A DNA stretch of 57,281 bases. It comes from an uncultured Pseudomonadales bacterium. GTDB lineage: Bacteria > Patescibacteriota > Microgenomatia > UBA1400 > UBA12108. The position numbers were made by a program, and so were the translations under genes. The notes beneath the pieces were generated by a model. That model had not been told where the DNA came from, searched no databases, and saw nothing but the letters and a program-made list of their open reading frames with translations. Below, piece by piece: positions 1 to 57,281 of this stretch (position 1 is its first letter; each line of letters opens with the position of its first letter). Location of the stretch: positions 14,137 to 71,417 of the forward strand of contig CAZSVV010000003.1 of the NCBI GenBank assembly GCA_964610445.1, in the 5' to 3' direction.

Positions 1-1
1 G

Positions 2-328
2 TATCTACCAGTTTGGATGGATGATTTTCCGACAACTTCGAGTGAGGACGGACTCACTCATACTACTACCGCGGTTAGAGGAAAAATAATTAGTACAGAT
101 CTCATACCAATTACAATTAAGACCGCCTACATGCCACATTGGAAGCTCACACTAAACGGCTATCCGACAGATATTATCCCAAACAAAGACGGTACTATCC
201 GTACTCATGCTGTGATCCCGCCAGGGGAGTACGAGGTAGAACTTACCTGGCACAAGACTAATCTCGAAAAAATAGGGGTAGTAATCAGTCTCTTCACCAT
301 ATTAATTGTGCTAGGATTAGCGCTATGA
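2..328 (+). CDS. 3' end of a polytopic membrane protein (YfhO/COG5617-like), 5'-truncated by the window edge
   Basis: The frame is open from nt 2 to the TGA at 326-328, so the listed ATG at 17 is probably internal. 'AYMPHWKLTLNGYP...PPGEYEVELTW' plus one terminal hydrophobic helix parallels the C-terminus of the 13023..14672 product ('YYPGWSVNMDKSKNIP...GVHEYEITM' plus terminal helix). Confidence 0.55.
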   Translation, partial: YLPVWMDDFPTTSSEDGLTHTTTAVRGKIISTDLIPITIKTAYMPHWKLTLNGYPTDIIPNKDGTIRTHAVIPPGEYEVELTWHKTNLEKIGVVISLFTILIVLGLAL

Positions 329-1782
329 AAGATGTCTTTACTACCGTCAAACAAAAAGCCCTCCGTGGGGTATTTACTCTAACTTTTCGTAGACTCCTAC
401 TCAAAGTAATAGATACGGTAGGTATTATTTATCTGGCTCGGCTACTCCCTCAAGAATCTTTTGGAGTCTTTGCCATTATCAGTTTTGTTGTCTTTACTTT
501 TCTCTCATTCTTCTCTGATGTTGGGCTCGGTGCCGCTCTTATCCAAAAAGAAAAAATCGAGGACGATGATCTCAAAACTACTTTTACTGTCCAGCAGATC
601 CTAGTCACAGTCCTGCTAGTAGTCGCTTTCTTTGCCGCCACGCCTCTAGCTAGTTTTTACAACTTGGGTAACGAAGGAATATGGCTGATCCGGATGCTTA
701 GCCTCTCACTCTTTATAACTTCTTTCAAAACAATACCTTCAATTCTACTAGAGCGTGATCTCCGCTTTGAGCTCTTAGTGATCCCTGAGGTCATCGAGAC
801 TGTGACCTACAATGTGGTCGCTGTAGTTATGGCTTCATCAGGCTACGGTGTCTGGAGTTTGGTCGTCGCAGTTGTTGCTCGTACACTCTTTGGCGCTATT
901 GCACTCTCCATTATCAAGCCCTGGCCGATCGGCTACCGACTAGCCAAAAATAGTATCCATGACCTGCTTCATTTTGGGGTGCCCTATCAGCTCAACTCAG
1001 TGCTCGCTCTCCTCAAAGACAATCTTGCTCCGACCGTGATCGCACTGTGGTATGGACCCGCTGCCGTTGCCTATGTTAACTTGGCCCAAAACATTAGTAG
1101 TCGGCCACTAGAGCTCTCAACCATCGTCTCCCGCATTACTTTCCCGACCTATTCTCGTATTCAGGGTGACACAGTTAGGCTTAAGAGCTGGATCGAAAAA
1201 TCTATCCATCTCATGGCCACACTTTACTTTCCCGCAATTATTGGACTCCTCGTAACCGCGGAGCCTATTCTTCGCTACCTCTATGCCGACAAAAGCGACA
1301 AGTGGCTCCCTGCCTTAACTACTCTCATCTTTTTCTTGCTCGCTGCCGTCCCAGTCTTTATTACGACGACCTATACCAATGCACTCTACGCGCTCGGTCG
1401 CCCCAAGGTAGTGCTACGCCTCATGGTTCTCTATACCATCCTCACCTGGGGCATTGGCGTGCCACTTATTAGATTGGTTGGCTATAGTGGTATAGCAATT
1501 ACTGTTGCCATTATCACTTACTTGACCATCCCATTAGTTGTCCACGAGATTAACAAGCTAGTGCGTCTCGATACCTGGGAGATGGTCAAGCGACCACTCC
1601 TTGCGAGCATTATCATGGGTGGCGCTACTTATCTGGGAGTGACTACATTTGTGTCTAGCCTACTGACGCTCGTTATAGCAATTCTATTGGGTGGACTACT
1701 CTACTGTGTACTTGTTTATGCACTCGATCACAAAATGCTTAAGGCCGAGCTGGTCAAAGTCTGGCATACTCTGAGACACTAG
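325..1782 (+). CDS. Wzx-like oligosaccharide/polysaccharide flippase (MOP superfamily)
   Basis: 485 aa and highly hydrophobic, with about 12-14 helices. The N-terminal region 'ARLLPQESFGVFAIISFVVFTFLSFFSDVGLGAALIQKE' is typical of Wzx/RfbX-type polysaccharide biosynthesis proteins. ATGA overlap with the upstream gene. Confidence 0.75.
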   Translation: MKDVFTTVKQKALRGVFTLTFRRLLLKVIDTVGIIYLARLLPQESFGVFAIISFVVFTFLSFFSDVGLGAALIQKEKIEDDDLKTTFTVQQILVTVLLVVAFFAATPLASFYNLGNEGIWLIRMLSLSLFITSFKTIPSILLERDLRFELLVIPEVIETVTYNVVAVVMASSGYGVWSLVVAVVARTLFGAIALSIIKPWPIGYRLAKNSIHDLLHFGVPYQLNSVLALLKDNLAPTVIALWYGPAAVAYVNLAQNISSRPLELSTIVSRITFPTYSRIQGDTVRLKSWIEKSIHLMATLYFPAIIGLLVTAEPILRYLYADKSDKWLPALTTLIFFLLAAVPVFITTTYTNALYALGRPKVVLRLMVLYTILTWGIGVPLIRLVGYSGIAITVAIITYLTIPLVVHEINKLVRLDTWEMVKRPLLASIIMGGATYLGVTTFVSSLLTLVIAILLGGLLYCVLVYALDHKMLKAELVKVWHTLRH

Positions 1783-1798
1783 GCTACAATTAGGTTCT

Positions 1799-2701
1799 AT
1801 GACCAGTAGTCTTGCTATTGTTTTTATCGTTTATAACCAATCCAAACTCCTAAATAGTTCTCTCAAACTATTATCAGGTCTCAAGCATGAGCTCCACGTG
1901 GCAGATCTAGGTAGTACCGAGGATGTAGAGAGTGTCGCCAAAGCTATAGGAGCCGAGTATCACCGACTGCCTTACACTAGTGTGGTTGAGATGGTTAGGA
2001 GCCAAGTTTTTGACTTAATCAGTACCGACTATATCCTGTATCTCGATGGTGACGAGTCAGTCACACCAACTCTTATTAACAAGCTAGTCGAGCTATCTGA
2101 GGGTGGGGTGGACTACGTCCGTATTCCTAGACAAAATTATATATTTAACAACTGGGTCCAGGCTAGTCGCTGGTGGCCTGATTACCAGGTTCGCTTCTTC
2201 AAAAAAGGTATGGTCACTTTCCCGACCACTCTCCACTCAGAACCAGTCGTCAATGGTCGTGAGGTAGTGCTACCAGCAACCGCTGAACTTTCGATCAAGC
2301 ATCTCAACTATCAATCACTAGACGAGTGGCTAGAAAAGAACCAACGCTACGCTCGGACTGATGCACAAGATCGTCTAAAAAGTGGGGAAGAATTTAGTAT
2401 TTTCACTGCTACTCGTCTCTCAGTCTCTGAGTTAGTGAGTCGCTTTTTTGCAGGATCTGGTTATGCCGACGGGATGCACGGGCTAGTCCTGAGCATCCTC
2501 CAGTCTTTCTATTATTTCCTCGTTTACGCCTACTACTGGGAAGGCAAAAAGTATGAGAGTAGCCTCTCTGTGGGTGAGGTCAAATCAGTGCCACGCATTT
2601 GGTTCTCCCACGGACTCTCTGAGATTTTGTTTTGGGACAAACAGGACACTGGATTGATTAATAAGATCAAGGGTAAGCTCAAGCGAAAGTTATTAGCATG
2701 A
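1799..2701 (+). CDS. Glycosyltransferase family 2 (GT-A fold; LPS-core beta-glycosyltransferase-like subgroup)
   Basis: It has the N-terminal strand 'LAIVFIVYNQ' and the DxD-type motif 'LYLDGDE'. The C-terminal 'NQRYARTDA' and 'GYADGMHG' motifs are shared with the 5002.. and 12194.. paralogs. Confidence 0.7.
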   Translation: MTSSLAIVFIVYNQSKLLNSSLKLLSGLKHELHVADLGSTEDVESVAKAIGAEYHRLPYTSVVEMVRSQVFDLISTDYILYLDGDESVTPTLINKLVELSEGGVDYVRIPRQNYIFNNWVQASRWWPDYQVRFFKKGMVTFPTTLHSEPVVNGREVVLPATAELSIKHLNYQSLDEWLEKNQRYARTDAQDRLKSGEEFSIFTATRLSVSELVSRFFAGSGYADGMHGLVLSILQSFYYFLVYAYYWEGKKYESSLSVGEVKSVPRIWFSHGLSEILFWDKQDTGLINKIKGKLKRKLLA

Positions 2702-3588
2702 AAAAGCTAAAAAAAATCAAACATGCTGTAGTGCTCATCAACTACCAAGATGCCAAAACTACCGCAAATTGTGTTAATTCAATAAACAAGTCTAAGGATA
2801 CTCCACACATTATCGTAGTTGATAATGGTAGCAGCGACGATTGTATTGGTGAGCTAAAAAAACTCTGTCCCAACCTAGATCTAGTTCTAGCTGGTCGCAA
2901 CCTAGGCTTTTCTGCTGGTAATAATATCGGCATCAAAAAAGCACTGAGGTTAGGTGCGCAGGTCGTCTATATACTCAACAATGATACGCTGGTAGATCCC
3001 AATTTATTTTTTAGAGCTTACCGCTATGTTTCTGGCAAGGCGCGTATCGCAGGTGCCAAGATTTATTATGCCAAAGGATATGAGTATCATGAAGAGTCCA
3101 AAGGGGCAGGGAATATCCTCTGGTATGCTGGGGGATACTTTGATTCTGGTATGGCAACTGCTAGGCACTACGGGATCGACAAACTGGACGATGGGCAGTA
3201 TGAAAAGATTAGACCAGTCGAGTTTGTGACTGGCTGCTTTATGGCTATTCCTCGAGTGGTATTTAACAAAATAGGCAACTTTAGCGAAGAGTATTTCCTC
3301 TATTTAGAAGACACCGATTACAGTTTGCGTGCGCTAAAATATGGGATCGAACTCATGTATAACCCGAGCCTAGTCTTATACCATCTAAACGGTGGCAGTA
3401 CGAGTGCAGGTAGCAAACTAGTCGATTACTACATGACCCGCAATCGCTTTTTAATCGCCAAACGCTTTGGCAGTATTAGGCTCAGATTTGCACTATTTAG
3501 AGAAGGGTTGCGTAACTGGTCTAACCCTATCAGACGACAGGCATTTATTGATTATCTCCTCGGCCGACTAGGTAGTAAGAGTCTATGA
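2698..3588 (+). CDS. Glycosyltransferase family 2
   Basis: Motifs 'IIVVDNGSSDD', 'GFSAGNNIG', 'ILNNDT' and 'LEDTDYSLR' are present. ATGA overlaps at both ends. Confidence 0.85.
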   Translation: MKKLKKIKHAVVLINYQDAKTTANCVNSINKSKDTPHIIVVDNGSSDDCIGELKKLCPNLDLVLAGRNLGFSAGNNIGIKKALRLGAQVVYILNNDTLVDPNLFFRAYRYVSGKARIAGAKIYYAKGYEYHEESKGAGNILWYAGGYFDSGMATARHYGIDKLDDGQYEKIRPVEFVTGCFMAIPRVVFNKIGNFSEEYFLYLEDTDYSLRALKYGIELMYNPSLVLYHLNGGSTSAGSKLVDYYMTRNRFLIAKRFGSIRLRFALFREGLRNWSNPIRRQAFIDYLLGRLGSKSL

Positions 3589-5015
3589 TCAAACTAGAGA
3601 TCAATATTCTAAAAAAGATTACTGCAGTCTTTTTGGTAGTGACTACACTTCTGCTTTACCACAACCTCGGGCGGGATTATCTCTTTGATTGGGACGAGAG
3701 CATCTATGCACAGCTGGGTATAGAGCAGACCACAGGCAACTTACTGACTCCTACCTGGAATGGCGACCTTTGGCTCGAAAAACCTCCACTTATCGCTCAC
3801 TTAACTGCACTCGGATCAAGCCTTTCTACAGATAGAGAGCTAGGGGCGAGGCTATTTATCCCTGTCGCCACACTGATAACCCTAGTCTCAGTCTATGTGA
3901 TAGGAGCACATCTTGGTGGCCCTATCACAGGCTCAGTGGGTGCGATCATGCTTATGTACTTTGAGCTCTTTATTGGTCGCAGTCGAAGTGTAAATACCGA
4001 CATTTTTTTGCTAGCTGGTCTCACTCTCGCAGTGGCTCTAATCCTCAAAAACCGTAAACCCTATTCAGTAGCACTCGCACTCACTCTCGCAATCGCTGCC
4101 AAAGGCCCCGCAGGCCTTCTAGCAATTCTGATTACTCTGCCACTCTTTCTCAACAAGTCAAGAAAATACTTTCTGATTTCGTGTTTCTACATTCTGATTT
4201 ATGTTCTCCCCTGGCATCTCTATCAGCTACTAGTTAATGGCGCCGATTTTTATACCCCATATCTCCTAGAGCAAGTTATCAGGCGCGCTACAGTCCCTAT
4301 CGAGTTTCATATGGAGTCTCGTTGGTTTTATTTTGTACATTTATATCGCGACTTAGGTCTAGGGATCATATTTGCTTCGGCTCTCGGACTACTCGCCACG
4401 TTTAAGAAAAAGAGCTATCTCCTGATATGGTGGGTACTATTACCTCTCGCACTCTTTACGATAGCTAAGACTCGGTTGTCTTGGTATATCCTGCCAGTCT
4501 ATCCAGCTATTGCCTTATCTATTGGTTATATTTTTGAGTACCTAGTAGCTCTAATTGACAAAAAATCCAGGATCCTCGTTGCTACTACGCTAGTAACACT
4601 TTTTGCTCTCCAATCACTCATCCACCTAGCAAGTGTTACTGAGTTTAAGAGGAGAGAGACTACCTATCCCGACCATGTTAGTATCGCGCTCTCACTAGCT
4701 AATCAACATGAGTCTAGTATCGCATTCTTGGTGAGCACTAGTGAGCGGACAGCCGAAGCCATCCTCCCCAAAGATCAGAGGTTAAGCAGTAGCTTTCGCT
4801 ATGGTGGCGCGCCATCAGTCGTTTTTTATAGTGGCAAGCATGTTGCCTACTACTACAATTACGACGATTTTATATCAGATCTCAATGAGGGGGTTCATGA
4901 GTTAGCAGTTGTGACAGAGGGTGACCAGGACAAAATCCCAAGCAATTTTAAACAGATCAAAAATATAGGTGGCTACTACGCTTATCAGAAAGAAAGTACT
5001 TATGCTAACCGTTAG
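3585..5015 (+). CDS. GT-C fold membrane glycosyltransferase, PMT/ArnT-like
   Basis: 476 aa and polytopic. The acidic motif 'FDWDESIYAQ' follows TM1, then 'WLEKPPL'. There is a non-hydrophobic C-terminal domain. Confidence 0.7.
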   Translation: MIKLEINILKKITAVFLVVTTLLLYHNLGRDYLFDWDESIYAQLGIEQTTGNLLTPTWNGDLWLEKPPLIAHLTALGSSLSTDRELGARLFIPVATLITLVSVYVIGAHLGGPITGSVGAIMLMYFELFIGRSRSVNTDIFLLAGLTLAVALILKNRKPYSVALALTLAIAAKGPAGLLAILITLPLFLNKSRKYFLISCFYILIYVLPWHLYQLLVNGADFYTPYLLEQVIRRATVPIEFHMESRWFYFVHLYRDLGLGIIFASALGLLATFKKKSYLLIWWVLLPLALFTIAKTRLSWYILPVYPAIALSIGYIFEYLVALIDKKSRILVATTLVTLFALQSLIHLASVTEFKRRETTYPDHVSIALSLANQHESSIAFLVSTSERTAEAILPKDQRLSSSFRYGGAPSVVFYSGKHVAYYYNYDDFISDLNEGVHELAVVTEGDQDKIPSNFKQIKNIGGYYAYQKESTYANR

Positions 5016-5772
5016 TACCCAGATAGCAAAAGAAGATGACTTATCGGTGTTTGCACGCATGCTAGATAGTGTTAGTTTTGCTGACGAGCTCCTTATCTTT
5101 AACATGGATCGTGACGATAGCGAGGCAAAAAAGCTTTTCTCCAAATACCGTGCACGGGTCATAAATATCAAAACTCCCAAGGTTGTCGAGGAGATCAGAC
5201 AGAGTCAGATCAAAGAGTGCAAATCTGAGTGGGTACTAGTTATGGACTACGACGAAGTTATTCCAGAAATACTTGCTCAAGAAATCAAAAGCATTACCAA
5301 CTCAAAGAAGAAAACATTCAACGCCTACTACATAACTCGCCGCAACTATTCACTTGGTTATCCACTAAAGCACGGCGGCTTTGGCGATGATCTCGTACCC
5401 CGTTTATTCTATAAGTCTGACTTTGTTAGTTGGCCCAAAGAGATCCACGGGATGCCAAAAGTAAATGGCGAGCTCGGAAATCTTGTGAACCCAATGGAGC
5501 ACCACAAAGATGCGAGCCTCGCGCAGATGGTCGCAAAAACTAACAGATATACCGATGTCGAGGCTCGACAGTTTTTTGAGGCAGGAGTTGATCGTGTTAC
5601 CCAACTAACTTTACTTCGCAAAACTATCATGGAGTTTATCAGGCGCTACATTCTCAAAGCCGGCTTCCTCGATGGCAGGATTGGCATAATCCAGGCTCTT
5701 TATCAGAGTTATGCCATCTATCTGCGCTACGCTAAGCTCTACGAACTCCAAAATCAAAAAGGGTCCAAATGA
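5002..5772 (+). CDS. Glycosyltransferase family 2 (same subgroup as 1799.. and 12194..)
   Basis: 'VMDYDEV' acidic motif plus C-terminal 'TNRYTDVEA' and 'GFLDGRIG'. Start chosen at the ATG at 5002 (14-nt overlap). The listed ORF start at 4969 (47-nt overlap) is an alternative. Confidence 0.7.
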   Translation: MLTVSTQIAKEDDLSVFARMLDSVSFADELLIFNMDRDDSEAKKLFSKYRARVINIKTPKVVEEIRQSQIKECKSEWVLVMDYDEVIPEILAQEIKSITNSKKKTFNAYYITRRNYSLGYPLKHGGFGDDLVPRLFYKSDFVSWPKEIHGMPKVNGELGNLVNPMEHHKDASLAQMVAKTNRYTDVEARQFFEAGVDRVTQLTLLRKTIMEFIRRYILKAGFLDGRIGIIQALYQSYAIYLRYAKLYELQNQKGSK

Positions 5773-6806
5773 AAAAAGCTCTAATAGTCTCCCCTTACTT
5801 AGATCACTTAGGAGGAGGGGAGCGCTACATGCTCACCTGTGCGAGCTCGCTAGAGTCGCTAGGTTACCAAGTAAGTATCGGCTGGGACAACCTGGAGTCG
5901 ATAAATAATATCTGTCGCATGCTCTCCATAGAGCTAAAAAATCCTGTCTTAGTCCCAAAGATTAGAGAGCTATACCATAGTCACAACCCACTCGCTATGT
6001 TTATGGCCACCAGGGGATACGATGTCGTAGTTTATCTCTCCGACGGCTCCATTCCCACACTCGGTGGCAAGGTCAATCTGCTCCATATGCAGGTACCATT
6101 TCACAATGTAAATGGATCTAGCTATAAGAATAAGCTCAAACTAAAAACTATAAATAGAGTTATCGTCAATTCCAACTTTACCAAGAAAATTGTGGACCAA
6201 GAATATGACATCAATTCGTTTGTTCTATATCCGCCAGTAAGTGCTCACAACAATATACTTACAAAAGAAAAAATCATCCTCTCGGTTGGTCGCTTTGAGC
6301 CATCCCTCAACGTCAAAAAACAGGATGTGCTTATCAACGCATTTAAAAAATTGTCAGCAACTCTTACAGACTGGAAACTAGTTCTGGTCGGAGGGAGTGT
6401 CGAGGATAACTGGATCAAAGAACTCAAAAATCAGGCTACAGGTTATAACATTGATATCCTACCGAACACTCCGAGCGATACCCTCGTAGATCTGTATAGC
6501 CGAGCTAGTATCTACTGGCACGCAGCAGGCTATGGGGTAGACGAGGCTAAGAGCCCCGATCTGGTCGAACATTTTGGCATAAGCACAGTCGAAGCGATCG
6601 CCTCCCGTACACTCCCGCTAGTGTATAAAGCCGGCGGTCAGACCGAGATCGTCAAACATGATGATCTGCTATGGACTACCGAGGATGAACTAAAAAACAA
6701 AACGATCAAGCTTGCAACACATAGCTTTGGCGACTACGAGAGTACACTCGATATTGCTAGCTTTTCAGAATCAGCTTTTACAAACACTCTAAAGTCATTG
6801 TTATGA
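5769..6806 (+). CDS. Glycosyltransferase family 4 (GT-B fold)
   Basis: 'VEHFGISTVEAIAS' is an E-x7-E type motif. 'ILSVGRFEPSLNVKKQDVLINAF' is a typical GT4 C-domain start. ATGA overlaps at both ends. Confidence 0.8.
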   Translation: MKKALIVSPYLDHLGGGERYMLTCASSLESLGYQVSIGWDNLESINNICRMLSIELKNPVLVPKIRELYHSHNPLAMFMATRGYDVVVYLSDGSIPTLGGKVNLLHMQVPFHNVNGSSYKNKLKLKTINRVIVNSNFTKKIVDQEYDINSFVLYPPVSAHNNILTKEKIILSVGRFEPSLNVKKQDVLINAFKKLSATLTDWKLVLVGGSVEDNWIKELKNQATGYNIDILPNTPSDTLVDLYSRASIYWHAAGYGVDEAKSPDLVEHFGISTVEAIASRTLPLVYKAGGQTEIVKHDDLLWTTEDELKNKTIKLATHSFGDYESTLDIASFSESAFTNTLKSLL

Positions 6807-8149
6807 AAAAAATACTAAATTCTATACTGCCAATAGGCATCATAATCCTGGCCTTATTTTTTAGGTTAAATAATGTTAGTTATCAGGCTCCTTTTGACTG
6901 GGATCAGAACCGTGACTACCAAGAAGTGGCCAAGATCGCCTCAGGCAAGCTAACTCTCATTGGTCCAGTTGCCCGCGGTGAGGGAGGGTTTTTCCTTGGT
7001 CCGCTATATTACTATCTCTTAACTCCATCCTTTATCCTAACAGGCGGAGATCCACTAGCACTTCCTATTACGAGCATCATGTTAGATGTTTTCTCAATAA
7101 TGCTAATCCTCTACTTAGGCAAGTATCTGGGGAATACCAAATTTGGCTACATCTTTGCACTTATCTACGCACTCTCTCCGAGTACGGTAGATGCCGCTCG
7201 AGTGTCATGGAACGTCGCACTTTTACCTCTCTGGATCATCTCGATGCTCCTCTTTTTGGTCAAGCCAAAATACAATAAAATTGACCTGTTCCTCGGTGGG
7301 CTACTACTTGGTTCTAGCTGGCATATCCATGCAGCACTGATTCCTCTTGGCGTTATCATGATCCTCTCCCGCTACCGCACGATCCCCTTATTTTCTCTGC
7401 GTTTTTTGTGGCTAATACTAGGATACCTGATCATGCTCCCACCGCTCATTCTGTTTGACATCAGACACGTAGGGTTACAGTCTAGCTTGATCTCTGACAT
7501 GGTGACTGCTCAAAATGAATCTCGCTCCGCACTCCCACTGCTACTAGATTCAGTTTTGTCGCGCTTTGGCAAAAATCTCTCTAGCTTCTTTGGTGGTCCT
7601 AGTGATCTCAATCTCTCGCTCGGTCTCGTTGGTCTCGCTATCTCTATTGCTGCGATCATTCGTGGCAACATCGTAATCCGTCTGTCAGGACTCGCGATTA
7701 TTACCAACCTCACACTTGTCATCCTCTTGGGTATCGTTGGTTTTCCCGAGTACTATTTAGCGGCTGCGACGATCAGTATAGTCTTGATCCTAGCTTATAT
7801 CCTCTCCACTCACTGGGTAGGGACAGTCGTAGCTCTTTCTCTCTCGCTCTTTTTACTCACCTCTCAAAGGGCTAATCCTGGTCCATTTACGCTCGGTCGC
7901 AAGCTAGATCTAGTTTCTGAGATTGCCAAGAATGATACTGTCCACAAAGTACTCTATGATCTACCATACGGGCGGGACAGTGGTCTACCAGTATTACTTA
8001 AGCGTAGTGGTGTCCTGCCAAGTAGCGAGGGTAGGGTAATCTATATGATTAGTGAAAAAACCGACCCCTCATTGTTTATCGAAGGAGAGTTAGCTAGCGA
8101 AGTTGGTTGGTATGGTGGATTTAGATTAGTTAAGCGAGAGTTACAATAA
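6803..8149 (+). CDS. Polytopic membrane protein, probable GT-C glycosyltransferase
   Basis: 448 aa with at least 10 hydrophobic helices. The acidic loop 'PFDWDQNRDYQ' follows TM1, and the C-terminal domain is soluble. Confidence 0.5.
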   Translation: MKKILNSILPIGIIILALFFRLNNVSYQAPFDWDQNRDYQEVAKIASGKLTLIGPVARGEGGFFLGPLYYYLLTPSFILTGGDPLALPITSIMLDVFSIMLILYLGKYLGNTKFGYIFALIYALSPSTVDAARVSWNVALLPLWIISMLLFLVKPKYNKIDLFLGGLLLGSSWHIHAALIPLGVIMILSRYRTIPLFSLRFLWLILGYLIMLPPLILFDIRHVGLQSSLISDMVTAQNESRSALPLLLDSVLSRFGKNLSSFFGGPSDLNLSLGLVGLAISIAAIIRGNIVIRLSGLAIITNLTLVILLGIVGFPEYYLAAATISIVLILAYILSTHWVGTVVALSLSLFLLTSQRANPGPFTLGRKLDLVSEIAKNDTVHKVLYDLPYGRDSGLPVLLKRSGVLPSSEGRVIYMISEKTDPSLFIEGELASEVGWYGGFRLVKRELQ

Positions 8150-8153
8150 ATCT

Positions 8154-9065
8154 ATGACAAAACAATTCGCTTCCTCCATCTCAGTAGCCATTCCTTCTTG
8201 GAATAGCGCAAAACAACTCAAGAAAAACTTGCCATCAGTAATTAGTGCTGCCAAAAGAGTTAATGCCGAGATAATCATTGTCGATGACGCGAGTCAGGAT
8301 GACTCAGTCTCTGTGATCAAAGGAGATTGGGGTTATCCGATCAAGCTAGTCGTCAATGAGACCAACTTGGGTTATGGAGAGACCATCAACCGAGCCGTCT
8401 CACTCGCTCAATCAGACTTAGTAATTATCTTAAATACTGATGTCTCGCTAAGCGTTGATTGTATAGAAAAATCAATTCCATATTTTGAGGATCCTACTGT
8501 CTTTGCGCTTGGCTTAAACTCTGGCGAGGGTTACATGCGGGTAAAATGGGAGAGGGGTTTATTTCATCATTTCAAAGGTATTACTGGAGTTGAGGATGAG
8601 AGTGTCACACCGTTTAGTCTCTGGGCATCAGGCGGCCAGAGTGTAATTAGACGCTCTTATTGGCGTAAGCTCGGTGGGATGTGTCCACTCTACAAGCCAT
8701 TTTACTGGGAAGACACAGACCTGGGCTACGCTGCCTGGAAGAGGGGATGGAAAATAATCTGGGGACGTGACTGTCACTGTGTCCATGATCACGAGTCTAG
8801 CGTGATTGCTGGTAGCTTTAGCAAGAGTGATGTCATGGATATTGCCCAGCGCAACCAATTCCTCTTTGTCTGGAAGAATATTAGTGATCCAGGACTACTT
8901 CTGACTCATTTACTCTATTTACCAGTTTATCTTCTCCGTTATCCCAAAACTCTGATCTCTGCACTGAGGCTACTACCAGATGCGCTTTATTATCGCAAAC
9001 TGCAGTCGCAGTACTGGACCAAGCGAGATCAGGATATACTAGCCATATGGAGAGCCTCAAAGTGA
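8154..9065 (+). CDS. Glycosyltransferase family 2
   Basis: Motifs 'IIIVDDASQDDS', 'LGYGETINR', 'ILNTDV' and 'YWEDTDLGYAAWKRGW' are present. Confidence 0.8.
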   Translation: MTKQFASSISVAIPSWNSAKQLKKNLPSVISAAKRVNAEIIIVDDASQDDSVSVIKGDWGYPIKLVVNETNLGYGETINRAVSLAQSDLVIILNTDVSLSVDCIEKSIPYFEDPTVFALGLNSGEGYMRVKWERGLFHHFKGITGVEDESVTPFSLWASGGQSVIRRSYWRKLGGMCPLYKPFYWEDTDLGYAAWKRGWKIIWGRDCHCVHDHESSVIAGSFSKSDVMDIAQRNQFLFVWKNISDPGLLLTHLLYLPVYLLRYPKTLISALRLLPDALYYRKLQSQYWTKRDQDILAIWRASK

Positions 9066-10687
9066 TTATTAATTTTATTAAAAAACACTTCTTAATCCTG
9101 ACTCTTGCTCTGGCACTACTACTGCGCATCTTCAATCTCTCAACCAATCCGCCCGAGCTCAATTGGGACGAGGTTAGTATGGGCTACACCGCCTACTCAC
9201 TACTAGAGACTGGTCGAGACGAATGGGGTGAGCCATGGCCCATCCTCTTTCGCTCATACGGCGAATGGAAGTCACCAGTTTATATCTACCTACTCATCCC
9301 ATCGATCAAAATCTTTGGGCTTAACGAATGGGGAGTCAGGTTGCCAGCCGCACTCTTTGGGGTCCTGACCGTCTACTTGACCTACCTTCTCGCTACTCGA
9401 CTCTATTCTCGCCGGGTAGGGCTACTATCAGCAATGTTGCTTGCTGTCTCACCTTGGCATCTCATGCTCTCTAGACCGGCCTTCGAAGCAGGGGTAGCAC
9501 TTGCCTTAATACTAGCCGGCTTGCTATTTTTCTTAAAAAGTATCGAGAAAACTACTTTTAAACTTTACCCTTTATACTCAGCATTGCTACTCGGTTTATC
9601 CGTGCACACTTACCATAGTGCCAAGATTGTAGTTCCACTTTTAATTCTATTTTTAGGTTATGTATATCGCAAATACCTCTCACCCAAAACAATTCTATTA
9701 CCAGTTCTAATCCTCACTTTCTTTGCCTACCCGATTGCTCGTGACGTTGTAACTGGCAAGACTCAGGCTCGCTACAACCAGGTAGGGATCACGACCGATG
9801 CCGAGCTGACCGAGAGGTTCTTTAGATATAGGAACACCGCTCCCTTTGGTGAATTAGGTAACAAAATTGTTTTTAATAAATACACCTTTATACTCTCCAA
9901 GGGTTTCTCTAACTGGACATCCTATCTCTCACCACATTTTCTGCTCGGCTCTAGTAGTATTAGAGCGCAGCACAGTATTCCGTTTCGGGGTGTTTTATAT
10001 TTTGTTGAGTTTGCACTATTTATCTATGGCTTACTCTTGCTCAAAAATTATAAACATCCTTTGCGCTATCTCCCTGTTTTTGTCATTCTGGTGGGCTTTA
10101 TACCACCAGCTCTCACCAAAGATATCTATCATGTCTTGCGAAGTATACTGACTCTTCCTTGGTGGCAGGTGTTCGCCGCCATCGGACTCGTCGAATTAAT
10201 AAAGAACAAGTTCAAATATTTAAAATTGGTATATTGGTTATTGGTCATTGAAATAATCGCGTTTATCGCGATTTATTTCTTATGGTATCCAAAAGCCTTT
10301 GCCCGTGACTGGCAGTACGGTCACAAAGCTATAGCCGCATGGGTACAGGCTAACGAGAGTAAATACAAGCAGGTCTATATGACCAAAGCTTATGGTGAAC
10401 CCCAACTCTTCCTAGCTTTTTACAACAAATGGGATCCAACGTGGTATCAGTCGGAGAACAAAAAACTAATCGAATATGAGGCTCGTGGCTACCCTTGGCT
10501 TGACCAGCTACCAGAATATAGCCTAGGCAAATACACTTTTCGAGATATTAACTGGCCCGTTGATAACGGCAAGAACGAAATGGTCTTTATTGGCAAAGGA
10601 GACGATTTTTGGCTCGATACTCCCCATCCGCTAAGTATCAACTTCCCTGATGGTACCGCTGCTTTCCATATCTCAGAGGGTAAATAG
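9047..10687 (+). CDS. GT-C fold membrane glycosyltransferase, PMT-like (GT39-type)
   Basis: The first-loop signature 'LNWDEVSMGYTAYSLLETGRDEWGEPWP' is followed by 'VRLPAALFGVLTVYLTYLLA' and 'SPWHLMLSR'. The C-terminal domain contains 'YGEPQLFLAFYNKWDP'. It is a paralog of 15678.., 17471.. and 19275... Confidence 0.75.
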   Translation: MESLKVIINFIKKHFLILTLALALLLRIFNLSTNPPELNWDEVSMGYTAYSLLETGRDEWGEPWPILFRSYGEWKSPVYIYLLIPSIKIFGLNEWGVRLPAALFGVLTVYLTYLLATRLYSRRVGLLSAMLLAVSPWHLMLSRPAFEAGVALALILAGLLFFLKSIEKTTFKLYPLYSALLLGLSVHTYHSAKIVVPLLILFLGYVYRKYLSPKTILLPVLILTFFAYPIARDVVTGKTQARYNQVGITTDAELTERFFRYRNTAPFGELGNKIVFNKYTFILSKGFSNWTSYLSPHFLLGSSSIRAQHSIPFRGVLYFVEFALFIYGLLLLKNYKHPLRYLPVFVILVGFIPPALTKDIYHVLRSILTLPWWQVFAAIGLVELIKNKFKYLKLVYWLLVIEIIAFIAIYFLWYPKAFARDWQYGHKAIAAWVQANESKYKQVYMTKAYGEPQLFLAFYNKWDPTWYQSENKKLIEYEARGYPWLDQLPEYSLGKYTFRDINWPVDNGKNEMVFIGKGDDFWLDTPHPLSINFPDGTAAFHISEGK

Positions 10688-10688
10688 G

Positions 10689-12179
10689 ATGAATTATCTC
10701 CGTCTCTTTCTGTTATCCCTCGTAGGATGCATTTTTGTTGTTACTCTACCTTTTTACCGAAGTCATATTTTTGCAGTACATTTTGTAGATGAGGATGACA
10801 ATATTGTGATAGGCAATTATGTGAAAGAAGGCAAAAAGCTCTACACCGATATATTTTCACAACATCAACCCAGTATGTTTGTCGTATCTGCTGCACTGCA
10901 GGATTCTATATTCGTCAACAACGTTCAGATGCTAGTTCAGAGACATCGCGAACTAATGATTGGTTGGAGTATCTTGTGGATAATCTTCTTAGTAGCTAGA
11001 TTTGGATTTCCTCTTTTTATGACCACTAGCGTTCTCGAACTGTCAAAGATAACCTTACTAGGCAACCTCTTTCTGGCAGAAAGCTTAGTAGTCTACCCAC
11101 TCATCTATTTGTTAGCCCATTTCTTTCTGGCTCCCGCAACCACTCAGACGATTGAAAAAATATTCTTAACAACTGTTTTCTGGTTATTGTGGTATAGCTT
11201 AACTCCTCTCTGGCCAGTATTAACCCTATTACTTGTACTCTACGCTCACAAACATCAAGGAGATGTTGGCCTGTTCAGAATGCTAATCATTACCGGATTA
11301 ATATTCACTATTTGGCTAATGAACATCACCAATTTGAGTGACTATTTCGTTAGCGCGATCTACATAAACTATAAGTACTACATTCCACTAACAACACCAT
11401 TCGGATTTACAGAATCGATATACAAATCCTTATTTGCGCCCCTCTTTGCTTTGTTTTCAACCAAATCAGGTGAATTGCTAATGCTAATACGGTTGCTATC
11501 TCTCGGATTTCTAATCAATCTTCTATATCTGATCAAAGACAAAAATTATCTAAGGGTGATTTTTATCATCTCTATACTCTGGCTGACTTCTCTAAGATAC
11601 ATAGACCCAGCGGGATTATTGTATGGTGTGTTTCATATGCTTCCATGGTTTGCTGTTCTTATATTATTCTGTTTTATTAATGCCTCTACCCCAAAGATTA
11701 TTAACATAATAATGCTTGGCATCATTTCACTAGCTTCGCTGCAGGTAGCAAGAACTAACCTCTTTGACATTCGTGTTCCAGAGGATGATTATTATGTTAA
11801 CTTTTCACCTAAAGCAGATATCCGCGAGGCAGTAAAAATTATTTCCGAGTCGTCGCCACAGACAATCTGGGTCGAACCTGTTATGTATTATCCACATTGG
11901 AGGACTACTGCACAGCCGTATACCAAAATGGTCAATTACTATGGCTGGATGGATCAAACAGAGCCAATGAAGAGTGAACTTGATCACAACCTAGGCGTAG
12001 AGCTCCCGACGATTGTCTATGCAGAGACCAAACTTGGAATAGGTGCTTACATGGATCAATATACTCCGATAACACGAGAGGGGAAACCTAGCAGACTGTA
12101 CCTACGGATGGACCAAGTTGATAGGTTGAGCAGTGAGACTCGCGCACACCTGCTTTATTATAGATTTGAAATTAACTAA
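10689..12179 (+). CDS. Polytopic membrane protein, possible GT-C glycosyltransferase
   Basis: The ATG at 10689 lies 1 nt after the upstream stop, whereas the listed start at 10650 would overlap by 38 nt. The acidic loop 'HFVDEDDNIVIGNYVKEGKKLYTDIFSQHQP' follows TM1. There are many hydrophobic helices and a soluble C-terminus. Confidence 0.45.
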   Translation: MNYLRLFLLSLVGCIFVVTLPFYRSHIFAVHFVDEDDNIVIGNYVKEGKKLYTDIFSQHQPSMFVVSAALQDSIFVNNVQMLVQRHRELMIGWSILWIIFLVARFGFPLFMTTSVLELSKITLLGNLFLAESLVVYPLIYLLAHFFLAPATTQTIEKIFLTTVFWLLWYSLTPLWPVLTLLLVLYAHKHQGDVGLFRMLIITGLIFTIWLMNITNLSDYFVSAIYINYKYYIPLTTPFGFTESIYKSLFAPLFALFSTKSGELLMLIRLLSLGFLINLLYLIKDKNYLRVIFIISILWLTSLRYIDPAGLLYGVFHMLPWFAVLILFCFINASTPKIINIIMLGIISLASLQVARTNLFDIRVPEDDYYVNFSPKADIREAVKIISESSPQTIWVEPVMYYPHWRTTAQPYTKMVNYYGWMDQTEPMKSELDHNLGVELPTIVYAETKLGIGAYMDQYTPITREGKPSRLYLRMDQVDRLSSETRAHLLYYRFEIN

Positions 12180-12193
12180 GATATACTAAACAT

Positions 12194-13021
12194 ATGGAAA
12201 ATACTCATATCAGTCTCAGTGTCGCGTTAGCCGTCTATAACGAAGAGACATCTCTCGCTGAGTGTCTAGATTCGATCAAAGAGATCGCTACTGAGATAGT
12301 GATAGTTGATGGCAATTCTAGCGACAAAACAGTGGAGATCGCCGAGTCATATGGGGCTAAGGTTATCCATGAGTCCAATCGACAGAACTTTCATATCAAC
12401 AAACAGATTGCGATTGATGCCTGTACTAGTGACTGGGTACTGCAGTTAGACGCAGACGAGCGTGTTAGCTCCATGCTAGCCCACGAAATAAAACAGGTGA
12501 TATCTAAGGATTTATCCGCCGGAACATTAGCACAGGCGGATGCCTACTACCTCAAACGCCGCAATTACTTTCTAGGGCGTTTCATGAACAAAGGAGGCAT
12601 GTATCCTGACCCTGTAATCCGTTTATTCAAAAAGGGCAAGGCCAAGCTACCCCAAGCCAGTGTGCACGAAATCATGACGGTTGATGGCACGCTTGCTTGG
12701 CTACAAAATGATCTGATCCATATCGCTGATCCCACCTTTACTCGCTACCTACTACGTAGCAACCGGTATACCACCCTCACAGCACTAGACTATGCTAAGA
12801 GTGATATAGGGACGACCACTCCTATTATCCTCAATTATATGATCTTCAAGCCACTATTTCGTTTCCTCTCGATTTATATCCGCCACAAAGGTTTTCAGGA
12901 TGGATTTCCTGGTTTTATTTTTGCACTATACTCAGGGCTCCATATCGCTAGCTCATACGTCAAATACTGGGAAAAAAAGACAACTAATCAATCTACCACC
13001 ATGAAACATGATTGGAATTAG
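12194..13021 (+). CDS. Glycosyltransferase family 2 (same subgroup as 1799.. and 5002..)
   Basis: Motifs 'LSVALAVYNEE', 'VIVDGNSSDKT', 'LQLDADE', 'SNRYTTLTA' and 'GFQDGFPG' are present. Confidence 0.75.
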   Translation: MENTHISLSVALAVYNEETSLAECLDSIKEIATEIVIVDGNSSDKTVEIAESYGAKVIHESNRQNFHINKQIAIDACTSDWVLQLDADERVSSMLAHEIKQVISKDLSAGTLAQADAYYLKRRNYFLGRFMNKGGMYPDPVIRLFKKGKAKLPQASVHEIMTVDGTLAWLQNDLIHIADPTFTRYLLRSNRYTTLTALDYAKSDIGTTTPIILNYMIFKPLFRFLSIYIRHKGFQDGFPGFIFALYSGLHIASSYVKYWEKKTTNQSTTMKHDWN

Positions 13022-13022
13022 T

Positions 13023-14672
13023 ATGAAGAACCTACTCCAAAAATACTTCCCAATCCTACTTATTCTAATAGCGGGTCTGTTTTTGACTTCGAGTTTGCTT
13101 AAGTCAGGTTGGTATCTATCGCACGATGGAATATTTCATATCTACCGTACCGAAGAGGCTCTCTCCATGCTCAAGCTAGGTCACTTCCCACTTCGCTGGG
13201 CAGGCAACTTTGACCAAGGATTTGGTATCCCACTATTTAGTTTTGTATACCCCCTACCTTATTACCTAAGCTCTATCCTCTCAGTCTTGATAGGGACTAT
13301 GTGGTCACTAAAATCAATCACAATCATGTCTTACCTACTTGGTGGTTTGGGGATGTATGCACTTTTATCTAGTCGCGGCCGAAGCTTTGGTTTGTTTGGC
13401 GCTCTTATCTTCCTTTTGACCCCATACCAATTTCTAAACATTTTTGTGCGTGGGACACTAGGCGAGACTCTCGCTATCGGTCTTATGCCCTGGGTTCTCT
13501 ATAGTTACCATAATTTAAAGCAATCAAAAAATGTACTAAGGTGGTACCATCCGTTCCCGCTAGCTCTCGTCCTACTATCCCACAATTTCCTAGGCATACT
13601 CTTTGCCGCATTTCTTTTTGGCTACATGCTAACAGATCGATCATCCCTAAAACGATCTCTTGGTAGTCTCTTGATGTCTTTTGGCTTAAGCGCATTCTTT
13701 ATTCTCCCAATGATTATCCAAAAAAACCTACTATACTCATTCGAATACAAAGATCTGACTTTTCGCTTTGACCAGCACTTTGTTACGCTAAAGCAACTTT
13801 TGTATAGCAAATGGGATTATTGGTATTCGGTGCCTGGAGATAACGATGGTATGTCGTTCCAGTTAGGGATAGCACAGCTGGGGGTTGCAGCCTTTTCAAT
13901 CCTGGTAATACTATGGCGCAGTCGCAGTTTGTCTAACTTATATCTTGTTCTCGCATACGTTGGTACTGTATTTCTGATGCATAGCAAGAGTTTCTTTATT
14001 TGGGAGAGCTTGCCACTACTTCAATCTGTCCAGTTCCCTTGGCGTTTTCTTTTTATGCCTCTGATCCTAACACCTCTTTTGAGTGTAGCGTTGTTTAGAC
14101 AGTTCAAATCCAGGAACTTGCGGTACGTCTTAATGCTTATTTTTATAATTGTTGCATTTATTAATATCCGCAACTATCGCAATCCCCAGCAATTCATGGA
14201 CAACACTACTTATACTGACTTATATCGGTTGTATTACAACAAGACTAGTACAACATTTCGTACAGAAATATTACCTAAATGGAGCGTACCAGACGAGCGT
14301 TACAAAACAGATGAAGTGCTGATCAACTCTGGCAACATGACAATAGATTCACTTAAGTATGACCCTTTATCAATCATAGTGACTATAAACAACAAACCTG
14401 ATGAGAACGAGGGTAGAGTTACGATCCTACGCAACTATTATCCCGGCTGGTCGGTCAATATGGATAAGTCAAAGAATATTCCTATAGAGCCGACTCCAGA
14501 TGGTATGATAATGCTCAAGCCAGAACTCGGGGTGCATGAATACGAGATAACAATGAAGAGTACTGTAGTTGAGATGTTGGGCAACACACTATCAGGACTC
14601 ACTCTAATAACATTAGGATATTTATGGTACACAAACAAAAAAGTATCGCATTCAAAGGCAAAGTCGAAATAA
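13023..14672 (+). CDS. YfhO/COG5617-like polytopic membrane protein (putative GT-C glycosyltransferase)
   Basis: The ATG at 13023 lies 1 nt after the upstream stop; the listed start at 13008 is an alternative. After TM1 comes 'SHDGIFHIYRTEEALSMLKLGHFPLRW'. There are at least 10 helices, and the beta-rich C-terminal domain ends in 'YYPGWSVNMD...' plus a terminal TM helix. Confidence 0.55.
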   Translation: MKNLLQKYFPILLILIAGLFLTSSLLKSGWYLSHDGIFHIYRTEEALSMLKLGHFPLRWAGNFDQGFGIPLFSFVYPLPYYLSSILSVLIGTMWSLKSITIMSYLLGGLGMYALLSSRGRSFGLFGALIFLLTPYQFLNIFVRGTLGETLAIGLMPWVLYSYHNLKQSKNVLRWYHPFPLALVLLSHNFLGILFAAFLFGYMLTDRSSLKRSLGSLLMSFGLSAFFILPMIIQKNLLYSFEYKDLTFRFDQHFVTLKQLLYSKWDYWYSVPGDNDGMSFQLGIAQLGVAAFSILVILWRSRSLSNLYLVLAYVGTVFLMHSKSFFIWESLPLLQSVQFPWRFLFMPLILTPLLSVALFRQFKSRNLRYVLMLIFIIVAFINIRNYRNPQQFMDNTTYTDLYRLYYNKTSTTFRTEILPKWSVPDERYKTDEVLINSGNMTIDSLKYDPLSIIVTINNKPDENEGRVTILRNYYPGWSVNMDKSKNIPIEPTPDGMIMLKPELGVHEYEITMKSTVVEMLGNTLSGLTLITLGYLWYTNKKVSHSKAKSK

Positions 14673-15697
14673 TCGGCAAAAGTCCCTACGCTGGATCCGG
14701 TCCCCGCGGCATCGACGTCTATACCAGACAGCTAAGCGTTCACCTCTCTCGCGACCTCCCACACGAATCACTTATCGTCAGTCGCGAGGTAACTAGTAAC
14801 ATACCAGTCAACTTAGTTCACTATACTTTCTTTGACCCATTCTTCTTAACACTTTGGGGTAAGGTACCTAAGAACTCACCATTTATAGTAACTGTTCATG
14901 ATCTCATCCCTCTACGCTTCCCAGAACACTTTCCCAGTGGGTTGCGAGGGAGGATCAAGTTCTTCTTACAAAAGAGGGCACTCAAACAAGCATCTGGGAT
15001 CATTACTGACTCGATTGCCTCAAAAAAAGATATAGCAAAATTTGTAGATTACCCGGAGTCTCAAATTCACGTAGTCCCTCTCGCGGCCGGGAGCATTAGC
15101 GCCACAGTAGCTCTAGGTCGTACCATTGCCAAAGAATATGACCTGCCTGAGCGCTACATTCTCTACGTTGGAGATATCAATTGGAATAAGAATATAGTCG
15201 GGTTAATAAACGCTTATAGTAAGATTACAGATGATAAAACGCAGTTAATCCTCGTCGGCAAAGCCTTTGCCTCAAAGTCTAGTACTCCAGAGACTACTGC
15301 GATCAACGAGGCTATTTCTGCAAGTCCCAAGAAATCGTTGATCAAAAAACTAGGTTTTGTGCCAACTCATCACTTAAGCGCGATATATCGCGGCGCTACT
15401 CTATATGTGCAGCCATCTTGGTATGAGGGGTTTGGTTTCCCTGTCATCGAAGCGCTGATTCAGGGTACTCCTGTGCTCAGTAGTAACCAGGGTAGTCTCC
15501 CCGAAGTAGGAGGGGAATATGTCCACTATTTTGATCCAAGTGTCGGTAGTGATCTATCCGACAAACTGAGTTTGCTCATCAAAAACGAGAACCTTCGGAT
15601 TAAATATCGCGATTCAGGCATAGCCTGGGCCAAGAAATTTACTTGGAAAAACGTCGCTCACGAGACAATGCTCGTCTATGAAAAATACTCACGCTAA
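14624..15697 (+). CDS. Glycosyltransferase family 4 (mannosyltransferase-like subgroup)
   Basis: 'SWYEGFGFPVIEALIQGTPVLSSNQGSLPEV' is present, along with 'YILYVGDINWNKN'. It is a paralog of 44987.., 46082.. and 55109... Confidence 0.85.
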   Translation: MVHKQKSIAFKGKVEIIGKSPYAGSGPRGIDVYTRQLSVHLSRDLPHESLIVSREVTSNIPVNLVHYTFFDPFFLTLWGKVPKNSPFIVTVHDLIPLRFPEHFPSGLRGRIKFFLQKRALKQASGIITDSIASKKDIAKFVDYPESQIHVVPLAAGSISATVALGRTIAKEYDLPERYILYVGDINWNKNIVGLINAYSKITDDKTQLILVGKAFASKSSTPETTAINEAISASPKKSLIKKLGFVPTHHLSAIYRGATLYVQPSWYEGFGFPVIEALIQGTPVLSSNQGSLPEVGGEYVHYFDPSVGSDLSDKLSLLIKNENLRIKYRDSGIAWAKKFTWKNVAHETMLVYEKYSR

Positions 15698-17462
15698 AAT
15701 TATAATAGCTATTTCATACTTTCTACTATTTATACTCGCCTTGTTACCAAGAATGTATGCTCTTGGGACTATTCCAACTGCGCTTTCTCACGATGAGGTT
15801 GATGTAATTATCCAAGCGCATAGTATTCGACTAACAGGTAGAGACTTATCTGGCTCTTGGTCACCGCTTACTCTAGTTCCAAATGATGGTTTGATGGCAG
15901 AGCTATCAGGGGCTATCAATCTGCCAGCACTTGCCGTCTTACCCAACACACTATTTGCTGCTCACTTCACGACTGCCTTGCTTGGGAGTCTATATCCTAT
16001 TCTCATAGTAACATTGCTAATTTCCTGGGGATTAAACAAAAAAGCTTCCTGGCTAAGCGGAGTTTTGCTCGCCCTCTCTCCATGGCATTTACTCTTTAGT
16101 CGAACTTCGTTAGAACAGCCGGCGAGCCTATTTTTCTATACTCTTTCTTGGATTTTTCTCACAAAAATATATGCAAATAAAAACAATTTAAAAGCACTCT
16201 TAATTTCGCTTATTTCCTTCGCAACTTTCTACACGTTAGGTTTCTATACATACCATGGATACAAATTTTCACTACCACTGCTAACTATCATTATCGCTTT
16301 TTATAATTACTTTAGGACATTACATCATCACAAATTAGTAATAATTACGATTGTACTCACGGTTATAGGGAGTTTATATCTTAGGACATTCTTGAATATT
16401 GGCAGTTACTTAGGGAGGCAAAGCGAGATTGTATTCCTAGACCAGTCGGTATTCTCTAAAAAAGTTGATCTTGATCGTCGTTTAAGTATCATGCCAAAAA
16501 GACTCAATGAATTTTTAGTTAATAAGCCGCTTGCCATGCTGCATCTAGCGATCGATAAATACATGTCTCTGCTCTCGCCTCAACAAATGTTTATGAATGG
16601 AGAGAACAATGGTGTATTCTCAACTGGTCGTACAGGGTATCTCTACGTCTTTTTACTCCCTTTTGTTTTAATCGGTGTGGTTTGCATGGTCATCTCTGGT
16701 AAAAAAACAGAGACTTTTATTAGTCTACTAGTATTTATTTCTCCAATAGCTACGATAATTCATAAAAACGGTTCATTTGCGTTTAGATCAGGGATTTTTG
16801 TCGTTCTATTAACTATTGCAGGCGCCTACGGAATAGCATATTTAAATAGCCGATATCCAAGGTATAGGATTAGTACACTTGCAATAGTATTAACATTTAT
16901 TAGTTTTATCCACTTTAGCTATATATATCTCGGTTATTATCCCGTTGAGAGTTCTCGAGCTTACTTTTTCGCTGACAGTACACTCGCTACTTATTTATCT
17001 CATAGAGGTGAAGAAAAAATCTTAGTAATCGACCCTCAACCGAGATACATTATGAGCTACCTAGTATTAACAAATAAGAGTGTCACACTGGATACAATCA
17101 GACCTTTGATTGGGAAATATAGCACAAATGAAGAGCAAAACATTTATGAGATCGATAATTTAACTATCAGAAGAGATTGTCCATCCGACAACATTAATGC
17201 TTACGATACTGTAATTGCAGATTTTACCCTCATAGATGGTCTGGGAGGTTGTATTCCACTCCACAAACTAAAATCATCAAAGATACTTATTCGTAATATT
17301 GTAGATCCGCTCGATGGAGGAGTTATTAAGCAGATTTACGGCGACAGAATCTGTGAGAATACAGCTGTTGCTAGATACGTTAATTTATCAAGAATAAACA
17401 CTTTTGCAATTAATAAGATGTCTAAGGTACAATTCTGTTCTAGCTGGATTATCGAAAATTAA
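15678..17462 (+). CDS. GT-C fold membrane glycosyltransferase, PMT-like; first of a tandem triplet
   Basis: The first loop reads 'LSHDEVDVIIQAHSIRLTGRDLSG', followed by 'LSPWHLLFSR'. 594 aa, polytopic, with a C-terminal soluble domain. Confidence 0.65.
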   Translation: MKNTHAKIIIAISYFLLFILALLPRMYALGTIPTALSHDEVDVIIQAHSIRLTGRDLSGSWSPLTLVPNDGLMAELSGAINLPALAVLPNTLFAAHFTTALLGSLYPILIVTLLISWGLNKKASWLSGVLLALSPWHLLFSRTSLEQPASLFFYTLSWIFLTKIYANKNNLKALLISLISFATFYTLGFYTYHGYKFSLPLLTIIIAFYNYFRTLHHHKLVIITIVLTVIGSLYLRTFLNIGSYLGRQSEIVFLDQSVFSKKVDLDRRLSIMPKRLNEFLVNKPLAMLHLAIDKYMSLLSPQQMFMNGENNGVFSTGRTGYLYVFLLPFVLIGVVCMVISGKKTETFISLLVFISPIATIIHKNGSFAFRSGIFVVLLTIAGAYGIAYLNSRYPRYRISTLAIVLTFISFIHFSYIYLGYYPVESSRAYFFADSTLATYLSHRGEEKILVIDPQPRYIMSYLVLTNKSVTLDTIRPLIGKYSTNEEQNIYEIDNLTIRRDCPSDNINAYDTVIADFTLIDGLGGCIPLHKLKSSKILIRNIVDPLDGGVIKQIYGDRICENTAVARYVNLSRINTFAINKMSKVQFCSSWIIEN

Positions 17463-17470
17463 TACTTAAT

Positions 17471-19273
17471 ATGAATATCATTAAAAAACTGATTACTCCA
17501 GTATTCTTTGTTTTTATCTCACTAATAATCATCTTCCCTCGTTTTTACCAGTTAGGTGACACTCCACACGGCCTTCATATCGATGAAGTTAGTTTTGCCG
17601 CCGACGCCAAATCACTAGCCGAAACTGGCAAAGACACTTGGGGTGTGACTATGCCTCGGGTTTTCAAAGCGTTTGGCGAGTATAAGGCTCCTGGACTTAC
17701 TTATAGTATGGCTTTCTGGGCCAAAATTACTGGAGTTATGAATAACTATGTCGCTCGACTCCCATCCGCAATTGCGGGCCTTACCATGATTGTAATGCTC
17801 GTACTAACACTCAAAACACTTGTACCCTCGATGAGTCCGGTTCTCTTGATGACTATAGCTCTGATTCTCGCATATAGTCCCTGGCATTTTGACATGTCTC
17901 GTATTTTTTATGAAGCATTTAGTGCTACTGCCTGGCTCTCTATCTCGATTTATTTCGCTACCAGAATATTATCATCAAACAAACACAATAAATATGACTG
18001 GCTCCTCATGCTCACGACTGCTTCTATTGCTGGTTACTATTACTCTTCTCTTCGTTACGTCATTATCATTTATGTATTAATAGTATCTTTCCTCTTAGAG
18101 ACTAAGTTCAAAGATATACTTAAGCGAAGTGTAGTAGCGATTATAGTAGTCACTTTGGTTGGTGTTGGATGGGTAAGCGACTTAATGTCTGATGTCGGCT
18201 TAAATCGACTCTACTACTACCAGCAAAAAGCCGATTTTGGATCCGCTCTAGAGATAGATGAGAAACGTCAGTTCTGTTACCTTGCCTTGAATCGTGATTC
18301 AGAATCAACTAGAGGATGTTATTTACTTTGGAATAAGCCCGTCTCCCGAATAACTGGAATGATAACTACCACTTTGACCTATCTTGGGACAGATTTTCTG
18401 TTTATAAAAGGTGTGAGTGAGTATGGATTTGATAGTCAGTATGGAGCTTTTTTACCACCACTTGTACTAGTTTACTTGATAGGCCTGTACTACGCTCTAA
18501 CTAGCTTAGTACGTTACTTGACCTCACAATTCAAGAAGAATAGTCGGCAATTAAATCGTGAAGATAAGGTATTTGTTCTATACCTAGGTCTAGCATTACT
18601 CTCACTAGTTCCCGCTGCAGTTGCAATGAATCTGAATATGAGAATGGCAATGGTTAGTCTGTATATAATCTCTATTTTGATTGGCTATGGACTTTATCAG
18701 TTTAACGAGTACCTAAAACGAACAGTAAAACCAATCATAAAAGTAATTGCTTATTGTTTACTCGGTGGGGCATTTCTATTTTACGCGATTCAATCAACTG
18801 TTCATTATTGGTTTGTATTTACCAAAAGCAATGACCTTCAGTGGACCTCTGACGCTGGGTCAATATTTGACTATGTTAAGAGTGTCTCAAAAAGTTATGA
18901 CCGCATAGTCGACACAGAGCTACATGGCCCGTTAGCCCCATACTTTTACGGAGATATTACAACTGATGAAGTTCATAAAGGTAGGTACAGTAATCCTGAC
19001 GCACTTGGCTTTACTTACCTAATAAAGGCTGGAAAATATGAACTTAACCACATCAATATCAAGGATCTTGCCTGCGAAGTGGTTAGTAAAAATGATAAGA
19101 GGAGAACGCTAGTAATAACTAATCCATATCCAGAACTCGTTTCAATGCGAAAATATGAATCAAGATCTTGGAACGGCGCCTTGCTGCTTCACGAGGTATA
19201 TGATCTATCTGATGTTATCTCATATATGGAGCGCTCCGAACCCAACTTTATGACTCGCTGTGGACCAAAATAA
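17471..19273 (+). CDS. GT-C fold membrane glycosyltransferase, PMT-like; second of the triplet
   Basis: 'LHIDEVSFAADAKSLAETGKDTWG', 'ARLPSAIAGL' and 'YSPWHFDMSR' are present. 600 aa and polytopic. Confidence 0.7.
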   Translation: MNIIKKLITPVFFVFISLIIIFPRFYQLGDTPHGLHIDEVSFAADAKSLAETGKDTWGVTMPRVFKAFGEYKAPGLTYSMAFWAKITGVMNNYVARLPSAIAGLTMIVMLVLTLKTLVPSMSPVLLMTIALILAYSPWHFDMSRIFYEAFSATAWLSISIYFATRILSSNKHNKYDWLLMLTTASIAGYYYSSLRYVIIIYVLIVSFLLETKFKDILKRSVVAIIVVTLVGVGWVSDLMSDVGLNRLYYYQQKADFGSALEIDEKRQFCYLALNRDSESTRGCYLLWNKPVSRITGMITTTLTYLGTDFLFIKGVSEYGFDSQYGAFLPPLVLVYLIGLYYALTSLVRYLTSQFKKNSRQLNREDKVFVLYLGLALLSLVPAAVAMNLNMRMAMVSLYIISILIGYGLYQFNEYLKRTVKPIIKVIAYCLLGGAFLFYAIQSTVHYWFVFTKSNDLQWTSDAGSIFDYVKSVSKSYDRIVDTELHGPLAPYFYGDITTDEVHKGRYSNPDALGFTYLIKAGKYELNHINIKDLACEVVSKNDKRRTLVITNPYPELVSMRKYESRSWNGALLLHEVYDLSDVISYMERSEPNFMTRCGPK

Positions 19274-19274
19274 T

Positions 19275-20900
19275 ATGTATAAATATATTCTAGTCGCAAT
19301 CTTGGCTACCTCTGCCTTGCTCCGGTTAACCTTCCTCAATTCTCATATGGACACGCTCTATGGCGACGAAGTAGCCCTGGGTTATAACGCGTATGCAATC
19401 AAAGAAACACTGCATGATGAATTTGGTCGCTTTATGCCGCTCCAGTTTGAGAGTTGGGGAGACCAAAAAAATCCAGTCTATATCTATGCAACAGCTCTAG
19501 TTCAGCTCATAACTGGCCCTACTATGGCGAGTGTTCGCATCCCCTCAGCCATAGCTGGGATTCTCGCAGTCTACCTGACTTACAGGCTAGCGATACTCCT
19601 CAAGCTCGGTAGTGTTGTTGCGCTGGTTTCGTCGTTCTTCTTAGCAGTTAATCCATGGCACATTCATATTAGTAGAGGTGGTTACGAAGCAAATGTTGCT
19701 CTAACTCTCGGCCTCGGCAGTGTAGTCCTGCTCCTAACTCAAAGGTATGCACTCTCCGCCTTGCTACTCGCGATCTCTACTTATACCTACTACACCACCA
19801 AAATGTTTGCCCCATTATTACTACTGTTTACCTGGATCTATATGATCAACTGGTCCAAGTACAAAAATAGTATCAAACCATTTATCAAATACTGGGTGAT
19901 AGCTCTTATACTCGTACTCCCCATAATTTATCTTGCCTTATTTAAGGGAGGACAGGTCCGTTTTCAGAGCATTAATATCTTTGTCGACAAGACAGTAACA
20001 CCTAGGGTGGAGAGAGCGCGCAACTTTTTTGATAACCCTGATAGCCTAGGAGCCAAGTTGAGCGAGAATCGATTTACCTATCATCTTAGCGATTTTGTCA
20101 TGTACTACTTAGAAAATTTTTCGGGACAATTCCTATTTGTGGGCGGGGATAGTAACGTCCGCTATGGGCTCGCTGGTCACGGCATGCTGTATCTCCTGGA
20201 CGCTCCACTGATCTTAATGGGACTAATCTTGCTCTACCAAAAAAATCGCCGGGCATGGTATTTCCTCTTTGCCTGGCTTATACTCGCCCCACTCCCAACC
20301 GCTCTTGTAGGTCGCGCCTACGGACTGCGTAGCCTAGCCATACTCCCGATCCCACAGATCCTGGCTGCCTACACGCTTTTTTCCTGGTATCAATCAACCA
20401 AAAAATCAAAAATTATTACAGCGTTCTATATACTATTTACAATCAGCTATATACTCAGTATTTCTAACTGGCTCCATCGCTACATATATCAGTATCCTGC
20501 CTATGGTCGCTACTGGTACGATGCTCCAATGCAAGATGCAGTGACTTACGCCAAGGAGAGAGAAGATAAATATGACCAGATTATCATCAGTCAGAGTTAT
20601 GGAGAGGTCTCGATGTATTATGCGTTCCTAAACAAGATCCACCCCGATATCTATCGACAGGCCAAAGCTAACAAAGTTGCTGTCGACGGCGTACCGATGG
20701 TCAAAATAGGCAAATACTACTTTGGCGATATCAGGCCAAAAGGGCCGATTGAAAAGATGGATATCCCACATAATACCTTGATCCTAGTTCAGCCGTATTT
20801 TGAATACGGCGAAGGAACAATCATTGCTCGTGATGATGGTAGACCTATCTATCGTGTTTTCGATTTTCCGACAGTCCACATGAAAGCCAAAGATCAATGA
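19275..20900 (+). CDS. GT-C fold membrane glycosyltransferase, PMT-like; third of the triplet
   Basis: The ATG at 19275 lies 1 nt after the upstream stop; the listed start at 19260 is an alternative. 'LYGDEVALGYNAYAIKETLHDEFG', 'VRIPSAIAGILAVYLTYRLA' and 'NPWHIHISR' are present. The C-terminal 'YGEVSMYYAFLNKIHP' matches the 9047.. paralog. Confidence 0.75.
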   Translation: MYKYILVAILATSALLRLTFLNSHMDTLYGDEVALGYNAYAIKETLHDEFGRFMPLQFESWGDQKNPVYIYATALVQLITGPTMASVRIPSAIAGILAVYLTYRLAILLKLGSVVALVSSFFLAVNPWHIHISRGGYEANVALTLGLGSVVLLLTQRYALSALLLAISTYTYYTTKMFAPLLLLFTWIYMINWSKYKNSIKPFIKYWVIALILVLPIIYLALFKGGQVRFQSINIFVDKTVTPRVERARNFFDNPDSLGAKLSENRFTYHLSDFVMYYLENFSGQFLFVGGDSNVRYGLAGHGMLYLLDAPLILMGLILLYQKNRRAWYFLFAWLILAPLPTALVGRAYGLRSLAILPIPQILAAYTLFSWYQSTKKSKIITAFYILFTISYILSISNWLHRYIYQYPAYGRYWYDAPMQDAVTYAKEREDKYDQIIISQSYGEVSMYYAFLNKIHPDIYRQAKANKVAVDGVPMVKIGKYYFGDIRPKGPIEKMDIPHNTLILVQPYFEYGEGTIIARDDGRPIYRVFDFPTVHMKAKDQ

Positions 20901-21553
20901 AGTTATACGTAGTAGTACCAGCATATAACGAATCAAGATTTATCGGTCGCTTTTTAGATAAATTAACTAAGAAAACTAAAAACATTCTTGTGATAGATGA
21001 CGGAAGTCGGGATCGTACAACAGATATTGTAAAGTCAAAAGGAATCAAAGTACTTACTCATATCACCAATCTGGGCAAGGGAGCTGCATTAAAGACTGGT
21101 TGTGAGTATGCGTTTAATAGACTTGGTGCTGATGGAGTAATCATTATGGATGGAGATGATCAGCACGACGTCTCAGATATCGCACAGTTTACCAAGACAC
21201 TGAGGGGAGGGGCGCAGATTGTTTTAGGAGTTAGAGCGATGGATAGTCGGATGCCCCTGACCCGGTTACTAGGCAACAGATTTACTTCTGTTTTAATCAA
21301 CGTTCTTTTTGGCCGTTACATCTCTGATGTTCCAAGTGGTTTTAAAGCTATGACTAAGAGTGCTTACAAAAAGCTCTTATGGCATAGTAGCGGTTATGAG
21401 GTCGAGACAGAAATTGCCGTAAGAATCGCAAAAAGTAAAATAAAATACGTCGAGATTCCAATCAACACTATCTATCATGGCAAAGAATATGGATTTAACC
21501 TGATCGATGCCATCCGTATTATAATAAAGATACCTTACTGGATATGGAGTTAA
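20897..21553 (+). CDS. Polyprenyl-phosphate sugar synthase-type GT2 (DPM1/Ppm1/GtrB-like catalytic domain)
   Basis: Motifs 'VVVPAYNESRFI', 'VIDDGSRDRT', 'NLGKGAALKTG', 'IIMDGDDQHD' and 'VLGVR' are present. It is only 218 aa and has no C-terminal TM helices. ATGA overlap with the last GT-C of the triplet. Confidence 0.75.
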   Translation: MKLYVVVPAYNESRFIGRFLDKLTKKTKNILVIDDGSRDRTTDIVKSKGIKVLTHITNLGKGAALKTGCEYAFNRLGADGVIIMDGDDQHDVSDIAQFTKTLRGGAQIVLGVRAMDSRMPLTRLLGNRFTSVLINVLFGRYISDVPSGFKAMTKSAYKKLLWHSSGYEVETEIAVRIAKSKIKYVEIPINTIYHGKEYGFNLIDAIRIIIKIPYWIWS

Positions 21554-21558
21554 ATAAT

Positions 21559-21879
21559 ATGATTGGAATACAACTTTTTTCGGTAGTGTTTATCTTCATT
21601 ATGCTCTACGTAGTTCGCATTCATTACAAAAAGCAAGAACTACCAAAAGTAGAAGCTCTGTTTTGGAGCATAGTCCTACTATCTCTAGCTACTATCGTAA
21701 TAGTACCTGGTAGTGCTGACGCAGTTAGAAACCTTTTTCAGGTATCTCGACTGCTCGACGTAATCATGATAATTGCCTTTATGGGTACCTTTATATTCTT
21801 AATAGAGAATCGAATTCAGATTAGCAAGCTCCGTTCCAAACTAGAAGTCTTGACTCGAGAGCAAGCTATGAACGATTAG
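21559..21879 (+). CDS. Small (about 106 aa) three-helix membrane protein, DUF2304-like
   Basis: A GGAG lies 8 nt upstream of the ATG at 21559; the listed start at 21544 is an alternative. Three hydrophobic helices are followed by an amphipathic tail 'ISKLRSKLEVLTREQ'. DUF2304-type proteins typically follow DPM1-like GT2 genes. Confidence 0.45.
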   Translation: MIGIQLFSVVFIFIMLYVVRIHYKKQELPKVEALFWSIVLLSLATIVIVPGSADAVRNLFQVSRLLDVIMIIAFMGTFIFLIENRIQISKLRSKLEVLTREQAMND

Positions 21880-21880
21880 T

Positions 21881-22657
21881 ATGAAGTTACCAAAAATTTC
21901 AGTCGTTACCCCTAGCTATAATCAGGCCAAGTACATAAGAGCTACAATTGACAGCATCCTCTCCCAGGATTATCCCAATCTCGAATATATCGTAATGGAT
22001 GGTGGTAGTACTGACGATACCGTCGAGATTCTCAAGAGCTATGGTAACAAAATACAATGGGAGAGTAAAAAAGATAATGGACAGACACACGCAATTAACA
22101 AAGGGTTCCGTCTAGCAACAGGCCAAGTACTCGCATACCTCAACTCCGACGATGTATATCTCCCAGGCACACTCAGAGCAGTAGGGGAGTATTACGCCAA
22201 GTCGAAAGCCGATTGGATTACAGGCGACTGCATAGTGATTGATGAAAACGGTAATCCTAGTCGTAGTAACTGGCTAATCTCTGGATATAAGCGTCTGCTT
22301 ATGAAGTTATACAGTCGAACCACACTTATGATTGCCGATTCCATGTTGCCTCAACCATCAACTTTCTGGTCCCGCGACGCTGCTAATGTTGTAGGGGAGT
22401 TTAACGAAAAATATCACTACGTCATGGACTACGACTACTGGCTAAGATTATCTAAGCATTATAGACCCCACGATCTCAAGGTAGCACTCTCTGGTTTTCG
22501 TGCCCAACCAGACAGTAAGAGCGAAACTAGTCGTCCAAAGTTGATGGCAGAGGGTGAACTGGCGTTAGTTGCGAATGGGGCCGAGACCTGGCATCTCATG
22601 CTCCATCGTGCACATTCGGCGGTTGTACGCCTCATCTATAATATTCTTAAGCAGTGA
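21881..22657 (+). CDS. Glycosyltransferase family 2
   Basis: Motifs 'ISVVTPSYNQAKYI', 'IVMDGGSTDDT' and 'AYLNSDD' are present. Confidence 0.8.
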   Translation: MKLPKISVVTPSYNQAKYIRATIDSILSQDYPNLEYIVMDGGSTDDTVEILKSYGNKIQWESKKDNGQTHAINKGFRLATGQVLAYLNSDDVYLPGTLRAVGEYYAKSKADWITGDCIVIDENGNPSRSNWLISGYKRLLMKLYSRTTLMIADSMLPQPSTFWSRDAANVVGEFNEKYHYVMDYDYWLRLSKHYRPHDLKVALSGFRAQPDSKSETSRPKLMAEGELALVANGAETWHLMLHRAHSAVVRLIYNILKQ

Positions 22658-22680
22658 TTACTTTTTAATAAATCAAGTCG

Positions 22681-24060
22681 ATGAAATTAAATAAATTAGC
22701 ATTCATCGTAAGTTTAGTACTTTGTATAACTTTTGCATTAGCGGGTACATTTATATCAGTTAATCGATTTTATCAATTTGATTCTTTCTACTATGATTTT
22801 GGTATATTTGATCAAGCGATTTGGCGAGTTTCACAACTTAGAGCACCAGTAATCGATCATTATGTCGTTGGTGGATCATGGATATTTGGGGATCATTTTA
22901 GCCCAGCATTAATGTTGCTCGCACCCATATATTGGATTACACATGCTCAAGAGGCGATATTCTTTGTTCAAGCTGCATTTGCCGCCCTAGCCGGGTTTAT
23001 CTTGTATAAGACCTCATACGCACTGACCAAGAATAGTTATGTCTCAATCTCAGTTCAAATAGCTTTTTATCTCTTTACCGGACTACAAAACGCCGTGATT
23101 ACAGATATCCATGAGTTAACATTCGCGACTCTCCCCCTCTCGATAGTGCTATATTCGCTCGTCACGCTTAACAAGCGTATGTACATATTTTCATCTCTCT
23201 TTCTACTCCTATTCAAAGAATCAACATTTCTAGTTATTTGTGGCATTCATTTCTATACATGGTTAAAAGTAAAAGAATGGCGAAATGTGACGATTATTCT
23301 TTCAACGCTTAGTATTATTTATGCATACAGCATAATATCCTACGTAATCCCTGCTTTTTCAAACTACTATCAGTATAACTTTTTGGCAGGTCATACCGTG
23401 CAGAGTGCCGTAAGCGCTCTCTATGACCATCCCATCAAGATAAAAACACTTGTCGACAGTTTCACAAGCTTCTCTTTTACTGCGATATTTACACCATCAC
23501 TCTGGCCGACGTACTTAGTTCATTATTGGACACGGTTTTTATCTTCGGCTGGCTCGCGTTGGGAAATTGGGCTTCACTACAATGCTGAGATTGCCCCGAT
23601 TTACGCTTTCTCCCTGATGCTAGTCTTAGATAAATTAACTAAACATAAAAAGACGATAACTCAGTTAGTGATAGTTTTTGTTGTTACTACCTTTGCACTC
23701 TATCAGAATTATGCTCGGCTAAAAATGCCATTCTTAATGGCCATTAATCCTGCGCTCTACCTTGCATCAGATCGAACAATCGAAATACGACAATATCTTA
23801 AGCAAATGCCAGCAGATCCAGTAATTATGGCACCAAATCATCTTGCAGCCCACCTCTCACACAAAAACGTGCGACTCGCTCGCGATAAGTATAGCGATTA
23901 CGATCCAGAATATATAATTTTTGATACTAATCCAGATCAAAATGCCAACAACTGGTATGGTTTAAAGGACAAAGATCAGTTTATGAAGAATGTATCTGCA
24001 GATTTTGATTATAAGCTGATACAATCAATATCTAGCTACCTAGTATACAAGAAGAATTAA
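22681..24060 (+). CDS. DUF2079-like polytopic membrane protein (putative GT-C-type)
   Basis: The signature-like loop '[13 protein letters not shown]' follows TM1. 459 aa with many helices and a short soluble C-terminus. Confidence 0.6.
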
Positions 24061-24062
24061 CT

Positions 24063-25007
24063 ATGTCTCAAGAATATTGGGCAAATAAGCGCGTAGTAGT
24101 CACTGGTGGAGCAGGATTTCTCGGATCTAATGTAGTTAAACAACTAGAGGCACTCAGTGTGAAGGATATTGTGATACCACGCTCTAGCACCGATGACCTA
24201 CGATCACAAGAGACTTGTGCCAAGGTGGTAGCTGGAGCAGACATAGTTATTCACCTGGCAGCTAACGTAGGAGGTATTGGATACAACCGAGATTTTCCTG
24301 GGACACTCTTTTACGATAACTTGCTCATGGGTGTACACATGATGGAAGAGAGTAGGAAGGCTGGGGTTAAAAAGTTTGTAGCCATAGGAACGATTTGCGC
24401 CTACCCAAAATTTGCCCCAATCCCTTTTAAAGAACAAGATCTTTGGGATGGATATCCAGAAGAAACTAACGCGCCATATGGCCTAGCCAAAAAGATGATG
24501 CTAGTCCAGAGTACTGCATATAGGGACCAGTACGACTTTAATAGTATCTTTCTATTACCAGTCAACTTATATGGACCTGGAGACAACTTTGAGCCAGGAA
24601 GTAGCCACGTTATCCCAGCTCTTATAAAAAAATTTGTAGAAGCAAAGCAAAATGGATCTAATAGTGTCGAAGTATGGGGAGATGGTTCTGCTACCAGAGA
24701 ATTTTGTTATGTAGATGACGCGGCAAGAGGCATTATTCTCGCGAGCGAAAAGTATGACAAAAGTGAGCCAGTAAATATTGGTGCTGGATTTGAAATATCG
24801 ATACATGATCTCGCAAACAAAATAAAGGAATTAACCGCTTTCAGTGGTCAAATCATTTGGGATAAAGATAAACCCAACGGACAGCCTAGGCGGATGCTTG
24901 ATGTGTCGCGTGCAACACTCGAATTTGGTTTTGCTGCAAACACCACCTTTGATGAAGGACTATCAAAAACAGTAAGTTGGTATATCAATAATTCCTCAAA
25001 TATATGA
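24063..25007 (+). CDS. fcl: GDP-L-fucose synthase (GDP-4-keto-6-deoxy-D-mannose 3,5-epimerase/4-reductase)
   Basis: Motifs '[13 protein letters not shown]', '[12 protein letters not shown]', '[14 protein letters not shown]', '[10 protein letters not shown]', 'NLYGPGDNF', '[11 protein letters not shown]' and '[16 protein letters not shown]' are present. Confidence 0.85.
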
Positions 25008-25957
25008 ACTGGTATAGGCATTACATTGGACTATATCTGAGCGTTTTTTCAGTTTTGATGGCTGCCATAGAAACATATAAGTATCCTGGATTTATATTTA
25101 AGCACTTCAATTTTTTACCAATGATCTTTTATGTAATAACTGGGGTTGCAATAATTGCGATCAAACTATATCCTCCGCCAACTCCAGAGAAATCTCTTCT
25201 CGCAATAATGTTCAGATTGCTCGCTATATATTCCATCATTTTGACCGGCATATTTTATATTATCGAAACAATAACTTACCCTAATTTCATTTTTACTTAC
25301 CTACATGTCCACCTAGATGGTTTGCAAATCCTGACAGGCATGCTTTTTGTATACTTTGCCTTATCAAACCTTATGCATAGACATTATGTCGCTATTCTAA
25401 ACAGCACTTTTCTTCTAGCTATATCATCACTCTTAATAAACTACACAATAATAAACTCGATTGATGTGGCCAAATTAGTTAAAAAAGAGGTCAAGGCCAT
25501 GCAGATACCCGCAATAAACGATGAAGAAAAAAATGAAGCAGGGTGGGGGACGATCTACCGGTATGCGCAAATGTTAAAACAAGCCACTCCAGAGGATGCA
25601 GTCATCGCGATGCCACCAGCTCAAAATCACTGGTTATACTCTGGCAACATTGTGTTAATGCGTTACTTTTTGTATCCACGGACGCTGACCAACGTCAAAG
25701 AAACTGCTGACACTTCTACTCTGACAGAACTACCCAACCAAGATTATGACTACATCGCTCTCGTTTGGGGTGAGTCTAATGAGCGCGACACTTCTCCTTA
25801 TGGCTGGCCAAAGACTAGTATTAATGCTGAGTATATCGAATATTTTGATCTGAGTAGTAATACTTCCAAACGTGTAGATAGCGCAGAATACATCCCAGCG
25901 TATTTAAATGAGCCTTTATGGGGGGTGATTAAGTTTAAAAAAGAGGAGTCTCAATGA
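25004..25957 (+). CDS. Membrane protein of unknown function (about 5 N-terminal TM helices plus a 150-aa soluble C-domain)
   Basis: Hydrophobicity pattern only. The C-domain segment '[29 protein letters not shown]' resembles the C-terminal domains of the PMT-like GT-Cs in this window. ATGA overlaps at both ends. Confidence 0.55.
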
Positions 25958-27249
25958 TGCTCATCTTAATCACACTACTCGTTGTGTTGGGAGGATTGAT
26001 ACTCGGCCGATACTTATACCCAGCCGCAAATACTCTAATTTCTATAAGTGTAGGTATTCTCCTAGGGATTGGGCTATATATTATCGCAATGTACTTGCTC
26101 GGAGTGATGGGTATTGCGTGGACCCAGCTGGCCTTAATCATCTTGGCAATAACATTCTTTGGCGCATCATTAACACTAATGAAGTCAATCACTAGACCAT
26201 CCAAAGCTCCAAACCAACTATTGGGGATCTTAGTAGTCTTACTTTTTGCTTTTTTCTCGGTCGTTGTTAACTCGTACTGGCCGGTCCGAGACTGGGACGC
26301 TCTAACTCTCTATGATTTTAGAGCCAAAGTTTTTTCTGAAAACAAGGCGATTACAGGGATCTTTACTCCTGAGCTCAATTACTATTTAGCTTACCCGTTC
26401 TTCACATCATTAATTCATACGGTGTCATATATCTTCGATTATGGGAGGCCAGCAATCTACTACAGCTTAGTTTATACAGCACTCGGTCTATTTATCTACG
26501 GCTTTTTGAGTCAAAAAGTATCCAAAGTATTGTCTATTCTCTTTACCATCTTGGTGCTGATTAGTGGTGACATCTTTAACCACTCCTTCATTTCTTATAC
26601 CAACCTTACTTATACTACATACTTTGTAGTCGGGATACTTATATTTTCAGAAGGGATAGCAACTAAAAAATCTAAGTTATTAATCTTGGGATCTACCTTA
26701 ATCGGGGTTATGCAGCATGTTAGGTATGATGACCCGTTTTGGGTCATCCCAATGCTTATCTCATTCTTGATATTCGTCAAGACTAAAAACTACAAACCAT
26801 TACTTATTTCTACTCTCATTATTTTTCTCTTTAGAATACTTTGGTCTGGATACAAAAACACCTTGATGAGCGAGTATGCAACAGTTGGGTCAATGCCGTA
26901 TCCCCAGTTATTCGAAACACTTATATCTACTAACCCAGTGCAAAGAGTCATTGAAGTCTCAACTTTTTTATATAAATCGTTGTGGCTAAAATACGGAATC
27001 CTGATTTACATATTTGTATTTTCTGTTTTGATCTCATGGAGAAAAAAATCAGAACTCCTTCGCCTAAGCCAACTCACTACATTTCTCATCCTTGCCATTC
27101 TTTATCTTGGAACTATAGCGATGAGTTATTTATACGCAAAGTGGAACGTGGTAGGTGGGTCAGTTGCACGCATGATGATGATCATAATTCCCACATCATT
27201 AGTCTCAGCTTGTCTAGCGCTCGGAGAATATTTTAATGAAAAAAAGTAA
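25954..27249 (+). CDS. Polytopic membrane protein, possible GT-C-type
   Basis: 431 aa and almost entirely hydrophobic helices. It has the acidic loop 'YWPVRDWDALTLYDFRAKVF'. Confidence 0.5.
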   Translation: MMLILITLLVVLGGLILGRYLYPAANTLISISVGILLGIGLYIIAMYLLGVMGIAWTQLALIILAITFFGASLTLMKSITRPSKAPNQLLGILVVLLFAFFSVVVNSYWPVRDWDALTLYDFRAKVFSENKAITGIFTPELNYYLAYPFFTSLIHTVSYIFDYGRPAIYYSLVYTALGLFIYGFLSQKVSKVLSILFTILVLISGDIFNHSFISYTNLTYTTYFVVGILIFSEGIATKKSKLLILGSTLIGVMQHVRYDDPFWVIPMLISFLIFVKTKNYKPLLISTLIIFLFRILWSGYKNTLMSEYATVGSMPYPQLFETLISTNPVQRVIEVSTFLYKSLWLKYGILIYIFVFSVLISWRKKSELLRLSQLTTFLILAILYLGTIAMSYLYAKWNVVGGSVARMMMIIIPTSLVSACLALGEYFNEKK

Positions 27250-28315
27250 AACTTTGATCTTGGGATATGGCTTGAGTCCTACTCGTTCAGAAGCAATCTC
27301 TAAGTCAACGATCAAACTGCAGAACATCCATAGGCAAATAGGTCTAGCTTGCGATATTATCTCGATCGACCAGTTAGTAGGAACCGAGTCTCTGGTCAAG
27401 TGTATTATCAACCGTCATAAAATTATCGAGAAGATAAATCGCGTTATATCAAAGAACCACTACACGCATATAGTGGATGTATTTGCCTTGCCTATTTCTT
27501 CATATATTTTTACCAAGTCAATTTTGGCAAATTTTCCTAGCTTATTATTTATCAAGGAAATTCAAAATGATTACGGATCATCGCGTCATTTAACTTACGA
27601 GACTTTTATCAGGCTAATCGGTAACAACAAATTATTATTTGACAACGTCCGCAAATCAGCCGACATCTGTTTTAGTCGTAATCTAAATCTCTGCAATAAG
27701 TACGCCTTGCATTACCTGCCAACTTCTGTTGCGATAAAGCCACTTAAGCGTCAAAGATATAACTCACCTCTACGAGTTTGCTACTTAGGTCATCCTTTAA
27801 CAAAAAAAGGTATATCAATATTTCCAGAGATGTTCAAGGATTCTAGATTTGGCAATAATTCTATCAAGTACAGCTTTGCGTTTAGTGATATAGGACCGAG
27901 AGAAGCAGTGATCAAAGAGTTTCGCAAAGTTTCAAAAGAGCAACAGATAAAAATCCATATTGAAGGCAAGGTAGATCCATCTACTTTTTTCCGCAATAAC
28001 GATCTTTACCTCTTGCCTATCCATGACCAGTTTGGGGCGGCTTCTACTCCCAATACCGTTCTCGAAGCAATGGAGGCGGGGTGCGTAGTTATGACCACAC
28101 CGATAGAGTCAGTACAGGGAGTCTTAAACGACCAAAACTCAATCTTGCTAAAAACTATAGATACATCTACGATACATGAAGCATTAATTTCATGCCAGAA
28201 AGACATAAAATCATTACTTAATAAATCAAAAAACGGCAGAAGCGTTATAATTAAAAAATATTCAACTGATAATTATATTTTACAACTAAGGAAGCTATAT
28301 GAAACGCAAAAATAA
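27236..28315 (+). CDS. Divergent GT-B fold (GT4-like) glycosyltransferase
   Basis: The C-domain has 'LRVCYLGHPLTKKGI' and 'FGAASTPNTVLEAMEAGCVVMTTP'. The N-domain is poorly conserved. Confidence 0.55.
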   Translation: MKKSKTLILGYGLSPTRSEAISKSTIKLQNIHRQIGLACDIISIDQLVGTESLVKCIINRHKIIEKINRVISKNHYTHIVDVFALPISSYIFTKSILANFPSLLFIKEIQNDYGSSRHLTYETFIRLIGNNKLLFDNVRKSADICFSRNLNLCNKYALHYLPTSVAIKPLKRQRYNSPLRVCYLGHPLTKKGISIFPEMFKDSRFGNNSIKYSFAFSDIGPREAVIKEFRKVSKEQQIKIHIEGKVDPSTFFRNNDLYLLPIHDQFGAASTPNTVLEAMEAGCVVMTTPIESVQGVLNDQNSILLKTIDTSTIHEALISCQKDIKSLLNKSKNGRSVIIKKYSTDNYILQLRKLYETQK

Positions 28316-29033
28316 AAAAGAAATTCAAAAATACTATCAGATTAACGACGTTGCATCTACCTATGATAATCGACGTTTTGTTGGCAAGGGTGGCGAGTAT
28401 ATTAATAGTACCGAAGTCTCAACTACCCTAAATGTCATGAAGAAAAGCTTAGGGGTTGACTCTCCAAAAGTTTTGGACCTTGGCTCAGGACGAGGTAGAC
28501 TATCTATACCTCTAAAGAAAGCGGGGTATAACACATATTGCCTGGATTCAAGTGAAAGCATGCTATCATTTTTGACTAAAGAATTTGGGCGTGATCATAT
28601 CTATATCCAATCTGTATTTGACAAAATACCCTCAAGTACCAAATTTGATGGTGTTACTTCGCTTCGTTTTTTTGATCACTTTGACGAGGCAGATCAGATT
28701 AAGATACTAATCAATGGCTCAAAATCATTAAAAAAAGGAGGCAAGTTCTTCTTAAGCGGTCTCAGTAGTCATTCACTAGAGTACATAGTATCTTTTCTAT
28801 TTCCTTATGGTAGGTACAACTACTACCTTTCACTAACTGTCTATGCCAAGATATTTGCAAAAGCCGGTCTGAGGCTAACCACATACGAAAGCGCATTTTT
28901 TATACCACGTGGAGTGTTTTTACATACAAATAACTACCCAGCCATACAGAAGGCCTTAATATCAATCGATTCCTTCATGACCAGAATATTGCCGTCTTTT
29001 GGGGCAATGAAAATTTTTGTACTAGAAAAATAA
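28299..29033 (+). CDS. Class I SAM-dependent methyltransferase
   Basis: Motif I 'VLDLGSGRGRLS' is followed by 'YCLDSSESM'. Confidence 0.75.
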   Translation: MKRKNKKEIQKYYQINDVASTYDNRRFVGKGGEYINSTEVSTTLNVMKKSLGVDSPKVLDLGSGRGRLSIPLKKAGYNTYCLDSSESMLSFLTKEFGRDHIYIQSVFDKIPSSTKFDGVTSLRFFDHFDEADQIKILINGSKSLKKGGKFFLSGLSSHSLEYIVSFLFPYGRYNYYLSLTVYAKIFAKAGLRLTTYESAFFIPRGVFLHTNNYPAIQKALISIDSFMTRILPSFGAMKIFVLEK

Positions 29034-29036
29034 CCT

Positions 29037-30089
29037 ATGATTGCAGTTATCTATGGGACTAGACCAGAAATAATTAAGCTGAGTCCAATAATCAGGATGG
29101 GAGTAACGCAAAAACGTGAACTTGTTACCATACATACCGGACAGCATTTTTCACAGAACATGAATGATGTTTTTTTTGAAAACTTGGAGCTCCCGAGTCC
29201 AGATTATGAACTAAACGTAGGATCAAAGTCGCATGCCGAAATGGTTGCAGAGGCGCTAGTCGGGATCGAGCGAATACTACTCAAACATAAACCAAGTATT
29301 GTCTTAGTCCAAGGTGATACAAACTCAGCTCTAGCAGGTGCACTTGCTGCTGCAAAACTAGGTATCAAAGTCGGACATATAGAGGCGGGACTTAGGAGTT
29401 TTGATCGCCGTATGCCAGAAGAGCTAAACCGAGTCTTGATTGATCATATGTCTGATCTGCTTTTTGCGCCTACTCACACTTCCTATAATTATCTGCTAAC
29501 CGAAGGGATAAGTAAGGATAAGATAAAGATAGTCGGCAATACTATAGCCGACGCTCTCAAATATGGTCTTAAAAAATCAAGTAATATTACTCTCCCTCCG
29601 TATATATCTCCAAAACAATACTTTCTAGCCACCCTCCATCGCCAAGAGAATGTAGATGATCCAATAACGCTCAAACAAATGATATCTAACTTTCAGCGCA
29701 TCGTAAAAGATACTTCAACTACGCTCGTCTTGCCTCTCCACCCTAGAACCAAGCAGTTACTTAACAAACATGCGATAGATACCACTGGACTTAGTCTGAT
29801 CGAACCTCAGGATTATTTTAACTTCCTTGCTTTGCTCAACAATGCGAGAATGGTCTTTACTGACTCAGGCGGTATTCAAGAGGAGGCTTGTATCCTCGGG
29901 ATTCCATGCATCACACTACGAGATAATACCGAACGACCTGAGACAGTAGAGCTAGGATCTAATGTCTTGGTGGGGAGTGATCTAAATAGGATGGTAAGCG
30001 CAATAAGCTATTTTGAGATGCACCAGGGAGGCTGGAAACAGCCTTACGGCGAAGGCGATACAGCCGAGAGGATAATCTCATCCTTATGA
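29037..30089 (+). CDS. wecB: UDP-N-acetylglucosamine 2-epimerase (non-hydrolysing)
   Basis: Motifs 'VIYGTRPEIIKLSPI', 'VQGDTNSALAGALAA', 'HIEAGLRSFDRRMPEELNR', 'TDSGGIQEEA' and 'RDNTERPE' are present. Confidence 0.9.
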   Translation: MIAVIYGTRPEIIKLSPIIRMGVTQKRELVTIHTGQHFSQNMNDVFFENLELPSPDYELNVGSKSHAEMVAEALVGIERILLKHKPSIVLVQGDTNSALAGALAAAKLGIKVGHIEAGLRSFDRRMPEELNRVLIDHMSDLLFAPTHTSYNYLLTEGISKDKIKIVGNTIADALKYGLKKSSNITLPPYISPKQYFLATLHRQENVDDPITLKQMISNFQRIVKDTSTTLVLPLHPRTKQLLNKHAIDTTGLSLIEPQDYFNFLALLNNARMVFTDSGGIQEEACILGIPCITLRDNTERPETVELGSNVLVGSDLNRMVSAISYFEMHQGGWKQPYGEGDTAERIISSL

Positions 30090-32323
30090 AAATCCTCTAC
30101 ATGGTCGACTACTACCAGCCACAAATCGGATATAACGAGTATTATCTGCCGAGTGAATGGTCTAAGCTTGGTCACGAAGTCACTATCCTGACTTCTGACC
30201 ATTACTATCCATTTCCAAACTATGCTGATACAGCAGGCAAATTACTCGGATCACGACGTCAAAAGCCTGGAACTTTTAAGCAAGACAAGATCACAGTTAT
30301 TAAGCAGCCCATGCAGTTTGAAATTTTCACTAGAGCAGTATTTGGTGGTCATGAGTCAGTAATTAACAAAATAAGACCAGATATAGTCATAGTAAACAAA
30401 TCGTCGAGCTATAACTCATTCCAGGCAGCAAGACTTAAATCTAAATATCAGTATAAGTTAATCACCTATGATGCCCATTTGATGTCGGGTTATAACGCCG
30501 TCGGAAATATTGCGTTCAAAGACTTTGTTTATTGGCTCTATAGATTAATTGTTTCCCGATATATGAATAACCGCGTAGATAAATATATCGCAGTCCAAGA
30601 AGGAACAGTCGATGTCATGACTAACTTATACGGTCAGTCACCTGTATTACACATCCCACTTGGTACAGACCCAGATCGGTTTAGGTATGATGGCACGGCC
30701 CGGGAGATAATCCGAAAAAAATATCAGATCCCTATGTCAGCGAGCGTGGGTATCTATACTGGCAAAATAATTCCTACTAAGGGCGTCTCTATTTTCTATG
30801 AGGCATTTGGTAGACTAGCCAAAAAAAATCCTCAACTCCACCTCTTAATAGTTGGCTCAGGTGGGGATGATTACATCAAACAATGTGAAAGTCTAGTTGA
30901 CTCTGTATATCTCAATCGCATCCATCTCGTTGGATTTAAAGAAACAAAAGAATTGTATAAATTCTACTCCGCTTCAGATTTTGGGATCTGGCCCCTAGAG
31001 GAATCGACTTCGATGAATGATGCTGCAGCTTGCGAAATACCCTTTATCGCTAACGACGAAGTCGGGGTGAAGCAGAGGTTCAAAAACAACAATGCCCTCA
31101 AATATCTAAGGGGAGATAGCAGTGACCTCGCGAATAAAATGCAATTTCTCATTAACAACCCTAAGGAAGCTAAAAACATGGGGATAAGGGGTAGAGATTT
31201 AATACTAAGTGAACTAAGTTGGAGCATGATTGCAAATAAATATTTAGATGTAATAACAGAGGACATGGAAAGCAGCCTATCAAAAACCTTAAATTGGCTC
31301 GAAGAAGCGCACCGTGCGACTAGTGACGGAGGTGTATCTGCATACCATATGATAATCAGGGGATGGGCACCTTCGTTTATCGAAACGACTGGTTACATTA
31401 TTTCGACTTTTCTAGATGCCGCAAAATACAAAAGTAATAAAAAATATCTCCAATTAGCTCAAAAGATGGGGAACTTTATTATAAATAATCAGCTAAGTAT
31501 CGGAGGATATCGCACGTACACCAGGGATCAGGTAGAATTATCCGAACCTACAATCTTCAACACTGCTCAAGATATTATCGGACTAGTCGACCTATATCTC
31601 GCAACTAATGTAAAAAAGTATCTAGATTCGGCACAGTTAGCAGCAGATTTTTTAGTTGCTACTCAAAATCAGGATGGATCATGGACTAAATACACACATA
31701 ACAGCGAACCAAAAACATATCATTCACGAGTAGCTTATGCACTCCTAAAATTATATGAAGTAAATCGCAAATTAAAGTTTAAAAGAGCAGCGATTAAACA
31801 ATTAGATTGGGTAATCTCAAAACAAAAGAAAAATGGTTTTGTAACAAATGCTGAGTTACCAGTTGCTAAATACACATATACCATCACTCACACAATTGCA
31901 TATGTCGCCGAAGGATTGTTATATAGCTCTAAAATACTAAAATCAAAAAAATACGAATCCTCAGCATTGAGAATTATAAATAAAGTACATCAGTACTACC
32001 TATTAAATAATGAACTCCCTTCATATTTTGATCAAAACTGGAAACCTCAGGAGAAGTTTGGTTGTCTGACCGGCGAAGCGCAGTTTGCAATTCTGTTTAT
32101 AGAAACTTACAAAATTACTAATAATCAGTCATACCTATCCAGCGCGTATAAACTCATTACTAAAATAGGGAGAGACAAGTCACCTAACGGCGGTATCCCT
32201 GGATCCAGGCCAATCTATGGTGATTTGCTCCATAATCGAGGTTATTGTCGTCTTTCGTACATCAACTGGGCAGCAAAGTTTACCGCTGATGCGGAAATGT
32301 TATTCTTAAGCATATGGAAATAA
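30086..32323 (+). CDS. Fusion protein: N-terminal GT4 glycosyltransferase plus C-terminal alpha/alpha-toroid-like repeat domain
   Basis: Residues 1 to about 395 are GT4 ('MKILYMVDYYQPQIGYNEYY', 'GIYTGKIIPTKG', 'WPLEESTSMNDAAACEIPFIAND'). Residues about 400-745 carry four spaced repeats of the QxxDG(G/S)W kind: 'NNQLSIGGYRTY', 'ATQNQDGSWTKY', 'KQKKNGFVTN' and 'SPNGGIPGSRP'. Confidence 0.7.
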   Translation: MKILYMVDYYQPQIGYNEYYLPSEWSKLGHEVTILTSDHYYPFPNYADTAGKLLGSRRQKPGTFKQDKITVIKQPMQFEIFTRAVFGGHESVINKIRPDIVIVNKSSSYNSFQAARLKSKYQYKLITYDAHLMSGYNAVGNIAFKDFVYWLYRLIVSRYMNNRVDKYIAVQEGTVDVMTNLYGQSPVLHIPLGTDPDRFRYDGTAREIIRKKYQIPMSASVGIYTGKIIPTKGVSIFYEAFGRLAKKNPQLHLLIVGSGGDDYIKQCESLVDSVYLNRIHLVGFKETKELYKFYSASDFGIWPLEESTSMNDAAACEIPFIANDEVGVKQRFKNNNALKYLRGDSSDLANKMQFLINNPKEAKNMGIRGRDLILSELSWSMIANKYLDVITEDMESSLSKTLNWLEEAHRATSDGGVSAYHMIIRGWAPSFIETTGYIISTFLDAAKYKSNKKYLQLAQKMGNFIINNQLSIGGYRTYTRDQVELSEPTIFNTAQDIIGLVDLYLATNVKKYLDSAQLAADFLVATQNQDGSWTKYTHNSEPKTYHSRVAYALLKLYEVNRKLKFKRAAIKQLDWVISKQKKNGFVTNAELPVAKYTYTITHTIAYVAEGLLYSSKILKSKKYESSALRIINKVHQYYLLNNELPSYFDQNWKPQEKFGCLTGEAQFAILFIETYKITNNQSYLSSAYKLITKIGRDKSPNGGIPGSRPIYGDLLHNRGYCRLSYINWAAKFTADAEMLFLSIWK

Positions 32324-33186
32324 TAATCAAAGCGTTGATACGCATTTACTCACATCCTAATAATAAAGACAGAATAATTAATACAACACTACGTCTCGCC
32401 TGGTGGATGGTAAATAGACATTTTCTTAAGTTGAATGTTATTGTCGAAATGCTGCCTGGTGCAAAACTAATATGTGACCCCAAGAGTTCCTATGGAAGTC
32501 TAGTTTTCTACAACTCTTTGCCAGAGTACGCCGAACAAATGTTTATGTATCGATTTGTCCAGGCAAATGACATAATGGTCGACATCGGTGCACATATCGG
32601 TAGCGAAACTGTATTGCTAGGCTCAAAGTTAGCTAGTGGTCGTGTATATAGCTTTGAACCAACTCCTGCGATCTTACCTCATTTAAAAGCAAATATTAGC
32701 ATTAACAATTTGATAGACAAAGTTACAGTTGAGAGTATGGCTATCTCAGACCATAACGGGTATACCAAATTTTACCTATCTACTGAATCAGAGGTGAATA
32801 GTCTTCACAAACATAAAGGATCAAAAGAGATTAGTATCCAAACTATTACGCTCGACAAATATGCTTCAGTTCATGATATCCAGCATGTTAATTTGCTCAA
32901 GATAGACGTCGAAGGTCACGAATATGCTGTAATCAGAGGTTCAAAGTCGCTCCTAACTAAACACAAAATTGATGTGATCGTATTCGAAGTAAACGACCAA
33001 TCAGGTAGCTGTTACCAAGATAATCTTAAGACTAGAGAACTACTAAGTAGCTATGGTTACAAATTGTACCTAGTCAGTCAAGATGGAAAATTAACTAAAT
33101 ACGTACATTGCCACCAGGTACATAACTGTATAGCTATTTCCCCTAAAATAAAATCATCAAGGATGAAAAATATCAGGTATGAATAA
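32314..33186 (+). CDS. FkbM-family methyltransferase
   Basis: Motifs 'MVDIGAHIGSETV', 'YSFEPTP' and 'VNLLKIDVEGHEYAVIRG' are present. Confidence 0.8.
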   Translation: MEIIIKALIRIYSHPNNKDRIINTTLRLAWWMVNRHFLKLNVIVEMLPGAKLICDPKSSYGSLVFYNSLPEYAEQMFMYRFVQANDIMVDIGAHIGSETVLLGSKLASGRVYSFEPTPAILPHLKANISINNLIDKVTVESMAISDHNGYTKFYLSTESEVNSLHKHKGSKEISIQTITLDKYASVHDIQHVNLLKIDVEGHEYAVIRGSKSLLTKHKIDVIVFEVNDQSGSCYQDNLKTRELLSSYGYKLYLVSQDGKLTKYVHCHQVHNCIAISPKIKSSRMKNIRYE

Positions 33187-33901
33187 TGCGTTACTCATGC
33201 ATCCTACTTATCTTTTTTGGAGAGGGATCATAAACGATCTTTTGAAAAATGATCAGATTAGCATCCTAGACTATGGGTGTGGTAACGGCATACTGCTTGA
33301 TCTGCTCGACACCAAAAGAGTTAAAAAATATCAGGGATACGACACTAGCGCTGATGCAGTTTCCGTAGGCAAAGCAAAGTACAATAACAATTCTAAGATC
33401 AAGTTAGTCTCGATCAAGCCTAGCACTCATCCTATTTTTGGGGGCGCTAATACTTACGATTTAGTTATTCTTATTGGGGTGTTTCAATATTTAGAAAAGG
33501 GTGATATAGAGCATATCATAAGCGAGGCAAAACGCACACTTAAAAAAGACGGGTATCTCATGTTTAGCACTGTTCTGGACGATAGTTTTTATAAGTATAT
33601 CAACCTTTATCGCTTTGTTTTTCCCAACCACTATATTAATCGGCTCAAAATGGAGAACAGCCTAAAAAAAGCAGGCTTTAAATTAAGAGTCAGCAAAGCA
33701 AGAGGGCTAATCTTAGGTCCTCTAGTGTCACACGGATTGGTTATACCTTTTGATGCGATCGACCACTATATCTTTGGGGTGAGGGGCAAAATCGGCACGC
33801 TTGGCAAGCTAGTCAGATTAATAGCATTTCCTTTTATGTACCTAGAATTGCTCTTGCCCCTAGACCTTGGATATACATGGTATGTCGTAGCAGAAAAATG
33901 A
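33179..33901 (+). CDS. Class I SAM-dependent methyltransferase
   Basis: Motif I 'ILDYGCGNGILLDLL' is followed by 'QGYDTSADAV' and 'DLVILIGVFQYL'. Confidence 0.75.
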   Translation: MNNALLMHPTYLFWRGIINDLLKNDQISILDYGCGNGILLDLLDTKRVKKYQGYDTSADAVSVGKAKYNNNSKIKLVSIKPSTHPIFGGANTYDLVILIGVFQYLEKGDIEHIISEAKRTLKKDGYLMFSTVLDDSFYKYINLYRFVFPNHYINRLKMENSLKKAGFKLRVSKARGLILGPLVSHGLVIPFDAIDHYIFGVRGKIGTLGKLVRLIAFPFMYLELLLPLDLGYTWYVVAEK

Positions 33902-35457
33902 AAAAATTAACACTTTTTCTTATCGCATCACTATTTATCTTGTTATTGTGGCAAGCACTACATCTACCATTTGAAATTCCGGATGAGCAATCGCATTTTG
34001 CTACAGTCAACTTTTTAGTTGACCAAGGGCGTATCCAGGGAGAGAGCGAGTTTGATCTAACTCGCGAGCAAGAGCAGATAGAATACATCTTTGGTGTCAT
34101 GACTGACGGAACTAACAAATATGCCCACAATCCCAAACATCGTATTGATTACTCCGAAGATCTAAGAGTGCAAAATGAAGAACTTATCAGGTCACTAAAC
34201 TCTTCCCGCAATCGCTCGACCTACACGCTACACCAAGGTGCTGTTTATCCACCTCTATATTACTACGTAACAGGGCAATTCTATCGCATAAATTACGCAT
34301 CAGATCTCATCACGAGACTCTACACATCTCGAATTTTCTCGACGCTATTGGTAGTTGCAACAATCTACGTCTACTACCTGATAGGTAGGCTAGTTTGGTT
34401 ATCACCACAGATGGGCTACTATTTTGCGACTCTAGCACTCTTCTATCCTATGACTGCTTATATGGGAGCAGGAGTCAACCCTGATAATCTACACAACATA
34501 CTCTTCTCGCTCTTTGTTTACGTATGTATTCGAGTAATCAAAGACGGTCTCTCGTATTCTCACACACTCTACTTTGCCGTCTTACTGGTTCTCGATCTGC
34601 TCACAAAACCACAAGCATACATCATGATCCCAATCGCAGTAGTAGCGATCTTCCTATCCAGCTACAAGTTGAGCCTAAGGGTAGCGATCAAGAACTTAGT
34701 CTTATATTTTTCAGTCGTTTTACTCGGTGCAGGTTGGCACGAATTACCAAAATTTTATAGTGGTAACCCTTATCTCACAGATTCGACAGCTATTTCAAGC
34801 TCTGGTCTTTCGCTAATGGTCTATCTCAAAATGATACTAAAAAAGTTCACCAGCGAGTTAGTGGTGTGGTACTGGGGTGTTTTCAAATGGACCACTATCA
34901 TTGTGCCAAGACTTTGGTGGTGGAGTGGGATAAGAATGATACTACTTTCTGTACTCGGTTTAGGATACTCATTGTATAGAGTACTCAGATCAAAAAACTT
35001 TGAATTTCGTCACAAATTAATAATCTTTGCATCAGCTGCTAACATAATATATGTCTCAGCGCTAGTCTATTACGATTGGAATTACTATCACTTATCTGGA
35101 AGATCGCTAGGTTTTCAAGCTAGATATTTTATGCCACTCTTATCAACTCAGCTATTCCTAATCGTCGAAGGTCTCAGGTCATTCACAGCAAAAATACATC
35201 TCAATAAAATAATTCTAGCGATGATATTTACATATTTTCTAACACTTCAATTAGTATCTGTTTATACTGTTGCCGGTAGCTACTACGACACCAGTAATAT
35301 CGCATCATTTATTACTCAGGCTAGTCAGTACAAGCCGGTATATTTCCAGTATGACTTATGGTATGTCTGGGTAGGCTTATACTTAGCAAGTATAATCTAT
35401 GTATCTACGTTCATCTTTGCGCACATCACAAGAATAAGGAATAGTTCTAAACTATAA
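33898..35457 (+). CDS. DUF2142-like polytopic membrane protein (putative GT-C-type)
   Basis: The ATG at 33898 forms an ATGA overlap with the upstream stop; the listed start at 33877 is an alternative. 'LPFEIPDEQSHF' follows TM1, and there are many helices. Confidence 0.5.
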   Translation: MKKLTLFLIASLFILLLWQALHLPFEIPDEQSHFATVNFLVDQGRIQGESEFDLTREQEQIEYIFGVMTDGTNKYAHNPKHRIDYSEDLRVQNEELIRSLNSSRNRSTYTLHQGAVYPPLYYYVTGQFYRINYASDLITRLYTSRIFSTLLVVATIYVYYLIGRLVWLSPQMGYYFATLALFYPMTAYMGAGVNPDNLHNILFSLFVYVCIRVIKDGLSYSHTLYFAVLLVLDLLTKPQAYIMIPIAVVAIFLSSYKLSLRVAIKNLVLYFSVVLLGAGWHELPKFYSGNPYLTDSTAISSSGLSLMVYLKMILKKFTSELVVWYWGVFKWTTIIVPRLWWWSGIRMILLSVLGLGYSLYRVLRSKNFEFRHKLIIFASAANIIYVSALVYYDWNYYHLSGRSLGFQARYFMPLLSTQLFLIVEGLRSFTAKIHLNKIILAMIFTYFLTLQLVSVYTVAGSYYDTSNIASFITQASQYKPVYFQYDLWYVWVGLYLASIIYVSTFIFAHITRIRNSSKL

Positions 35458-35463
35458 GTAGAT

Positions 35464-36597
35464 ATGCGATATATATTCCTGGCCATAATCTTATTATTTA
35501 GTTCTGTACACCATGCGATGGCTGCCGATTACAGGTACTCTCAGTATTGTTTGATTGAGTTTCGTAAACAGTTTTCCCTAGATACCCATTACCCAGAGTA
35601 CAGTAACAACTGTAGTGAAGGTACCGAATTTCGAGGTAACATCGATGATCCAGAGCTATATGTATTAGCAGGCAATCATTATGTGAGAGGTGAGTCTCCA
35701 ACAGCTATCAACTGGGAGTTGCAGCCGCTGACTAAATACTTTTTTGGTTTATTCGGCAATATTCCTCGGCTTGTACAGTACTTTTATGCTTTAGGAATAT
35801 TTTACTTACTGTTTATGCTCTCAAAAAAGACGTTGTTAAGTAGTAATTTTTCCATCCATATCATACCTGGAATACTTTTTATAACTGACAACTTGACCCT
35901 AGAACAACTAACAAATACTTATCTAGATCTAGGTCAAACCTTCTTTATCTTGCTCTTTGTCTATTACTTGTGGCGCTATATCTCCTCAAACTATCGTGTA
36001 TATTCTGTCTCAATTGCACTAGGACTAGTTGCACTCAGCAAATCATTCTCAATAGGCATCCTATTAGGCTTATCGGCATTTATTGCCATCTATTTAATCG
36101 ACAAAAAAAAGTTAGGAAAATACCTCTGGAGCTTGTATATTTCAATTCTAGTCTACCTTCTGGGGTATACAGCTTTCTTTGTATACCATAAGCCGCTAGA
36201 GTTTTTAACTCTCCACATAGACATTTTGAGATACTACAAATCATATGTCCCTGAGTATCCTAAAGGTGAGATTTTTAGGATTATCTTTACTGGTCAGTGG
36301 CGGACTTGGTGGGATAACCACGACTTAATTAGGGTCTACAGCTGGAGTATCCTTTGGCCGATTTCCTTGCTTTCAAGCCTAACATTAATCAAGCTAAGAA
36401 TGCGCCAGAACCCGCTTATATTAATAAGTACATTATGGATTGTGATTTACCTACTCTTTGTCTCTCTGAGACTCGTTTTTCCTCGGTATCTATTGCCAAT
36501 CTTACCATTTGCTTATCTCAACTTAACTTACCTCCTCTTTCACATTGTCCCAGAAAGGTTCAGATCTACAAAGTCTCTTCGTCTCCAAAATCAATAG
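35464..36597 (+). CDS. Short PMT-like membrane glycosyltransferase (GT-C)
   Basis: 'YVLAGNHYVRGESPTAINWELQPLTKYFFGLFG' resembles the PMT-family loop in which 'EHPPL.K' precedes a TM helix. 377 aa and polytopic. Confidence 0.5.
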   Translation: MRYIFLAIILLFSSVHHAMAADYRYSQYCLIEFRKQFSLDTHYPEYSNNCSEGTEFRGNIDDPELYVLAGNHYVRGESPTAINWELQPLTKYFFGLFGNIPRLVQYFYALGIFYLLFMLSKKTLLSSNFSIHIIPGILFITDNLTLEQLTNTYLDLGQTFFILLFVYYLWRYISSNYRVYSVSIALGLVALSKSFSIGILLGLSAFIAIYLIDKKKLGKYLWSLYISILVYLLGYTAFFVYHKPLEFLTLHIDILRYYKSYVPEYPKGEIFRIIFTGQWRTWWDNHDLIRVYSWSILWPISLLSSLTLIKLRMRQNPLILISTLWIVIYLLFVSLRLVFPRYLLPILPFAYLNLTYLLFHIVPERFRSTKSLRLQNQ

Positions 36598-36629
36598 GTT
36601 AAATTAACAAGGCGTAGTAAAATAACCAC

Positions 36630-37601
36630 ATGGGAAAAATCTTAGTCACTGGTGGGTGTGGGTATATAGGTAGCCATATCGTACTAGCGCTCTCAAATGC
36701 TGGTGAGTCAGTAATAGTTTTTGATAACCTGACACAAGGGCACAAATCATCACTGCTCAATAACGAAGTCTTAGTAGAGGGTGATATCCTAGATAAAAAT
36801 GCTTTGACGCAAGTCATGAAGGAGAATAAAGTAGAAGTCGTGATACATCTTGCAGCGCTCGTCAATGCCGCAGAGAGTGTCTCTAAATCAGGCCTCTATA
36901 ACCGAGTCAACTCTACAGGCTCCAAGAATGTCTGGGAGTGCGCAATAGAAGCCGGGGTCAAACATATAATCTACGCAAGTTCGGCGGCAGTATATGGTAC
37001 CCCAGCAAACAGTGATCCAATCAACGAATCTTCTGCAACTATACCTACCAACCCATATGGTGAAAGCAAGCTTGCTGGGGAAAAATCCCTGATCGCGCTA
37101 TCAACAGATAAGTACAACTACTTATCCTTTAGATTTTTTAACGTCGGAGGGGCAGAGAGTGAGGGTAGGTTAGGACAAAGCCTAGAGAGTAGAGCAATTA
37201 TGCAGCGCTTATATGCACATGCGCTAAAACTAGACCAGAGTGTGACAATCAGCGGGAACGACTACGATACCCCAGACGGTACTGTAGTTCGCGATTTTGT
37301 ACATGTCCAAGATATAGCAAACGCTATTATTCTAGGTATCAAATACTTAAGAGCAAATCAACATTCAGCCATTATTAATCTTGGTGGAGGCGTTGCTCAC
37401 TCTATCAAAGAAGTAATTACTGTAGTTGAAAATATTATTGGCGAGCCATTAAACATAATATATGGCCCGAGGAATGCTGGCGACATTAGCTACTCGCTCT
37501 CAGATATTACTAACGCAAATAATATTTTAGGCTGGATACCTACAAAAAGCCTAAACGATATAGTCAGGGATGGCTTTAACAGCTTCAAAAAAAGACACTA
37601 A
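36630..37601 (+). CDS. galE: UDP-glucose 4-epimerase
   Basis: 'MGKILVTGGCGYIGSH', 'FDNLTQGH', 'HLAAL', 'SSAAVYG' and the YxxxK motif 'YGESK' are present, along with 'GTVVRDFVHVQD'. Confidence 0.85.
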   Translation: MGKILVTGGCGYIGSHIVLALSNAGESVIVFDNLTQGHKSSLLNNEVLVEGDILDKNALTQVMKENKVEVVIHLAALVNAAESVSKSGLYNRVNSTGSKNVWECAIEAGVKHIIYASSAAVYGTPANSDPINESSATIPTNPYGESKLAGEKSLIALSTDKYNYLSFRFFNVGGAESEGRLGQSLESRAIMQRLYAHALKLDQSVTISGNDYDTPDGTVVRDFVHVQDIANAIILGIKYLRANQHSAIINLGGGVAHSIKEVITVVENIIGEPLNIIYGPRNAGDISYSLSDITNANNILGWIPTKSLNDIVRDGFNSFKKRH

Positions 37602-37612
37602 TAGCAGGATTT

Positions 37613-38335
37613 ATGGCGATTTCGTTTTTCTCTTTAAATATCGAAGCCGACCGACATCTGGATAACGTTAGAGATTATCTAAAGACTAATACGCCCGACG
37701 TCGTCTTTTTGCAAGAAGTCTACAAAATTCATGCAGAGGAGCTAGCCGCACAGTTTGACTACCATTTAACCTTTGCCCCACACGTCGACTTTAATATCTA
37801 CGAACATATCTTTAAGCCACTGGGTGAGTGGGGGATCGCGACGCTTACAAAAATTAAACCTGCCACAGTCCAAATCGATTATTACTCAGAGCATCCAGTT
37901 GTGATCCCACATGAGTTTATGAAAACCTTAAAGCATCCTAGGGCACTCATAGTCTCCGAGATAGAGTCGGACCGAGTGCATTACTTTTTTGCTAACACTC
38001 ACTTTACCTGGGCTCTCACAACCGATGCAGATGTAGCTCAGTATCCTGATTATTTAAGACTCCAAAAATTGCTAGACAAGGTGTCTAGCTTTGTCCTCGC
38101 AGGAGATCTAAATACTAATCGTGGATCTAGGGTCTATCAAGAACTCGCTAGTCGCTATATTGATCATCTCCCAAAGAGTGTAGAGTCCACGCTCGACCCC
38201 ATCTTGTTCCGCAAACCAGAGCTCAAACTAGTGGTAGATCACCTCTTCTCGACCTCGGACTATAAAATCGAGAATGTCCAGGTCCTAACCGGACTCTCCG
38301 ATCATTGTGGGATTGCTTGTACCATTTCGAAATAA
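37613..38335 (+). CDS. Endonuclease/exonuclease/phosphatase (EEP) family protein
   Basis: 'FFSLNIEADRH', 'PDVVFLQEV', 'NTHFTW' and 'LAGDLNT' are present, plus the C-terminal 'LSDHCGI'. There is no signal peptide. Confidence 0.75.
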   Translation: MAISFFSLNIEADRHLDNVRDYLKTNTPDVVFLQEVYKIHAEELAAQFDYHLTFAPHVDFNIYEHIFKPLGEWGIATLTKIKPATVQIDYYSEHPVVIPHEFMKTLKHPRALIVSEIESDRVHYFFANTHFTWALTTDADVAQYPDYLRLQKLLDKVSSFVLAGDLNTNRGSRVYQELASRYIDHLPKSVESTLDPILFRKPELKLVVDHLFSTSDYKIENVQVLTGLSDHCGIACTISK

Positions 38336-38390
38336 TTTGCTAAAAAACCCCGGTACTTGCAGTCTTTTATCAATTTGCTATTCTCTATTT

Positions 38391-38990
38391 ATGGTAGTTA
38401 ATCTATCTGAGCGAGCTAGTGAGACAAAAAGAAAAATTGGGAGGAGTGTCTCAGTAAACGGAGTACACGCAGTTGATGTTGATATAATCAAGTCCGAGAA
38501 TCTAAATGATCCATTGCTCGATCTTAATATCAAAGTGAACAATCCCATCGGTCGACTCTGGCTTGCTCTCAAGCGGATCTGGAAGAGTCAGAACACAGTG
38601 GTTGCACTCCGCTTTACTATCCCTTTGATCGTTTTGCCTATAGCCCTCTATGTCGGATATCGTCTCTGGCAAGGTAGGGGAGTCTCAACGCCAATGACTA
38701 AGCTCGGGGTAATTCACGAAGTAATCATCACAGGTTCGCCCAAAGACATTTTAGTTTTGCCAACTAGCGACGTTTATATGCTCTCATATGATCTCAACTT
38801 TAATTCCTCCCACCGTCTAACCGAAAAGCCAGTTATAGTGGTCGGCAACTACAACCATTTAAACAATGATCTAACAGTGCAAGATGTGATAGCCTACAAT
38901 CCCCTGGATATCCCCAAATCCACACCTAATCCTGTAGGTAGCAAAGGGACTTGGGACACGATTCTGCAGTTTATTTCGCAGTTTAGATAG
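38391..38990 (+). CDS. Hypothetical single-pass membrane protein
   Basis: The ATG at 38391 follows a 55-nt gap; the listed start at 38307 (overlapping the EEP gene) is an alternative. There is one TM helix, 'VVALRFTIPLIVLPIALYVGYRLW', and then a beta-rich domain of about 100 aa with no recognisable motif. Confidence 0.4.
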   Translation: MVVNLSERASETKRKIGRSVSVNGVHAVDVDIIKSENLNDPLLDLNIKVNNPIGRLWLALKRIWKSQNTVVALRFTIPLIVLPIALYVGYRLWQGRGVSTPMTKLGVIHEVIITGSPKDILVLPTSDVYMLSYDLNFNSSHRLTEKPVIVVGNYNHLNNDLTVQDVIAYNPLDIPKSTPNPVGSKGTWDTILQFISQFR

Positions 38991-38998
38991 ATAACTGT

Positions 38999-39328
38999 AT
39001 GCAAATCAAGTTTTATATAAAAAATGATAAGAGTCCAGTTGAGGAATACATTTTAGAGTGTCCAAAACCTGTGAGAGAAAAAATTATTAGACAAATTAAA
39101 TATGCTCAAGAATACGGATTAAGACCTGAAGTTTTAGATCTAAAAAAATTACGTGGCTATCCACTATGGGAAATTAGAATCCTCGGTAAAAATAATATTC
39201 GTGTATTATGCTGTCAAAGCGACAATACCATACACATACTTCATATTTTTGCCAAAAAAACTATGAAAACTCCTCTAAAAGATCTAAACTTGGGCTTACG
39301 CAGATATAATGAGTTATTTGACAATTGA
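38999..39328 (+). CDS. Type II toxin, RelE/ParE superfamily (HigB / phage Gp49-like)
   Basis: 109 aa. 'LKKLRGYPLWEIRILGKNNIRVLCC...IHILHIFAKKTMKTPLKDL' fits the Gp49/HigB pattern. It sits immediately upstream of an HTH antitoxin gene, which is the HigBA order. Confidence 0.75.
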   Translation: MQIKFYIKNDKSPVEEYILECPKPVREKIIRQIKYAQEYGLRPEVLDLKKLRGYPLWEIRILGKNNIRVLCCQSDNTIHILHIFAKKTMKTPLKDLNLGLRRYNELFDN

Positions 39329-39346
39329 TATCTAAAAAGATATAGT

Positions 39347-39649
39347 GTGATTATGAAAAGAAAACAAGTGGAGCCACAAGATGATCTAGACAGGTTATTA
39401 GAACGTCAGCTAAAGGATCCAGAGTTTCGTAAAATTTGGGAAGAGGGCGAAGCAGACTACCAACTAGGTAGACAAATTATCCAAGCTAGGATTGACGAAA
39501 AAATCTCCCAGCGGGATCTGGCAAAGCGCGCCAACACAACCCAGGCTGTGATCTCTCGAATCGAAACTTCGAGTGTCAGCCCAACCCTCCAAATGGCAAG
39601 TCGAATCGCTATGGCTCTTGGCAAGACTCTGCAGATCCGTTTTGTTTAA
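39347..39649 (+). CDS. XRE-family helix-turn-helix antitoxin (HigA-like)
   Basis: The HTH is 'ISQRDLAKRANTTQAVISRIETSSVSPTLQMASRIAMALG'. 100 aa. Confidence 0.8.
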   Translation: MIMKRKQVEPQDDLDRLLERQLKDPEFRKIWEEGEADYQLGRQIIQARIDEKISQRDLAKRANTTQAVISRIETSSVSPTLQMASRIAMALGKTLQIRFV

Positions 39650-39694
39650 TCTCCTAAACTAGAGTAGTTGAGCTCTGTGTGAGACAATAAAGAC

Positions 39695-40972
39695 ATGTTC
39701 TCTAATATCTCTAAGCTCACAAAATCTAGCGGTCTAAAATCAGCAGCACTCATGACTGTCGGCAACGTAGGCTCGACAGGCATTGCTGCCGTTGCCATGA
39801 TTATCTTTTCTAGACAACTTGGTCCAGAACAATTTGGTATCTTCTCAGTGCTCTTTTCACTCATGCTAATAATCTCTCGTATTGGAGATATGGGCATCAA
39901 CATTGCTGTCTCTCGCGCTATTGCCCAAAATCAGAATAATAAAACCCTCAACCTAGCCTTTGCTCAAAACGGAGCTTTTCTAAAAGCAATTATTATGGCA
40001 TTGGTGGTAATTACTGGCATGATCACTACTCCGTTGATCACAGAGACTCTGCTTACTCTAACTCCAGATTTTGTCCCTATGGTGCGAGCAGTCATGCTCC
40101 TTTCGATCTCTGTAGTTGTCTACGAATACGTCAACTCTCTTCTTCAGGCCAGACAGTATTTTGGCCTCTCGGTCTTGACTAATACTGTTCAATCTTCTCT
40201 CAAGCTGCTCTTGGCACTAGCTACGCTAGTATTTGTAGGTATAAACCTAAGTACTGTCACCCTAGGGTACATGATCTTGCCACTTATCGGAGCTTGCGTT
40301 GGTTTTTTTGCGATCAATGTAAGGGAGCTCTTGCCTATTTATAGTCCAAAAATCACAAAATCGTTAATTAATGTGGCTCGATGGACCAGTATCTCGATTC
40401 TTGCTAGTGCAGTCGCAGAGAATGTCGACGTTTTAATAGTCCAAAAGTATCTCTCAGTCCATGAGACGGGACTATATGCTGCCGCAACTAGGATTGCGAC
40501 TGTTACTTCACTCATTGGCTGGTCGCTCGGTACAGTATTGAACATGCGGGTAGCAAAATATAAAGACAAAGTGAACTTGGATCGCTATCTAAAAAAAGGC
40601 ATCATGCTAGCAATCGTTTCTCTCTTAGCGACTGCCGCACTCTGTTTGATATCTTATCCAGTCGTTACGTACACTATCGGACCAGCCTACCTGAGCGTCG
40701 TCCCTACATTAAATATTCTCTTAATATCTACCGCGTTCTTAACAGCTACTACACCGTTTGTTGCTTTGTTTTATGTCTTTGATTACCCGCGATATTTTGC
40801 AGTCTCTGGGATTATAACTGCTCTTAGCTTACTTATCTCAGATATTGTCTTGGTACCTACCTACGGGTTAATCGGTGCAGGGTGGGCGAGGGTGATTACT
40901 AGGCTGGTAGTCGGTATCTATACTGTATATATTGCTTATTCCTTATACCACAAGACTTATGGCAAAAAGTAA
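39695..40972 (+). CDS. Second Wzx-like flippase (MOP superfamily)
   Basis: 425 aa with about 12 helices. The N-terminus 'GSTGIAAVAMIIFSRQLGPEQFGIFSVLFSLMLIISRIGDMGINIAVSRAIAQ' is typical of polysaccharide biosynthesis (Wzx) proteins. Confidence 0.7.
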   Translation: MFSNISKLTKSSGLKSAALMTVGNVGSTGIAAVAMIIFSRQLGPEQFGIFSVLFSLMLIISRIGDMGINIAVSRAIAQNQNNKTLNLAFAQNGAFLKAIIMALVVITGMITTPLITETLLTLTPDFVPMVRAVMLLSISVVVYEYVNSLLQARQYFGLSVLTNTVQSSLKLLLALATLVFVGINLSTVTLGYMILPLIGACVGFFAINVRELLPIYSPKITKSLINVARWTSISILASAVAENVDVLIVQKYLSVHETGLYAAATRIATVTSLIGWSLGTVLNMRVAKYKDKVNLDRYLKKGIMLAIVSLLATAALCLISYPVVTYTIGPAYLSVVPTLNILLISTAFLTATTPFVALFYVFDYPRYFAVSGIITALSLLISDIVLVPTYGLIGAGWARVITRLVVGIYTVYIAYSLYHKTYGKK

Positions 40973-41765
40973 CATCACTGTTCACATGATGGTCAAAAAT
41001 GAAGACCAATGGGTTAGATATAGCCTACTCTCTATTCTGCCTTACGTTGATACGGTACTAGTCACCGACACGGGCAGTGCAGATCATACAATCGATGCTA
41101 TCAAGTCTATCAACTCTCCCAAAATCAAGTTAACTCTCACACATGCCACGACTTCTATGGACGTCACTCGTATCCGTGAGGATCAAATAAATAACACAAA
41201 AACGGATTGGTTCTGGGTAGTCGATGGTGACGAAGTATATCCTGAGGGCACAGTCAGAGAGGTAGTGGAAGCGATTACAAGCGGTCGCTATGAGGGGGTC
41301 ACTGTCCGCAGGTATGACCTACTAGGAGATATCTATCATCGTCAAAGGGAGAGCGTAGGGACATATAACATGTGGGGAACTAGTGGTCATCTAGTTCTTA
41401 GAGCACTCAATCTAAGCAAACTTAATGGTTTACATTTGCGTGGTGATTATCCGAACGAAGGCTACTATGACAATAAAGGAATCGCAATCATCGATCACGA
41501 TCCTGGTCTGCACTATATCACTAAAAGCTACCTATACCATGCGATGTACTTGAAAAGGAGTAGTTTAGGTGGGAACCTACCCATGTTTAATCGCTCAAAA
41601 AACAAAATCGAACTAGGAATTCCATTGGAGTCTAATTTACCTACTGTATTTAATTCTAAGCCTCTTCCATGGGAAAAAGACCCAAAAAAAAGTAGATCTC
41701 TCACATACCTTGCACTTGCATCTCTGATTACACCTATAAAATATCTCAAGCGAAAAATTACATGA
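40959..41765 (+). CDS. Glycosyltransferase family 2-like
   Basis: Start taken at the ATG at 40959 (14-nt overlap); the listed start at 40932 is an alternative. 'ITVHMMVKNED', 'VLVTDTGSADHT' and the DxD-type motif 'VVDGDEV' are present. Confidence 0.6.
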   Translation: MAKSNITVHMMVKNEDQWVRYSLLSILPYVDTVLVTDTGSADHTIDAIKSINSPKIKLTLTHATTSMDVTRIREDQINNTKTDWFWVVDGDEVYPEGTVREVVEAITSGRYEGVTVRRYDLLGDIYHRQRESVGTYNMWGTSGHLVLRALNLSKLNGLHLRGDYPNEGYYDNKGIAIIDHDPGLHYITKSYLYHAMYLKRSSLGGNLPMFNRSKNKIELGIPLESNLPTVFNSKPLPWEKDPKKSRSLTYLALASLITPIKYLKRKIT

Positions 41766-42826
41766 AAATACTCTTTCTCAATCTGACTCAGGGGTTGGTA
41801 GACCGAGGCCTCGAGCGTGTAGTAGATCTCTATGCCCAAGCACTCTCAAAGAATAATCAAGTGACGGTAGTTCAAGCAGGACCGGTCAATCCAGACAAAA
41901 GTTATACAATTATTCGAAGTATGAGACTAGAGACTGCCCCTCAGGCAGCTCCCTATAATTTCTTCGAAAAACTCTTATTTAGGCTCGAATGCGATCCATC
42001 TAGTGTAGCAGTCATCAACTTTACCAAAGCATCGATACAATCAATCAAATCAATCAACCCTGACGTAGTTATCGCTTGTAATGGTGCACCCCAAATAAAA
42101 ATTCTCAAGCGAGAGTTGTCTACTCACAAAATTGCAGTATTTGGTCAAGCAGGGATGGGACATCACGATCTTAAGACTTTGATAGCAGCTCCCGATCTAT
42201 TTATTGCATTGACCGATGCTCAAGCGAGTTGGTGCACTCACTATATCAGACCTACAACAAAGCTTGTGGTTATTCCAAACCCTGTAAACCATATCAAGTC
42301 AAAGAAAAAAATCGATCTAGGTGTAGCACATCCTATTGTCCTAACCGTAGGTGCCCTAACGCGCTACAAAAAAATAGTCAGTACTGCCGAATCGCTAAAA
42401 AATCTCGCAGTCTCACATGTAATAATCGGCGATGGCGAGGATGGCGACAAACTCCAGGATATACTTTCGAGTAGAGTCTCTGACTTTCGATGGATAAAGC
42501 AGGTTGACCCTGATTTGATGCAGGACTATTACCAAGCTTGTGACGTGTTTTGCTTTACACCTGACCCGAGAGAGGCCTTTGGAAACGTCTACATCGAAGC
42601 TATGGCGGCAGGTCTACCAATAGTCGCGACCGATGACCCAGTGAGGAGAGAGATCATTGGTAGCTCAGGATTTTTTGTTAATCCACATCGTCCAGACGAG
42701 GTAGGCAGCGCAGTACTAAAAGCCATGAGTAATGGCCGCATTGACTATGGACCACAGCTATCGAGATACAATATCAAAGTAGTTTCTAAGCTCTTAGAAA
42801 AAGAACTCTATGACCTCGTCAAATAA
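41762..42826 (+). CDS. Glycosyltransferase family 4
   Basis: 'REAFGNVYIEAMAAGLPIVATDD' and 'VLTVGALTRYKK' are present. ATGA overlap with the upstream gene. Confidence 0.8.
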   Translation: MKILFLNLTQGLVDRGLERVVDLYAQALSKNNQVTVVQAGPVNPDKSYTIIRSMRLETAPQAAPYNFFEKLLFRLECDPSSVAVINFTKASIQSIKSINPDVVIACNGAPQIKILKRELSTHKIAVFGQAGMGHHDLKTLIAAPDLFIALTDAQASWCTHYIRPTTKLVVIPNPVNHIKSKKKIDLGVAHPIVLTVGALTRYKKIVSTAESLKNLAVSHVIIGDGEDGDKLQDILSSRVSDFRWIKQVDPDLMQDYYQACDVFCFTPDPREAFGNVYIEAMAAGLPIVATDDPVRREIIGSSGFFVNPHRPDEVGSAVLKAMSNGRIDYGPQLSRYNIKVVSKLLEKELYDLVK

Positions 42827-43655
42827 CAAACCTATCGCTTCTGCTATCCTTGCTACTTACAATAGTGAGCAGACTATTGTCCTAGCTATCACCTCGCTCC
42901 TTACTCAGACCGTCGATATCGAGATGATAGTCGTAGACGATGGTAGTACAGATCAAACAAAAGACATTCTTAAAAATTTCCCTGGCGTCATTTACCTTTC
43001 CCAAAAACATCTGGGACCAGCTCATGCTCGTAACCTAGGGGCCAAAAAAGCTAGCACTAGCATTCTATTGTTTGTCGATGCTGACATGAGTTTTGATAAG
43101 GGTTATGTAGAAGATTTGGTCAAGCCGATCCTAAACGGCAATAGTATAGGAACCTACACCATAAACGAAAGAGTCGCCAACTGGGAAAACCCTCTAGCTA
43201 GGTGTTGGAATATCCAAGAAGGGTGGGCCGATCAGTTGCGTTTCCCAGCTCAAGCAGATGTTACACCCGGTACAGACTATCGCGCGATCCTAAAAAAAGA
43301 ATTTGATCGGGTGGGTGGGTTTGATGATATCGGCTATACCGATACTTGGAGTCTCTTTAACAAGCTAGGTGTCAGGCCACAAAAAACTCGTGCAACCTGC
43401 TACCACAAAAACCCTGATTCTTTCACAGCAATTTATAAGCAGGCTCGCTGGGCTGCCAAGAGACCATATAAATACGGGATAATTGGCTCTATCTATGCAA
43501 TCCTTCGGACCTCGCTCCCCCTCTCATTGATTATTGGTATTTTAAAAGCAATTAATCATCACAATTATTACTTTATCCCCTTCAAAATTGTCTATGATCT
43601 CGGCAGATTTGTTGGTATTCTAGAGATGCTAACTACTGGTAAACTGAGTAAATAG
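42810..43655 (+). CDS. Glycosyltransferase family 2
   Basis: Motifs 'ASAILATYNSE', 'IVVDDGSTDQT', 'GPAHARNLG' and 'LFVDADM' are present. Confidence 0.8.
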   Translation: MTSSNNKPIASAILATYNSEQTIVLAITSLLTQTVDIEMIVVDDGSTDQTKDILKNFPGVIYLSQKHLGPAHARNLGAKKASTSILLFVDADMSFDKGYVEDLVKPILNGNSIGTYTINERVANWENPLARCWNIQEGWADQLRFPAQADVTPGTDYRAILKKEFDRVGGFDDIGYTDTWSLFNKLGVRPQKTRATCYHKNPDSFTAIYKQARWAAKRPYKYGIIGSIYAILRTSLPLSLIIGILKAINHHNYYFIPFKIVYDLGRFVGILEMLTTGKLSK

Positions 43656-43656
43656 T

Positions 43657-45003
43657 ATGGTTTATATCCTAGGACTCGCACTAATTTTAAGGCTATTTTT
43701 ACTCAGCCAATCACTCTGGCTAGACGAGGCGATCCAGGCGCTCGCCCTAATGGGACGTATGGGGCCGCTGCTGACATATGCTCTCGCTGACTTTCAGCCT
43801 CCGCTCTATCACTTGATAGGCTGGCTCTGGACCAGTATAGCCGGCTACAGCGAAGTATCTCTTCGTGCTCCATCACTCCTCGCAGGGCTAGGCACTGTCT
43901 ATTTTGTAGCTAAGATTGGAGAAGTCTTTGGGGGCAAAAAAGTGATGTATCTCGCAGGATTACTCGCTGCCACTAATCCGCTCTTAATCTACTATTCTCA
44001 AGAGGGGAGGACTTATGGCATCACGACCTTTTTTGTCACCGCCGCCATCTATTATTTCTACAGAAGACTCAACAACTCCAAGAACAATCTATTTACCATT
44101 TATTATCTGCTATTTACCATCGCATTCCTCTGGACCTCCTACCTCTCATGGTTTCTGTATCTCGCACTCTTAGTCTATTCACTATTTCTCAGGCGTCGTG
44201 ACCTCGTAATCTCTCAGATTATTGCTGGCCTCACACTCTTATTCTGGCTGCCTTCGCTCATTAGCTCACTCGGTATAGGTCTCAGCACAGTGGCTAATAG
44301 TCCGGAATGGGGGAATGTAGTGGGTGGGATATCACTCAAAGCACTCGCACTCACCTGGGTCAAAGCTAACATTGGTCGGATCAGTATAACTAATGACTGG
44401 GTATATGGCCTAGTTGTAATCGCCCTGTTGGCACTACACCTGTATGTCATATCCAAGATTAAGCTCAAGACATACTTGTCGAACAAAAATTATCAAATTA
44501 TCCTAGTTTGGCTCTCTGCCATACCAATAGCCGCCACGTTCTCACTAATCTTGCCGGTCTATAGCTATACCCGCATCATGTTTGTTATCCCTGGATATTT
44601 ACTCTTGCTAGCGCTAGCCCTCTCTGTAACTAGACTGCGCTATGCTTTACTCATTGTTTCACTCCAACTACTCGCGCTAGGCTACTTTTGGGTCAATCCA
44701 GAATTTCATCGAGAGGCTTGGCGGGATGTTGTTATTGATCATGGCCGAGCAGTAATATATGCCCTACCTAGTCGTGCACAAAACGCGCCGTTACTATACT
44801 ATGGCGTCCCTCGTTCACAGATTATCGAACCAAAAACAATTGCAGAACTTAAGTCAAAGCGAATTATTTATATCAAATACGCCGAAAATGTTTTTGACTC
44901 ATCAAAAGATGGGGAGCACAATCTAATAGGGGCGGGCTATACGCTCAGTGACCAAAAAGTGTATCCTGGACTACAGCTAGATATATATGAAAATAACAAT
45001 TGA
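43657..45003 (+). CDS. GT-C fold membrane glycosyltransferase (PMT_2/ArnT-like)
   Basis: The first loop reads 'SLWLDEAIQALA...FQPPLYH', followed by 'LRAPSLLAGLGTVYFVAKI'. 448 aa and polytopic. Confidence 0.7.
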   Translation: MVYILGLALILRLFLLSQSLWLDEAIQALALMGRMGPLLTYALADFQPPLYHLIGWLWTSIAGYSEVSLRAPSLLAGLGTVYFVAKIGEVFGGKKVMYLAGLLAATNPLLIYYSQEGRTYGITTFFVTAAIYYFYRRLNNSKNNLFTIYYLLFTIAFLWTSYLSWFLYLALLVYSLFLRRRDLVISQIIAGLTLLFWLPSLISSLGIGLSTVANSPEWGNVVGGISLKALALTWVKANIGRISITNDWVYGLVVIALLALHLYVISKIKLKTYLSNKNYQIILVWLSAIPIAATFSLILPVYSYTRIMFVIPGYLLLLALALSVTRLRYALLIVSLQLLALGYFWVNPEFHREAWRDVVIDHGRAVIYALPSRAQNAPLLYYGVPRSQIIEPKTIAELKSKRIIYIKYAENVFDSSKDGEHNLIGAGYTLSDQKVYPGLQLDIYENNN

Positions 45004-46075
45004 CGTTTCACAAATGGCTTATTCAGGTACCGGCGTAGGCAGGTATACTTTTGAACTAGTCAAAGCACTCTTGAGCCTACCGAGTAAACATGAGTTTATC
45101 CTCTGGGCGGGGGTACGCAAGCAACGCTTCTATTTTGAGGGTCTGCAAAAAACAGCGCCCTGGAACAAAGCTACCTGGATATATTCACATCTCTCACCCA
45201 AACTAGCAGGTGTACTCTTTAACTACTCTCCCTTGCATCTCGAATACCTAAGTGGTGAGACAGATCTAATCCATCTCTCAGACTGGACAGCCCCAGTTAC
45301 TCGTGTCCCAACAGTTACCACTATCCACGATCTTGCTTACGCCAAGTATCCTGAGACTGTCCATCCTCTGATCAGACACACCCAGTCATTACGACTCTCA
45401 CGCATAGTTAAACATGGCAACCATATCATTGCAGATTCAATGAGTACAAAAAATGATCTCATAGAAAAATATCAACTCAACGATTCATTAATCGATGTTG
45501 TATATCCAGGTCTAAGTCAGGATTATTATCCTCGATCAGTGGAAGAAATAGAACGCGTGAAAACTAAGTACAATCTGCCTGCAAAATTTATCCTCTGTCT
45601 TGGTACTCAGGAACCTCGTAAAAACCTTGAGAGGCTAATTATGGCAACAACAAACCACTCTCTACCGCTAGTTATTGCAGGTAAGTACGGATGGGGCAAA
45701 AAAATCGAGAGTCCTAGCCACGTAACAGTGCTCGGTTTTGTTGACGAAGCAGATCTGCCAGCACTCTACAGTAGTGCCACAGTCTTTTGCTACCCATCAC
45801 TCTACGAAGGGTTCGGATTCCCCGTCCTCGAAGCCATGGCTTGTGGTACACCCGTAGTAACTAGCAATATCAGCTCGCTGCCTGAGGTGACGGGTGAGGC
45901 AGCAGTCTTAGTAGACCCACTAAATATTGAGTCTATCAGGTCTGGAATTGATCAATCATTAGAACTGAGTGAAAACATGATCAAAAAAGGTATTCGACAA
46001 GCCAAAAAGTTTAGTTGGGATGCGGCTGCTAGACAAGTAATAGTAATCTATGAAAAGCTAGGTACTAGGGACTAG
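44987..46075 (+). CDS. Glycosyltransferase family 4 (mannosyltransferase-like subgroup)
   Basis: 'MKITIDVSQMAYSGTGVGRYT', 'TIHDLAY' and 'SLYEGFGFPVLEAMACGTPVVTSNISSLPEV' are present. Confidence 0.85.
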   Translation: MKITIDVSQMAYSGTGVGRYTFELVKALLSLPSKHEFILWAGVRKQRFYFEGLQKTAPWNKATWIYSHLSPKLAGVLFNYSPLHLEYLSGETDLIHLSDWTAPVTRVPTVTTIHDLAYAKYPETVHPLIRHTQSLRLSRIVKHGNHIIADSMSTKNDLIEKYQLNDSLIDVVYPGLSQDYYPRSVEEIERVKTKYNLPAKFILCLGTQEPRKNLERLIMATTNHSLPLVIAGKYGWGKKIESPSHVTVLGFVDEADLPALYSSATVFCYPSLYEGFGFPVLEAMACGTPVVTSNISSLPEVTGEAAVLVDPLNIESIRSGIDQSLELSENMIKKGIRQAKKFSWDAAARQVIVIYEKLGTRD

Positions 46076-46081
46076 GTACAT

Positions 46082-47185
46082 ATGACTAAAAGAATCGGAA
46101 TTGATATAAACGAAGCAAATGTCAAAAATAGAGTGGGGACTGGGCAGTATACCTACCATATTCTAAAGCGACTAAAAAAACTCTCTCCAGAGACAGATTT
46201 TCATCTTTATCATCGTGATCCATTGATGGATGATATGGAAGCAGAGGGTCCTAACTGGCACTATCACCAAGTCGGCCCAGCTCGTGCATGGCTCAGGCTA
46301 GGACTCCCGCTTAATCTACTACTCTCCCGCGCCCACTATCACTCTTTCTGGTCGCCCGCCCACAACGCTCCTTACTATGTTGGTAGTCCTTCAGTAGTCA
46401 CGATTCATGACCTAGCCTATGAGTATTTCCCTGATTTGTTCCTCAAGAGTGATCTCTATAAACTAAAGAACTGGAGTCGTGCTGCGGTCAAGGCAGCGGC
46501 TCGCGTGATAGCCGTATCTGCAGCTACCAAAGACGATCTGGTTAAACTCTACGGAACAGATCCCGACAAAATTACTGTCATTCACAATGGCTACGACTCT
46601 GATATTTTTAATACTAAAACAAAAATCAAATCAGATATTCTTGATAACTTTCAACTTTCAACCTTCAACTACATACTATTCCTCGGTACCATCCAGCCTC
46701 GCAAAAATGCCATAAAACTTGTTCAGGCCTTCCGTCTCCTAAAAGAAAAAGGGTACAAGGGCAAGTTGGTCTTGGCCGGCAAGATCGGCTGGATGTCCGA
46801 AGAATCACTCCAAGTTATCAATAGCTCCCAGGATGCCAAAGATATTGTAATGACGGGATATGTGAGCGACGAGACTCGCCTAGCTCTATATCGTTTTGCT
46901 GACGTCTATGTCTTGCCATCACTGTATGAGGGCTTTGGTGTGCCAGCAATCGAAGCAATGGGGTGCGGCGCACCTGTTGCTGTTGCTAACAATAGTAGTC
47001 TGCCCGAGGTAGTGGGGAGTGCTGGGCTCTTGTTTGACGAGCGTGATCCTGCGAGCATTGCCCAGGCTATACTAGAGCTCAAAAAAGACCGCGTAGGATG
47101 GTCCAAAAAATCTCTCGCGAGAGCCAAACAGTTCTCTTGGGACAAATGTGCCGAGGAGACGCTCAGCGTATTGACTTCGGTATAA
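46082..47185 (+). CDS. Glycosyltransferase family 4 (mannosyltransferase-like subgroup)
   Basis: 'RIGIDINEANVKNRVGTGQYT', 'TIHDLAY' and 'SLYEGFGVPAIEAMGCGAPVAVANNSSLPEV' are present. Confidence 0.85.
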   Translation: MTKRIGIDINEANVKNRVGTGQYTYHILKRLKKLSPETDFHLYHRDPLMDDMEAEGPNWHYHQVGPARAWLRLGLPLNLLLSRAHYHSFWSPAHNAPYYVGSPSVVTIHDLAYEYFPDLFLKSDLYKLKNWSRAAVKAAARVIAVSAATKDDLVKLYGTDPDKITVIHNGYDSDIFNTKTKIKSDILDNFQLSTFNYILFLGTIQPRKNAIKLVQAFRLLKEKGYKGKLVLAGKIGWMSEESLQVINSSQDAKDIVMTGYVSDETRLALYRFADVYVLPSLYEGFGVPAIEAMGCGAPVAVANNSSLPEVVGSAGLLFDERDPASIAQAILELKKDRVGWSKKSLARAKQFSWDKCAEETLSVLTSV

Positions 47186-47207
47186 ATTCGTATAATACTT
47201 AAGTTAT

Positions 47208-47654
47208 ATGGATACTGAAAAAGTTGCCATTTTTAAGTCAAAAGAGATCCGTAGGATTGTTCATAACAATGAGTGGTGGTTTTCGGTTGCAGATGTATGT
47301 GGTGCACTAGTTCAGAGCACAGACGCTGGTGCTTATTGGCGCAAGCTTAAGCAAAGATTAAATGAGGAAGGAAGTCAGGTCGTGACAAATTGTCACGGAC
47401 TGAAATTAATTGCGTCAGATGGTAAATATTATCTAACAGACTGTGCAAATACTGAAGGGATATTCCGCATTATCCAGTCCATACCAAGTCCCAAGGCCGA
47501 ACCATTCAAACGCTGGCTAGCCGAGGTTGGATATAGGGCCACGACATATTGCTATTCCTATCATTGTCTACAGAGTCAATTCTATGCTTCTTACTTTACC
47601 TATTTTTCAGGAATAAAAGGTGTTTTTGGAAAAGTAGAATTCCATTTTTTGTAA
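47208..47654 (+). CDS. Bro-N-domain protein, apparently 3'-truncated (likely remnant)
   Basis: Residues 1 to about 109 fit the widespread Bro-N family whose members are usually about 250-300 aa ('FKSKEIRRIVHNNEWWFSVADVCGAL', 'YWRKLKQRLNEEGS', 'RIIQSIPSPKAEPFKRWLAEVGY'). After about nt 47535 the frame reads low-complexity 'RATTYCYSYHCLQSQFYASYFTYF' and overlaps the convergent minus-strand gene by 55 nt. Confidence 0.55.
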   Translation: MDTEKVAIFKSKEIRRIVHNNEWWFSVADVCGALVQSTDAGAYWRKLKQRLNEEGSQVVTNCHGLKLIASDGKYYLTDCANTEGIFRIIQSIPSPKAEPFKRWLAEVGYRATTYCYSYHCLQSQFYASYFTYFSGIKGVFGKVEFHFL

Positions 47655-48214
47655 AGATTCAATAGGTTTGGCATATAAGGATAATTATTTCTAACTCCCT
47701 CTATAATTGAGTGGCTCATACTTTCTAATAGAGTCTGATAAAATACAGTATTCCGATAGAAAGATGGAAAATTGTTTTCCAAGACAAAAAATCGCAACAA
47801 ACTAGGTTCGACTGTATTTGAAAATTTTACTCCTTGAAGACCGCGTCGTCGCTCAAAATGTATCAAGTCTGTGCCGGCGTTAACTTCGATTAATCTTATT
47901 AATTGATCTTCTCGTGAACTTTTCAAGCTAGGTTTGAAGAATATTGTAAGATATTGTTCCCAAATTTTCTCAGACTGTTGCTTAACCATACCCTTGACAA
48001 GCGTAGTATGACCGTTTGGAGGAGTTATTAATTCTACTTCTGGATTTTCAATGCCAAAAATATCACTTCTACCTAAGTTAGCATTTAATGGATGAAAAGC
48101 CTCTCGACACAGCCATGCAATAGCTAGATGTCCTGAAGATCTACCAGGGGACAATAGGAATGATCCCTTAAATATTTTACGAAAGGCGGCTTCGGTTAAT
48201 ACTTCTTTACTCAT
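47600..48214 (-). CDS. Hypothetical protein (orphan; the only credible minus-strand gene)
   Basis: A 204-aa ORF with no TM helices and no motif I can assign. The DNA is markedly AT-rich: about 30% GC by hand count over 47641-47760, against about 52% over 46981-47100. Confidence 0.5.
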   Translation of the reverse strand: MSKEVLTEAAFRKIFKGSFLLSPGRSSGHLAIAWLCREAFHPLNANLGRSDIFGIENPEVELITPPNGHTTLVKGMVKQQSEKIWEQYLTIFFKPSLKSSREDQLIRLIEVNAGTDLIHFERRRGLQGVKFSNTVEPSLLRFFVLENNFPSFYRNTVFYQTLLESMSHSIIEGVRNNYPYMPNLLNLYKKWNSTFPKTPFIPEK

Positions 48215-48280
48215 AGCAGGATAGTATATATCCTATAATGATGATTATCAAGAATTCAAAGATGAGGTACAATAAATAGT
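48215..48280. promoter_or_regulatory. Divergent intergenic region with an inverted repeat and a -10-like box
   Basis: The inverted repeat AGGATA-gtata-TATCCT lies at 48218-48234, 4 nt from the start codon of the minus-strand gene. TATAAT at 48234-48239 lies 42 nt upstream of the acetyltransferase ATG. Confidence 0.35.
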
Positions 48281-48889
48281 ATGAACTTTCCCCTCAAAGA
48301 CAAACACGGCAAAAGTTATACCTGGAGCGAAGCCTTTTTTGGCAAAGCAATCCCGAGACTAGAGTCATACCTCCTCGACTTTACTCTCATGTGCTTAGAT
48401 TTAACTACCCTTATCCCGAGCCATACTCTCCGTAACTTTATATGGCGTAGTGTCGGCATCAAAATAGGTAAGAGCTCAACTCTCCATACTGGCGTCCGCG
48501 TGTATGATCCGCGCAATATCCAGGTAGGAGTAGGGACCATAATCGGTCGAGGTGTTTTTATCGATGGGCGAGATAAGGTCTCAATCGGTAGTCATACTAG
48601 TATCGCCAGTGAGGCGATGATCTACAGTAGCGAGCATGATCTAGCAGCTGCCGATTTTCGTGCCGTGAGCGAACCAGTCAAAATCGGTGATTATGTCTTT
48701 ATCGGTCCACGCTCCATTATCCTCCCAGGTGTAACTATCGGTGATCGAGCTGTAGTGGGAGCTGGCGCTGTAGTTACCAAAGATGTCGGAGAAGGCGAAA
48801 TAGTGGGCGGAGTTCCAGCCAAAGTAATAGGAGAGCGTAAGCTAAAAGCTGCCAATTACCGCCTAGGTCGTTTTAAACTATTTCAGTAG
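48281..48889 (+). CDS. Hexapeptide-repeat (left-handed beta-helix) O-acetyltransferase, WcaF/WbbJ-like
   Basis: The N-terminal hydrophobic segment is followed by 'LRNFIWRSVGIKIGKSS'. Hexapeptide repeats follow: 'IQVGVGTIIGRGVFI', 'VSIGSHTSIASEAMI', 'VKIGDYVFIGPRSII' and 'VTIGDRAVVGAGAVV'. Confidence 0.85.
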   Translation: MNFPLKDKHGKSYTWSEAFFGKAIPRLESYLLDFTLMCLDLTTLIPSHTLRNFIWRSVGIKIGKSSTLHTGVRVYDPRNIQVGVGTIIGRGVFIDGRDKVSIGSHTSIASEAMIYSSEHDLAAADFRAVSEPVKIGDYVFIGPRSIILPGVTIGDRAVVGAGAVVTKDVGEGEIVGGVPAKVIGERKLKAANYRLGRFKLFQ

Positions 48890-48912
48890 TTGACTACTAT
48901 AAACCATGAGCT

Positions 48913-49851
48913 ATGAGCCATAAACCGATCATCTCAGTCATTATTGTTTCCTACAACACCGCTAGTCTTACTCTAAAATGCGTAAAAAACGTAATCGCGA
49001 GTAAGGGTCTAGCCAAAACCCAACTAGAAATTATAGTCGTAGATAATAATAGCTCTGACAACACAGTCAAACTCCTGAGTAGTTCTTATCCAGATATCAA
49101 AGTGATTAGTAGTAAGAAAAATCTTGGTTTTGGCGGAGGCAACAATCTAGGAGTCTCAAATGCAAAAGGGGACTATATACTCCTTTTAAACACTGATGCT
49201 TTCCTACAGCCTGATTCACTCTCCAGGTTACTCGATTTTCTACAAAATAATCAAAATTTGCTTGCATTAGCCCCGATGCTTGCATATCAGGAAGGCAAGC
49301 TCCAGCAGTCAGTAGGCTATTTTCCTACACCCATGAGGGTGGTCGGGTGGATGTGGGGACTAGATAAAATCCCCCTCATAAAGACATTATTCTCAACCCC
49401 ATATCATCTATATGACCTATCTAAATATAATAGTGATCTCTCACCAGACTGGCTCATGGGCGCCTGTGTGCTCTTGCGCAAATCCGCTTATCAGAGTGTT
49501 TCTGGGTTTGACGATACTATCTTTATGTATGGCGAAGAAGTAGAGCTCTTTTACCGCTTAAAAAAGAAATATCCTAATCAGATGCTGCGTATACTAACCA
49601 CGGTAGTTGTCACACACCTCGGCTCGTATAGCTCGGATGCCGCAAGTACTTCCCGCCTGTTGTCAGAGCTAGACGGCATCATTACTTTTTACAATCTCCA
49701 CTTCCCCAAACTTACCTGGGCTATCAAAATGGTGATTAGTATTGGGGTAACCCTACGTATCATCCTCTTTAGTCTCATCCCATCTCGCCATCGTCTCGCT
49801 AGACAATACCTCTCTTACCTTGGACAAGCCAAGCAGGGCCGGGTACAATAA
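48913..49851 (+). CDS. Glycosyltransferase family 2
   Basis: Motifs 'ISVIIVSYNT', 'IVVDNNSSDNT', 'GFGGGNNLG', 'LLLNTDA' and 'FMYGEEVELFYR' are present. Confidence 0.85.
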   Translation: MSHKPIISVIIVSYNTASLTLKCVKNVIASKGLAKTQLEIIVVDNNSSDNTVKLLSSSYPDIKVISSKKNLGFGGGNNLGVSNAKGDYILLLNTDAFLQPDSLSRLLDFLQNNQNLLALAPMLAYQEGKLQQSVGYFPTPMRVVGWMWGLDKIPLIKTLFSTPYHLYDLSKYNSDLSPDWLMGACVLLRKSAYQSVSGFDDTIFMYGEEVELFYRLKKKYPNQMLRILTTVVVTHLGSYSSDAASTSRLLSELDGIITFYNLHFPKLTWAIKMVISIGVTLRIILFSLIPSRHRLARQYLSYLGQAKQGRVQ

Positions 49852-49856
49852 ACCCT

Positions 49857-51518
49857 ATGCGGCGCATCTTAGCCTGGTTAGACAATAATCTCCTCACTAT
49901 CCTCACTGGATTTTTGATAGTATTTATTCCTCTGTATCCCAAGATCCCGATGGCGGAGCTCATCCAGGGTTACATTGTACGTATGCGCCTCGAAGATCTG
50001 GTCGTGATGGCAACTAGTCTCCTCTGGCTGGTGCAGCTACTGCGACGTCGGGTCCACCTACCCAAAAACTACCTCTCTGTCTCATTCTTCGCATACCTCT
50101 GGTTTGCACTACTCTCTGTCCTCTCATCACTCTTTATTACTGAGTCTACTCCACTAGAGAAGGCTCATGTCCTCAAGCTGATCCTGCATTACTTCCGCCG
50201 TATCGAATACTTTGCCCTCTTCTTTATAACCTACAGCTCTATTAGATCTAAAAAAGATCTCTCACTCTTCTTAAAAGTCGCGCTTATTACTACTATCGGG
50301 ATTGTCTTATACGGGATAGGTCAAAAGTACTTTTACTTCCCTGCATTCTCGACGATGAATCGTGAGTTTAGTAAAGGTGTGAGGCTCTATCTGCAGCCCA
50401 ACACTCGTCTCTTTAGTACTTTTGGTGGTCATTATGATCTTGCGGGTTACTTAACTATCGCCCTAAGCTTTGTCTTACCAGCTGCGTACTTAGCCAAAAA
50501 GAAGCTCGCCAAAATTGGGTTATATACCCTCAGTGTCATTGCATATTGGTGCTTAGTCTTAACAACCTCACGTACTTCATTCATTGGCTATCTAGTTGGC
50601 ACTACTATTGTTTGTTACCTCTTAGTCAAATATCGTGGCTGGTGGTGGAGCATTAGGCACTACGTCCTCACTATGTTTATGAGTCTCCTTATCATGTTTA
50701 GCTTTAGCACGCTCCTTGAGCGCTTTACCCAGGTTATTCCTGATCAAAAAACCCGCGATACTATCCTCACTCTCCAAAAAATAATCAATCAACCATTTGT
50801 GAGTGAGCCACAGGGCAAGGACACAGTTGCAGAATTGCCAAGTCTCCTCGCGTTTATTTTTAACAACAAACAACTCAAAACCATCGATCTAACCGACGCC
50901 GAAAAAACACAGCTTGATATCGTCGCCTCAAGCTCCGATATGCCACCGAGTCCAGTCAAGCCTACTCCTACACCTCGTGCTGATCTCCCGACTGACGTGA
51001 GTGAGGAATCTGAGTCGATTAGAGTCCAAACTGCCGAAGATGAAGGGAGAGAATATACAGGTCCACAGTACAGCGCCAACGCCCTCAAATACGGCCTATC
51101 AATGGGTATCAGGTTAGACGTTCTCTGGCCTAATGCTATCCGAGGTTTTATGACCAACCCACTCCTCGGTACCGGCTATGCAACATTAGTCAAAAGTAAT
51201 GTCGGAGAGTTTACCTATGCCGAGAGTACTGACAATGACTATTTGCGAATGCTCGGAGAGACTGGGATACTGGGTACGATCGCATTCCTCGCGACCATCT
51301 ACCTAGTCATCAGATATAGCTACCTCATCCTCAAATCTAGCAATGACCAAGTAGATCTCCTCGCACTCGGGGCAATCGGTGCTACAGTCGCACTACTCGT
51401 GACCGCTACCTACATCGACATTTTTGAGAGCAGCAAAGTCGCCTATACCTACTGGATGTTAGCCGGTATGGTTGCATATCGCTTTGACAACTTGGCCAAA
51501 CTTAAGGAGAAAAAATAA
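49857..51518 (+). CDS. O-antigen ligase/polymerase family membrane protein (Wzy_C-type)
   Basis: It is polytopic. The Wzy_C-like core is 'LVLTTSRTSFIGYLVG', and the distal motif is 'ESTDNDYLRMLGETGILG'. The large loop contains a P/S/T/E-rich insert. Confidence 0.7.
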   Translation: MRRILAWLDNNLLTILTGFLIVFIPLYPKIPMAELIQGYIVRMRLEDLVVMATSLLWLVQLLRRRVHLPKNYLSVSFFAYLWFALLSVLSSLFITESTPLEKAHVLKLILHYFRRIEYFALFFITYSSIRSKKDLSLFLKVALITTIGIVLYGIGQKYFYFPAFSTMNREFSKGVRLYLQPNTRLFSTFGGHYDLAGYLTIALSFVLPAAYLAKKKLAKIGLYTLSVIAYWCLVLTTSRTSFIGYLVGTTIVCYLLVKYRGWWWSIRHYVLTMFMSLLIMFSFSTLLERFTQVIPDQKTRDTILTLQKIINQPFVSEPQGKDTVAELPSLLAFIFNNKQLKTIDLTDAEKTQLDIVASSSDMPPSPVKPTPTPRADLPTDVSEESESIRVQTAEDEGREYTGPQYSANALKYGLSMGIRLDVLWPNAIRGFMTNPLLGTGYATLVKSNVGEFTYAESTDNDYLRMLGETGILGTIAFLATIYLVIRYSYLILKSSNDQVDLLALGAIGATVALLVTATYIDIFESSKVAYTYWMLAGMVAYRFDNLAKLKEKK

Positions 51519-52937
51519 GTGAAAAAACTAAACTCTATTTTGATCTTTTTGATCATAATACTAGGCGCAACCATGCGGTTATATCGTCTCGATGCGCCTT
51601 TAGCCGACTGGCACAGTTGGCGCCAAACTGATACGGCGAGCGTCGCCAGGGAATATGTTAAAAAGGGGATAGACCTACTCCATCCGACTTATCATGATCT
51701 TAGTAGCATCCCGTCAGGTCTCGACAATCCCGAGGGTCATCGTTTTGTTGAGTTCCCGATCATTAGTGCGCTACATGCCACTCTAGCCAAAAACTATCCT
51801 GCACTCAGTATAGTGGAGTGGGGTAGGCTTCTCTCAGTGATAGCTTCGTCTATCTCGATCGGCCTTATTTATCTCATCATGAAGCAGGTTAGTGGCAACC
51901 TCGCTGCGACGGTTGCAGCCTTTGTCTATGCGACACTCCCTTATAACATTTTTTATGGTCGTGTCATCCTGCCTGAGCCTCACTTAGTATTATTTATGCT
52001 CGCTGCTCTCTACTCATTTATCCGCTATTACGAGACTGGTCGGGTGCTATCATTATTACTCTATACAGCAGCTACAACTTTAGCCGTGCTCATGAAGCCA
52101 ACCGCGCTAGTCGTAGCAATACCGATCGCTCTCTACTCGCTATTTGGAACCAAACTTAGCTTGAAAAGGTTGGGTATTGTTGCGTTAATGAGTGCTCTCG
52201 CAGTCTTGCCATACGCATGGTGGCGCAGCTACGTGGCTAGCTATCCAGCAGGCATTCCTGCTAATGCATGGCTATTTAATGGTAATGGGATTAGGTTCAA
52301 AGGTGCCTGGCTCAGATGGCTTTTTGGTGATCGTATCGGACGTCTCATCCTCGGCTACTGGGGCATGATCCCACTGGCGTTTGGTCTCATCGGTCTCGGT
52401 AGGAAAAAATCTGAGACCACAATAGTTGGCGGTCTAGCACTCGGTAGCCTCGTGTACATGTCAGTTATTGCAACCGGCAATGTTCAACACGATTACTACC
52501 AGATCCAGATAATTCCGAGTCTAGCTATGCTGATGGGTGTCGGCGTTAGCTACGTCTATTCTCTCCGGAAAACATTATTTTCTAAGCTTACTTTCTACTT
52601 TCTACTCGGTACTTGTTACTTTATATCCCTTGCTCTTGGTTGGTACGAAGTCAGGGGTTACTTTAATATTAATAACCCAGCCATCGTGGCAGCGGGTGAG
52701 CGGATCGACAAAATAACTAAGCCAGATGACAAAGTCATCGCTCCCTACATGGGTGATACTGCCTTCCTTTTTCAGACTAATAGGACTGGCTGGCCGATCG
52801 GAGGGGACATAGATCTCAAAATCAAATCAGGTGCTAGCTACTATGTCACGACCACTCGTGATGCCGAATATCAGGAGCTAATAAAGAAGTATACTTTAGT
52901 CGAAGAAACCGATCAGTACAGCATAATTAAGCTATGA
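51519..52937 (+). CDS. GT-C fold membrane glycosyltransferase (ArnT/PMT_2-like)
   Basis: GTG start directly after the upstream stop. The first loop reads 'PLADWHSWRQTDTASVAREY'. 472 aa, polytopic, with a soluble C-terminal domain containing 'DDKVIAPYMGDTAFLFQTNRTGWP'. Confidence 0.7.
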   Translation: MKKLNSILIFLIIILGATMRLYRLDAPLADWHSWRQTDTASVAREYVKKGIDLLHPTYHDLSSIPSGLDNPEGHRFVEFPIISALHATLAKNYPALSIVEWGRLLSVIASSISIGLIYLIMKQVSGNLAATVAAFVYATLPYNIFYGRVILPEPHLVLFMLAALYSFIRYYETGRVLSLLLYTAATTLAVLMKPTALVVAIPIALYSLFGTKLSLKRLGIVALMSALAVLPYAWWRSYVASYPAGIPANAWLFNGNGIRFKGAWLRWLFGDRIGRLILGYWGMIPLAFGLIGLGRKKSETTIVGGLALGSLVYMSVIATGNVQHDYYQIQIIPSLAMLMGVGVSYVYSLRKTLFSKLTFYFLLGTCYFISLALGWYEVRGYFNINNPAIVAAGERIDKITKPDDKVIAPYMGDTAFLFQTNRTGWPIGGDIDLKIKSGASYYVTTTRDAEYQELIKKYTLVEETDQYSIIKL

Positions 52938-54139
52938 AAATCCTCATGTTAACCCCTTATCTCCCGTACCCGCTGGTCTCGGGGGGTCAGATTAGGACTT
53001 ACAACCTCCTCAAAGCCTTGAGCACCAAACACGAGATCACGCTCTTTGCCCTGATTAAAGAAGATTCAGAACGGGAACACCTCTCGGAGCTCAAAAAATA
53101 CTGTAGCAAAATAATCTTATTCAAAAGAACCCGTCATCCTTTTGTGTTACGCAATATCCTCCTTGCTGGCTTTACGGCTTACCCATTTGTGGTGACCCGC
53201 AACCTCCCGCTAGGTATGGCAGGTGCGATAGAAAAGGAGCTCGCAACCACCGCTTATGACCTGATCCACGCAGAGACTTTTTACATGATGCCCAATATCC
53301 CAGATACTAAGATCCCGATTATCTTAGCTGAGCAAACAATTGAATATCTGGGTTACCAGGACTACATGAAAAAAGCTCACCCACTCCTTAGGCCTATCCT
53401 CGCGATCGATGTCGCCAAGATCAAATATTGGGAGCGACATTACTGGAAAAAGGCCGACAAGTTAATCACCATGTCTGAGGAAGATAAGCAGTTTATCGAA
53501 AAAGAATTGGGGACTAAGACTAACACTAGTGTCGTCGCCAACGGGGTAGACCTCTCCTATTTTTCCGCTCTCAAAAAGAAACTCCCCAAAGATCCCACAG
53601 TCCTCTTTGTCGGGACCTTTAAATGGCTGCCCAACAAAGAGGCGGTCGAAGAAATAGTGACCAAGATCTGGCCTCTTATCAAAAAAAAGTTGCCGACCGC
53701 CAAGCTTAAGATTGTTGGATTTTCACCTACCCCTCACATCCAGTCATATGCAACAGACCCTTCAATCGAAGTACTAGGCGCCATCAAAGATATCCGCGAA
53801 GCTTTTGCGACCAGTCACATGCTCCTCGCACCAATCAGGAGTGGCAAGGGGACTAGGTATAAAGTGCTCGAAGCCATGATCACAGGCACACCAGTAGTGG
53901 CCACTAGCTTGGCTGCCGAGGGGATAGAGCTCACAGATGGTCAAAATGTCTTGATCGCTGATACAGTTGATGATTTAGCAGCGAGTACTGTCAAGCTGCT
54001 CAAAGATAAAGCTCTCCAAACCCGCCTTGGTGAGGCAGGTCGGAGTGTAGTCAAACGCTCCTATAGTTGGGATGGCATCGCCAAACAGCTAGATGCAGTT
54101 TATCAAGAGTTCAAAATCTCAAAGAGTAAAAAGGGGTAA
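52934..54139 (+). CDS. Glycosyltransferase family 4
   Basis: 'MKILMLTPYLPYPLVSGGQIR', 'VLFVGTFKWLPNKEAV' and 'GKGTRYKVLEAMITGTPVVAT' are present. ATGA overlap with the upstream gene. Confidence 0.85.
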   Translation: MKILMLTPYLPYPLVSGGQIRTYNLLKALSTKHEITLFALIKEDSEREHLSELKKYCSKIILFKRTRHPFVLRNILLAGFTAYPFVVTRNLPLGMAGAIEKELATTAYDLIHAETFYMMPNIPDTKIPIILAEQTIEYLGYQDYMKKAHPLLRPILAIDVAKIKYWERHYWKKADKLITMSEEDKQFIEKELGTKTNTSVVANGVDLSYFSALKKKLPKDPTVLFVGTFKWLPNKEAVEEIVTKIWPLIKKKLPTAKLKIVGFSPTPHIQSYATDPSIEVLGAIKDIREAFATSHMLLAPIRSGKGTRYKVLEAMITGTPVVATSLAAEGIELTDGQNVLIADTVDDLAASTVKLLKDKALQTRLGEAGRSVVKRSYSWDGIAKQLDAVYQEFKISKSKKG

Positions 54140-54145
54140 GACTCG

Positions 54146-55048
54146 ATGAAGCAAAAACCTGATTTATCAATCATCATTGTCTCGCACAATAGTCACGATT
54201 TTTTGCGTCAAGCGCTCCTTTCGCTCGCTACTCAAACAAATATCACTTACGAAACAATAGTTGTCGATAACCTAAGTACAGATAACACCCTAGCACTCTT
54301 AAAAAACGAGTTCGGAGGGGTTAAGGTAATTAAGCGTGATACCTCTATCGGCTTTGCCGCTGCTAACAATGTAGGGATCAAAGCAGCTATTGCCGACACA
54401 CTACTTTTTATGAATCCCGATATTAGCTTTATTAATAGCACCGACCTCGCAGACTGCTACAGACGCCTGACTGGCGATAACAAGATTGCTTGCCTAGGTC
54501 CCAGAGTCACGCTATCACTCACTGGCGAGATCGACGCTACTTCACACCGCGGCTTCCCGACTCCATTTGCGAGCTTTTGTCACTTCTTTGGTCTTTCTAG
54601 TTTATTACCGAGTGCAGCTATATTTAATCAATACACAAAAAAGTATCTAAGTTACGACAATGAACATGAGATCGATGCGATCGGTGGCATGTTTATGATG
54701 ATAAAACGTGAGGCGGGGGAGAGTATCGGTTGGTGGGACGAGACTTTTGATTTTTATGGTGAGGACCTAGATCTATGCTACCGGCTTTGGCAAACAAACT
54801 TGAGAGTCCTCTATTATCCCTCTGTCACTATCAAGCATTTTAAAGGGGTAACTACGGGCATGAGCAAAGCGAGTAGAGCTGTCACTACTGCCTCAGCCGA
54901 AAAAACACGCCAGGTCCGCCGCTGGTCCATCCAAGCGATGGAGATTTTTTATCGTAAACATTACCAAAAAAAGTATCCATTTATAGTTAATCAACTAGTA
55001 TATTTGGGTATCAAAATACTTTATATAATTCGCGTAGGTCTTACCTAA
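54146..55048 (+). CDS. Glycosyltransferase family 2
   Basis: Motifs 'LSIIIVSHNS', 'IVVDNLSTDNT', 'GFAAANNVG', 'LFMNPD' and 'FYGEDLDLCYR' are present. Confidence 0.85.
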   Translation: MKQKPDLSIIIVSHNSHDFLRQALLSLATQTNITYETIVVDNLSTDNTLALLKNEFGGVKVIKRDTSIGFAAANNVGIKAAIADTLLFMNPDISFINSTDLADCYRRLTGDNKIACLGPRVTLSLTGEIDATSHRGFPTPFASFCHFFGLSSLLPSAAIFNQYTKKYLSYDNEHEIDAIGGMFMMIKREAGESIGWWDETFDFYGEDLDLCYRLWQTNLRVLYYPSVTIKHFKGVTTGMSKASRAVTTASAEKTRQVRRWSIQAMEIFYRKHYQKKYPFIVNQLVYLGIKILYIIRVGLT

Positions 55049-55068
55049 TTAGGTTATATAATTTATGG
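55049..55068 (+). promoter_or_regulatory. Candidate internal promoter (-10-like TATAAT at 55057-55062) in one of the few intergenic gaps
   Basis: The gap between the GT2 stop (55048) and the GT4 start (55109) is 60 nt and AT-rich. It contains the hexamer TATAAT. I found no convincing -35 element. Confidence 0.3.
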
Positions 55069-55108
55069 ACTTTAAAAACTTTATAAACTTTATGAACTTG
55101 GAACTTGT
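55069..55108 (+). repeat. Phased tandem repeat ACTTTAAAA / ACTTTATAA / ACTTTATGA / ACTTGGA / ACTTGT, directly abutting the ATG at 55109
   Basis: Read directly from the sequence. There are three consecutive 9-bp units (55069-77, 55078-86, 55087-95) followed by 7-bp and 6-bp degenerate units. Confidence 0.7.
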
Positions 55109-56212
55109 ATGAGAATCGCAATTGACGCACGCTTTTATGGGACAGAGCACACAGGGCTCGGTCGCTATACTACAAACGTCCTAAGTTATCTCCCAGACCA
55201 CCTCAAAGATCACGAGCTTTTTGTACTCTTACGCAGAAAGTATTTTGATACTCTGACACTGCCCGCCAACTGCACCAAAGTCCTCTTTGACGTCCCTCAC
55301 TACACTTTTTCTGAACAGCTCTTATACCCTCTAAAGCTCGCTTCACTAAAAGTAGACCTCTTATACACACTCCACTTTAATACTCCTATTTTGACAAAAA
55401 TCCCAACTGTAGTAACAGTACATGATCTAATTAAGTCTTACTTTGCGGGTCGTGAGACTACTACCAGAGCCCCCTGGCTATACCATCTCAAGCGAGCTGG
55501 CTACAATCTAGATGTGAGGCATAGCTTGCTAAATGCAAATGCAGTAATAGTCCCAACCAATACAGTCAAAAATCAGATCCTGGCTAACTACCCTCAAGTC
55601 AAACCAGAGCATATCCACCCTATCCCCGAAGCTCCTGATCTCAAATTTATGCACAAAATTAAAGGAACTAACGCTCCTCAATTATCATTTGATCTACCCG
55701 ACAAATATCTTTTGTTTGTCGGTAATGCTTACCCTCACAAAAATCTCCCTGTACTATTAGAGGCGCTCAAATTACTTAAGGATCCATCGCTCCACCTCGT
55801 GATAGTTAGCAAGCTCTCTCCCTTCCTCTCGCGTGTCCTAGCACCATACGAACCCAAAAATATCCACGTCTTGTGCGAGCTAAACGATAGCGAGCTGTAC
55901 ACCGTTTATCAAAATGCTACTGTGCTCGTCACCCCATCACTCATGGAAGGGTACGGCCTTGTCGGGTTAGAAGCGATGATGCTCGGAGTGCCTGTGATCG
56001 CGAGCAACATCCCAGTCTATCGCGAAGTTTATGGCGACCGTGTTACATATTTTGAGGCAAATAGCTCCGATCAATTAGTTGAGGCAGTCAAATCGGTACT
56101 AGCGAACGCTCGTCCAAAACCACTCAAGTTTACTCGCACCTGGGATAACGTCTCACAATCTATCGCGGAGGTGATTAATGCGAGTTGCGCTCGTCTACGA
56201 TCGACTAAATAA
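55109..56212 (+). CDS. Glycosyltransferase family 4 (mannosyltransferase-like subgroup)
   Basis: 'MRIAIDARFYGTEHTGLGRYT', 'TVHDL', 'LLFVGNAYPHKN' and 'SLMEGYGLVGLEAMMLGVPVIASNIPVYREV' are present. Confidence 0.85.
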   Translation: MRIAIDARFYGTEHTGLGRYTTNVLSYLPDHLKDHELFVLLRRKYFDTLTLPANCTKVLFDVPHYTFSEQLLYPLKLASLKVDLLYTLHFNTPILTKIPTVVTVHDLIKSYFAGRETTTRAPWLYHLKRAGYNLDVRHSLLNANAVIVPTNTVKNQILANYPQVKPEHIHPIPEAPDLKFMHKIKGTNAPQLSFDLPDKYLLFVGNAYPHKNLPVLLEALKLLKDPSLHLVIVSKLSPFLSRVLAPYEPKNIHVLCELNDSELYTVYQNATVLVTPSLMEGYGLVGLEAMMLGVPVIASNIPVYREVYGDRVTYFEANSSDQLVEAVKSVLANARPKPLKFTRTWDNVSQSIAEVINASCARLRSTK

Positions 56213-57281
56213 AACCGGTGGTGCCGAGCGTGTGCTCGTAGCATTTAGTGAACTATTTCCGGACGCTGATTGGTATACCAGTGTCTGGGACCCGAGTGGC
56301 GCTCCCTTTAGCAAGAGCTGGAAAGTGACATCGAGCTTTATCAGTAAAATCCCATTTTTAAGACGTCGCCACGAGATCTTGCCACTACTCATGCCATTTA
56401 TTTTTGAATCGTTTGACTTTACTCCATATGACCTCGTAATCAGCATCGGGAGTGCCGATTCTAAGGGGATTGTTACCAGACCCGAGACACTGCATATCAA
56501 CTATTGCCTTACTCCCACCCGCTACCTCTACTCTCATAGTGAGGAATACTTAACCAACAAACTCTACCAGTTACTCTCTAAGCCACTGCGTGCTTGGGAC
56601 CAGGTCGCATCTACCCGCCCAGATATAATGATAGCAATTAGTACTCAAGTGAAAAAAAGAATTAAACAGTATTACAATCGGGATAGTGAGATCATATTTC
56701 CACCAGTTGATACGAAGAGGTTTATGCACTTCGAGCGCGATCGCGCCCGAGAAATGCCTCCAGACGCGAAGCAGTCTGGGAGACCCGACTCTTATTTCCT
56801 CGTCGTCTCCCGCCTCGTCTCTTACAAGAAAATTGATACTCTAGTCAAAGCATTTAACAAACTTCCTAACAAGAATCTAGTCATCGCTGGGATCGGGAGT
56901 GAGATGACTAGGCTCAAGAAATTGGCTGGTAAAAACATCACCTTTTTGGGTAGTGTATCTGACTCTGACTTACCTAGTCTCTATCATCATGCCTCTGCGT
57001 ATCTACAGGCGAACGAAGAAGATTTTGGGATCAGCATGGTCGAAGCTCAGGCTGCAGGGTTACCAGTCATAGCCTACGGGTGCGGGGGGGCATCCGACAT
57101 TGTCAAAGATGACAAGACTGGTATACTTCTCAGAGTCAACTCTATTGAGAGTTTTGTTCAAGCGATTGACAATTTTGACTCTAAGCGTTTTGATAGGGAG
57201 GCCTGCCGAAAGAATGCAAAACGCTTTGATACCGCAGAATGGACTCAAAAAATAATGGAAAGGATAGATAGTTATGTCGAC
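56178..57281 (+). CDS. Glycosyltransferase family 4, 3'-truncated by the window edge (absent from the supplied ORF track)
   Basis: My own translation from the ATG at 56178 gives 368 stop-free codons reaching the last base of the window. It reads 'MRVALVYDRLNKTGGAERVL...YFLVVSRLVSYKKID...EEDFGISMVEAQAAGLPVIAYGCGGASDIV', which includes an E-x7-E motif. It overlaps the upstream gene by 35 nt. Confidence 0.75.
   Translation, partial: MRVALVYDRLNKTGGAERVLVAFSELFPDADWYTSVWDPSGAPFSKSWKVTSSFISKIPFLRRRHEILPLLMPFIFESFDFTPYDLVISIGSADSKGIVTRPETLHINYCLTPTRYLYSHSEEYLTNKLYQLLSKPLRAWDQVASTRPDIMIAISTQVKKRIKQYYNRDSEIIFPPVDTKRFMHFERDRAREMPPDAKQSGRPDSYFLVVSRLVSYKKIDTLVKAFNKLPNKNLVIAGIGSEMTRLKKLAGKNITFLGSVSDSDLPSLYHHASAYLQANEEDFGISMVEAQAAGLPVIAYGCGGASDIVKDDKTGILLRVNSIESFVQAIDNFDSKRFDREACRKNAKRFDTAEWTQKIMERIDSYVD

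Follow-up and report, generated by a model that had tools for sequence, protein, structure and literature searches.

We consider it probable, at roughly 60%, that the window, the whole 57,281-nt stretch of DNA analysed here, represents most of a conserved super-locus of more than 57 kb for envelope-glycan assembly, which makes an extracytoplasmic glycan. The source genome belongs to Candidatus Woesebacteria (CPR/Patescibacteria), which are ultra-small and uncultured. The window encodes fifteen membrane enzymes of the kind that adds sugars outside the cell, which makes it probable that this very small organism assembles an elaborate glycan on its outer surface.

The window contains 54 genes, made up of 48 ORFs with a length of 150 aa or more, four small real genes and two that the window ends truncate; 53 of the 54 are located on the + strand, exactly as counted in the first-pass annotation. 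The coding fraction is 99.3%, 30 of the 53 gene junctions overlap and the widest gap spans 66 nt; this tight packing is operon-like. About 36 sugar-transferring enzymes were counted in this tightly packed single-strand block of 57 kb, close to the about 35 glycosyltransferase genes proposed earlier. The earlier estimates of about 11 GT2, about 10 GT4 and 14-15 large polytopic GT-C-like proteins were likewise reproduced, with 11 GT2-like genes, 10 GT4 genes (nine complete and one cut by the 3' end) and 14 complete GT-C-like genes plus a fifteenth cut by the 5' end, one of the 14 (35464-36597) being only a probable GT-C. In addition, the window encodes two flippases of the Wzx family and a single Wzy_C protein. 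GC content drops mid-locus to 37-41%, and module borders carry a truncated Bro-N gene as well as a toxin-antitoxin pair. The one-strand bias is common to the related loci that were compared, which are equally co-directional.

The GT-C membrane proteins and one further conserved membrane protein were assigned as follows.

2..327, +: fifteenth GT-C-like gene, PTPS_related type, 3' end only, cut by the window start; its 108-aa fragment matches C-termini of PF10131 proteins (P0113, 1.5e-25)
3585..5015, +: GT-C, PMT_2 type (3.5e-10), 7 TM; motif F-DWDES after TM1, identical in L081
6803..8149, +: probable GT-C, conserved motif F-DWDQN; PMT_2 0.0024, below cut-off; phmmer links it to 9047-10687 (2.8e-6) and to further ORFs of the GT-C-rich related locus L131 (3e-9)
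9047..10687, +: GT-C, PMT_2 (1.2e-15) and PMT (1.4e-12), motif NWDEV; matches ArnT 5ezm at 0.003
10650..12179, +: GT-C by fold and homologues, family without Pfam or NCBIfam model, motif F-V-D-E-D-D-N; true start probably 10689
13008..14672, +: GT-C, PTPS_related, most homologues carrying PF10131; motif H-D-G-x-x-H-x-x-R
15678..17462, +: GT-C, PMT-like paralogue, motif HDEV; PMT 0.0036, sub-threshold (5e-4 for its ortholog); BLASTP 6e-16 to 9047-10687
17471..19273, +: GT-C, PMT_2 (1.8e-6), motif IDEV; BLASTP 5e-19 to 9047-10687
19260..20900, +: GT-C, PMT_2 and PMT (3.9e-6 each), motif GDEV; 32% identity to 9047-10687 (1e-52)
22681..24060, +: GT-C-clan membrane protein, DUF2079 (PF09852 3.7e-39)
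25004..25957, +: conserved membrane protein, family not found; N-terminal TM helices (3 called) and soluble C-terminal domain
25954..27249, +: GT-C, distant PMT_2 relative by family PMT_2 matches and fold, motif YWPV-R-DWDA
33877..35457, +: GT-C, DUF2142, homologues carrying PF09913 and/or PMT_2; motif P-D-E-Q-x-H
35464..36597, +: probable short GT-C; its L083 ortholog matches PMT_2 at 8e-5, below cut-off
43657..45003, +: GT-C, PMT_2 (1.1e-12); motif LDEA, conserved in L082 and L083
51519..52937, +: GT-C, PMT_2 (6.5e-14) and PMT (1e-7), also matched by the DUF2142 profile at 5e-8

The predicted GT-C identity was supported by Pfam matches, the Pfam families of homologues, two AlphaFold models and conserved first-loop motifs. 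Seven of the 14 complete genes scored above the Pfam cut-offs (PMT_2/PMT or DUF2079), two were sub-threshold for PMT/PMT_2 yet paralogues of a clear member, two were assigned via the Pfam families of their homologues (PTPS_related and DUF2142) and two by AlphaFold and Foldseek, with pLDDT values around 94.5 and solved GT-C enzymes as all best fold matches. For 10650-12179 (pLDDT 94.5; no Pfam domain in any of 70 homologues), the best matches were STT3, ALG12, AftA, PglB, Emb, AftD and AftB. For 25954-27249 (pLDDT 94.6; PMT_2 matched in 30 of 77 family members) they were STT3, ArnT, AftA, ALG3 and ALG9, with E-values of only 0.03-0.1 and every top match a GT-C. TM-scores against GT-C structures were moderate (0.4-0.5), compared to below 0.2 for transporters. 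Thus, the Pfam-less proteins that were modelled both showed the anticipated fold, and profile searches of the membrane ORFs returned no transporter-family matches besides the two expected Wzx flippases. For 25004-25957, family searches gave no match and GT-C identity could not be demonstrated; its 3' end runs into the beginning of the GT-C gene that follows, and it is conserved in L001, L082, L083 and L084.

The acidic first-loop motifs described in the first-pass annotation were found at the positions given there, and homologue alignments showed them conserved at 90-100% within families. D34/E35 are conserved at 90% or more in the 10650-12179 family, W114/D115 are invariant in that of 25954-27249, P35, D36, E37 and H40 reach 99-100% in that of 33877-35457, and H39, D40 and R47 occur at 96%, 97% and 94% in that of 13008-14672. 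The PMT_2-type motifs are all identical in orthologs, and FRGNIDDPELY and ELQPLxKYFFG of 35464-36597 are invariant in five orthologs. Soluble C-terminal domains, also noted earlier, correspond to tails of about 110-180 aa after the last predicted TM, modelled as an alpha/beta domain in 10650-12179.

Comparison with relatives demonstrated that five independent assemblies (L001, L002, L081, L082 and L083) share the gene order of the window, as does L084, on a 965-kb contig at about 58% identity. Synteny, comprising more than 40 kb of order and content, persists down to 53-58% protein identity. Single genes differ: the DUF2079 gene is present in L001 and missing at the same position in L081, L082 and L083, the 10650-type GT-C is missing from L081, and a 369-370-aa ORF of L081 and L084 does not occur in the window.

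The genes predicted to serve donor synthesis, flipping and polymerisation or ligation are the following.

325..1782, +: Wzx/MOP-family flippase, 485 aa, about 11 TM (Polysacc_synt_3 9.5e-61)
20897..21553, +: polyprenyl-phosphate sugar synthase, GT2 of PpgS/GacI/AglJ/DPMS type; NCBIfam AglJ 1e-31 and PpgS 7e-31, each under the equivalog cut-off; best PDB matches DPMS 5mlz (1.6e-10), ArnC and GtrB
21544..21879, +: DUF2304 small membrane protein, GacJ and Rv3632 homologue (PF10066 3e-16)
39695..40972, +: second Wzx/MOP-family flippase (Polysacc_synt 1.2e-21)
49857..51518, +: Wzy_C-domain membrane protein, 8 TM (Wzy_C 9e-11)

The GT2-DUF2304 pair is homologous to the characterised pairs GacI/GacJ and PpgS/Rv3632, which make lipid-P-sugar donors for the GT-Cs GacL and Rv3779 and in which GacJ and Rv3632 stimulate their partner synthases. 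It contains the only clear polyprenyl-phosphate-sugar synthase of the window, versus 14-15 GT-Cs. Neither a GtrA-type nor an SMR-type flippase was identified. The two Wzx-family proteins could act on polyprenyl-P-monosaccharides, as GacK-like flippases. The Wzy_C domain also occurs in O-oligosaccharyltransferases, and the protein could be a ligase or such an enzyme instead of a polymerase.

The cytoplasmic glycosyltransferases comprise ten ORFs above Pfam Glycos_transf_2 and one paralogue as GT2, together with the GT4 genes; apart from the PpgS/GacI-like enzyme, the GT2s are closest to ordinary elongating GT2s.

1799..2701, +: GT2 (Glycos_transf_2 7e-9)
2698..3588, +: GT2, rhamnosyltransferase-like (Glycos_transf_2 4e-13; TIGR01556 3e-21, below its cut-off)
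4969..5772, +: GT2-like paralogue without Pfam match (phmmer 2e-31 to 12194-13021, full length)
5769..6806, +: GT4 (Glycos_transf_1 1.5e-22)
8154..9065, +: GT2 (Glycos_transf_2 1.5e-21)
12194..13021, +: GT2 (Glycos_transf_2 1.5e-23); best PDB matches GmaR and SunS, N-terminal part only
14624..15697, +: GT4 (Glycos_transf_1 4e-23)
21881..22657, +: GT2 (Glycos_transf_2 9e-31)
27236..28315, +: GT4 (Glyco_trans_1_4 9e-10)
30086..32323, +: GT4 fused to a C-terminal alpha/alpha-toroid domain (Glycos_transf_1 5e-17; residues 390-700 with C5-epim_C, pectate-lyase, GH127 and GH88-like matches)
40932..41765, +: GT2 (Glycos_transf_2 1.4e-11)
41762..42826, +: GT4 (Glyco_trans_1_4 4e-22)
42810..43655, +: GT2 (Glycos_transf_2 1.3e-26)
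44987..46075, +: GT4 (Glycos_transf_1 7e-30)
46082..47185, +: GT4 (Glycos_transf_1 2.4e-29)
48913..49851, +: GT2 (Glycos_transf_2 2e-27; best PDB matches chondroitin and heparosan synthases)
52934..54139, +: GT4 (Glyco_trans_1_4 2e-23)
54146..55048, +: GT2 (Glycos_transf_2 1.2e-19)
55109..56212, +: GT4 (Glycos_transf_1 7.5e-29)
56178..57281, +: GT4 running off the 3' window end (368-codon open frame; phmmer 2e-10 to the window's GT4s)

Sugar-modifying and other genes are interspersed.

24063..25007, +: NAD-dependent sugar epimerase/dehydratase (Epimerase 1e-53)
28299..29033, +: SAM methyltransferase (Methyltransf_23 and Methyltransf_11, about 2e-11)
29037..30089, +: UDP-GlcNAc 2-epimerase (Epimerase_2 4e-110)
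32314..33186, +: FkbM-type methyltransferase (Methyltransf_21 2e-27)
33179..33901, +: SAM methyltransferase (Methyltransf_23 3e-18)
36630..37601, +: NAD-dependent sugar epimerase/dehydratase (Epimerase 3e-50)
37613..38335, +: endonuclease/exonuclease/phosphatase-family protein (Exo_endo_phos 3e-15)
48281..48889, +: hexapeptide-repeat acyltransferase (Hexapep 2e-15)

With enzyme functions predicted from family and fold, the following route is an inference as regards donor and acceptor, the sequence of steps and the end product. The two epimerase/dehydratases and the UDP-GlcNAc 2-epimerase would modify sugar nucleotides that feed the cytoplasmic GT2 and GT4 enzymes, which may assemble intermediates linked to a polyprenyl lipid carrier, while the three methyltransferases and the acyltransferase probably tailor sugars or the glycan. 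The PpgS/GacI-like GT2 and its GacJ/Rv3632-like DUF2304 partner would provide a polyprenyl-monophosphate sugar, and the two Wzx/MOP-family proteins would flip lipid-linked species across the membrane to its outer side. There, the 14-15 GT-Cs of at least six sequence families, each with a conserved acidic residue in the first outer loop and most with a C-terminal soluble domain as a plausible acceptor-binding site, may add residues in different linkages or positions, and polymerisation or ligation of the product would fall to the Wzy_C protein. The first-pass annotation had proposed extracytoplasmic glycosylation layered on a Wzx/Wzy pathway; the extracytoplasmic part is supported, whereas the layering is not established, as a Pfam search of the window ORFs identified no priming phosphoglycosyltransferase. 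This search also returned neither an LCP ligase nor a chain-length regulator.

An unlikely alternative is that the window is a hypervariable, serotype-type locus (O-antigen- or capsule-like) rather than a conserved core pathway, in which phage or host pressure diversifies the numerous side chains that Gtr-like three-component systems add to a Wzx/Wzy glycan. The gain and loss of single genes among relatives (the 10650-type GT-C, the DUF2079 gene and the 369-370-aa ORF), the toxin-antitoxin pair and truncated Bro-N gene at module borders and the low mid-locus GC would fit such a locus, but the conservation of order and content over more than 40 kb at 53-58% identity is far above what is usual for serotype loci, and a single lipid-P-sugar synthase for 14-15 GT-Cs also argues against it. 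Quite unlikely, too, is that the locus mainly serves O-glycosylation of surface proteins of the episymbiont, such as pilins or S-layer proteins, with PMT/ArnT-like GT-Cs transferring single sugars and a PglL/PilO-like Wzy_C protein transferring a preassembled oligosaccharide. Three GT-Cs score above the PMT (GT39-type) model and carry a loop-1 D-E motif, the Wzy_C domain is common to O-oligosaccharyltransferases, and the closest matches of GT2 12194-13021, over its N-terminal region only, are GmaR and SunS, which glycosylate proteins or peptides. However, the PMT_2/PMT models, which match ArnT as well, do not separate protein- from glycan- or lipid-directed enzymes, the window contains no acceptor protein gene, and fifteen GT-Cs of six families exceed any known such system.

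That the GT-C-like ORFs are no glycosyltransferases (e.g., transporters or structural membrane proteins), or that the locus is an assembly chimera, is highly improbable. Several ORFs indeed lack a family match or have sub-threshold matches only, but this reading was largely refuted by the best fold matches, which are exclusively GT-Cs with transporters below a TM-score of 0.2, by the conserved acidic residues at the catalytic position and by the same gene order in six independent assemblies.

The logic of the proposed conserved envelope-glycan pathway resembles streptococcal GacIJKL and mycobacterial arabinan/mannan assembly, in which one lipid donor serves many GT-Cs. As the window encodes one clear polyprenyl-P-sugar synthase for many GT-Cs, it would be closer to the mycobacterial assembly than to Gtr-type decoration with single side chains, an argument that counts synthases in the window and would fail if the genome encodes more elsewhere. 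The mycobacterial arabinogalactan cluster, where some six GT-Cs lie within about 35 kb, is a partial precedent for GT-C clustering. Therefore, the earlier remark that no described system with such a GT-C density was known is tempered: the density is a record but not a new principle. Other metagenomic contigs carry smaller loci of this kind, likewise co-directional, with 4-8 GT-Cs per 21 kb.

The window turned out to be almost completely filled with co-directional genes. Of its 48 ORFs with 150 aa or more, 47 are located on the plus strand. Together with four short genes that have family matches (a DUF2304 protein, a Gp49-like toxin, an HTH antitoxin and a Bro-N fragment) and two genes cut by the window ends, a total of 54 genes was reached, 53 of them on the plus strand, which is exactly the count that the first-pass annotation had obtained from the sequence alone. 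The coding density is 99.3%, and 30 of the 53 gene junctions overlap while 19 have gaps of 0-30 nt, the largest gap being 66 nt. A tRNA scan and an Rfam scan of the window gave no matches. Between 36 and 50 kb, promoter- and terminator-like sites were not commoner than in shuffled sequence, so that no module borders could be defined in this way. By Pfam, ten GT2 genes were identified, and the GT2-like total was set to 11 because ORF 4969-5772, which has no Pfam match, is a full-length paralogue of the GT2 12194-13021 (phmmer 2e-31). Nine GT4 genes were assigned, one with a fused alpha/alpha-toroid domain, and a tenth extends past the 3' end. Pfam further assigned two Wzx/MOP flippases, one Wzy_C protein, two NAD-dependent epimerases/dehydratases, one UDP-GlcNAc 2-epimerase, three methyltransferases, one hexapeptide acyltransferase and one EEP-family protein. 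With 14 complete GT-C-like genes and a truncated one beside the 21 GT2/GT4 genes, the window holds about 36 sugar transferases, and the glycan locus extends past both of its ends. Exact-sequence look-ups with window proteins and with the 100%-identical P0001 gave no indexed contig by which the window might be lengthened.

GT-C-like genes of the window and their family assignment (a single number is a start coordinate)
5' end, plus strand: partial ORF, C-terminus of another PTPS_related protein
3585, plus strand: PMT_2 and/or PMT above the Pfam cut-off
6803, plus strand: below the cut-off (PMT_2 0.0024); phmmer 2.8e-6 to 9047
9047-10687, plus strand: PMT_2 and/or PMT above the cut-off (PMT, PF02366, 1.4e-12)
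10650-12179, plus strand: no Pfam model exists
13008-14672, plus strand: PTPS_related (PF10131), via precomputed Pfam domains of homologues
15678, plus strand: below the cut-off (PMT 0.0036); BLASTP 6e-16 to 9047
17471, plus strand: PMT_2 and/or PMT above the cut-off
19260-20900, plus strand: PMT_2 and/or PMT above the cut-off (PMT 3.9e-6)
22681-24060, plus strand: DUF2079 above the cut-off
25954-27249, plus strand: 526 relatives; PMT_2 matched by 30 of 77 sampled members
33877-35457, plus strand: DUF2142 (PF09913), via precomputed Pfam domains of homologues
35464-36597, plus strand: below the cut-off; one ortholog matches PMT_2 at 8e-5
43657, plus strand: PMT_2 and/or PMT above the cut-off
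51519-52937, plus strand: PMT_2 and/or PMT above the cut-off (PMT 1e-7)

The large membrane proteins had been read in the first-pass annotation as GT-C enzymes, and the profile scan bore this out: seven of the 14 matched Pfam families of the GT-C clan above the curated cut-off directly, and three more did so through their homologues. NCBIfam gave no matches for the eight membrane ORFs without a clear Pfam match, nor for two further ORFs scanned. HMMs built from our own families scarcely detected other GT-C families, the sole cross-match being that of the DUF2142 family to 51519-52937, and were therefore unusable as a negative test for GT-C membership. A simple hydropathy window gave 6-10 TM helices in 12 of the 14 proteins and four each in 22681-24060 and 35464-36597; these numbers are undercounts, and two AF2 models show at least 11 long helices. 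The proteins are thus polytopic, in keeping with the about 7-13 TM helices of GT-C enzymes. Three PMT-like genes lie in tandem at 15678-20900, a trio retained in the related loci L081 and L084, and form with a fourth copy 5 kb upstream (9047-10687) one old paralogue group of 23-32% identity.

Fold similarity to solved GT-C enzymes was assessed on two modelled proteins, and GT-Cs filled the top 15 PDB matches of both, as expected from the first-pass reading. For 10650-12179, a Pfam domain was found in none of 70 homologues and NCBIfam gave no match. Its AlphaFold model (pLDDT 94.5, pTM 0.93) matched STT3, ALG12, AftA, PglB, EmbA/C, AftD, AftB and Pmt1-2 in a Foldseek search (best E 2e-4, probability about 1.0, TMq 0.43-0.48), and transporters had a TM below 0.2. 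The model of 25954-27249 (pLDDT 94.6) first matched STT3, ArnT, AftA, ALG3, ALG9 and Emb, the matches being weak (E 0.03-0.1, and 0.03-1 over the top 15; TMq 0.31-0.48). ORF 35464-36597 is probably a short GT-C; the motifs FRGNIDDPELY and ELQPLxKYFFG follow its TM1 and are invariant; profile-profile comparison with two GT-C families gave probabilities of 8% and 2% from an alignment of five close sequences only. Next to GT-C gene 25954-27249, whose start is overlapped by its stop, ORF 25004-25957 encodes a conserved membrane protein of 317 aa that has TM helices at its N-terminus (three in the hydropathy scan) and a soluble domain at its C-terminus. It matched no known family, has a relative in L084 (phmmer 4e-26) and may be a partner subunit of the GT-C.

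The acidic motifs that had been noted in the first loop of the membrane proteins were present and conserved in alignments of homologues and orthologs. In the 10650-12179 family, D34 and E35 of F-V-D-E-x-D-N occurred in 90% or more of 66 sequences; W114-D115 was invariant in 77 sequences of the 25954-27249 family; P-D-E-x-x-H was conserved at 99-100% (D36/E37 100%) in 75 sequences of the 33877-35457 family, and H-D-G-x-x-H-x-x-R at 94-97% (D40 97%) in 113 sequences of the 13008-14672 family. A comparison of eight further proteins showed DWDES, DWDQN, NWDEV, HDEV, IDEV, GDEV and LDEA to be identical in orthologs of 62-89% identity. The loop-1 D-E is also present in the PMT-matching 9047-10687 and 19260-20900; ArnT-type enzymes match the same profiles as PMT. 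In the 10650-12179 model the first helix that follows TM1 begins with the D-E pair, which is where solved GT-C_A enzymes have their catalytic Asp. We infer that the acidic first-loop residues lie on the outer face of the membrane.

The closest relatives of the UDP-GlcNAc 2-epimerase belong to Candidatus Woesebacteria (97% identity in DALYFH010000007.1, 83% in JAGOVG010000002.1), which assigns the window to this group, and the DNA is colinear with both contigs (at 95% identity along 13.5 kb of the former and 81% along 19.3 kb of the latter). Three further related assemblies, L081, L082 and L083, jointly cover positions 1,799-45,003 with conserved gene order and protein identities of 45-89%, and in L084, on a contig of 964,590 bp, the first 22 kb are in unchanged order, with about 58% identity. 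The gene order of the proposed locus was thus kept in six independent assemblies. The Pfam-less GT-C 10650-12179 is absent from L081, and the DUF2079 gene is absent from L081, L082 and L083. At the DUF2079 position (20844-21665), L081 has an ORF of 186 aa and, after it, a gene for an AbiEii-family toxin, another toxin-antitoxin/abortive-infection element within the glycan locus. An ORF of 369-370 aa without a family (L081 12671-13783, L084 12668-13777) is missing from the window; in both relatives it lies between a GT4 gene and the first tandem PMT-like GT-C, corresponding to the window junction 15678-15697. A metagenome scan for the Pfam-less GT-C family yielded 65 loci; an earlier scan with the GT4-toroid fusion protein as query found none. 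The long loci among the 65 often have a shorter co-directional core, Wzx ... GT4-GT2-GTC-GTC-GT4-GT4 ... GT2-WzyC-GTC-GT4, with 4-8 GT-Cs per 21 kb including extra PMT_2 and YfhO ORFs, so that the window looks like an expanded form of a locus type common in this lineage, and like neither a one-genome oddity nor an assembly artefact.

A candidate donor module is located amid the GT-C genes, with 19260-20900 directly upstream and 22681-24060 two genes downstream:

20897-21553, plus strand: short GT2; best NCBIfam matches AglJ (1e-31) and PpgS (7e-31), both under the equivalog cut-offs; best PDB match DPMS (1.6e-10), then ArnC and GtrB
21544-21879, plus strand: DUF2304 protein (3e-16), directly after the GT2

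This GT2 is the only one in the window with polyprenyl-phosphate glycosyltransferases as best matches. The pair is homologous to GacI and GacJ of S. pyogenes, which make GlcNAc-P-undecaprenol, GacI being more active with GacJ; flipping of this lipid is attributed to GacK, of the Wzx family, and GacL is the GT-C by which the sugar is transferred (bioRxiv 10.1101/180810). In M. tuberculosis, PpgS and Rv3632 make polyprenyl-P-GalNAc, and the GT-C Rv3779 uses the product (PMC3485146). By its sequence, the putative module is recognisably of this GacI/GacJ-PpgS/Rv3632 kind. The other GT2s are closest to ordinary elongating or protein-directed GT2s. A role as extra lipid-P-sugar synthases was unsupported for the TM-bearing GT2s 48913 and 54146 and for GT2 12194, since the solved structures closest to them are those of chondroitin/heparosan synthases, GalNAc-transferases, GmaR and SunS. 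No GtrA or SMR flippase was found in the window, and the flippase candidates are the two Wzx/MOP-family proteins, which by sequence might flip either P-linked monosaccharides or PP-linked oligosaccharides. The Wzy_C-domain protein may serve as polymerase, ligase or O-oligosaccharyltransferase. No window ORF matched Glycos_transf_4 or Bac_transf, the families of initiating phosphoglycosyltransferases of the WecA/WbaP type, and the priming enzyme may be encoded outside the window. Based on the streptococcal and mycobacterial parallels and the character of the other GT2s, we propose that cytoplasmic GT2 and GT4 enzymes would build lipid-linked intermediates, the PpgS-like synthase would supply a lipid-P-sugar, and Wzx-family proteins would flip the lipid-linked species; on the outer face, the glycan would be elaborated by the 14-15 GT-Cs, assuming a polyprenyl-P-sugar donor, as the adjacent PpgS/GacI-like synthase indirectly suggests, and polymerised or ligated by the Wzy_C protein. 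One donor synthase for many GT-Cs would follow the logic of mycobacterial arabinan/mannan synthesis and not that of Gtr-type decoration.

Like the window, the streptococcal Gac system has a short GT2 synthase followed by a DUF2304 activator, and presumably also shares a Wzx-family flippase (for the lipid-P-sugar in the Gac case) and a GT-C acting outside the membrane. However, it comprises one GT-C, one side-chain sugar, a cytoplasmic rhamnan and export by an ABC transporter, whereas the window has 14-15 GT-Cs from at least six families, 21 GT2/GT4 genes and no ABC exporter. Mycobacterial AG/LAM synthesis (EmbA/B/C, AftA-D, Mpt) combines many GT-Cs, one polyprenyl-P-sugar donor and an outer-face polymer (PMC3485146), as might apply to the window. 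It also has a homologous PpgS plus DUF2304 pair and partly clustered GT-Cs with soluble C-terminal domains, and mycobacterial AftA, AftB, AftD and Emb are among the fold matches of 10650-12179. In contrast, the window GT-Cs have no sequence-level orthology to Emb/Aft (9-14% identity in structural alignments), a DPPR/DprE-type donor pathway is absent, and the locus belongs to a CPR bacterium with a genome of about 1 Mb. The density of GT-Cs in the window is about 0.26 per kb, compared to roughly 0.18 per kb in the mycobacterial AG region Rv3779-Rv3805c, and we know of no described GT-C cluster denser than the latter.

Comparable is the three-component GtrA/GtrB/GtrC and GT136 pentofuranose system, in which a lipid-P-sugar synthase and a flippase are joined by a GT-C whose loop after TM1 is extracytoplasmic; loci with several GT-Cs were noted as rare (PMC11127046). 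Unlike this system, the window has no recognised GtrA-, SMR- or MATE-type flippase, and its ratio of GT-Cs to synthase is about 15:1 instead of 1:1. With Wzx/Wzy O-antigen and capsule loci the window shares Wzx-family and Wzy_C proteins, GT2/GT4 enzymes, sugar-nucleotide enzymes and operon-like packing on one strand, but it contains neither an initiating phosphoglycosyltransferase nor a chain-length regulator, and GT-Cs, of which classical loci have none or one, are its largest enzyme class. PMT (GT39) and ArnT (GT83) resemble the window GT-Cs in their PMT/PMT_2 profiles, in a loop-1 D-E followed by a P-P-L-like segment, and in a soluble C-terminal part that accompanies about 7-8 or more TM helices, as counted with a simple hydropathy window. 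Identity to ArnT, however, is detectable over about 70 residues only, and there is no sign of a protein or lipid A acceptor.

That the membrane ORFs are not glycosyltransferases, or that the window is a chimera, is essentially excluded by the GT-C folds, the conserved motifs and the six independent assemblies. An origin from a phage or plasmid was rejected, the only mobile traces being a toxin-antitoxin pair and a truncated Bro-N gene. A serotype-diversifying locus would account for gene gain and loss among the relatives, for the mobile-element scars and for a mid-locus GC dip, but this explanation is weakened by the deep synteny. A protein O-glycosylation system would fit the PMT-type matches and the Wzy_C domain, although nothing points to an acceptor.

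All building blocks of the GT-C-rich glycan locus are members of known superfamilies. What is new is the number and diversity of GT-Cs in one co-directional block, the conserved occurrence of such a block in an ultra-small CPR genome, and one or more GT-C families for which no curated model exists. CPR bacteria have minimal genomes and have shed most biosynthesis. That a glycosylation block of more than 57 kb is kept across deep divergence suggests that the surface glycan is key to their biology, be it in host attachment, phage evasion or envelope integrity. No paper in the library searched connects GT-C enzymes with CPR bacteria, and a Microgenomates genome paper only tallies 29 glycosyltransferases (PMC7143001). 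More tentatively, with a probability of roughly 0.3, most of the synthesis of the principal envelope glycopolymer may take place outside the cell in Woesebacteria and probably in many Microgenomates. It would be carried out by a line of at least 15 GT-Cs fed by a single polyprenyl-P-sugar donor, and would have evolved independently as a counterpart of mycobacterial arabinan/mannan synthesis. Its enzymes would include one or more GT-C families that are absent from Pfam, from NCBIfam and probably from CAZy, and it would take up an estimated 5% or more of a genome of about 1 Mb. In that case, the architecture of the surface glycan would rank as a central and conserved investment for these episymbionts. 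The locus also offers a compact natural GT-C library with confident predicted structures and candidate catalytic motifs, a testable case of one lipid donor serving many GT-Cs outside Corynebacteriales, and marker genes for metagenome surveys of surface-glycan diversity.

Several further features were observed along the locus:

29037-30089, plus strand: UDP-GlcNAc 2-epimerase
30086-32323, plus strand: GT4 with a C-terminal alpha/alpha-toroid domain of about 350 aa
38999-39649: Gp49/HigB-like toxin (1e-14) and HTH_3 antitoxin (1e-11), between two glycan modules
39318-39346: near-consensus sigma-70-like promoter, TTGACA-17-TATAGT
47208-48214: truncated Bro-N/anti-repressor-like gene, first 112 of 274 profile positions (phrog_15286, 8e-34)
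47600-48214, minus strand: sole minus-strand ORF (204 aa, no family), overlapping the Bro-N fragment

The toxin-antitoxin segment of about 0.75 kb is absent from the 95%-identical relative L002, indicating a recent insertion or deletion. The Bro-N fragment, at a module border, resembles the remains of a decayed mobile element, and the ORF on the minus strand is possibly not a genuine gene. The GC content, which is 43-47% (mostly 44-47%) over the initial 10 kb and the final 16 kb, falls to 37-41% at 16000-36000, and this may reflect different module histories. Of 28 two-kb segments, 25 had a negative GC skew on the strand of nearly all genes, with a cumulative value of -1.59, the reverse of the usual G-rich leading/coding strand; an unusual strand composition disparity has been described for a Microgenomates genome (PMC7143001). 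The toroid of the GT4 fusion, which is kept at 56-97% identity in four relatives, weakly matched glucuronyl C5-epimerase, pectate lyase, GH127, GH88 and LanC-like proteins, and the fusion may act as a polymer-level epimerase or lyase-like modifier. Outside Woesebacteria, the closest relatives of the neighbouring UDP-GlcNAc 2-epimerase are mostly archaeal (Methanoregula, Archaeoglobi, Micrarchaeota and Thermoplasmatota; 46-53% identity), which hints at inter-domain transfer.

Follow-up and report, generated by a model that had tools for sequence, protein, structure and literature searches.

Four divergent paralogous genes for membrane glycosyltransferases, here called A, B, C and D, are encoded in the window, which denotes the whole stretch of 57,281 nucleotides analysed in this study (Table 1). 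We consider it probable that their products transfer sugars from polyprenyl phosphate on the extracytoplasmic side, each to a different acceptor site. Their duplications are old. All four open reading frames listed by the first-pass annotation are present on the plus strand with the positions and lengths it gave. For C, a GTG start at 19260 would yield 546 aa, while the ATG at 19275 yields the 541-aa form held in public collections.

Table 1. Coordinates of the paralogs, the adjoining genes and the conserved block (positions in the window).
Feature	Coordinates	Strand	Length	Description	Basis
Paralog A	15678-17462	+	594 aa	Predicted GT-C(A) fold membrane glycosyltransferase	ORF call, AF2, Foldseek
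Paralog B	17471-19273	+	600 aa	Putative GT-C (PMT_2)	ORF call, Pfam, blastp, tree
Paralog C	19275-20900	+	541 aa	Predicted GT-C (PMT_2/PMT)	ORF call, Pfam, AF2, Foldseek
Paralog D	9047-10687	+	546 aa	Putative GT-C (PMT_2)	ORF call, Pfam, blastp, tree
GT2	20897-21553	+	218 aa	Soluble, no TM segment; GacI/PpgS/AglJ-like	
DUF2304 protein	21544-21879	+	111 aa	Small membrane protein; GacJ/Rv3632-like putative partner of the GT2	
Conserved syntenic block	8154-24060	+		Holds A-D, the GT2 at 20897 and the DUF2304 gene at 21544	

The relatedness of the four proteins had been proposed from shared motifs, and alignment bears it out. In an all-against-all blastp comparison of the window ORFs every pair is significant, from A-C (1e-12), A-B (3e-13) and A-D (1e-15) over B-D (1e-18) and B-C (7e-19) to C-D (2e-52, 32% identity across 489 aa). 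Pairwise identity among the four is 20-32%. Profile-profile comparison of the ortholog alignments of A and C gave a probability of 100% and an E-value of 8.7e-72 over approximately 503 columns. Each protein is composed of an N-terminal polytopic membrane module and an alpha/beta C-terminal domain of approximately 110-170 aa. The C-terminal domains are conserved to the same degree as the membrane parts, and a search with the domain retrieved only its own subfamily.

The N-terminal signature described before holds, with minor amendments. Its x-D-E-V element is invariant in the four and '(S/N)PWH...SR' occurs in all of them, whereas T-G-(R/K)-D reads T-L-H-D in C, and 'R(L/I)PSA', present in B, C and D, is replaced by 'HFTTA' in A. 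The C-terminal 'YGE...' motif is common to C and D, as had been noted. In the numbering of C counted from the GTG start, D36 is shared by 99 and E37 by 103 of the 104 family members, and each of the four clades has this pair, which follows TM1; D53 occurs in 102 of the 104. By analogy with PMT, ArnT and STT3, this Asp-Glu pair of the first outer loop is presumed to provide the catalytic base and donor site. The core kept in all four clades comprises R22, D36-E37, D53, P60, P132-W133, S138-R139, E143, Y177, R234, G308, G321 and Y408.

At otherwise conserved positions each clade shows replacements of its own; G67D, K70M, Y76V/A, G86P and R93H distinguish the A clade, P185I/L and R357M the B clade, and P30M, G51L and G372T/A the C clade. 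The first outer loop of A is remodelled, having neither the hairpin motif of the family nor Arg93, and its C-terminal domain is longer and contains four invariant cysteines. Of the conserved cysteine pairs of B, 269/283 belongs to a loop and 535/597 to the C-terminal domain, whereas no cysteines were found in C or D. The C-terminal domain would lie outside the membrane, a location that fits the conserved cysteine pairs of A and B. Retention of the catalytic core in all clades, combined with clade-own replacements at family-wide conserved positions, fits the sub-functionalisation suggested by the first-pass annotation; the substitutions show divergence and are not proof of altered specificity.

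That the duplications are old, as had been supposed, agrees with phylogeny and synteny. In the tree, each copy and its orthologs of other genera in the family make up a separate clade (100/100 support). A additionally groups with sequences from families f2 and f9 (100/100); for B the grouping is with one sequence from family f13 (97/95). In the nearest genome the orthologs of each copy are 88-97% identical, and they extend to other genera, in the case of A and B to other families; D orthologs are present in almost every genome sampled from the family. C has its nearest paralog not in its neighbours A or B but in D, which is not adjacent to it, as seen by blastp and, weakly, in the tree. Thus, the triplet did not arise by simple local triplication. 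The syntenic block has the order GT2, D, an unassigned polytopic ORF, GT2, a YfhO-like gene, GT4, A, B, C, GT2, DUF2304, GT2, DUF2079, and this order is identical in four genomes of the same genus and three genomes of other genera.

Predicted structures were obtained for C, the best-annotated copy, and A, the most divergent one. The AF2 models (pLDDT 92.7 and pTM 0.91 for C, pLDDT 91.4 for A) place both in the GT-C superfamily with a class A fold. Foldseek matched them to AglB, STT3, PglB, ArnT and Pmt4 (probability 1.00, E 8e-8 to 7e-5, TM-scores of approximately 0.4-0.5), with AglB, STT3 and PglB at the top for both models and AftA, AftB and Emb proteins among the weaker matches. B and D are assigned to GT-C by sequence homology. 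In Pfam, D (58.5 bits), B (28.7) and C (27.6) lie above the cut-off of PMT_2 (PF13231, 26.1 bits), whereas A has just a PMT match (PF02366) of 17.3 bits, below the cut-off of 22.7. A is nevertheless homologous by the profile-profile comparison. The designation 'PMT-like' of the first-pass annotation is just a Pfam label, as STT3/AglB and ArnT resemble the folds no less than PMT does. Public names of the homologs are 'glycosyltransferase family 39' and, at JGI, 'ArnT-like', while all 57 orthologs of A are annotated as 'hypothetical'.

Protein O-mannosyltransferases proper (GT39) use a protein Ser/Thr acceptor and, in eukaryotes, are marked by a MIR domain in a large lumenal loop and a PMT_4TMC C-terminal module. 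Pfam scans of the four at E <= 0.01 detected neither domain. STT3, AglB and PglB carry a WWDxG motif in a large C-terminal domain; WWD is absent from all four proteins and their C-terminal domain is small. ArnT (GT83, undecaprenyl-phosphate-L-Ara4N:lipid A transferase; PDB 5ezm, 5f15) shares the size of approximately 540-600 aa and the combination of a polytopic GT-C(A) membrane module with a small C-terminal outer domain, and gives C its best TM-score normalised on both lengths (0.49/0.49). However, the profile match against PDB sequences is non-significant (E 0.73 to 5ezm), and no Ara4N pathway genes were seen among the window ORFs.

Downstream of the triplet, the stop of C and the start of the GT2 at 20897 share the ATGA overlap reported earlier, and the DUF2304 ORF in turn overlaps the GT2 end by 10 nt. 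The GT2 matches Pfam Glycos_transf_2 (1e-23) and, at full length, the NCBIfam models of AglJ (9.5e-32), PpgS (6.7e-31) and Dol-P-hexose transferase (5e-16), all below equivalog cut-offs. It is a candidate polyprenyl-phosphate-sugar synthase; its score of 110 bits is so far under the equivalog cut-offs of 325-370 bits that sugar specificity cannot be read from it. The DUF2304 protein (PF10066, 3e-16, 60 bits against a cut-off of 25.5) is hydrophobic up to residue ~93 by hydropathy, and its gene is single-copy in the genome. GT2 and DUF2304 genes are located 3' of the C ortholog in all eight genomes with C, i.e., the seven sharing the block order and one more, and the order A-B-C-GT2-DUF2304 is kept in the genus and three other genera. 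Elsewhere in the order, in seven further families, the arrays of this subfamily terminate with a GT2 that most resembles the one at 20897. Adjacency nevertheless argues only weakly for a specific GT-C/GT2 pairing in a locus where everything is glycan-related. The first-pass annotation had called this GT2 the only DPM1-like synthase of the window, which is correct for the window, but two further DPM1-like candidates map to the same contig 6-13 kb upstream of it. Consequently, the product of the GT2 at 20897 may not be the donor for all four.

The surrounding glycan locus covers at least 71 kb and encodes GT2s and GT4s (approximately 20 cytoplasmic genes), Wzx-type flippases, a Wzy_C protein, WecB and methyltransferases. 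Two Wzx-type proteins (325-1782 and 39695-40972) are encoded away from the triplet. So is the sole GtrA domain of the genome, part of a GT2 fusion that maps upstream of the window (contig position 592-1755). At least four more genes of PMT_2 type are present in the window (at 3585, 6803, 43657 and 51519, that at 6803 being weak), as are a DUF2079 gene and several polytopic ORFs that lack an assignment. The 842-kb genome comprises 13 PMT_2 places and few lipid-sugar synthases compared with its many GT-C genes. A profile of the four proteins retrieved only these four as full-length members from the assembly.

The logic that we favour is that of multi-component transmembrane glycosylation, as in GacI/GacJ/GacK/GacL. 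At the cytoplasmic face, the GT2 at 20897, aided by the DUF2304 protein, would load the sugar of a nucleotide-sugar onto polyprenyl phosphate. The lipid-linked sugar would then be flipped, with Wzx-type proteins encoded in the locus and the upstream GtrA domain as candidates. At the outer face, each GT-C enzyme would transfer it to its own acceptor position of a cell-surface glycopolymer, itself presumably made by the surrounding locus. Such an arrangement of one donor synthase and many GT-C enzymes would resemble mycobacterial lipoglycan synthesis and the ER-lumenal ALG3/9/12 steps. Tight coupling to a pair of GacI/GacJ type points to a monophosphate donor. A counter-point is given by the best fold matches, the oligosaccharyltransferases, which use pyrophosphate-linked donors.

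Functions of GacI, GacJ and GacL are published, the role of GacJ in bioRxiv 10.1101/180810, and GacL is listed with CsdD, CsdF and GtsC as a PMT_2-type GT-C enzyme (PMC8035078). GacI/GacJ and PpgS/Rv3632/Rv3779 of M. tuberculosis are parallel systems. As in GacI/GacJ, a TM-less short GT2 is followed by a DUF2304 protein of approximately 110 aa with three helices. As in GacI/J/K/L, a PMT_2-type GT-C gene lies in the same operon, C here overlapping the GT2 start, and a putative Wzx-type flippase is encoded in the locus, which sits in a cell-wall polysaccharide cluster; the transfer reaction would be analogous. In contrast to the Gac system, four divergent GT-C paralogs and further GT-C genes, rather than one, accompany a single GT2/DUF2304 pair, and the C-terminal domain is subfamily-specific. 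The characterised Gac and PpgS proteins are similar only at the level of the family, and NCBIfam scores fall far short of equivalog cut-offs. Several GT-C enzymes per cell, each with its own acceptor and using polyprenyl-phosphate-sugar donors, are described for Lactococcus lactis (CsdAB/CsdCD/CsdEF with flippase CflA; PMC8035078) and for mycobacteria, where Ppm1 stands beside many GT-C mannosyltransferases (PMC3485146); A-D may act analogously. In L. lactis, however, each GT-C has its own GT2 partner, whereas here three GT-C genes share an operon with one GT2/DUF2304 pair.

Other readings have to be weighed against this one. The paralogs could be protein O-glycosyl(mannosyl)transferases of the true PMT kind, serving different secreted or surface proteins such as S-layer proteins, pilins or lipoproteins during their emergence from the membrane. 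Actinobacterial PMT homologs do glycosylate proteins with polyprenyl-phosphate-mannose, the Pfam matches of B, C and D and the family 39 names of homologs point the same way, the Asp-Glu pair opens the first outer loop as in PMTs, and Pmt4 (9i5k/9e61) and Pmt1/Pmt2 (6p25) are among the significant fold matches. We nevertheless regard this as unlikely: the PMT fold matches fall behind those to STT3/AglB and ArnT, spanning only ~270 columns for yeast Pmt1/2/4, the PMT accessory domains are missing from the Pfam results, A is sub-threshold, and the surrounding locus is of polysaccharide type, with Wzx, Wzy_C and numerous GT2 and GT4 genes. Moreover, characterised bacterial PMT_2 enzymes located beside GacI/GtrB-type GT2s act on glycopolymers (PMC8035078). 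More doubtful is an oligosaccharyltransferase- or ligase-like activity, by which a glycan would be transferred en bloc from polyprenyl-pyrophosphate to protein or cell wall without use of the neighbouring GT2's product. It would accord with the leading Foldseek matches of both models, and Wzx-type flippases and a Wzy_C protein imply pyrophosphate-linked intermediates in the locus. Against it stand the lack of WWD in all four, the small C-terminal domain retrieving its own subfamily only, an ArnT TM-score that is equal or better by target length (0.49 versus 0.32-0.44), and the GacI/GacJ-type coupling.

A further possibility, to which we give little credence, is that lipid-phosphate-sugar users of this type work processively or in sequence along an assembly line, as do EmbA-C, AftA-D and Mpt enzymes, and build a whole polymer outside the membrane instead of decorating a preformed chain. 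The abundance of PMT_2 places relative to lipid-sugar synthases and the weaker AftA, AftB and Emb fold matches would suit it, yet the cytoplasmic GT2s and GT4s of the locus are able to build the chain inside. Scarcely credible, finally, is the view that the genes are duplicates of one enzyme, redundant or in decay, produced by recent tandem amplification for phase variation or dosage without division of labour. Although three genes are adjacent on the same strand, the low pairwise identity, the separate orthologs of each copy out to other genera and families, the intact reading frames with conserved core and the fixed gene order speak against it; trees and synteny refute recent tandem copies.

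With respect to the family, the genomes sampled show the subfamily as multi-copy arrays in the class of candidate-phyla bacteria of Microgenomates type, to which the uncultured host of these genes belongs. The group typically carries arrays of this kind, and the finding of four paralogs is ordinary. Their products probably add lipid-carried sugars to the cell surface. In a bolder and rather improbable extension, A-D and approximately ten other GT-C genes would form an extracytoplasmic assembly line, in which just one to three polyprenyl-phosphate-sugar donors supply the construction of most of a surface polymer outside the membrane. In this reading, clade A would represent a GT-C subfamily not recognised before that binds its acceptor in a new mode, as its sub-threshold Pfam match, its consistently 'hypothetical' annotation, its remodelled loop and its four invariant C-terminal cysteines may indicate. 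If true, such an assembly line would have its analogues in mycobacterial lipoarabinomannan or in the ER-lumenal extension of N-glycans.

The tandem triplet A, B and C and the separate fourth copy, D, are homologous proteins of GT-C fold with a common set of conserved residues; their paralogy is ancient and has been retained, and their genes are coupled in the genome. ORF calling located all four genes where the first-pass annotation had placed them, within one long glycan-biosynthesis locus that runs almost entirely on the forward strand (48 of the window's 49 ORFs with 150 aa or more). Around the triplet, gene packing is tight. The upstream GT4 gene shares 20 nt with A; the gap between A and B is 8 nt and that between B and C 1 nt, unless C starts at GTG, in which case B and C overlap by 14 nt. 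The end of C and the start of the GT2 gene 20897 overlap as ATGA, as had been read from the sequence, and this GT2 gene overlaps the following gene, 21544, by 10 nt.

Features of the locus (window positions unless marked "contig")
Feature	Position	Strand	Remarks
A	15678-17462	+	594 aa
B	17471-19273	+	600 aa
C	19260-20900	+	546 aa from GTG; 541-aa form from ATG at 19275 is the version in public collections
D	9047-10687	+	546 aa
GT2 overlapping C	20897-21553	+	218 aa, no hydrophobic segment
DUF2304 protein	21544-21879	+	111 aa, 60 bits; sole copy in genome
Further PMT_2-type genes	3585, 6803 (weak), 43657, 51519		Pfam
DUF2079 gene	22681
Polytopic ORFs without family assignment	10650, 13008, 25954, 33877		10650-12179: 509 aa
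Candidate synthase 1	contig 592-1755		GT2 with a fused GtrA/DPMS membrane domain (the only one in the genome)
Candidate synthase 2	contig 7355-8077		240-aa GT2; end overlaps PMT_2 GT-C gene 8053-9555, a second GT2/GT-C pair

The whole 71.4-kb contig (window 1-57281 plus 14.1 kb upstream) is devoted to glycan biosynthesis and constitutes about 8% of the assembly. Ten of the 13 PMT_2 places in the genome lie on it, together with approximately ten GT2 and ten GT4 proteins, two Wzx-type proteins, a Wzy_C protein, WecB, epimerases and methyltransferases; a priming phosphoglycosyltransferase was not seen within the window. The polytopic ORF behind D (10650), for which neither Pfam nor NCBIfam provides a family, occupies the same place in several relatives and may be another very divergent GT-C.

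In an all-against-all blastp comparison of the window ORFs, every pair among A-D is significant, with E-values from 1e-12 to 7e-19 except for C and D, which align over 489 residues with 32% identity (E 2e-52). When the ortholog alignments of A and C were compared profile against profile, the probability was 100% and the E-value 8.7e-72 over about 503 columns, the match extending into the beginning of the C-terminal domain. The four proteins are homologs rather than members of unrelated families, and the motifs they share are not chance matches. The N-terminal motifs listed in the first-pass annotation are real, and (S/N)PWH...SR occurs in all four, but C carries T-L-H-D instead of T-G-(R/K)-D. 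R(L/I)PSA, proposed as a common signature, is present in the paralogs other than A, which has HFTTA instead. The element that is invariant at the N-terminus of all four is x-D-E-V, and the C-terminal YGE... motif is indeed common to C and D. A profile derived from A-D was searched against the assembly (842 kb, 39 contigs, 84% complete); full-length matches are exactly these four, accompanied by two N-terminal-only matches. Judged by sequence, they are a distinct subfamily inside the larger GT-C/PMT_2 set of the genome.

Members of the subfamily were found in 30 of the 31 sampled genomes of the order, with one to eight per genome, mostly in tandem. The main phylogeny was computed with IQ-TREE on 73 rows (support as ultrafast bootstrap/SH-aLRT), and a quick tree covered 107 rows. 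A forms a clade with five orthologs of the same family (100/100), and rows of two other families also belong with it (100/100). B clusters with 12 orthologs of the family (100/100), joined by one row from another family (97/95), while C and D are united with 7 and 17 orthologs, respectively (100/100 each). The sister grouping of C and D is weak (89/66), and it agrees with blastp, in which no other two of the paralogs are as similar. The adjacent genes A, B and C thus do not have one another as nearest relatives, and a simple local triplication does not account for the triplet. Each ortholog shows 88-97% identity to the nearest genome, whereas the paralogs share 20-32% with one another. Synteny is preserved as well: the block order GT2, D, polytopic ORF, GT2, YfhO-like, GT4, A, B, C, GT2, DUF2304, GT2, DUF2079 is shared by the four further genomes of the genus and by three other genera, and reduced versions occur in more distant genera. 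Trees and synteny rule out a recent tandem duplication or simple redundancy of A-D, in good accordance with the great age that the first-pass annotation had ascribed to the duplications.

At the level of the phylum, a sample of 150 genomes contains full-length multi-copy arrays in each of the seven that belong to the class of the present genome, whereas outside the class mostly a single N-terminal-only match was obtained (20 of 143 genomes). The expansion is therefore typical of the class. A literature search on GT-C expansions in CPR/Patescibacteria retrieved nothing specific.

Several individual loci deserve mention. G011, a genome labelled as a different genus, encodes a C ortholog (locus L020, contig G011:C2) identical to that of G001 (L013, G001:C1) and nearly identical B orthologs; a further set, less closely related, lies on a different contig of G011. 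This points to mis-binning of a contig or to very recent transfer. In G004 (L014, G004:C19, 4011-7644), two adjacent B-type copies represent an extra lineage-specific duplication. The ortholog of the GT4 gene 14624-15697 consists of two overlapping ORFs in the closest relative, G002 (L011, G002:C8, 7350-8421), which may be due to a frameshift or an assembly error.

With respect to family membership, PMT_2 and/or PMT of Pfam score above threshold for B, C and D, while A reveals only a sub-threshold PMT match. NCBIfam holds no useful family for the four; D shows weak matches to Agl23 (4e-10) and archaeal STT3 (1e-4), both far below the cut-offs. Homologs are named 'glycosyltransferase family 39' or 'ArnT-like' in their source entries and originate from Candidatus Microgenomates, Woesebacteria and other Patescibacteria. 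AlphaFold2 models were built on the ortholog alignments of C (pLDDT 92.7, pTM 0.91) and A (pLDDT 91.4, pTM 0.91), and the helix layout was taken from their secondary structure, a simple hydropathy count being too crude for the number of transmembrane segments. Foldseek searches of both models against the PDB returned AglB/STT3/PglB, ArnT and PMT (E 8e-8 to 7e-5, probability 1.00), followed by ALG9/ALG12, DPY19, AftA/AftB and Emb proteins, which confirms the GT-C fold for the modelled A and C. Foldseek does not tell PMT, ArnT and OST apart, as all three match with TM of about 0.4-0.5; a sequence profile search against the PDB brought up ArnT alone, at a non-significant E-value of 0.73.

For clade A, i.e., A and its orthologs, the models close an annotation gap. 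All 57 orthologs of A in public collections are nameless or termed 'hypothetical protein', and most are without a Pfam domain. By its predicted fold, this so far unannotated clade clearly belongs to GT-C and can now be annotated as GT-C glycosyltransferase.

The C-terminal 110-170 residues of the modelled A and C form a small alpha/beta domain. When the last 127 aa of C were searched against 1.84 billion representatives, only 18 proteins were found, with the match at or near the C-terminal end in every case. At the sequence level, the domain is not a shared module, because all 18 belong to the same subfamily or are short fragments of it.

Conservation was assessed in an alignment of 104 family members from 31 genomes, the core being the positions with 90% conservation or more that none of the four clades has lost. 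It comprises R22, D36-E37, D53, P60, P132-W133, S138-R139, E143, Y177, R234, G308, G321, and Y408 (numbering of C from GTG). Since this core is retained in all four clades, each paralog looks catalytically competent from its sequence. Fixed replacements at otherwise conserved positions distinguish clade A (G67D, K70M, Y76V/A, G86P, R93H), clade B (P185I/L, R357M) and clade C (P30M, G51L, G372T/A). Those of clade A remodel the first outer loop, and the beta-hairpin of the C model is missing in the A model. A possesses four invariant cysteines within its longer C-terminal domain and B the conserved cysteine pairs 269/283 and 535/597; C and D contain no cysteine at all. Within clades, the C-terminal domains are as conserved as the membrane parts. 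These patterns fit a division of labour among A-D, and they likewise fit an outside location of the loops and the C-terminal domain, while proving neither. The clade-specific changes constitute a short list of candidate positions for acceptor or donor specificity.

The GT2 protein overlapping C matches AglJ (9.5e-32), PpgS (6.7e-31) and a haloarchaeal Dol-P-hexose transferase (5e-16) of NCBIfam over the full model length, all far below the equivalog cut-offs. Together with the DUF2304 protein it reproduces the arrangement of GacI/GacJ in Streptococcus pyogenes. There, GacI makes GlcNAc-P-undecaprenol. In complex with GacJ, a three-helix DUF2304 protein of 113 aa, its Km for Und-P falls from 18.7 to 1.1 uM, and its Vmax increases several hundred-fold. 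GacL, a GT-C of PMT_2 type, then moves GlcNAc onto polyrhamnose outside the membrane, and the mycobacterial PpgS/Rv3632 pair behaves like GacI/GacJ (bioRxiv 10.1101/180810; PMC8035078). GT2 and DUF2304 directly follow the C ortholog in every genome in which C was found, and in seven other families of the order the subfamily arrays end in a GT2 whose best likeness is 20897. The first-pass annotation had regarded 20897 as the only DPM1-like synthase in the window. This holds: the other GT2s there match such models in the N-terminal nucleotide-binding part only or match other models. For the locus as a whole 20897 is not the only one, as two more candidates lie 6-13 kb upstream of the window on the same contig.

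In the most probable pathway, the GT2/DUF2304 pair would attach a sugar to polyprenyl phosphate on the cytoplasmic side, and a flippase would carry the lipid-P-sugar across the membrane; candidates for this step are the two Wzx-type proteins (325 and 39695) and the GtrA domain upstream of the window. Outside, A, B, C and D would each transfer the sugar to a different position of a surface glycopolymer, which the numerous GT2 and GT4 enzymes encoded in the locus would assemble. Alternatively, A-D may be protein O-glycosylation enzymes; MIR and PMT_4TMC domains were not found in them by Pfam scan. They may also transfer a glycan en bloc, taking it from a PP-linked donor; the oligosaccharyltransferase motif WWD is absent from all four. 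A third possibility is a sequential or processive assembly line outside the membrane. Our findings confirm the observation and support, with these caveats, its interpretation in the first-pass annotation. [quoted passage not shown] Little is new in kind, the modest points being clade A, a GT-C group so far lacking annotation, and the clear list of positions specific to individual paralogs.

Microgenomates-type candidate-phyla bacteria are tiny organisms that presumably rely on other cells, and their cell surface is probably central to this dependent lifestyle. The machinery that glycosylates this surface is built on sets of GT-C paralogs that are old and stably inherited, and these are tied to a putative lipid-sugar synthase of the GacI/GacJ type.

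Follow-up and report, generated by a model that had tools for sequence, protein, structure and literature searches.

A GT2–DUF2304 gene pair of a Microgenomates bacterium as a probable two-protein polyprenyl-monophosphate sugar synthase

A 57-kb stretch of DNA (hereafter the window), which is part of a 71-kb contig (C3) and has its first base at contig position 14137, comes from an uncultured bacterium of the Microgenomates (CPR) and encodes a series of putative GT-C glycosyltransferases. As a possible source of lipid-linked sugar for these, the initial annotation had pointed to a single family 2 glycosyltransferase (GT2) and to the small membrane protein encoded directly after it. The analysis described below indicates that these two genes very probably encode a two-protein polyprenyl-monophosphate sugar synthase of the GacI/GacJ type (equivalently, the PpgS/Rv3632 type). 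The pair therefore belongs to a kind of enzyme that has already been characterised, and represents neither a new system nor a new mechanism. The assignment gives names to two genes for which public records offer no more than the labels "glycosyltransferase family 2" and "DUF2304", in a host lineage whose cell-surface glycosylation is unstudied.

The candidate catalytic subunit is a GT2 of 218 residues (20897..21553, + strand), whose start ATG shares an ATGA with the stop codon of the upstream GT-C gene (19260..20900). The protein matched PF00535 (E 1.1e-23), and its translation contains the motifs PAYNE (residues 8-12), DDGSRDRT (34-41), GKGAALKTG (60-68) and MDGDDQHD (84-91). Its closest sequence match in the PDB was DPMS (5mlz, E 1.6e-10, residues 1-190), followed by ArnC and GtrB, with the DGDDQH segment aligned to DADLQH of DPMS. 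The AlphaFold2 (AF2) model of the protein (pLDDT 88, pTM 0.86) likewise retrieved ArnC, GtrB and DPMS as the top Foldseek matches (TMq 0.72-0.79, E ~1e-11). Moreover, a D-x-P-S-G-F segment that starts at D144 was invariant across 45 orthologues. Both its sequence and its predicted structure place the protein among the polyprenyl-phosphate glycosyltransferases, as a GT-A/GT2 enzyme that carries a DxD motif.

GtrB, CsbB, ArnC and the archaeal DPMS share the catalytic fold and the juxtamembrane helices of this GT2. The anchored enzymes, however, carry C-terminal transmembrane (TM) helices of their own (GtrB and ArnC have two, and DPMS has a GtrA-like domain of four helices), whereas the enzyme described here has none and is accompanied by a separate protein instead. 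No TM segment was detected in a 19-residue hydropathy scan (no segment reached 1.6), and the C-terminal end of the model forms an amphipathic helix (residues 202-217; mean H 0.53, muH 0.53) and not a TM hairpin. An anchored synthase of the GtrB/CsbB/ArnC type was ruled out, owing to the lack of C-terminal TM helices in the same polypeptide. Among the NCBIfam models, the best matches were AglJ (E 9.5e-32; 110.5 bits versus a cut-off of 325) and PpgS (E 6.7e-31, positions 3-217 of 226 in the model; 107.5 bits versus a cut-off of 370 for the equivalog NF058614). With a score so far below its cut-off, the protein is related to PpgS without being its orthologue, and the GalNAc specificity of the latter is therefore not transferable by annotation.

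The second gene (21559..21879, + strand) encodes a three-helix membrane protein of 106 residues, which belongs to the DUF2304 family of GacJ, Rv3632, EpaJ and WpsB (PF10066, E 3e-16, 60 bits versus a cut-off of 25.5). No match to PF04138 (GtrA) was obtained for this ORF, which has three TM helices and not the four of GtrA. The three hydrophobic helices were apparent both in the hydropathy scan and in the AF2 model (pLDDT 86; helices at residues 2-24, 30-48, 52-60 and 64-105). Residues Q5, W36, R64, D67, F78 and R100 were invariant among 38 homologues; unlike the pattern of the GacJ family, the DUF2304 proteins of the Microgenomates clade lack the family-typical G[VI]GRGAD motif but retain its invariant R and D. 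The ATG at 21559 is probably the true start, since a GGAG is located 9 nt before it and the orthologues are 106-107 residues long with starts beyond the GT2 stop. This start leaves a gap of 5 nt between the two genes, while the alternative start at 21544 would yield a protein of 111 residues and an overlap of 10 nt.

DUF2304 proteins were found in 81 of the 301 genomes of the phylum. A GT2 of this type was located directly upstream of the DUF2304 gene, on the same strand, in 28 of 30 loci and in 73 of 77 further loci, which, being drawn from a single phylum (Patescibacteria) and picked by similarity, do not constitute independent cases. The wider survey of loci yielded Patescibacteria only, and the occurrence of the pairing in other phyla is therefore taken from the literature. 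In the close relatives, to which the same restriction applies, the two genes were adjacent in all six loci examined, as part of a constant trio (GT2 of 218-221 residues, DUF2304, GT2 of 257-266 residues) flanked by variable genes; the gene upstream of the pair also differed among these relatives. The third member of the trio is here a soluble GT2 of 258 residues (21881..22657, + strand; PF00535, E 9e-31), which begins 1 nt past the DUF2304 stop and has its best NCBIfam matches among the TuaG, EpsE and PglI types. Elsewhere in the Patescibacteria, the DUF2304 gene was followed by one for a soluble GT4 or GT2 in 64 of the 77 loci (18 of 30 in the first set), and none of the 77 had a GT-C homologue within 3 kb of the pair. 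Natural GT2-DUF2304 fusions were sought with joined GT2 and DUF2304 sequences as queries, the matches being scored over the DUF2304 portion, and none was found. The frequency of the pair in the phylum and its stereotyped cassettes offer a starting point for studies of surface composition in CPR bacteria. The description in the initial annotation was thus borne out in several respects: a DPM1-like GT2 of 218 residues at 20897, with all four of its motifs and lacking C-terminal TM helices, a downstream three-helix protein of about 106 residues for which the HMM search favoured DUF2304 over GtrA, and a conserved pairing of the two genes, the absence of which the annotation had named as grounds for refutation.

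A similar arrangement is found in GacI/GacJ of Streptococcus pyogenes (together with the Wzx protein GacK and the GT-C enzyme GacL) and in EpaI/EpaJ of Enterococcus faecalis, in which a TM-less GT2 of ~220-230 residues is likewise followed by a three-helix DUF2304 protein of ~110 residues; the likeness to GacI/GacJ is drawn here through PF10066 and the published description of GacJ, and not by direct alignment. GacJ, itself a DUF2304 protein, is catalytically inactive alone, but it co-purifies with GacI, and its presence brings the apparent Km for Und-P down from 18.7 to 1.1 µM (bioRxiv 10.1101/180810). The product of GacI/GacJ is a polyprenyl-monophosphate sugar, and the same product is proposed for the present pair. 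The streptococcal system also comprises a candidate Wzx-type flippase and a GT-C user, and genes of both kinds are present in the window. The sugar of that system is GlcNAc and its host a Firmicute, whereas the present host is a CPR bacterium, which lacks a rhamnan backbone cluster.

In Mycobacterium tuberculosis, similarly, the synthase PpgS (Rv3631), whose HMM matched the GT2 over its full length, is stimulated by a small membrane protein encoded downstream (Rv3632; PMC3485146), the GT-C enzyme of the system being Rv3779; a small membrane protein is encoded downstream of the synthase here as well. Natural fusions of synthase and partner have been described, as has the stimulation of PpgS by Rv3632 (bioRxiv 10.1101/180810). 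By analogy with these systems, the DUF2304 protein is a probable activating and anchoring subunit of the synthase, and the earlier view of it as a membrane partner is in agreement with what has been published for GacJ and Rv3632. Across pairs of this type, EpaI/EpaJ and WpsA/WpsB included, the small protein binds and stimulates its synthase and is not known to be a flippase. WpsA/WpsB of Lactococcus lactis (WpsB being a DUF2304 protein) and AglJ of Haloferax volcanii belong to the same class of synthases; no DUF2304 partner is known for AglJ. In both of these systems, cytosolic GT2 enzymes lengthen the lipid-phosphate sugar before it is flipped, a feature to which the constant downstream GT2 would correspond here. 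EpaI/EpaJ and WpsA/WpsB, the latter priming on Und-P, are treated together in PMC8327497.

From these precedents, and in line with a reviewed scheme of a cytoplasmic GT-A enzyme, a separate TM protein, a Wzx protein and then a GT-C enzyme (PMC8035078), we infer the following sequence of events. The 218-residue GT-A enzyme would be held at the cytoplasmic face of the membrane by its amphipathic helices, where it would load polyprenyl phosphate with a single sugar taken from a nucleotide donor, probably UDP-hexose or UDP-HexNAc, with DGDDQH as the putative site for the metal and the diphosphate. The translationally coupled DUF2304 protein would serve as the integral-membrane partner, which, by analogy with GacJ and Rv3632, would bind the synthase and raise the efficiency with which the lipid carrier is used. 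A separate flippase would then carry the lipid-linked sugar across the membrane, the candidates being the two Wzx/MOP-type proteins of the window: one, a GacK/WpsG analogue, has ~11 TM segments (325..1782, + strand; PF13440 E 9.5e-61, PF01943 E 4e-23), and the other is encoded at 39695..40972 (+ strand; PF01943 E 1.2e-21, PF13440 E 3e-11). Outside the membrane, one or a few GT-C enzymes would use the sugar, possibly after the addition of a second sugar by the 258-residue GT2. A candidate user is the PMT_2-type GT-C enzyme of 546 residues (19260..20900, + strand; PF13231 and PF02366), whose gene is translationally coupled to that of the synthase.

Six ORFs of the window passed the Pfam cut-off for PMT_2 (3585, 9047, 17471, 19260, 43657 and 51519). 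The GT-C enzyme at 19260 is a paralogue of those at 9047, 17471 and 15678, and ORFs 6803 and 15678 were added to the GT-C set by paralogy. Downstream of the trio, a GT-C-like polytopic membrane protein of 459 residues (22681..24060, + strand) matched DUF2079 (PF09852, E 3.7e-39), a family which we take to belong to the GT-C clan of Pfam. Neither a within-genome jackhmmer search nor Pfam (E up to 5) assigned the polytopic ORFs 10650, 33877, 35464, 25954 and 25004 to the GT-C enzymes; the same was true of ORF 13008 itself, an orthologue of which carries PTPS_related. Judged by sequence, the window thus contains 9-10 supported GT-C genes. Of the approximately 15 proposed in the initial annotation, the remaining four or five received no assignment, such that 15 stands as an upper bound.

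Within the window, the 218-residue enzyme is the sole GT2 that belongs to the polyprenyl-phosphate class. All other GT2 proteins matched the ArnC, PpgS and AglJ models with their N-terminal nucleotide-binding half only, and a clear gap in phmmer scores separated them from members of the class. The GT2 paralogues 1799, 4969 and 12194, located upstream of GT-C genes, were rejected as hidden lipid-sugar synthases, their solved relatives being GmaR and SunS and their matches confined to the N-terminal half. Three further candidates were detected on C3 itself, at distances of 4-13.5 kb before the window begins, all of them full-length relatives of ArnC, DPMS or GtrB and each followed directly by a GT-C-like gene (C3:592-1755, C3:7355-8077 and C3:9564-10319). 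The first of these, a GT2 with a GtrA_DPMS_TM domain, is a DPMS-type enzyme 12 kb upstream of the window; the only PF04138 match of the genome (C3:1348-1743) is outside the window, in which the initial annotation had correctly recognised no GtrA-family gene, and a GtrA gene that stands alone is absent from the genome. A fourth candidate, an AglJ-like fragment, is located where contig C9 ends.

These additional enzymes bear directly on the proposal that the locus depends on this pair alone for lipid-sugar synthesis and that the pair feeds most of the ~15 GT-C enzymes. The singularity of the GT2 within the window and the phmmer score gap are consistent with such a role, and GttA in Listeria provides a precedent in which one synthase serves two GT-C enzymes (PMC8035078). 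The three synthases upstream, each with its own GT-C-like neighbour, the fragment on C9 and the lack of neighbouring GT-C genes beside the pair in other genomes argue against it, and we regard it as very unlikely. It is largely refuted by the upstream synthases, an outcome that the initial annotation had itself named as contrary to its single-synthase reading, and that reading is an artefact of the edge of the window. The genome encodes at least four such synthases, the pair included, and the pair does not act as a hub for the locus as a whole; instead of a single donor synthase shared by many GT-C enzymes, the locus has several synthase/GT-C modules in a row. Nor did the other suggestion, that the DUF2304 protein replaces GtrA as a flippase (scramblase) for the polyprenyl-phosphate sugar, hold up. 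A small multi-helix membrane protein that is always encoded beside the synthase, with invariant polar residues (Q5, R64 and D67) in or near the membrane, in a genome that lacks a stand-alone GtrA gene, would suit this function, and some DUF2304-positive genomes have no GtrA-domain match (e.g., G005, G011, G046 and G070); GtrA domains are, however, so common (241 of the 301 genomes) that their co-occurrence with DUF2304 is uninformative. The protein shows no similarity to GtrA; a fold search with its model gave no match better than E 2 and no transporter among the matches, an outcome that is neutral as to an anchoring or a flippase role. Moreover, GacJ acts on the Km for Und-P shown by GacI, and the side chain of S. 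pyogenes requires a separate Wzx gene, gacK, whose product is the proposed flippase (bioRxiv 10.1101/180810). Two Wzx genes are present in the window, and the literature cited here reports no flipping assay for DUF2304 proteins. A flippase role is thus extremely improbable.

A further alternative, which leaves the GacI/GacJ-type identity of the pair untouched, deals with what becomes of the product, namely that the polyprenyl-phosphate sugar is the primer of a lipid-linked oligosaccharide and not a monosaccharide donor. The primer would be extended by the 258-residue GT2 and perhaps by other cytosolic glycosyltransferases, flipped by a Wzx protein, and transferred or polymerised by a GT-C or Wzy-type enzyme. 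The constancy of the trio amid variable flanks in the close relatives implies that the lipid-linked sugar may be extended before export. The GT4 or GT2 genes that follow DUF2304 in the other Patescibacteria, together with the lack of nearby GT-C homologues there, point in the same direction, as do AglJ as the top NCBIfam match, the precedents of WpsA/WpsB in Lactococcus and AglJ/AglG in Haloferax, and the presence in the window of the Wzx genes, a Wzy_C protein (49857-51518) and numerous cytosolic glycosyltransferases. Adjacent glycosyltransferase genes are, however, common in glycan clusters and do not prove a shared product; phosphoglycosyl-transferase primers are encoded elsewhere in the genome (a Bac_transf protein on contig C23 and two MraY/WecA-family genes), and the translational coupling of the pair to a PMT-type GT-C gene fits a monosaccharide donor. 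We consider extension possible but somewhat doubtful. A more specific and frankly speculative version, which we hold to be unlikely, is that the Microgenomates trio builds a polyprenyl-monophosphate-linked di- or oligosaccharide that is moved en bloc by PMT-like GT-C enzymes, with R64 and D67 of the DUF2304 protein helping to bind the lipid phosphate. Such a pathway, if true, would be widespread in CPR bacteria and would parallel, on the bacterial side, the dolichol-phosphate pathway of AglJ/AglG in archaea.

An SDR gene was located directly upstream of the pair in 67 of the 77 loci from other Patescibacteria; the SDR of these cassettes matched none of the curated equivalogs. An SDR/epimerase is also encoded in the vicinity of both the mycobacterial pair (Rv3634c) and the present one (GalE, 36630-37601).

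The pair of genes lies in a tightly packed region of the window, in which the plus strand carries every large ORF except that at 47600-48214. The glycosyltransferase family 2 (GT2) protein of 218 aa (20897-21553, plus strand; PF00535, E 1.1e-23) is preceded by a PMT_2-type GT-C gene (19260-20900), whose stop codon overlaps the GT2 start as ATGA. It is followed on the same strand by a small ORF encoding a DUF2304 protein (PF10066, E 3e-16, 60 bits versus a cut-off of 25.5), and a second GT2 gene (21881-22657) starts 1 nt past the DUF2304 stop. ORF calling placed the start of the small ORF at 21544, with a 10-nt overlap with the GT2. The start at ATG 21559, which yields the 106 aa of the initial annotation (21559-21879), appears the likelier, since GGAG is located 9 nt 5' of this ATG and the orthologues are 106-107 aa in length and begin past the GT2 stop.

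The initial observation is confirmed, and all four GT2 motifs quoted in the initial annotation were found in the translation. The best solved relative of the GT2 is the Pyrococcus dolichol-phosphate mannose synthase (DPMS; 5mlz, E 1.6e-10, residues 1-190), with ArnC and GtrB next. The top NCBIfam models were AglJ (E 9.5e-32) and PpgS (E 6.7e-31, 3-217 of 226 positions), with scores well under both equivalog cut-offs. In an AlphaFold2 model built from 45 orthologues (pLDDT 88, pTM 0.86), the top Foldseek matches were again ArnC, GtrB and DPMS (TMq 0.72-0.79). Judged by sequence and modelled fold, the protein is a predicted enzyme of the polyprenyl-phosphate class. No TM segment was found in a hydropathy scan of the GT2; the model contains two long helices (121-138 and 202-217), of which the second, at the C-terminus, has amphipathic character (mean hydrophobicity 0.53, moment 0.53). 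This combination is compatible with a monotopic enzyme at the membrane surface.

The DUF2304 protein contains three hydrophobic helices. Its model (pLDDT 86) comprises helices 2-24, 30-48 and 52-60, together with one 42-residue helix (64-105) that runs from the third TM into a charged tail. In a gap-free alignment of 38 homologues, Q5, W36, R64, D67, F78 and R100 were invariant. All six are kept in the Microgenomates-clade proteins (the window copy and loci L033, L034 and L119-L121), which carry V[ST]RL[LT]D instead of the G[VI]GRGAD usual in the family. No GtrA match in Pfam, no sequence relative in the PDB and no fold match for the model were found.

A two-gene pair of this kind is already described and is not new. 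In S. pyogenes, GacI makes GlcNAc-P-undecaprenol, and GacJ, a DUF2304 protein with 113 aa and three helices whose gene lies just 3' of that for GacI, co-purifies with GacI; GacJ alone is inactive, and in its presence the apparent Km for Und-P falls from 18.7 to 1.1 uM (Rush et al., bioRxiv 10.1101/180810). Genes of the GacI/GacJ type are frequently neighbours or fused, and Rv3632, the M. tuberculosis homologue of GacJ, stimulates PpgS (bioRxiv 10.1101/180810; for Rv3632 likewise PMC3485146). The pair type was extended to EpaI/EpaJ of Enterococcus and WpsA/WpsB of Lactococcus (PMC8327497).

Across the phylum, DUF2304 proteins above the cut-off occurred in 81 of 301 sampled genomes, each of them small (0.7-2 Mb). 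In 28 of the 30 best DUF2304 loci, a similar GT2 (E 1e-20 to 1e-48) immediately precedes the DUF2304 gene on the same strand, and such a GT2 occurs within 150 nt upstream in 73 of 77 further loci (those with sufficient upstream sequence among 80 from named Patescibacteria MAGs), although these counts are not independent, because the loci were chosen by similarity within a single phylum. The GT2 has many close orthologues, of which the best 120 listed share 63-100% identity and are almost all exactly 218 aa, their named sources being mainly Microgenomates, Woesebacteria and Collierbacteria. The initial annotation had offered two roles for the small protein, and the partner or anchor role is the part judged right. 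Its alternative, that DUF2304 acts as a missing flippase, is unsupported; two Wzx-type genes, of the flippase type proposed for GacK and WpsG, are present in the window.

The initial annotation further envisaged a single synthase as the hub of the locus. This is true of the visible sequence, since no second GT2 of the polyprenyl-phosphate class was found inside the window, but it fails for the contig and the genome. The 71-kb contig, of which the window covers bases 14137-71417, belongs to a genome of 842 kb that is 84% complete, and three further candidates lie on it upstream of the window (contig coordinates): a 387-aa protein (592-1755) with GT2 and GtrA_DPMS_TM, a GtrA-like four-helix domain, in the archaeal DPMS architecture; a TM-less 240-aa protein (7355-8077) that matches ArnC (E 1e-14) and DPMS (E 4e-10) over the full length; and a 251-aa protein (9564-10319), for which GtrB (E 9e-11) is the best relative of solved structure. 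A polytopic GT-C-like gene comes directly after each of the three. All three lack a DUF2304 partner, the only DUF2304 copy in the genome being that beside the 218-aa GT2. A fourth candidate, on another contig (C9:26338-26748), is an AglJ-like GT2 fragment (E 1.3e-28 over 126 residues) truncated by the contig end, beyond which any downstream partner would lie outside the assembly. A series of consecutive synthase/GT-C modules is the better description of the locus. Three paralogous GT2s in the window (1799-2701, 4969-5772 and 12194-13021) are also located upstream of GT-C-like genes; they were rejected as lipid-sugar synthases, their closest solved relatives being the protein O-/S-glycosyltransferases GmaR and SunS, and the copy at 4969 is now below the Pfam GT2 threshold.

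The proposed number of about 15 GT-Cs holds as an upper bound. Direct sequence support was obtained for nine ORFs (six above the PMT_2 cut-off, one DUF2079 and two via paralogy), and ORF 13008 was added through the PTPS_related match of its orthologue. Five more polytopic membrane ORFs (10650-12179, 33877-35457, 35464-36597 and two in 25004-27249) matched no Pfam family even with E values of up to 5 allowed, and they stay unassigned. A paralogue of ORF 35464 (contig 1761-2828) immediately follows the DPMS-type synthase.

Beside a simple monosaccharide-donor role, a primer role for the pair, as for WpsA/B or AglJ, is plausible by analogy because of the gene contexts in relatives. The six loci of close relatives all share a constant trio, the GT2, DUF2304 and a soluble GT2 of 257-266 aa, while the genes flanking this trio differ. 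In the Patescibacteria loci (L039-L118) the cassette runs from an extended-SDR enzyme through a PpgS-like GT2 and DUF2304 to a GT4, or to a GT2 and then a GT4, with the SDR upstream in 67 and a soluble glycosyltransferase downstream in 64 of 77 loci; no homologues of the window's GT-C genes were found within 3 kb of the cassette in these 77. The cassette SDR gave no curated equivalog match. Phosphoglycosyl-transferase primers are present elsewhere in the genome.

The 71-kb contig as a whole is a glycosylation island. ORF 36630-37601 scores above the GalE equivalog cut-off (297.8 versus 262.3 bits), and 24063-25007 is GDP-fucose-synthase-like, under its cut-off (281 versus 500 bits). Midway through the glycan locus is a toxin-antitoxin pair (38999-39649), made up of a Gp49/HigB-like toxin gene (PF05973) and, after it, an XRE-type HTH gene (PF01381). 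A 148-aa ORF with a Bro-N domain is convergent and overlapping with the 204-aa minus-strand ORF, which has no family match, and this region (47208-48214) may be a small foreign insert.
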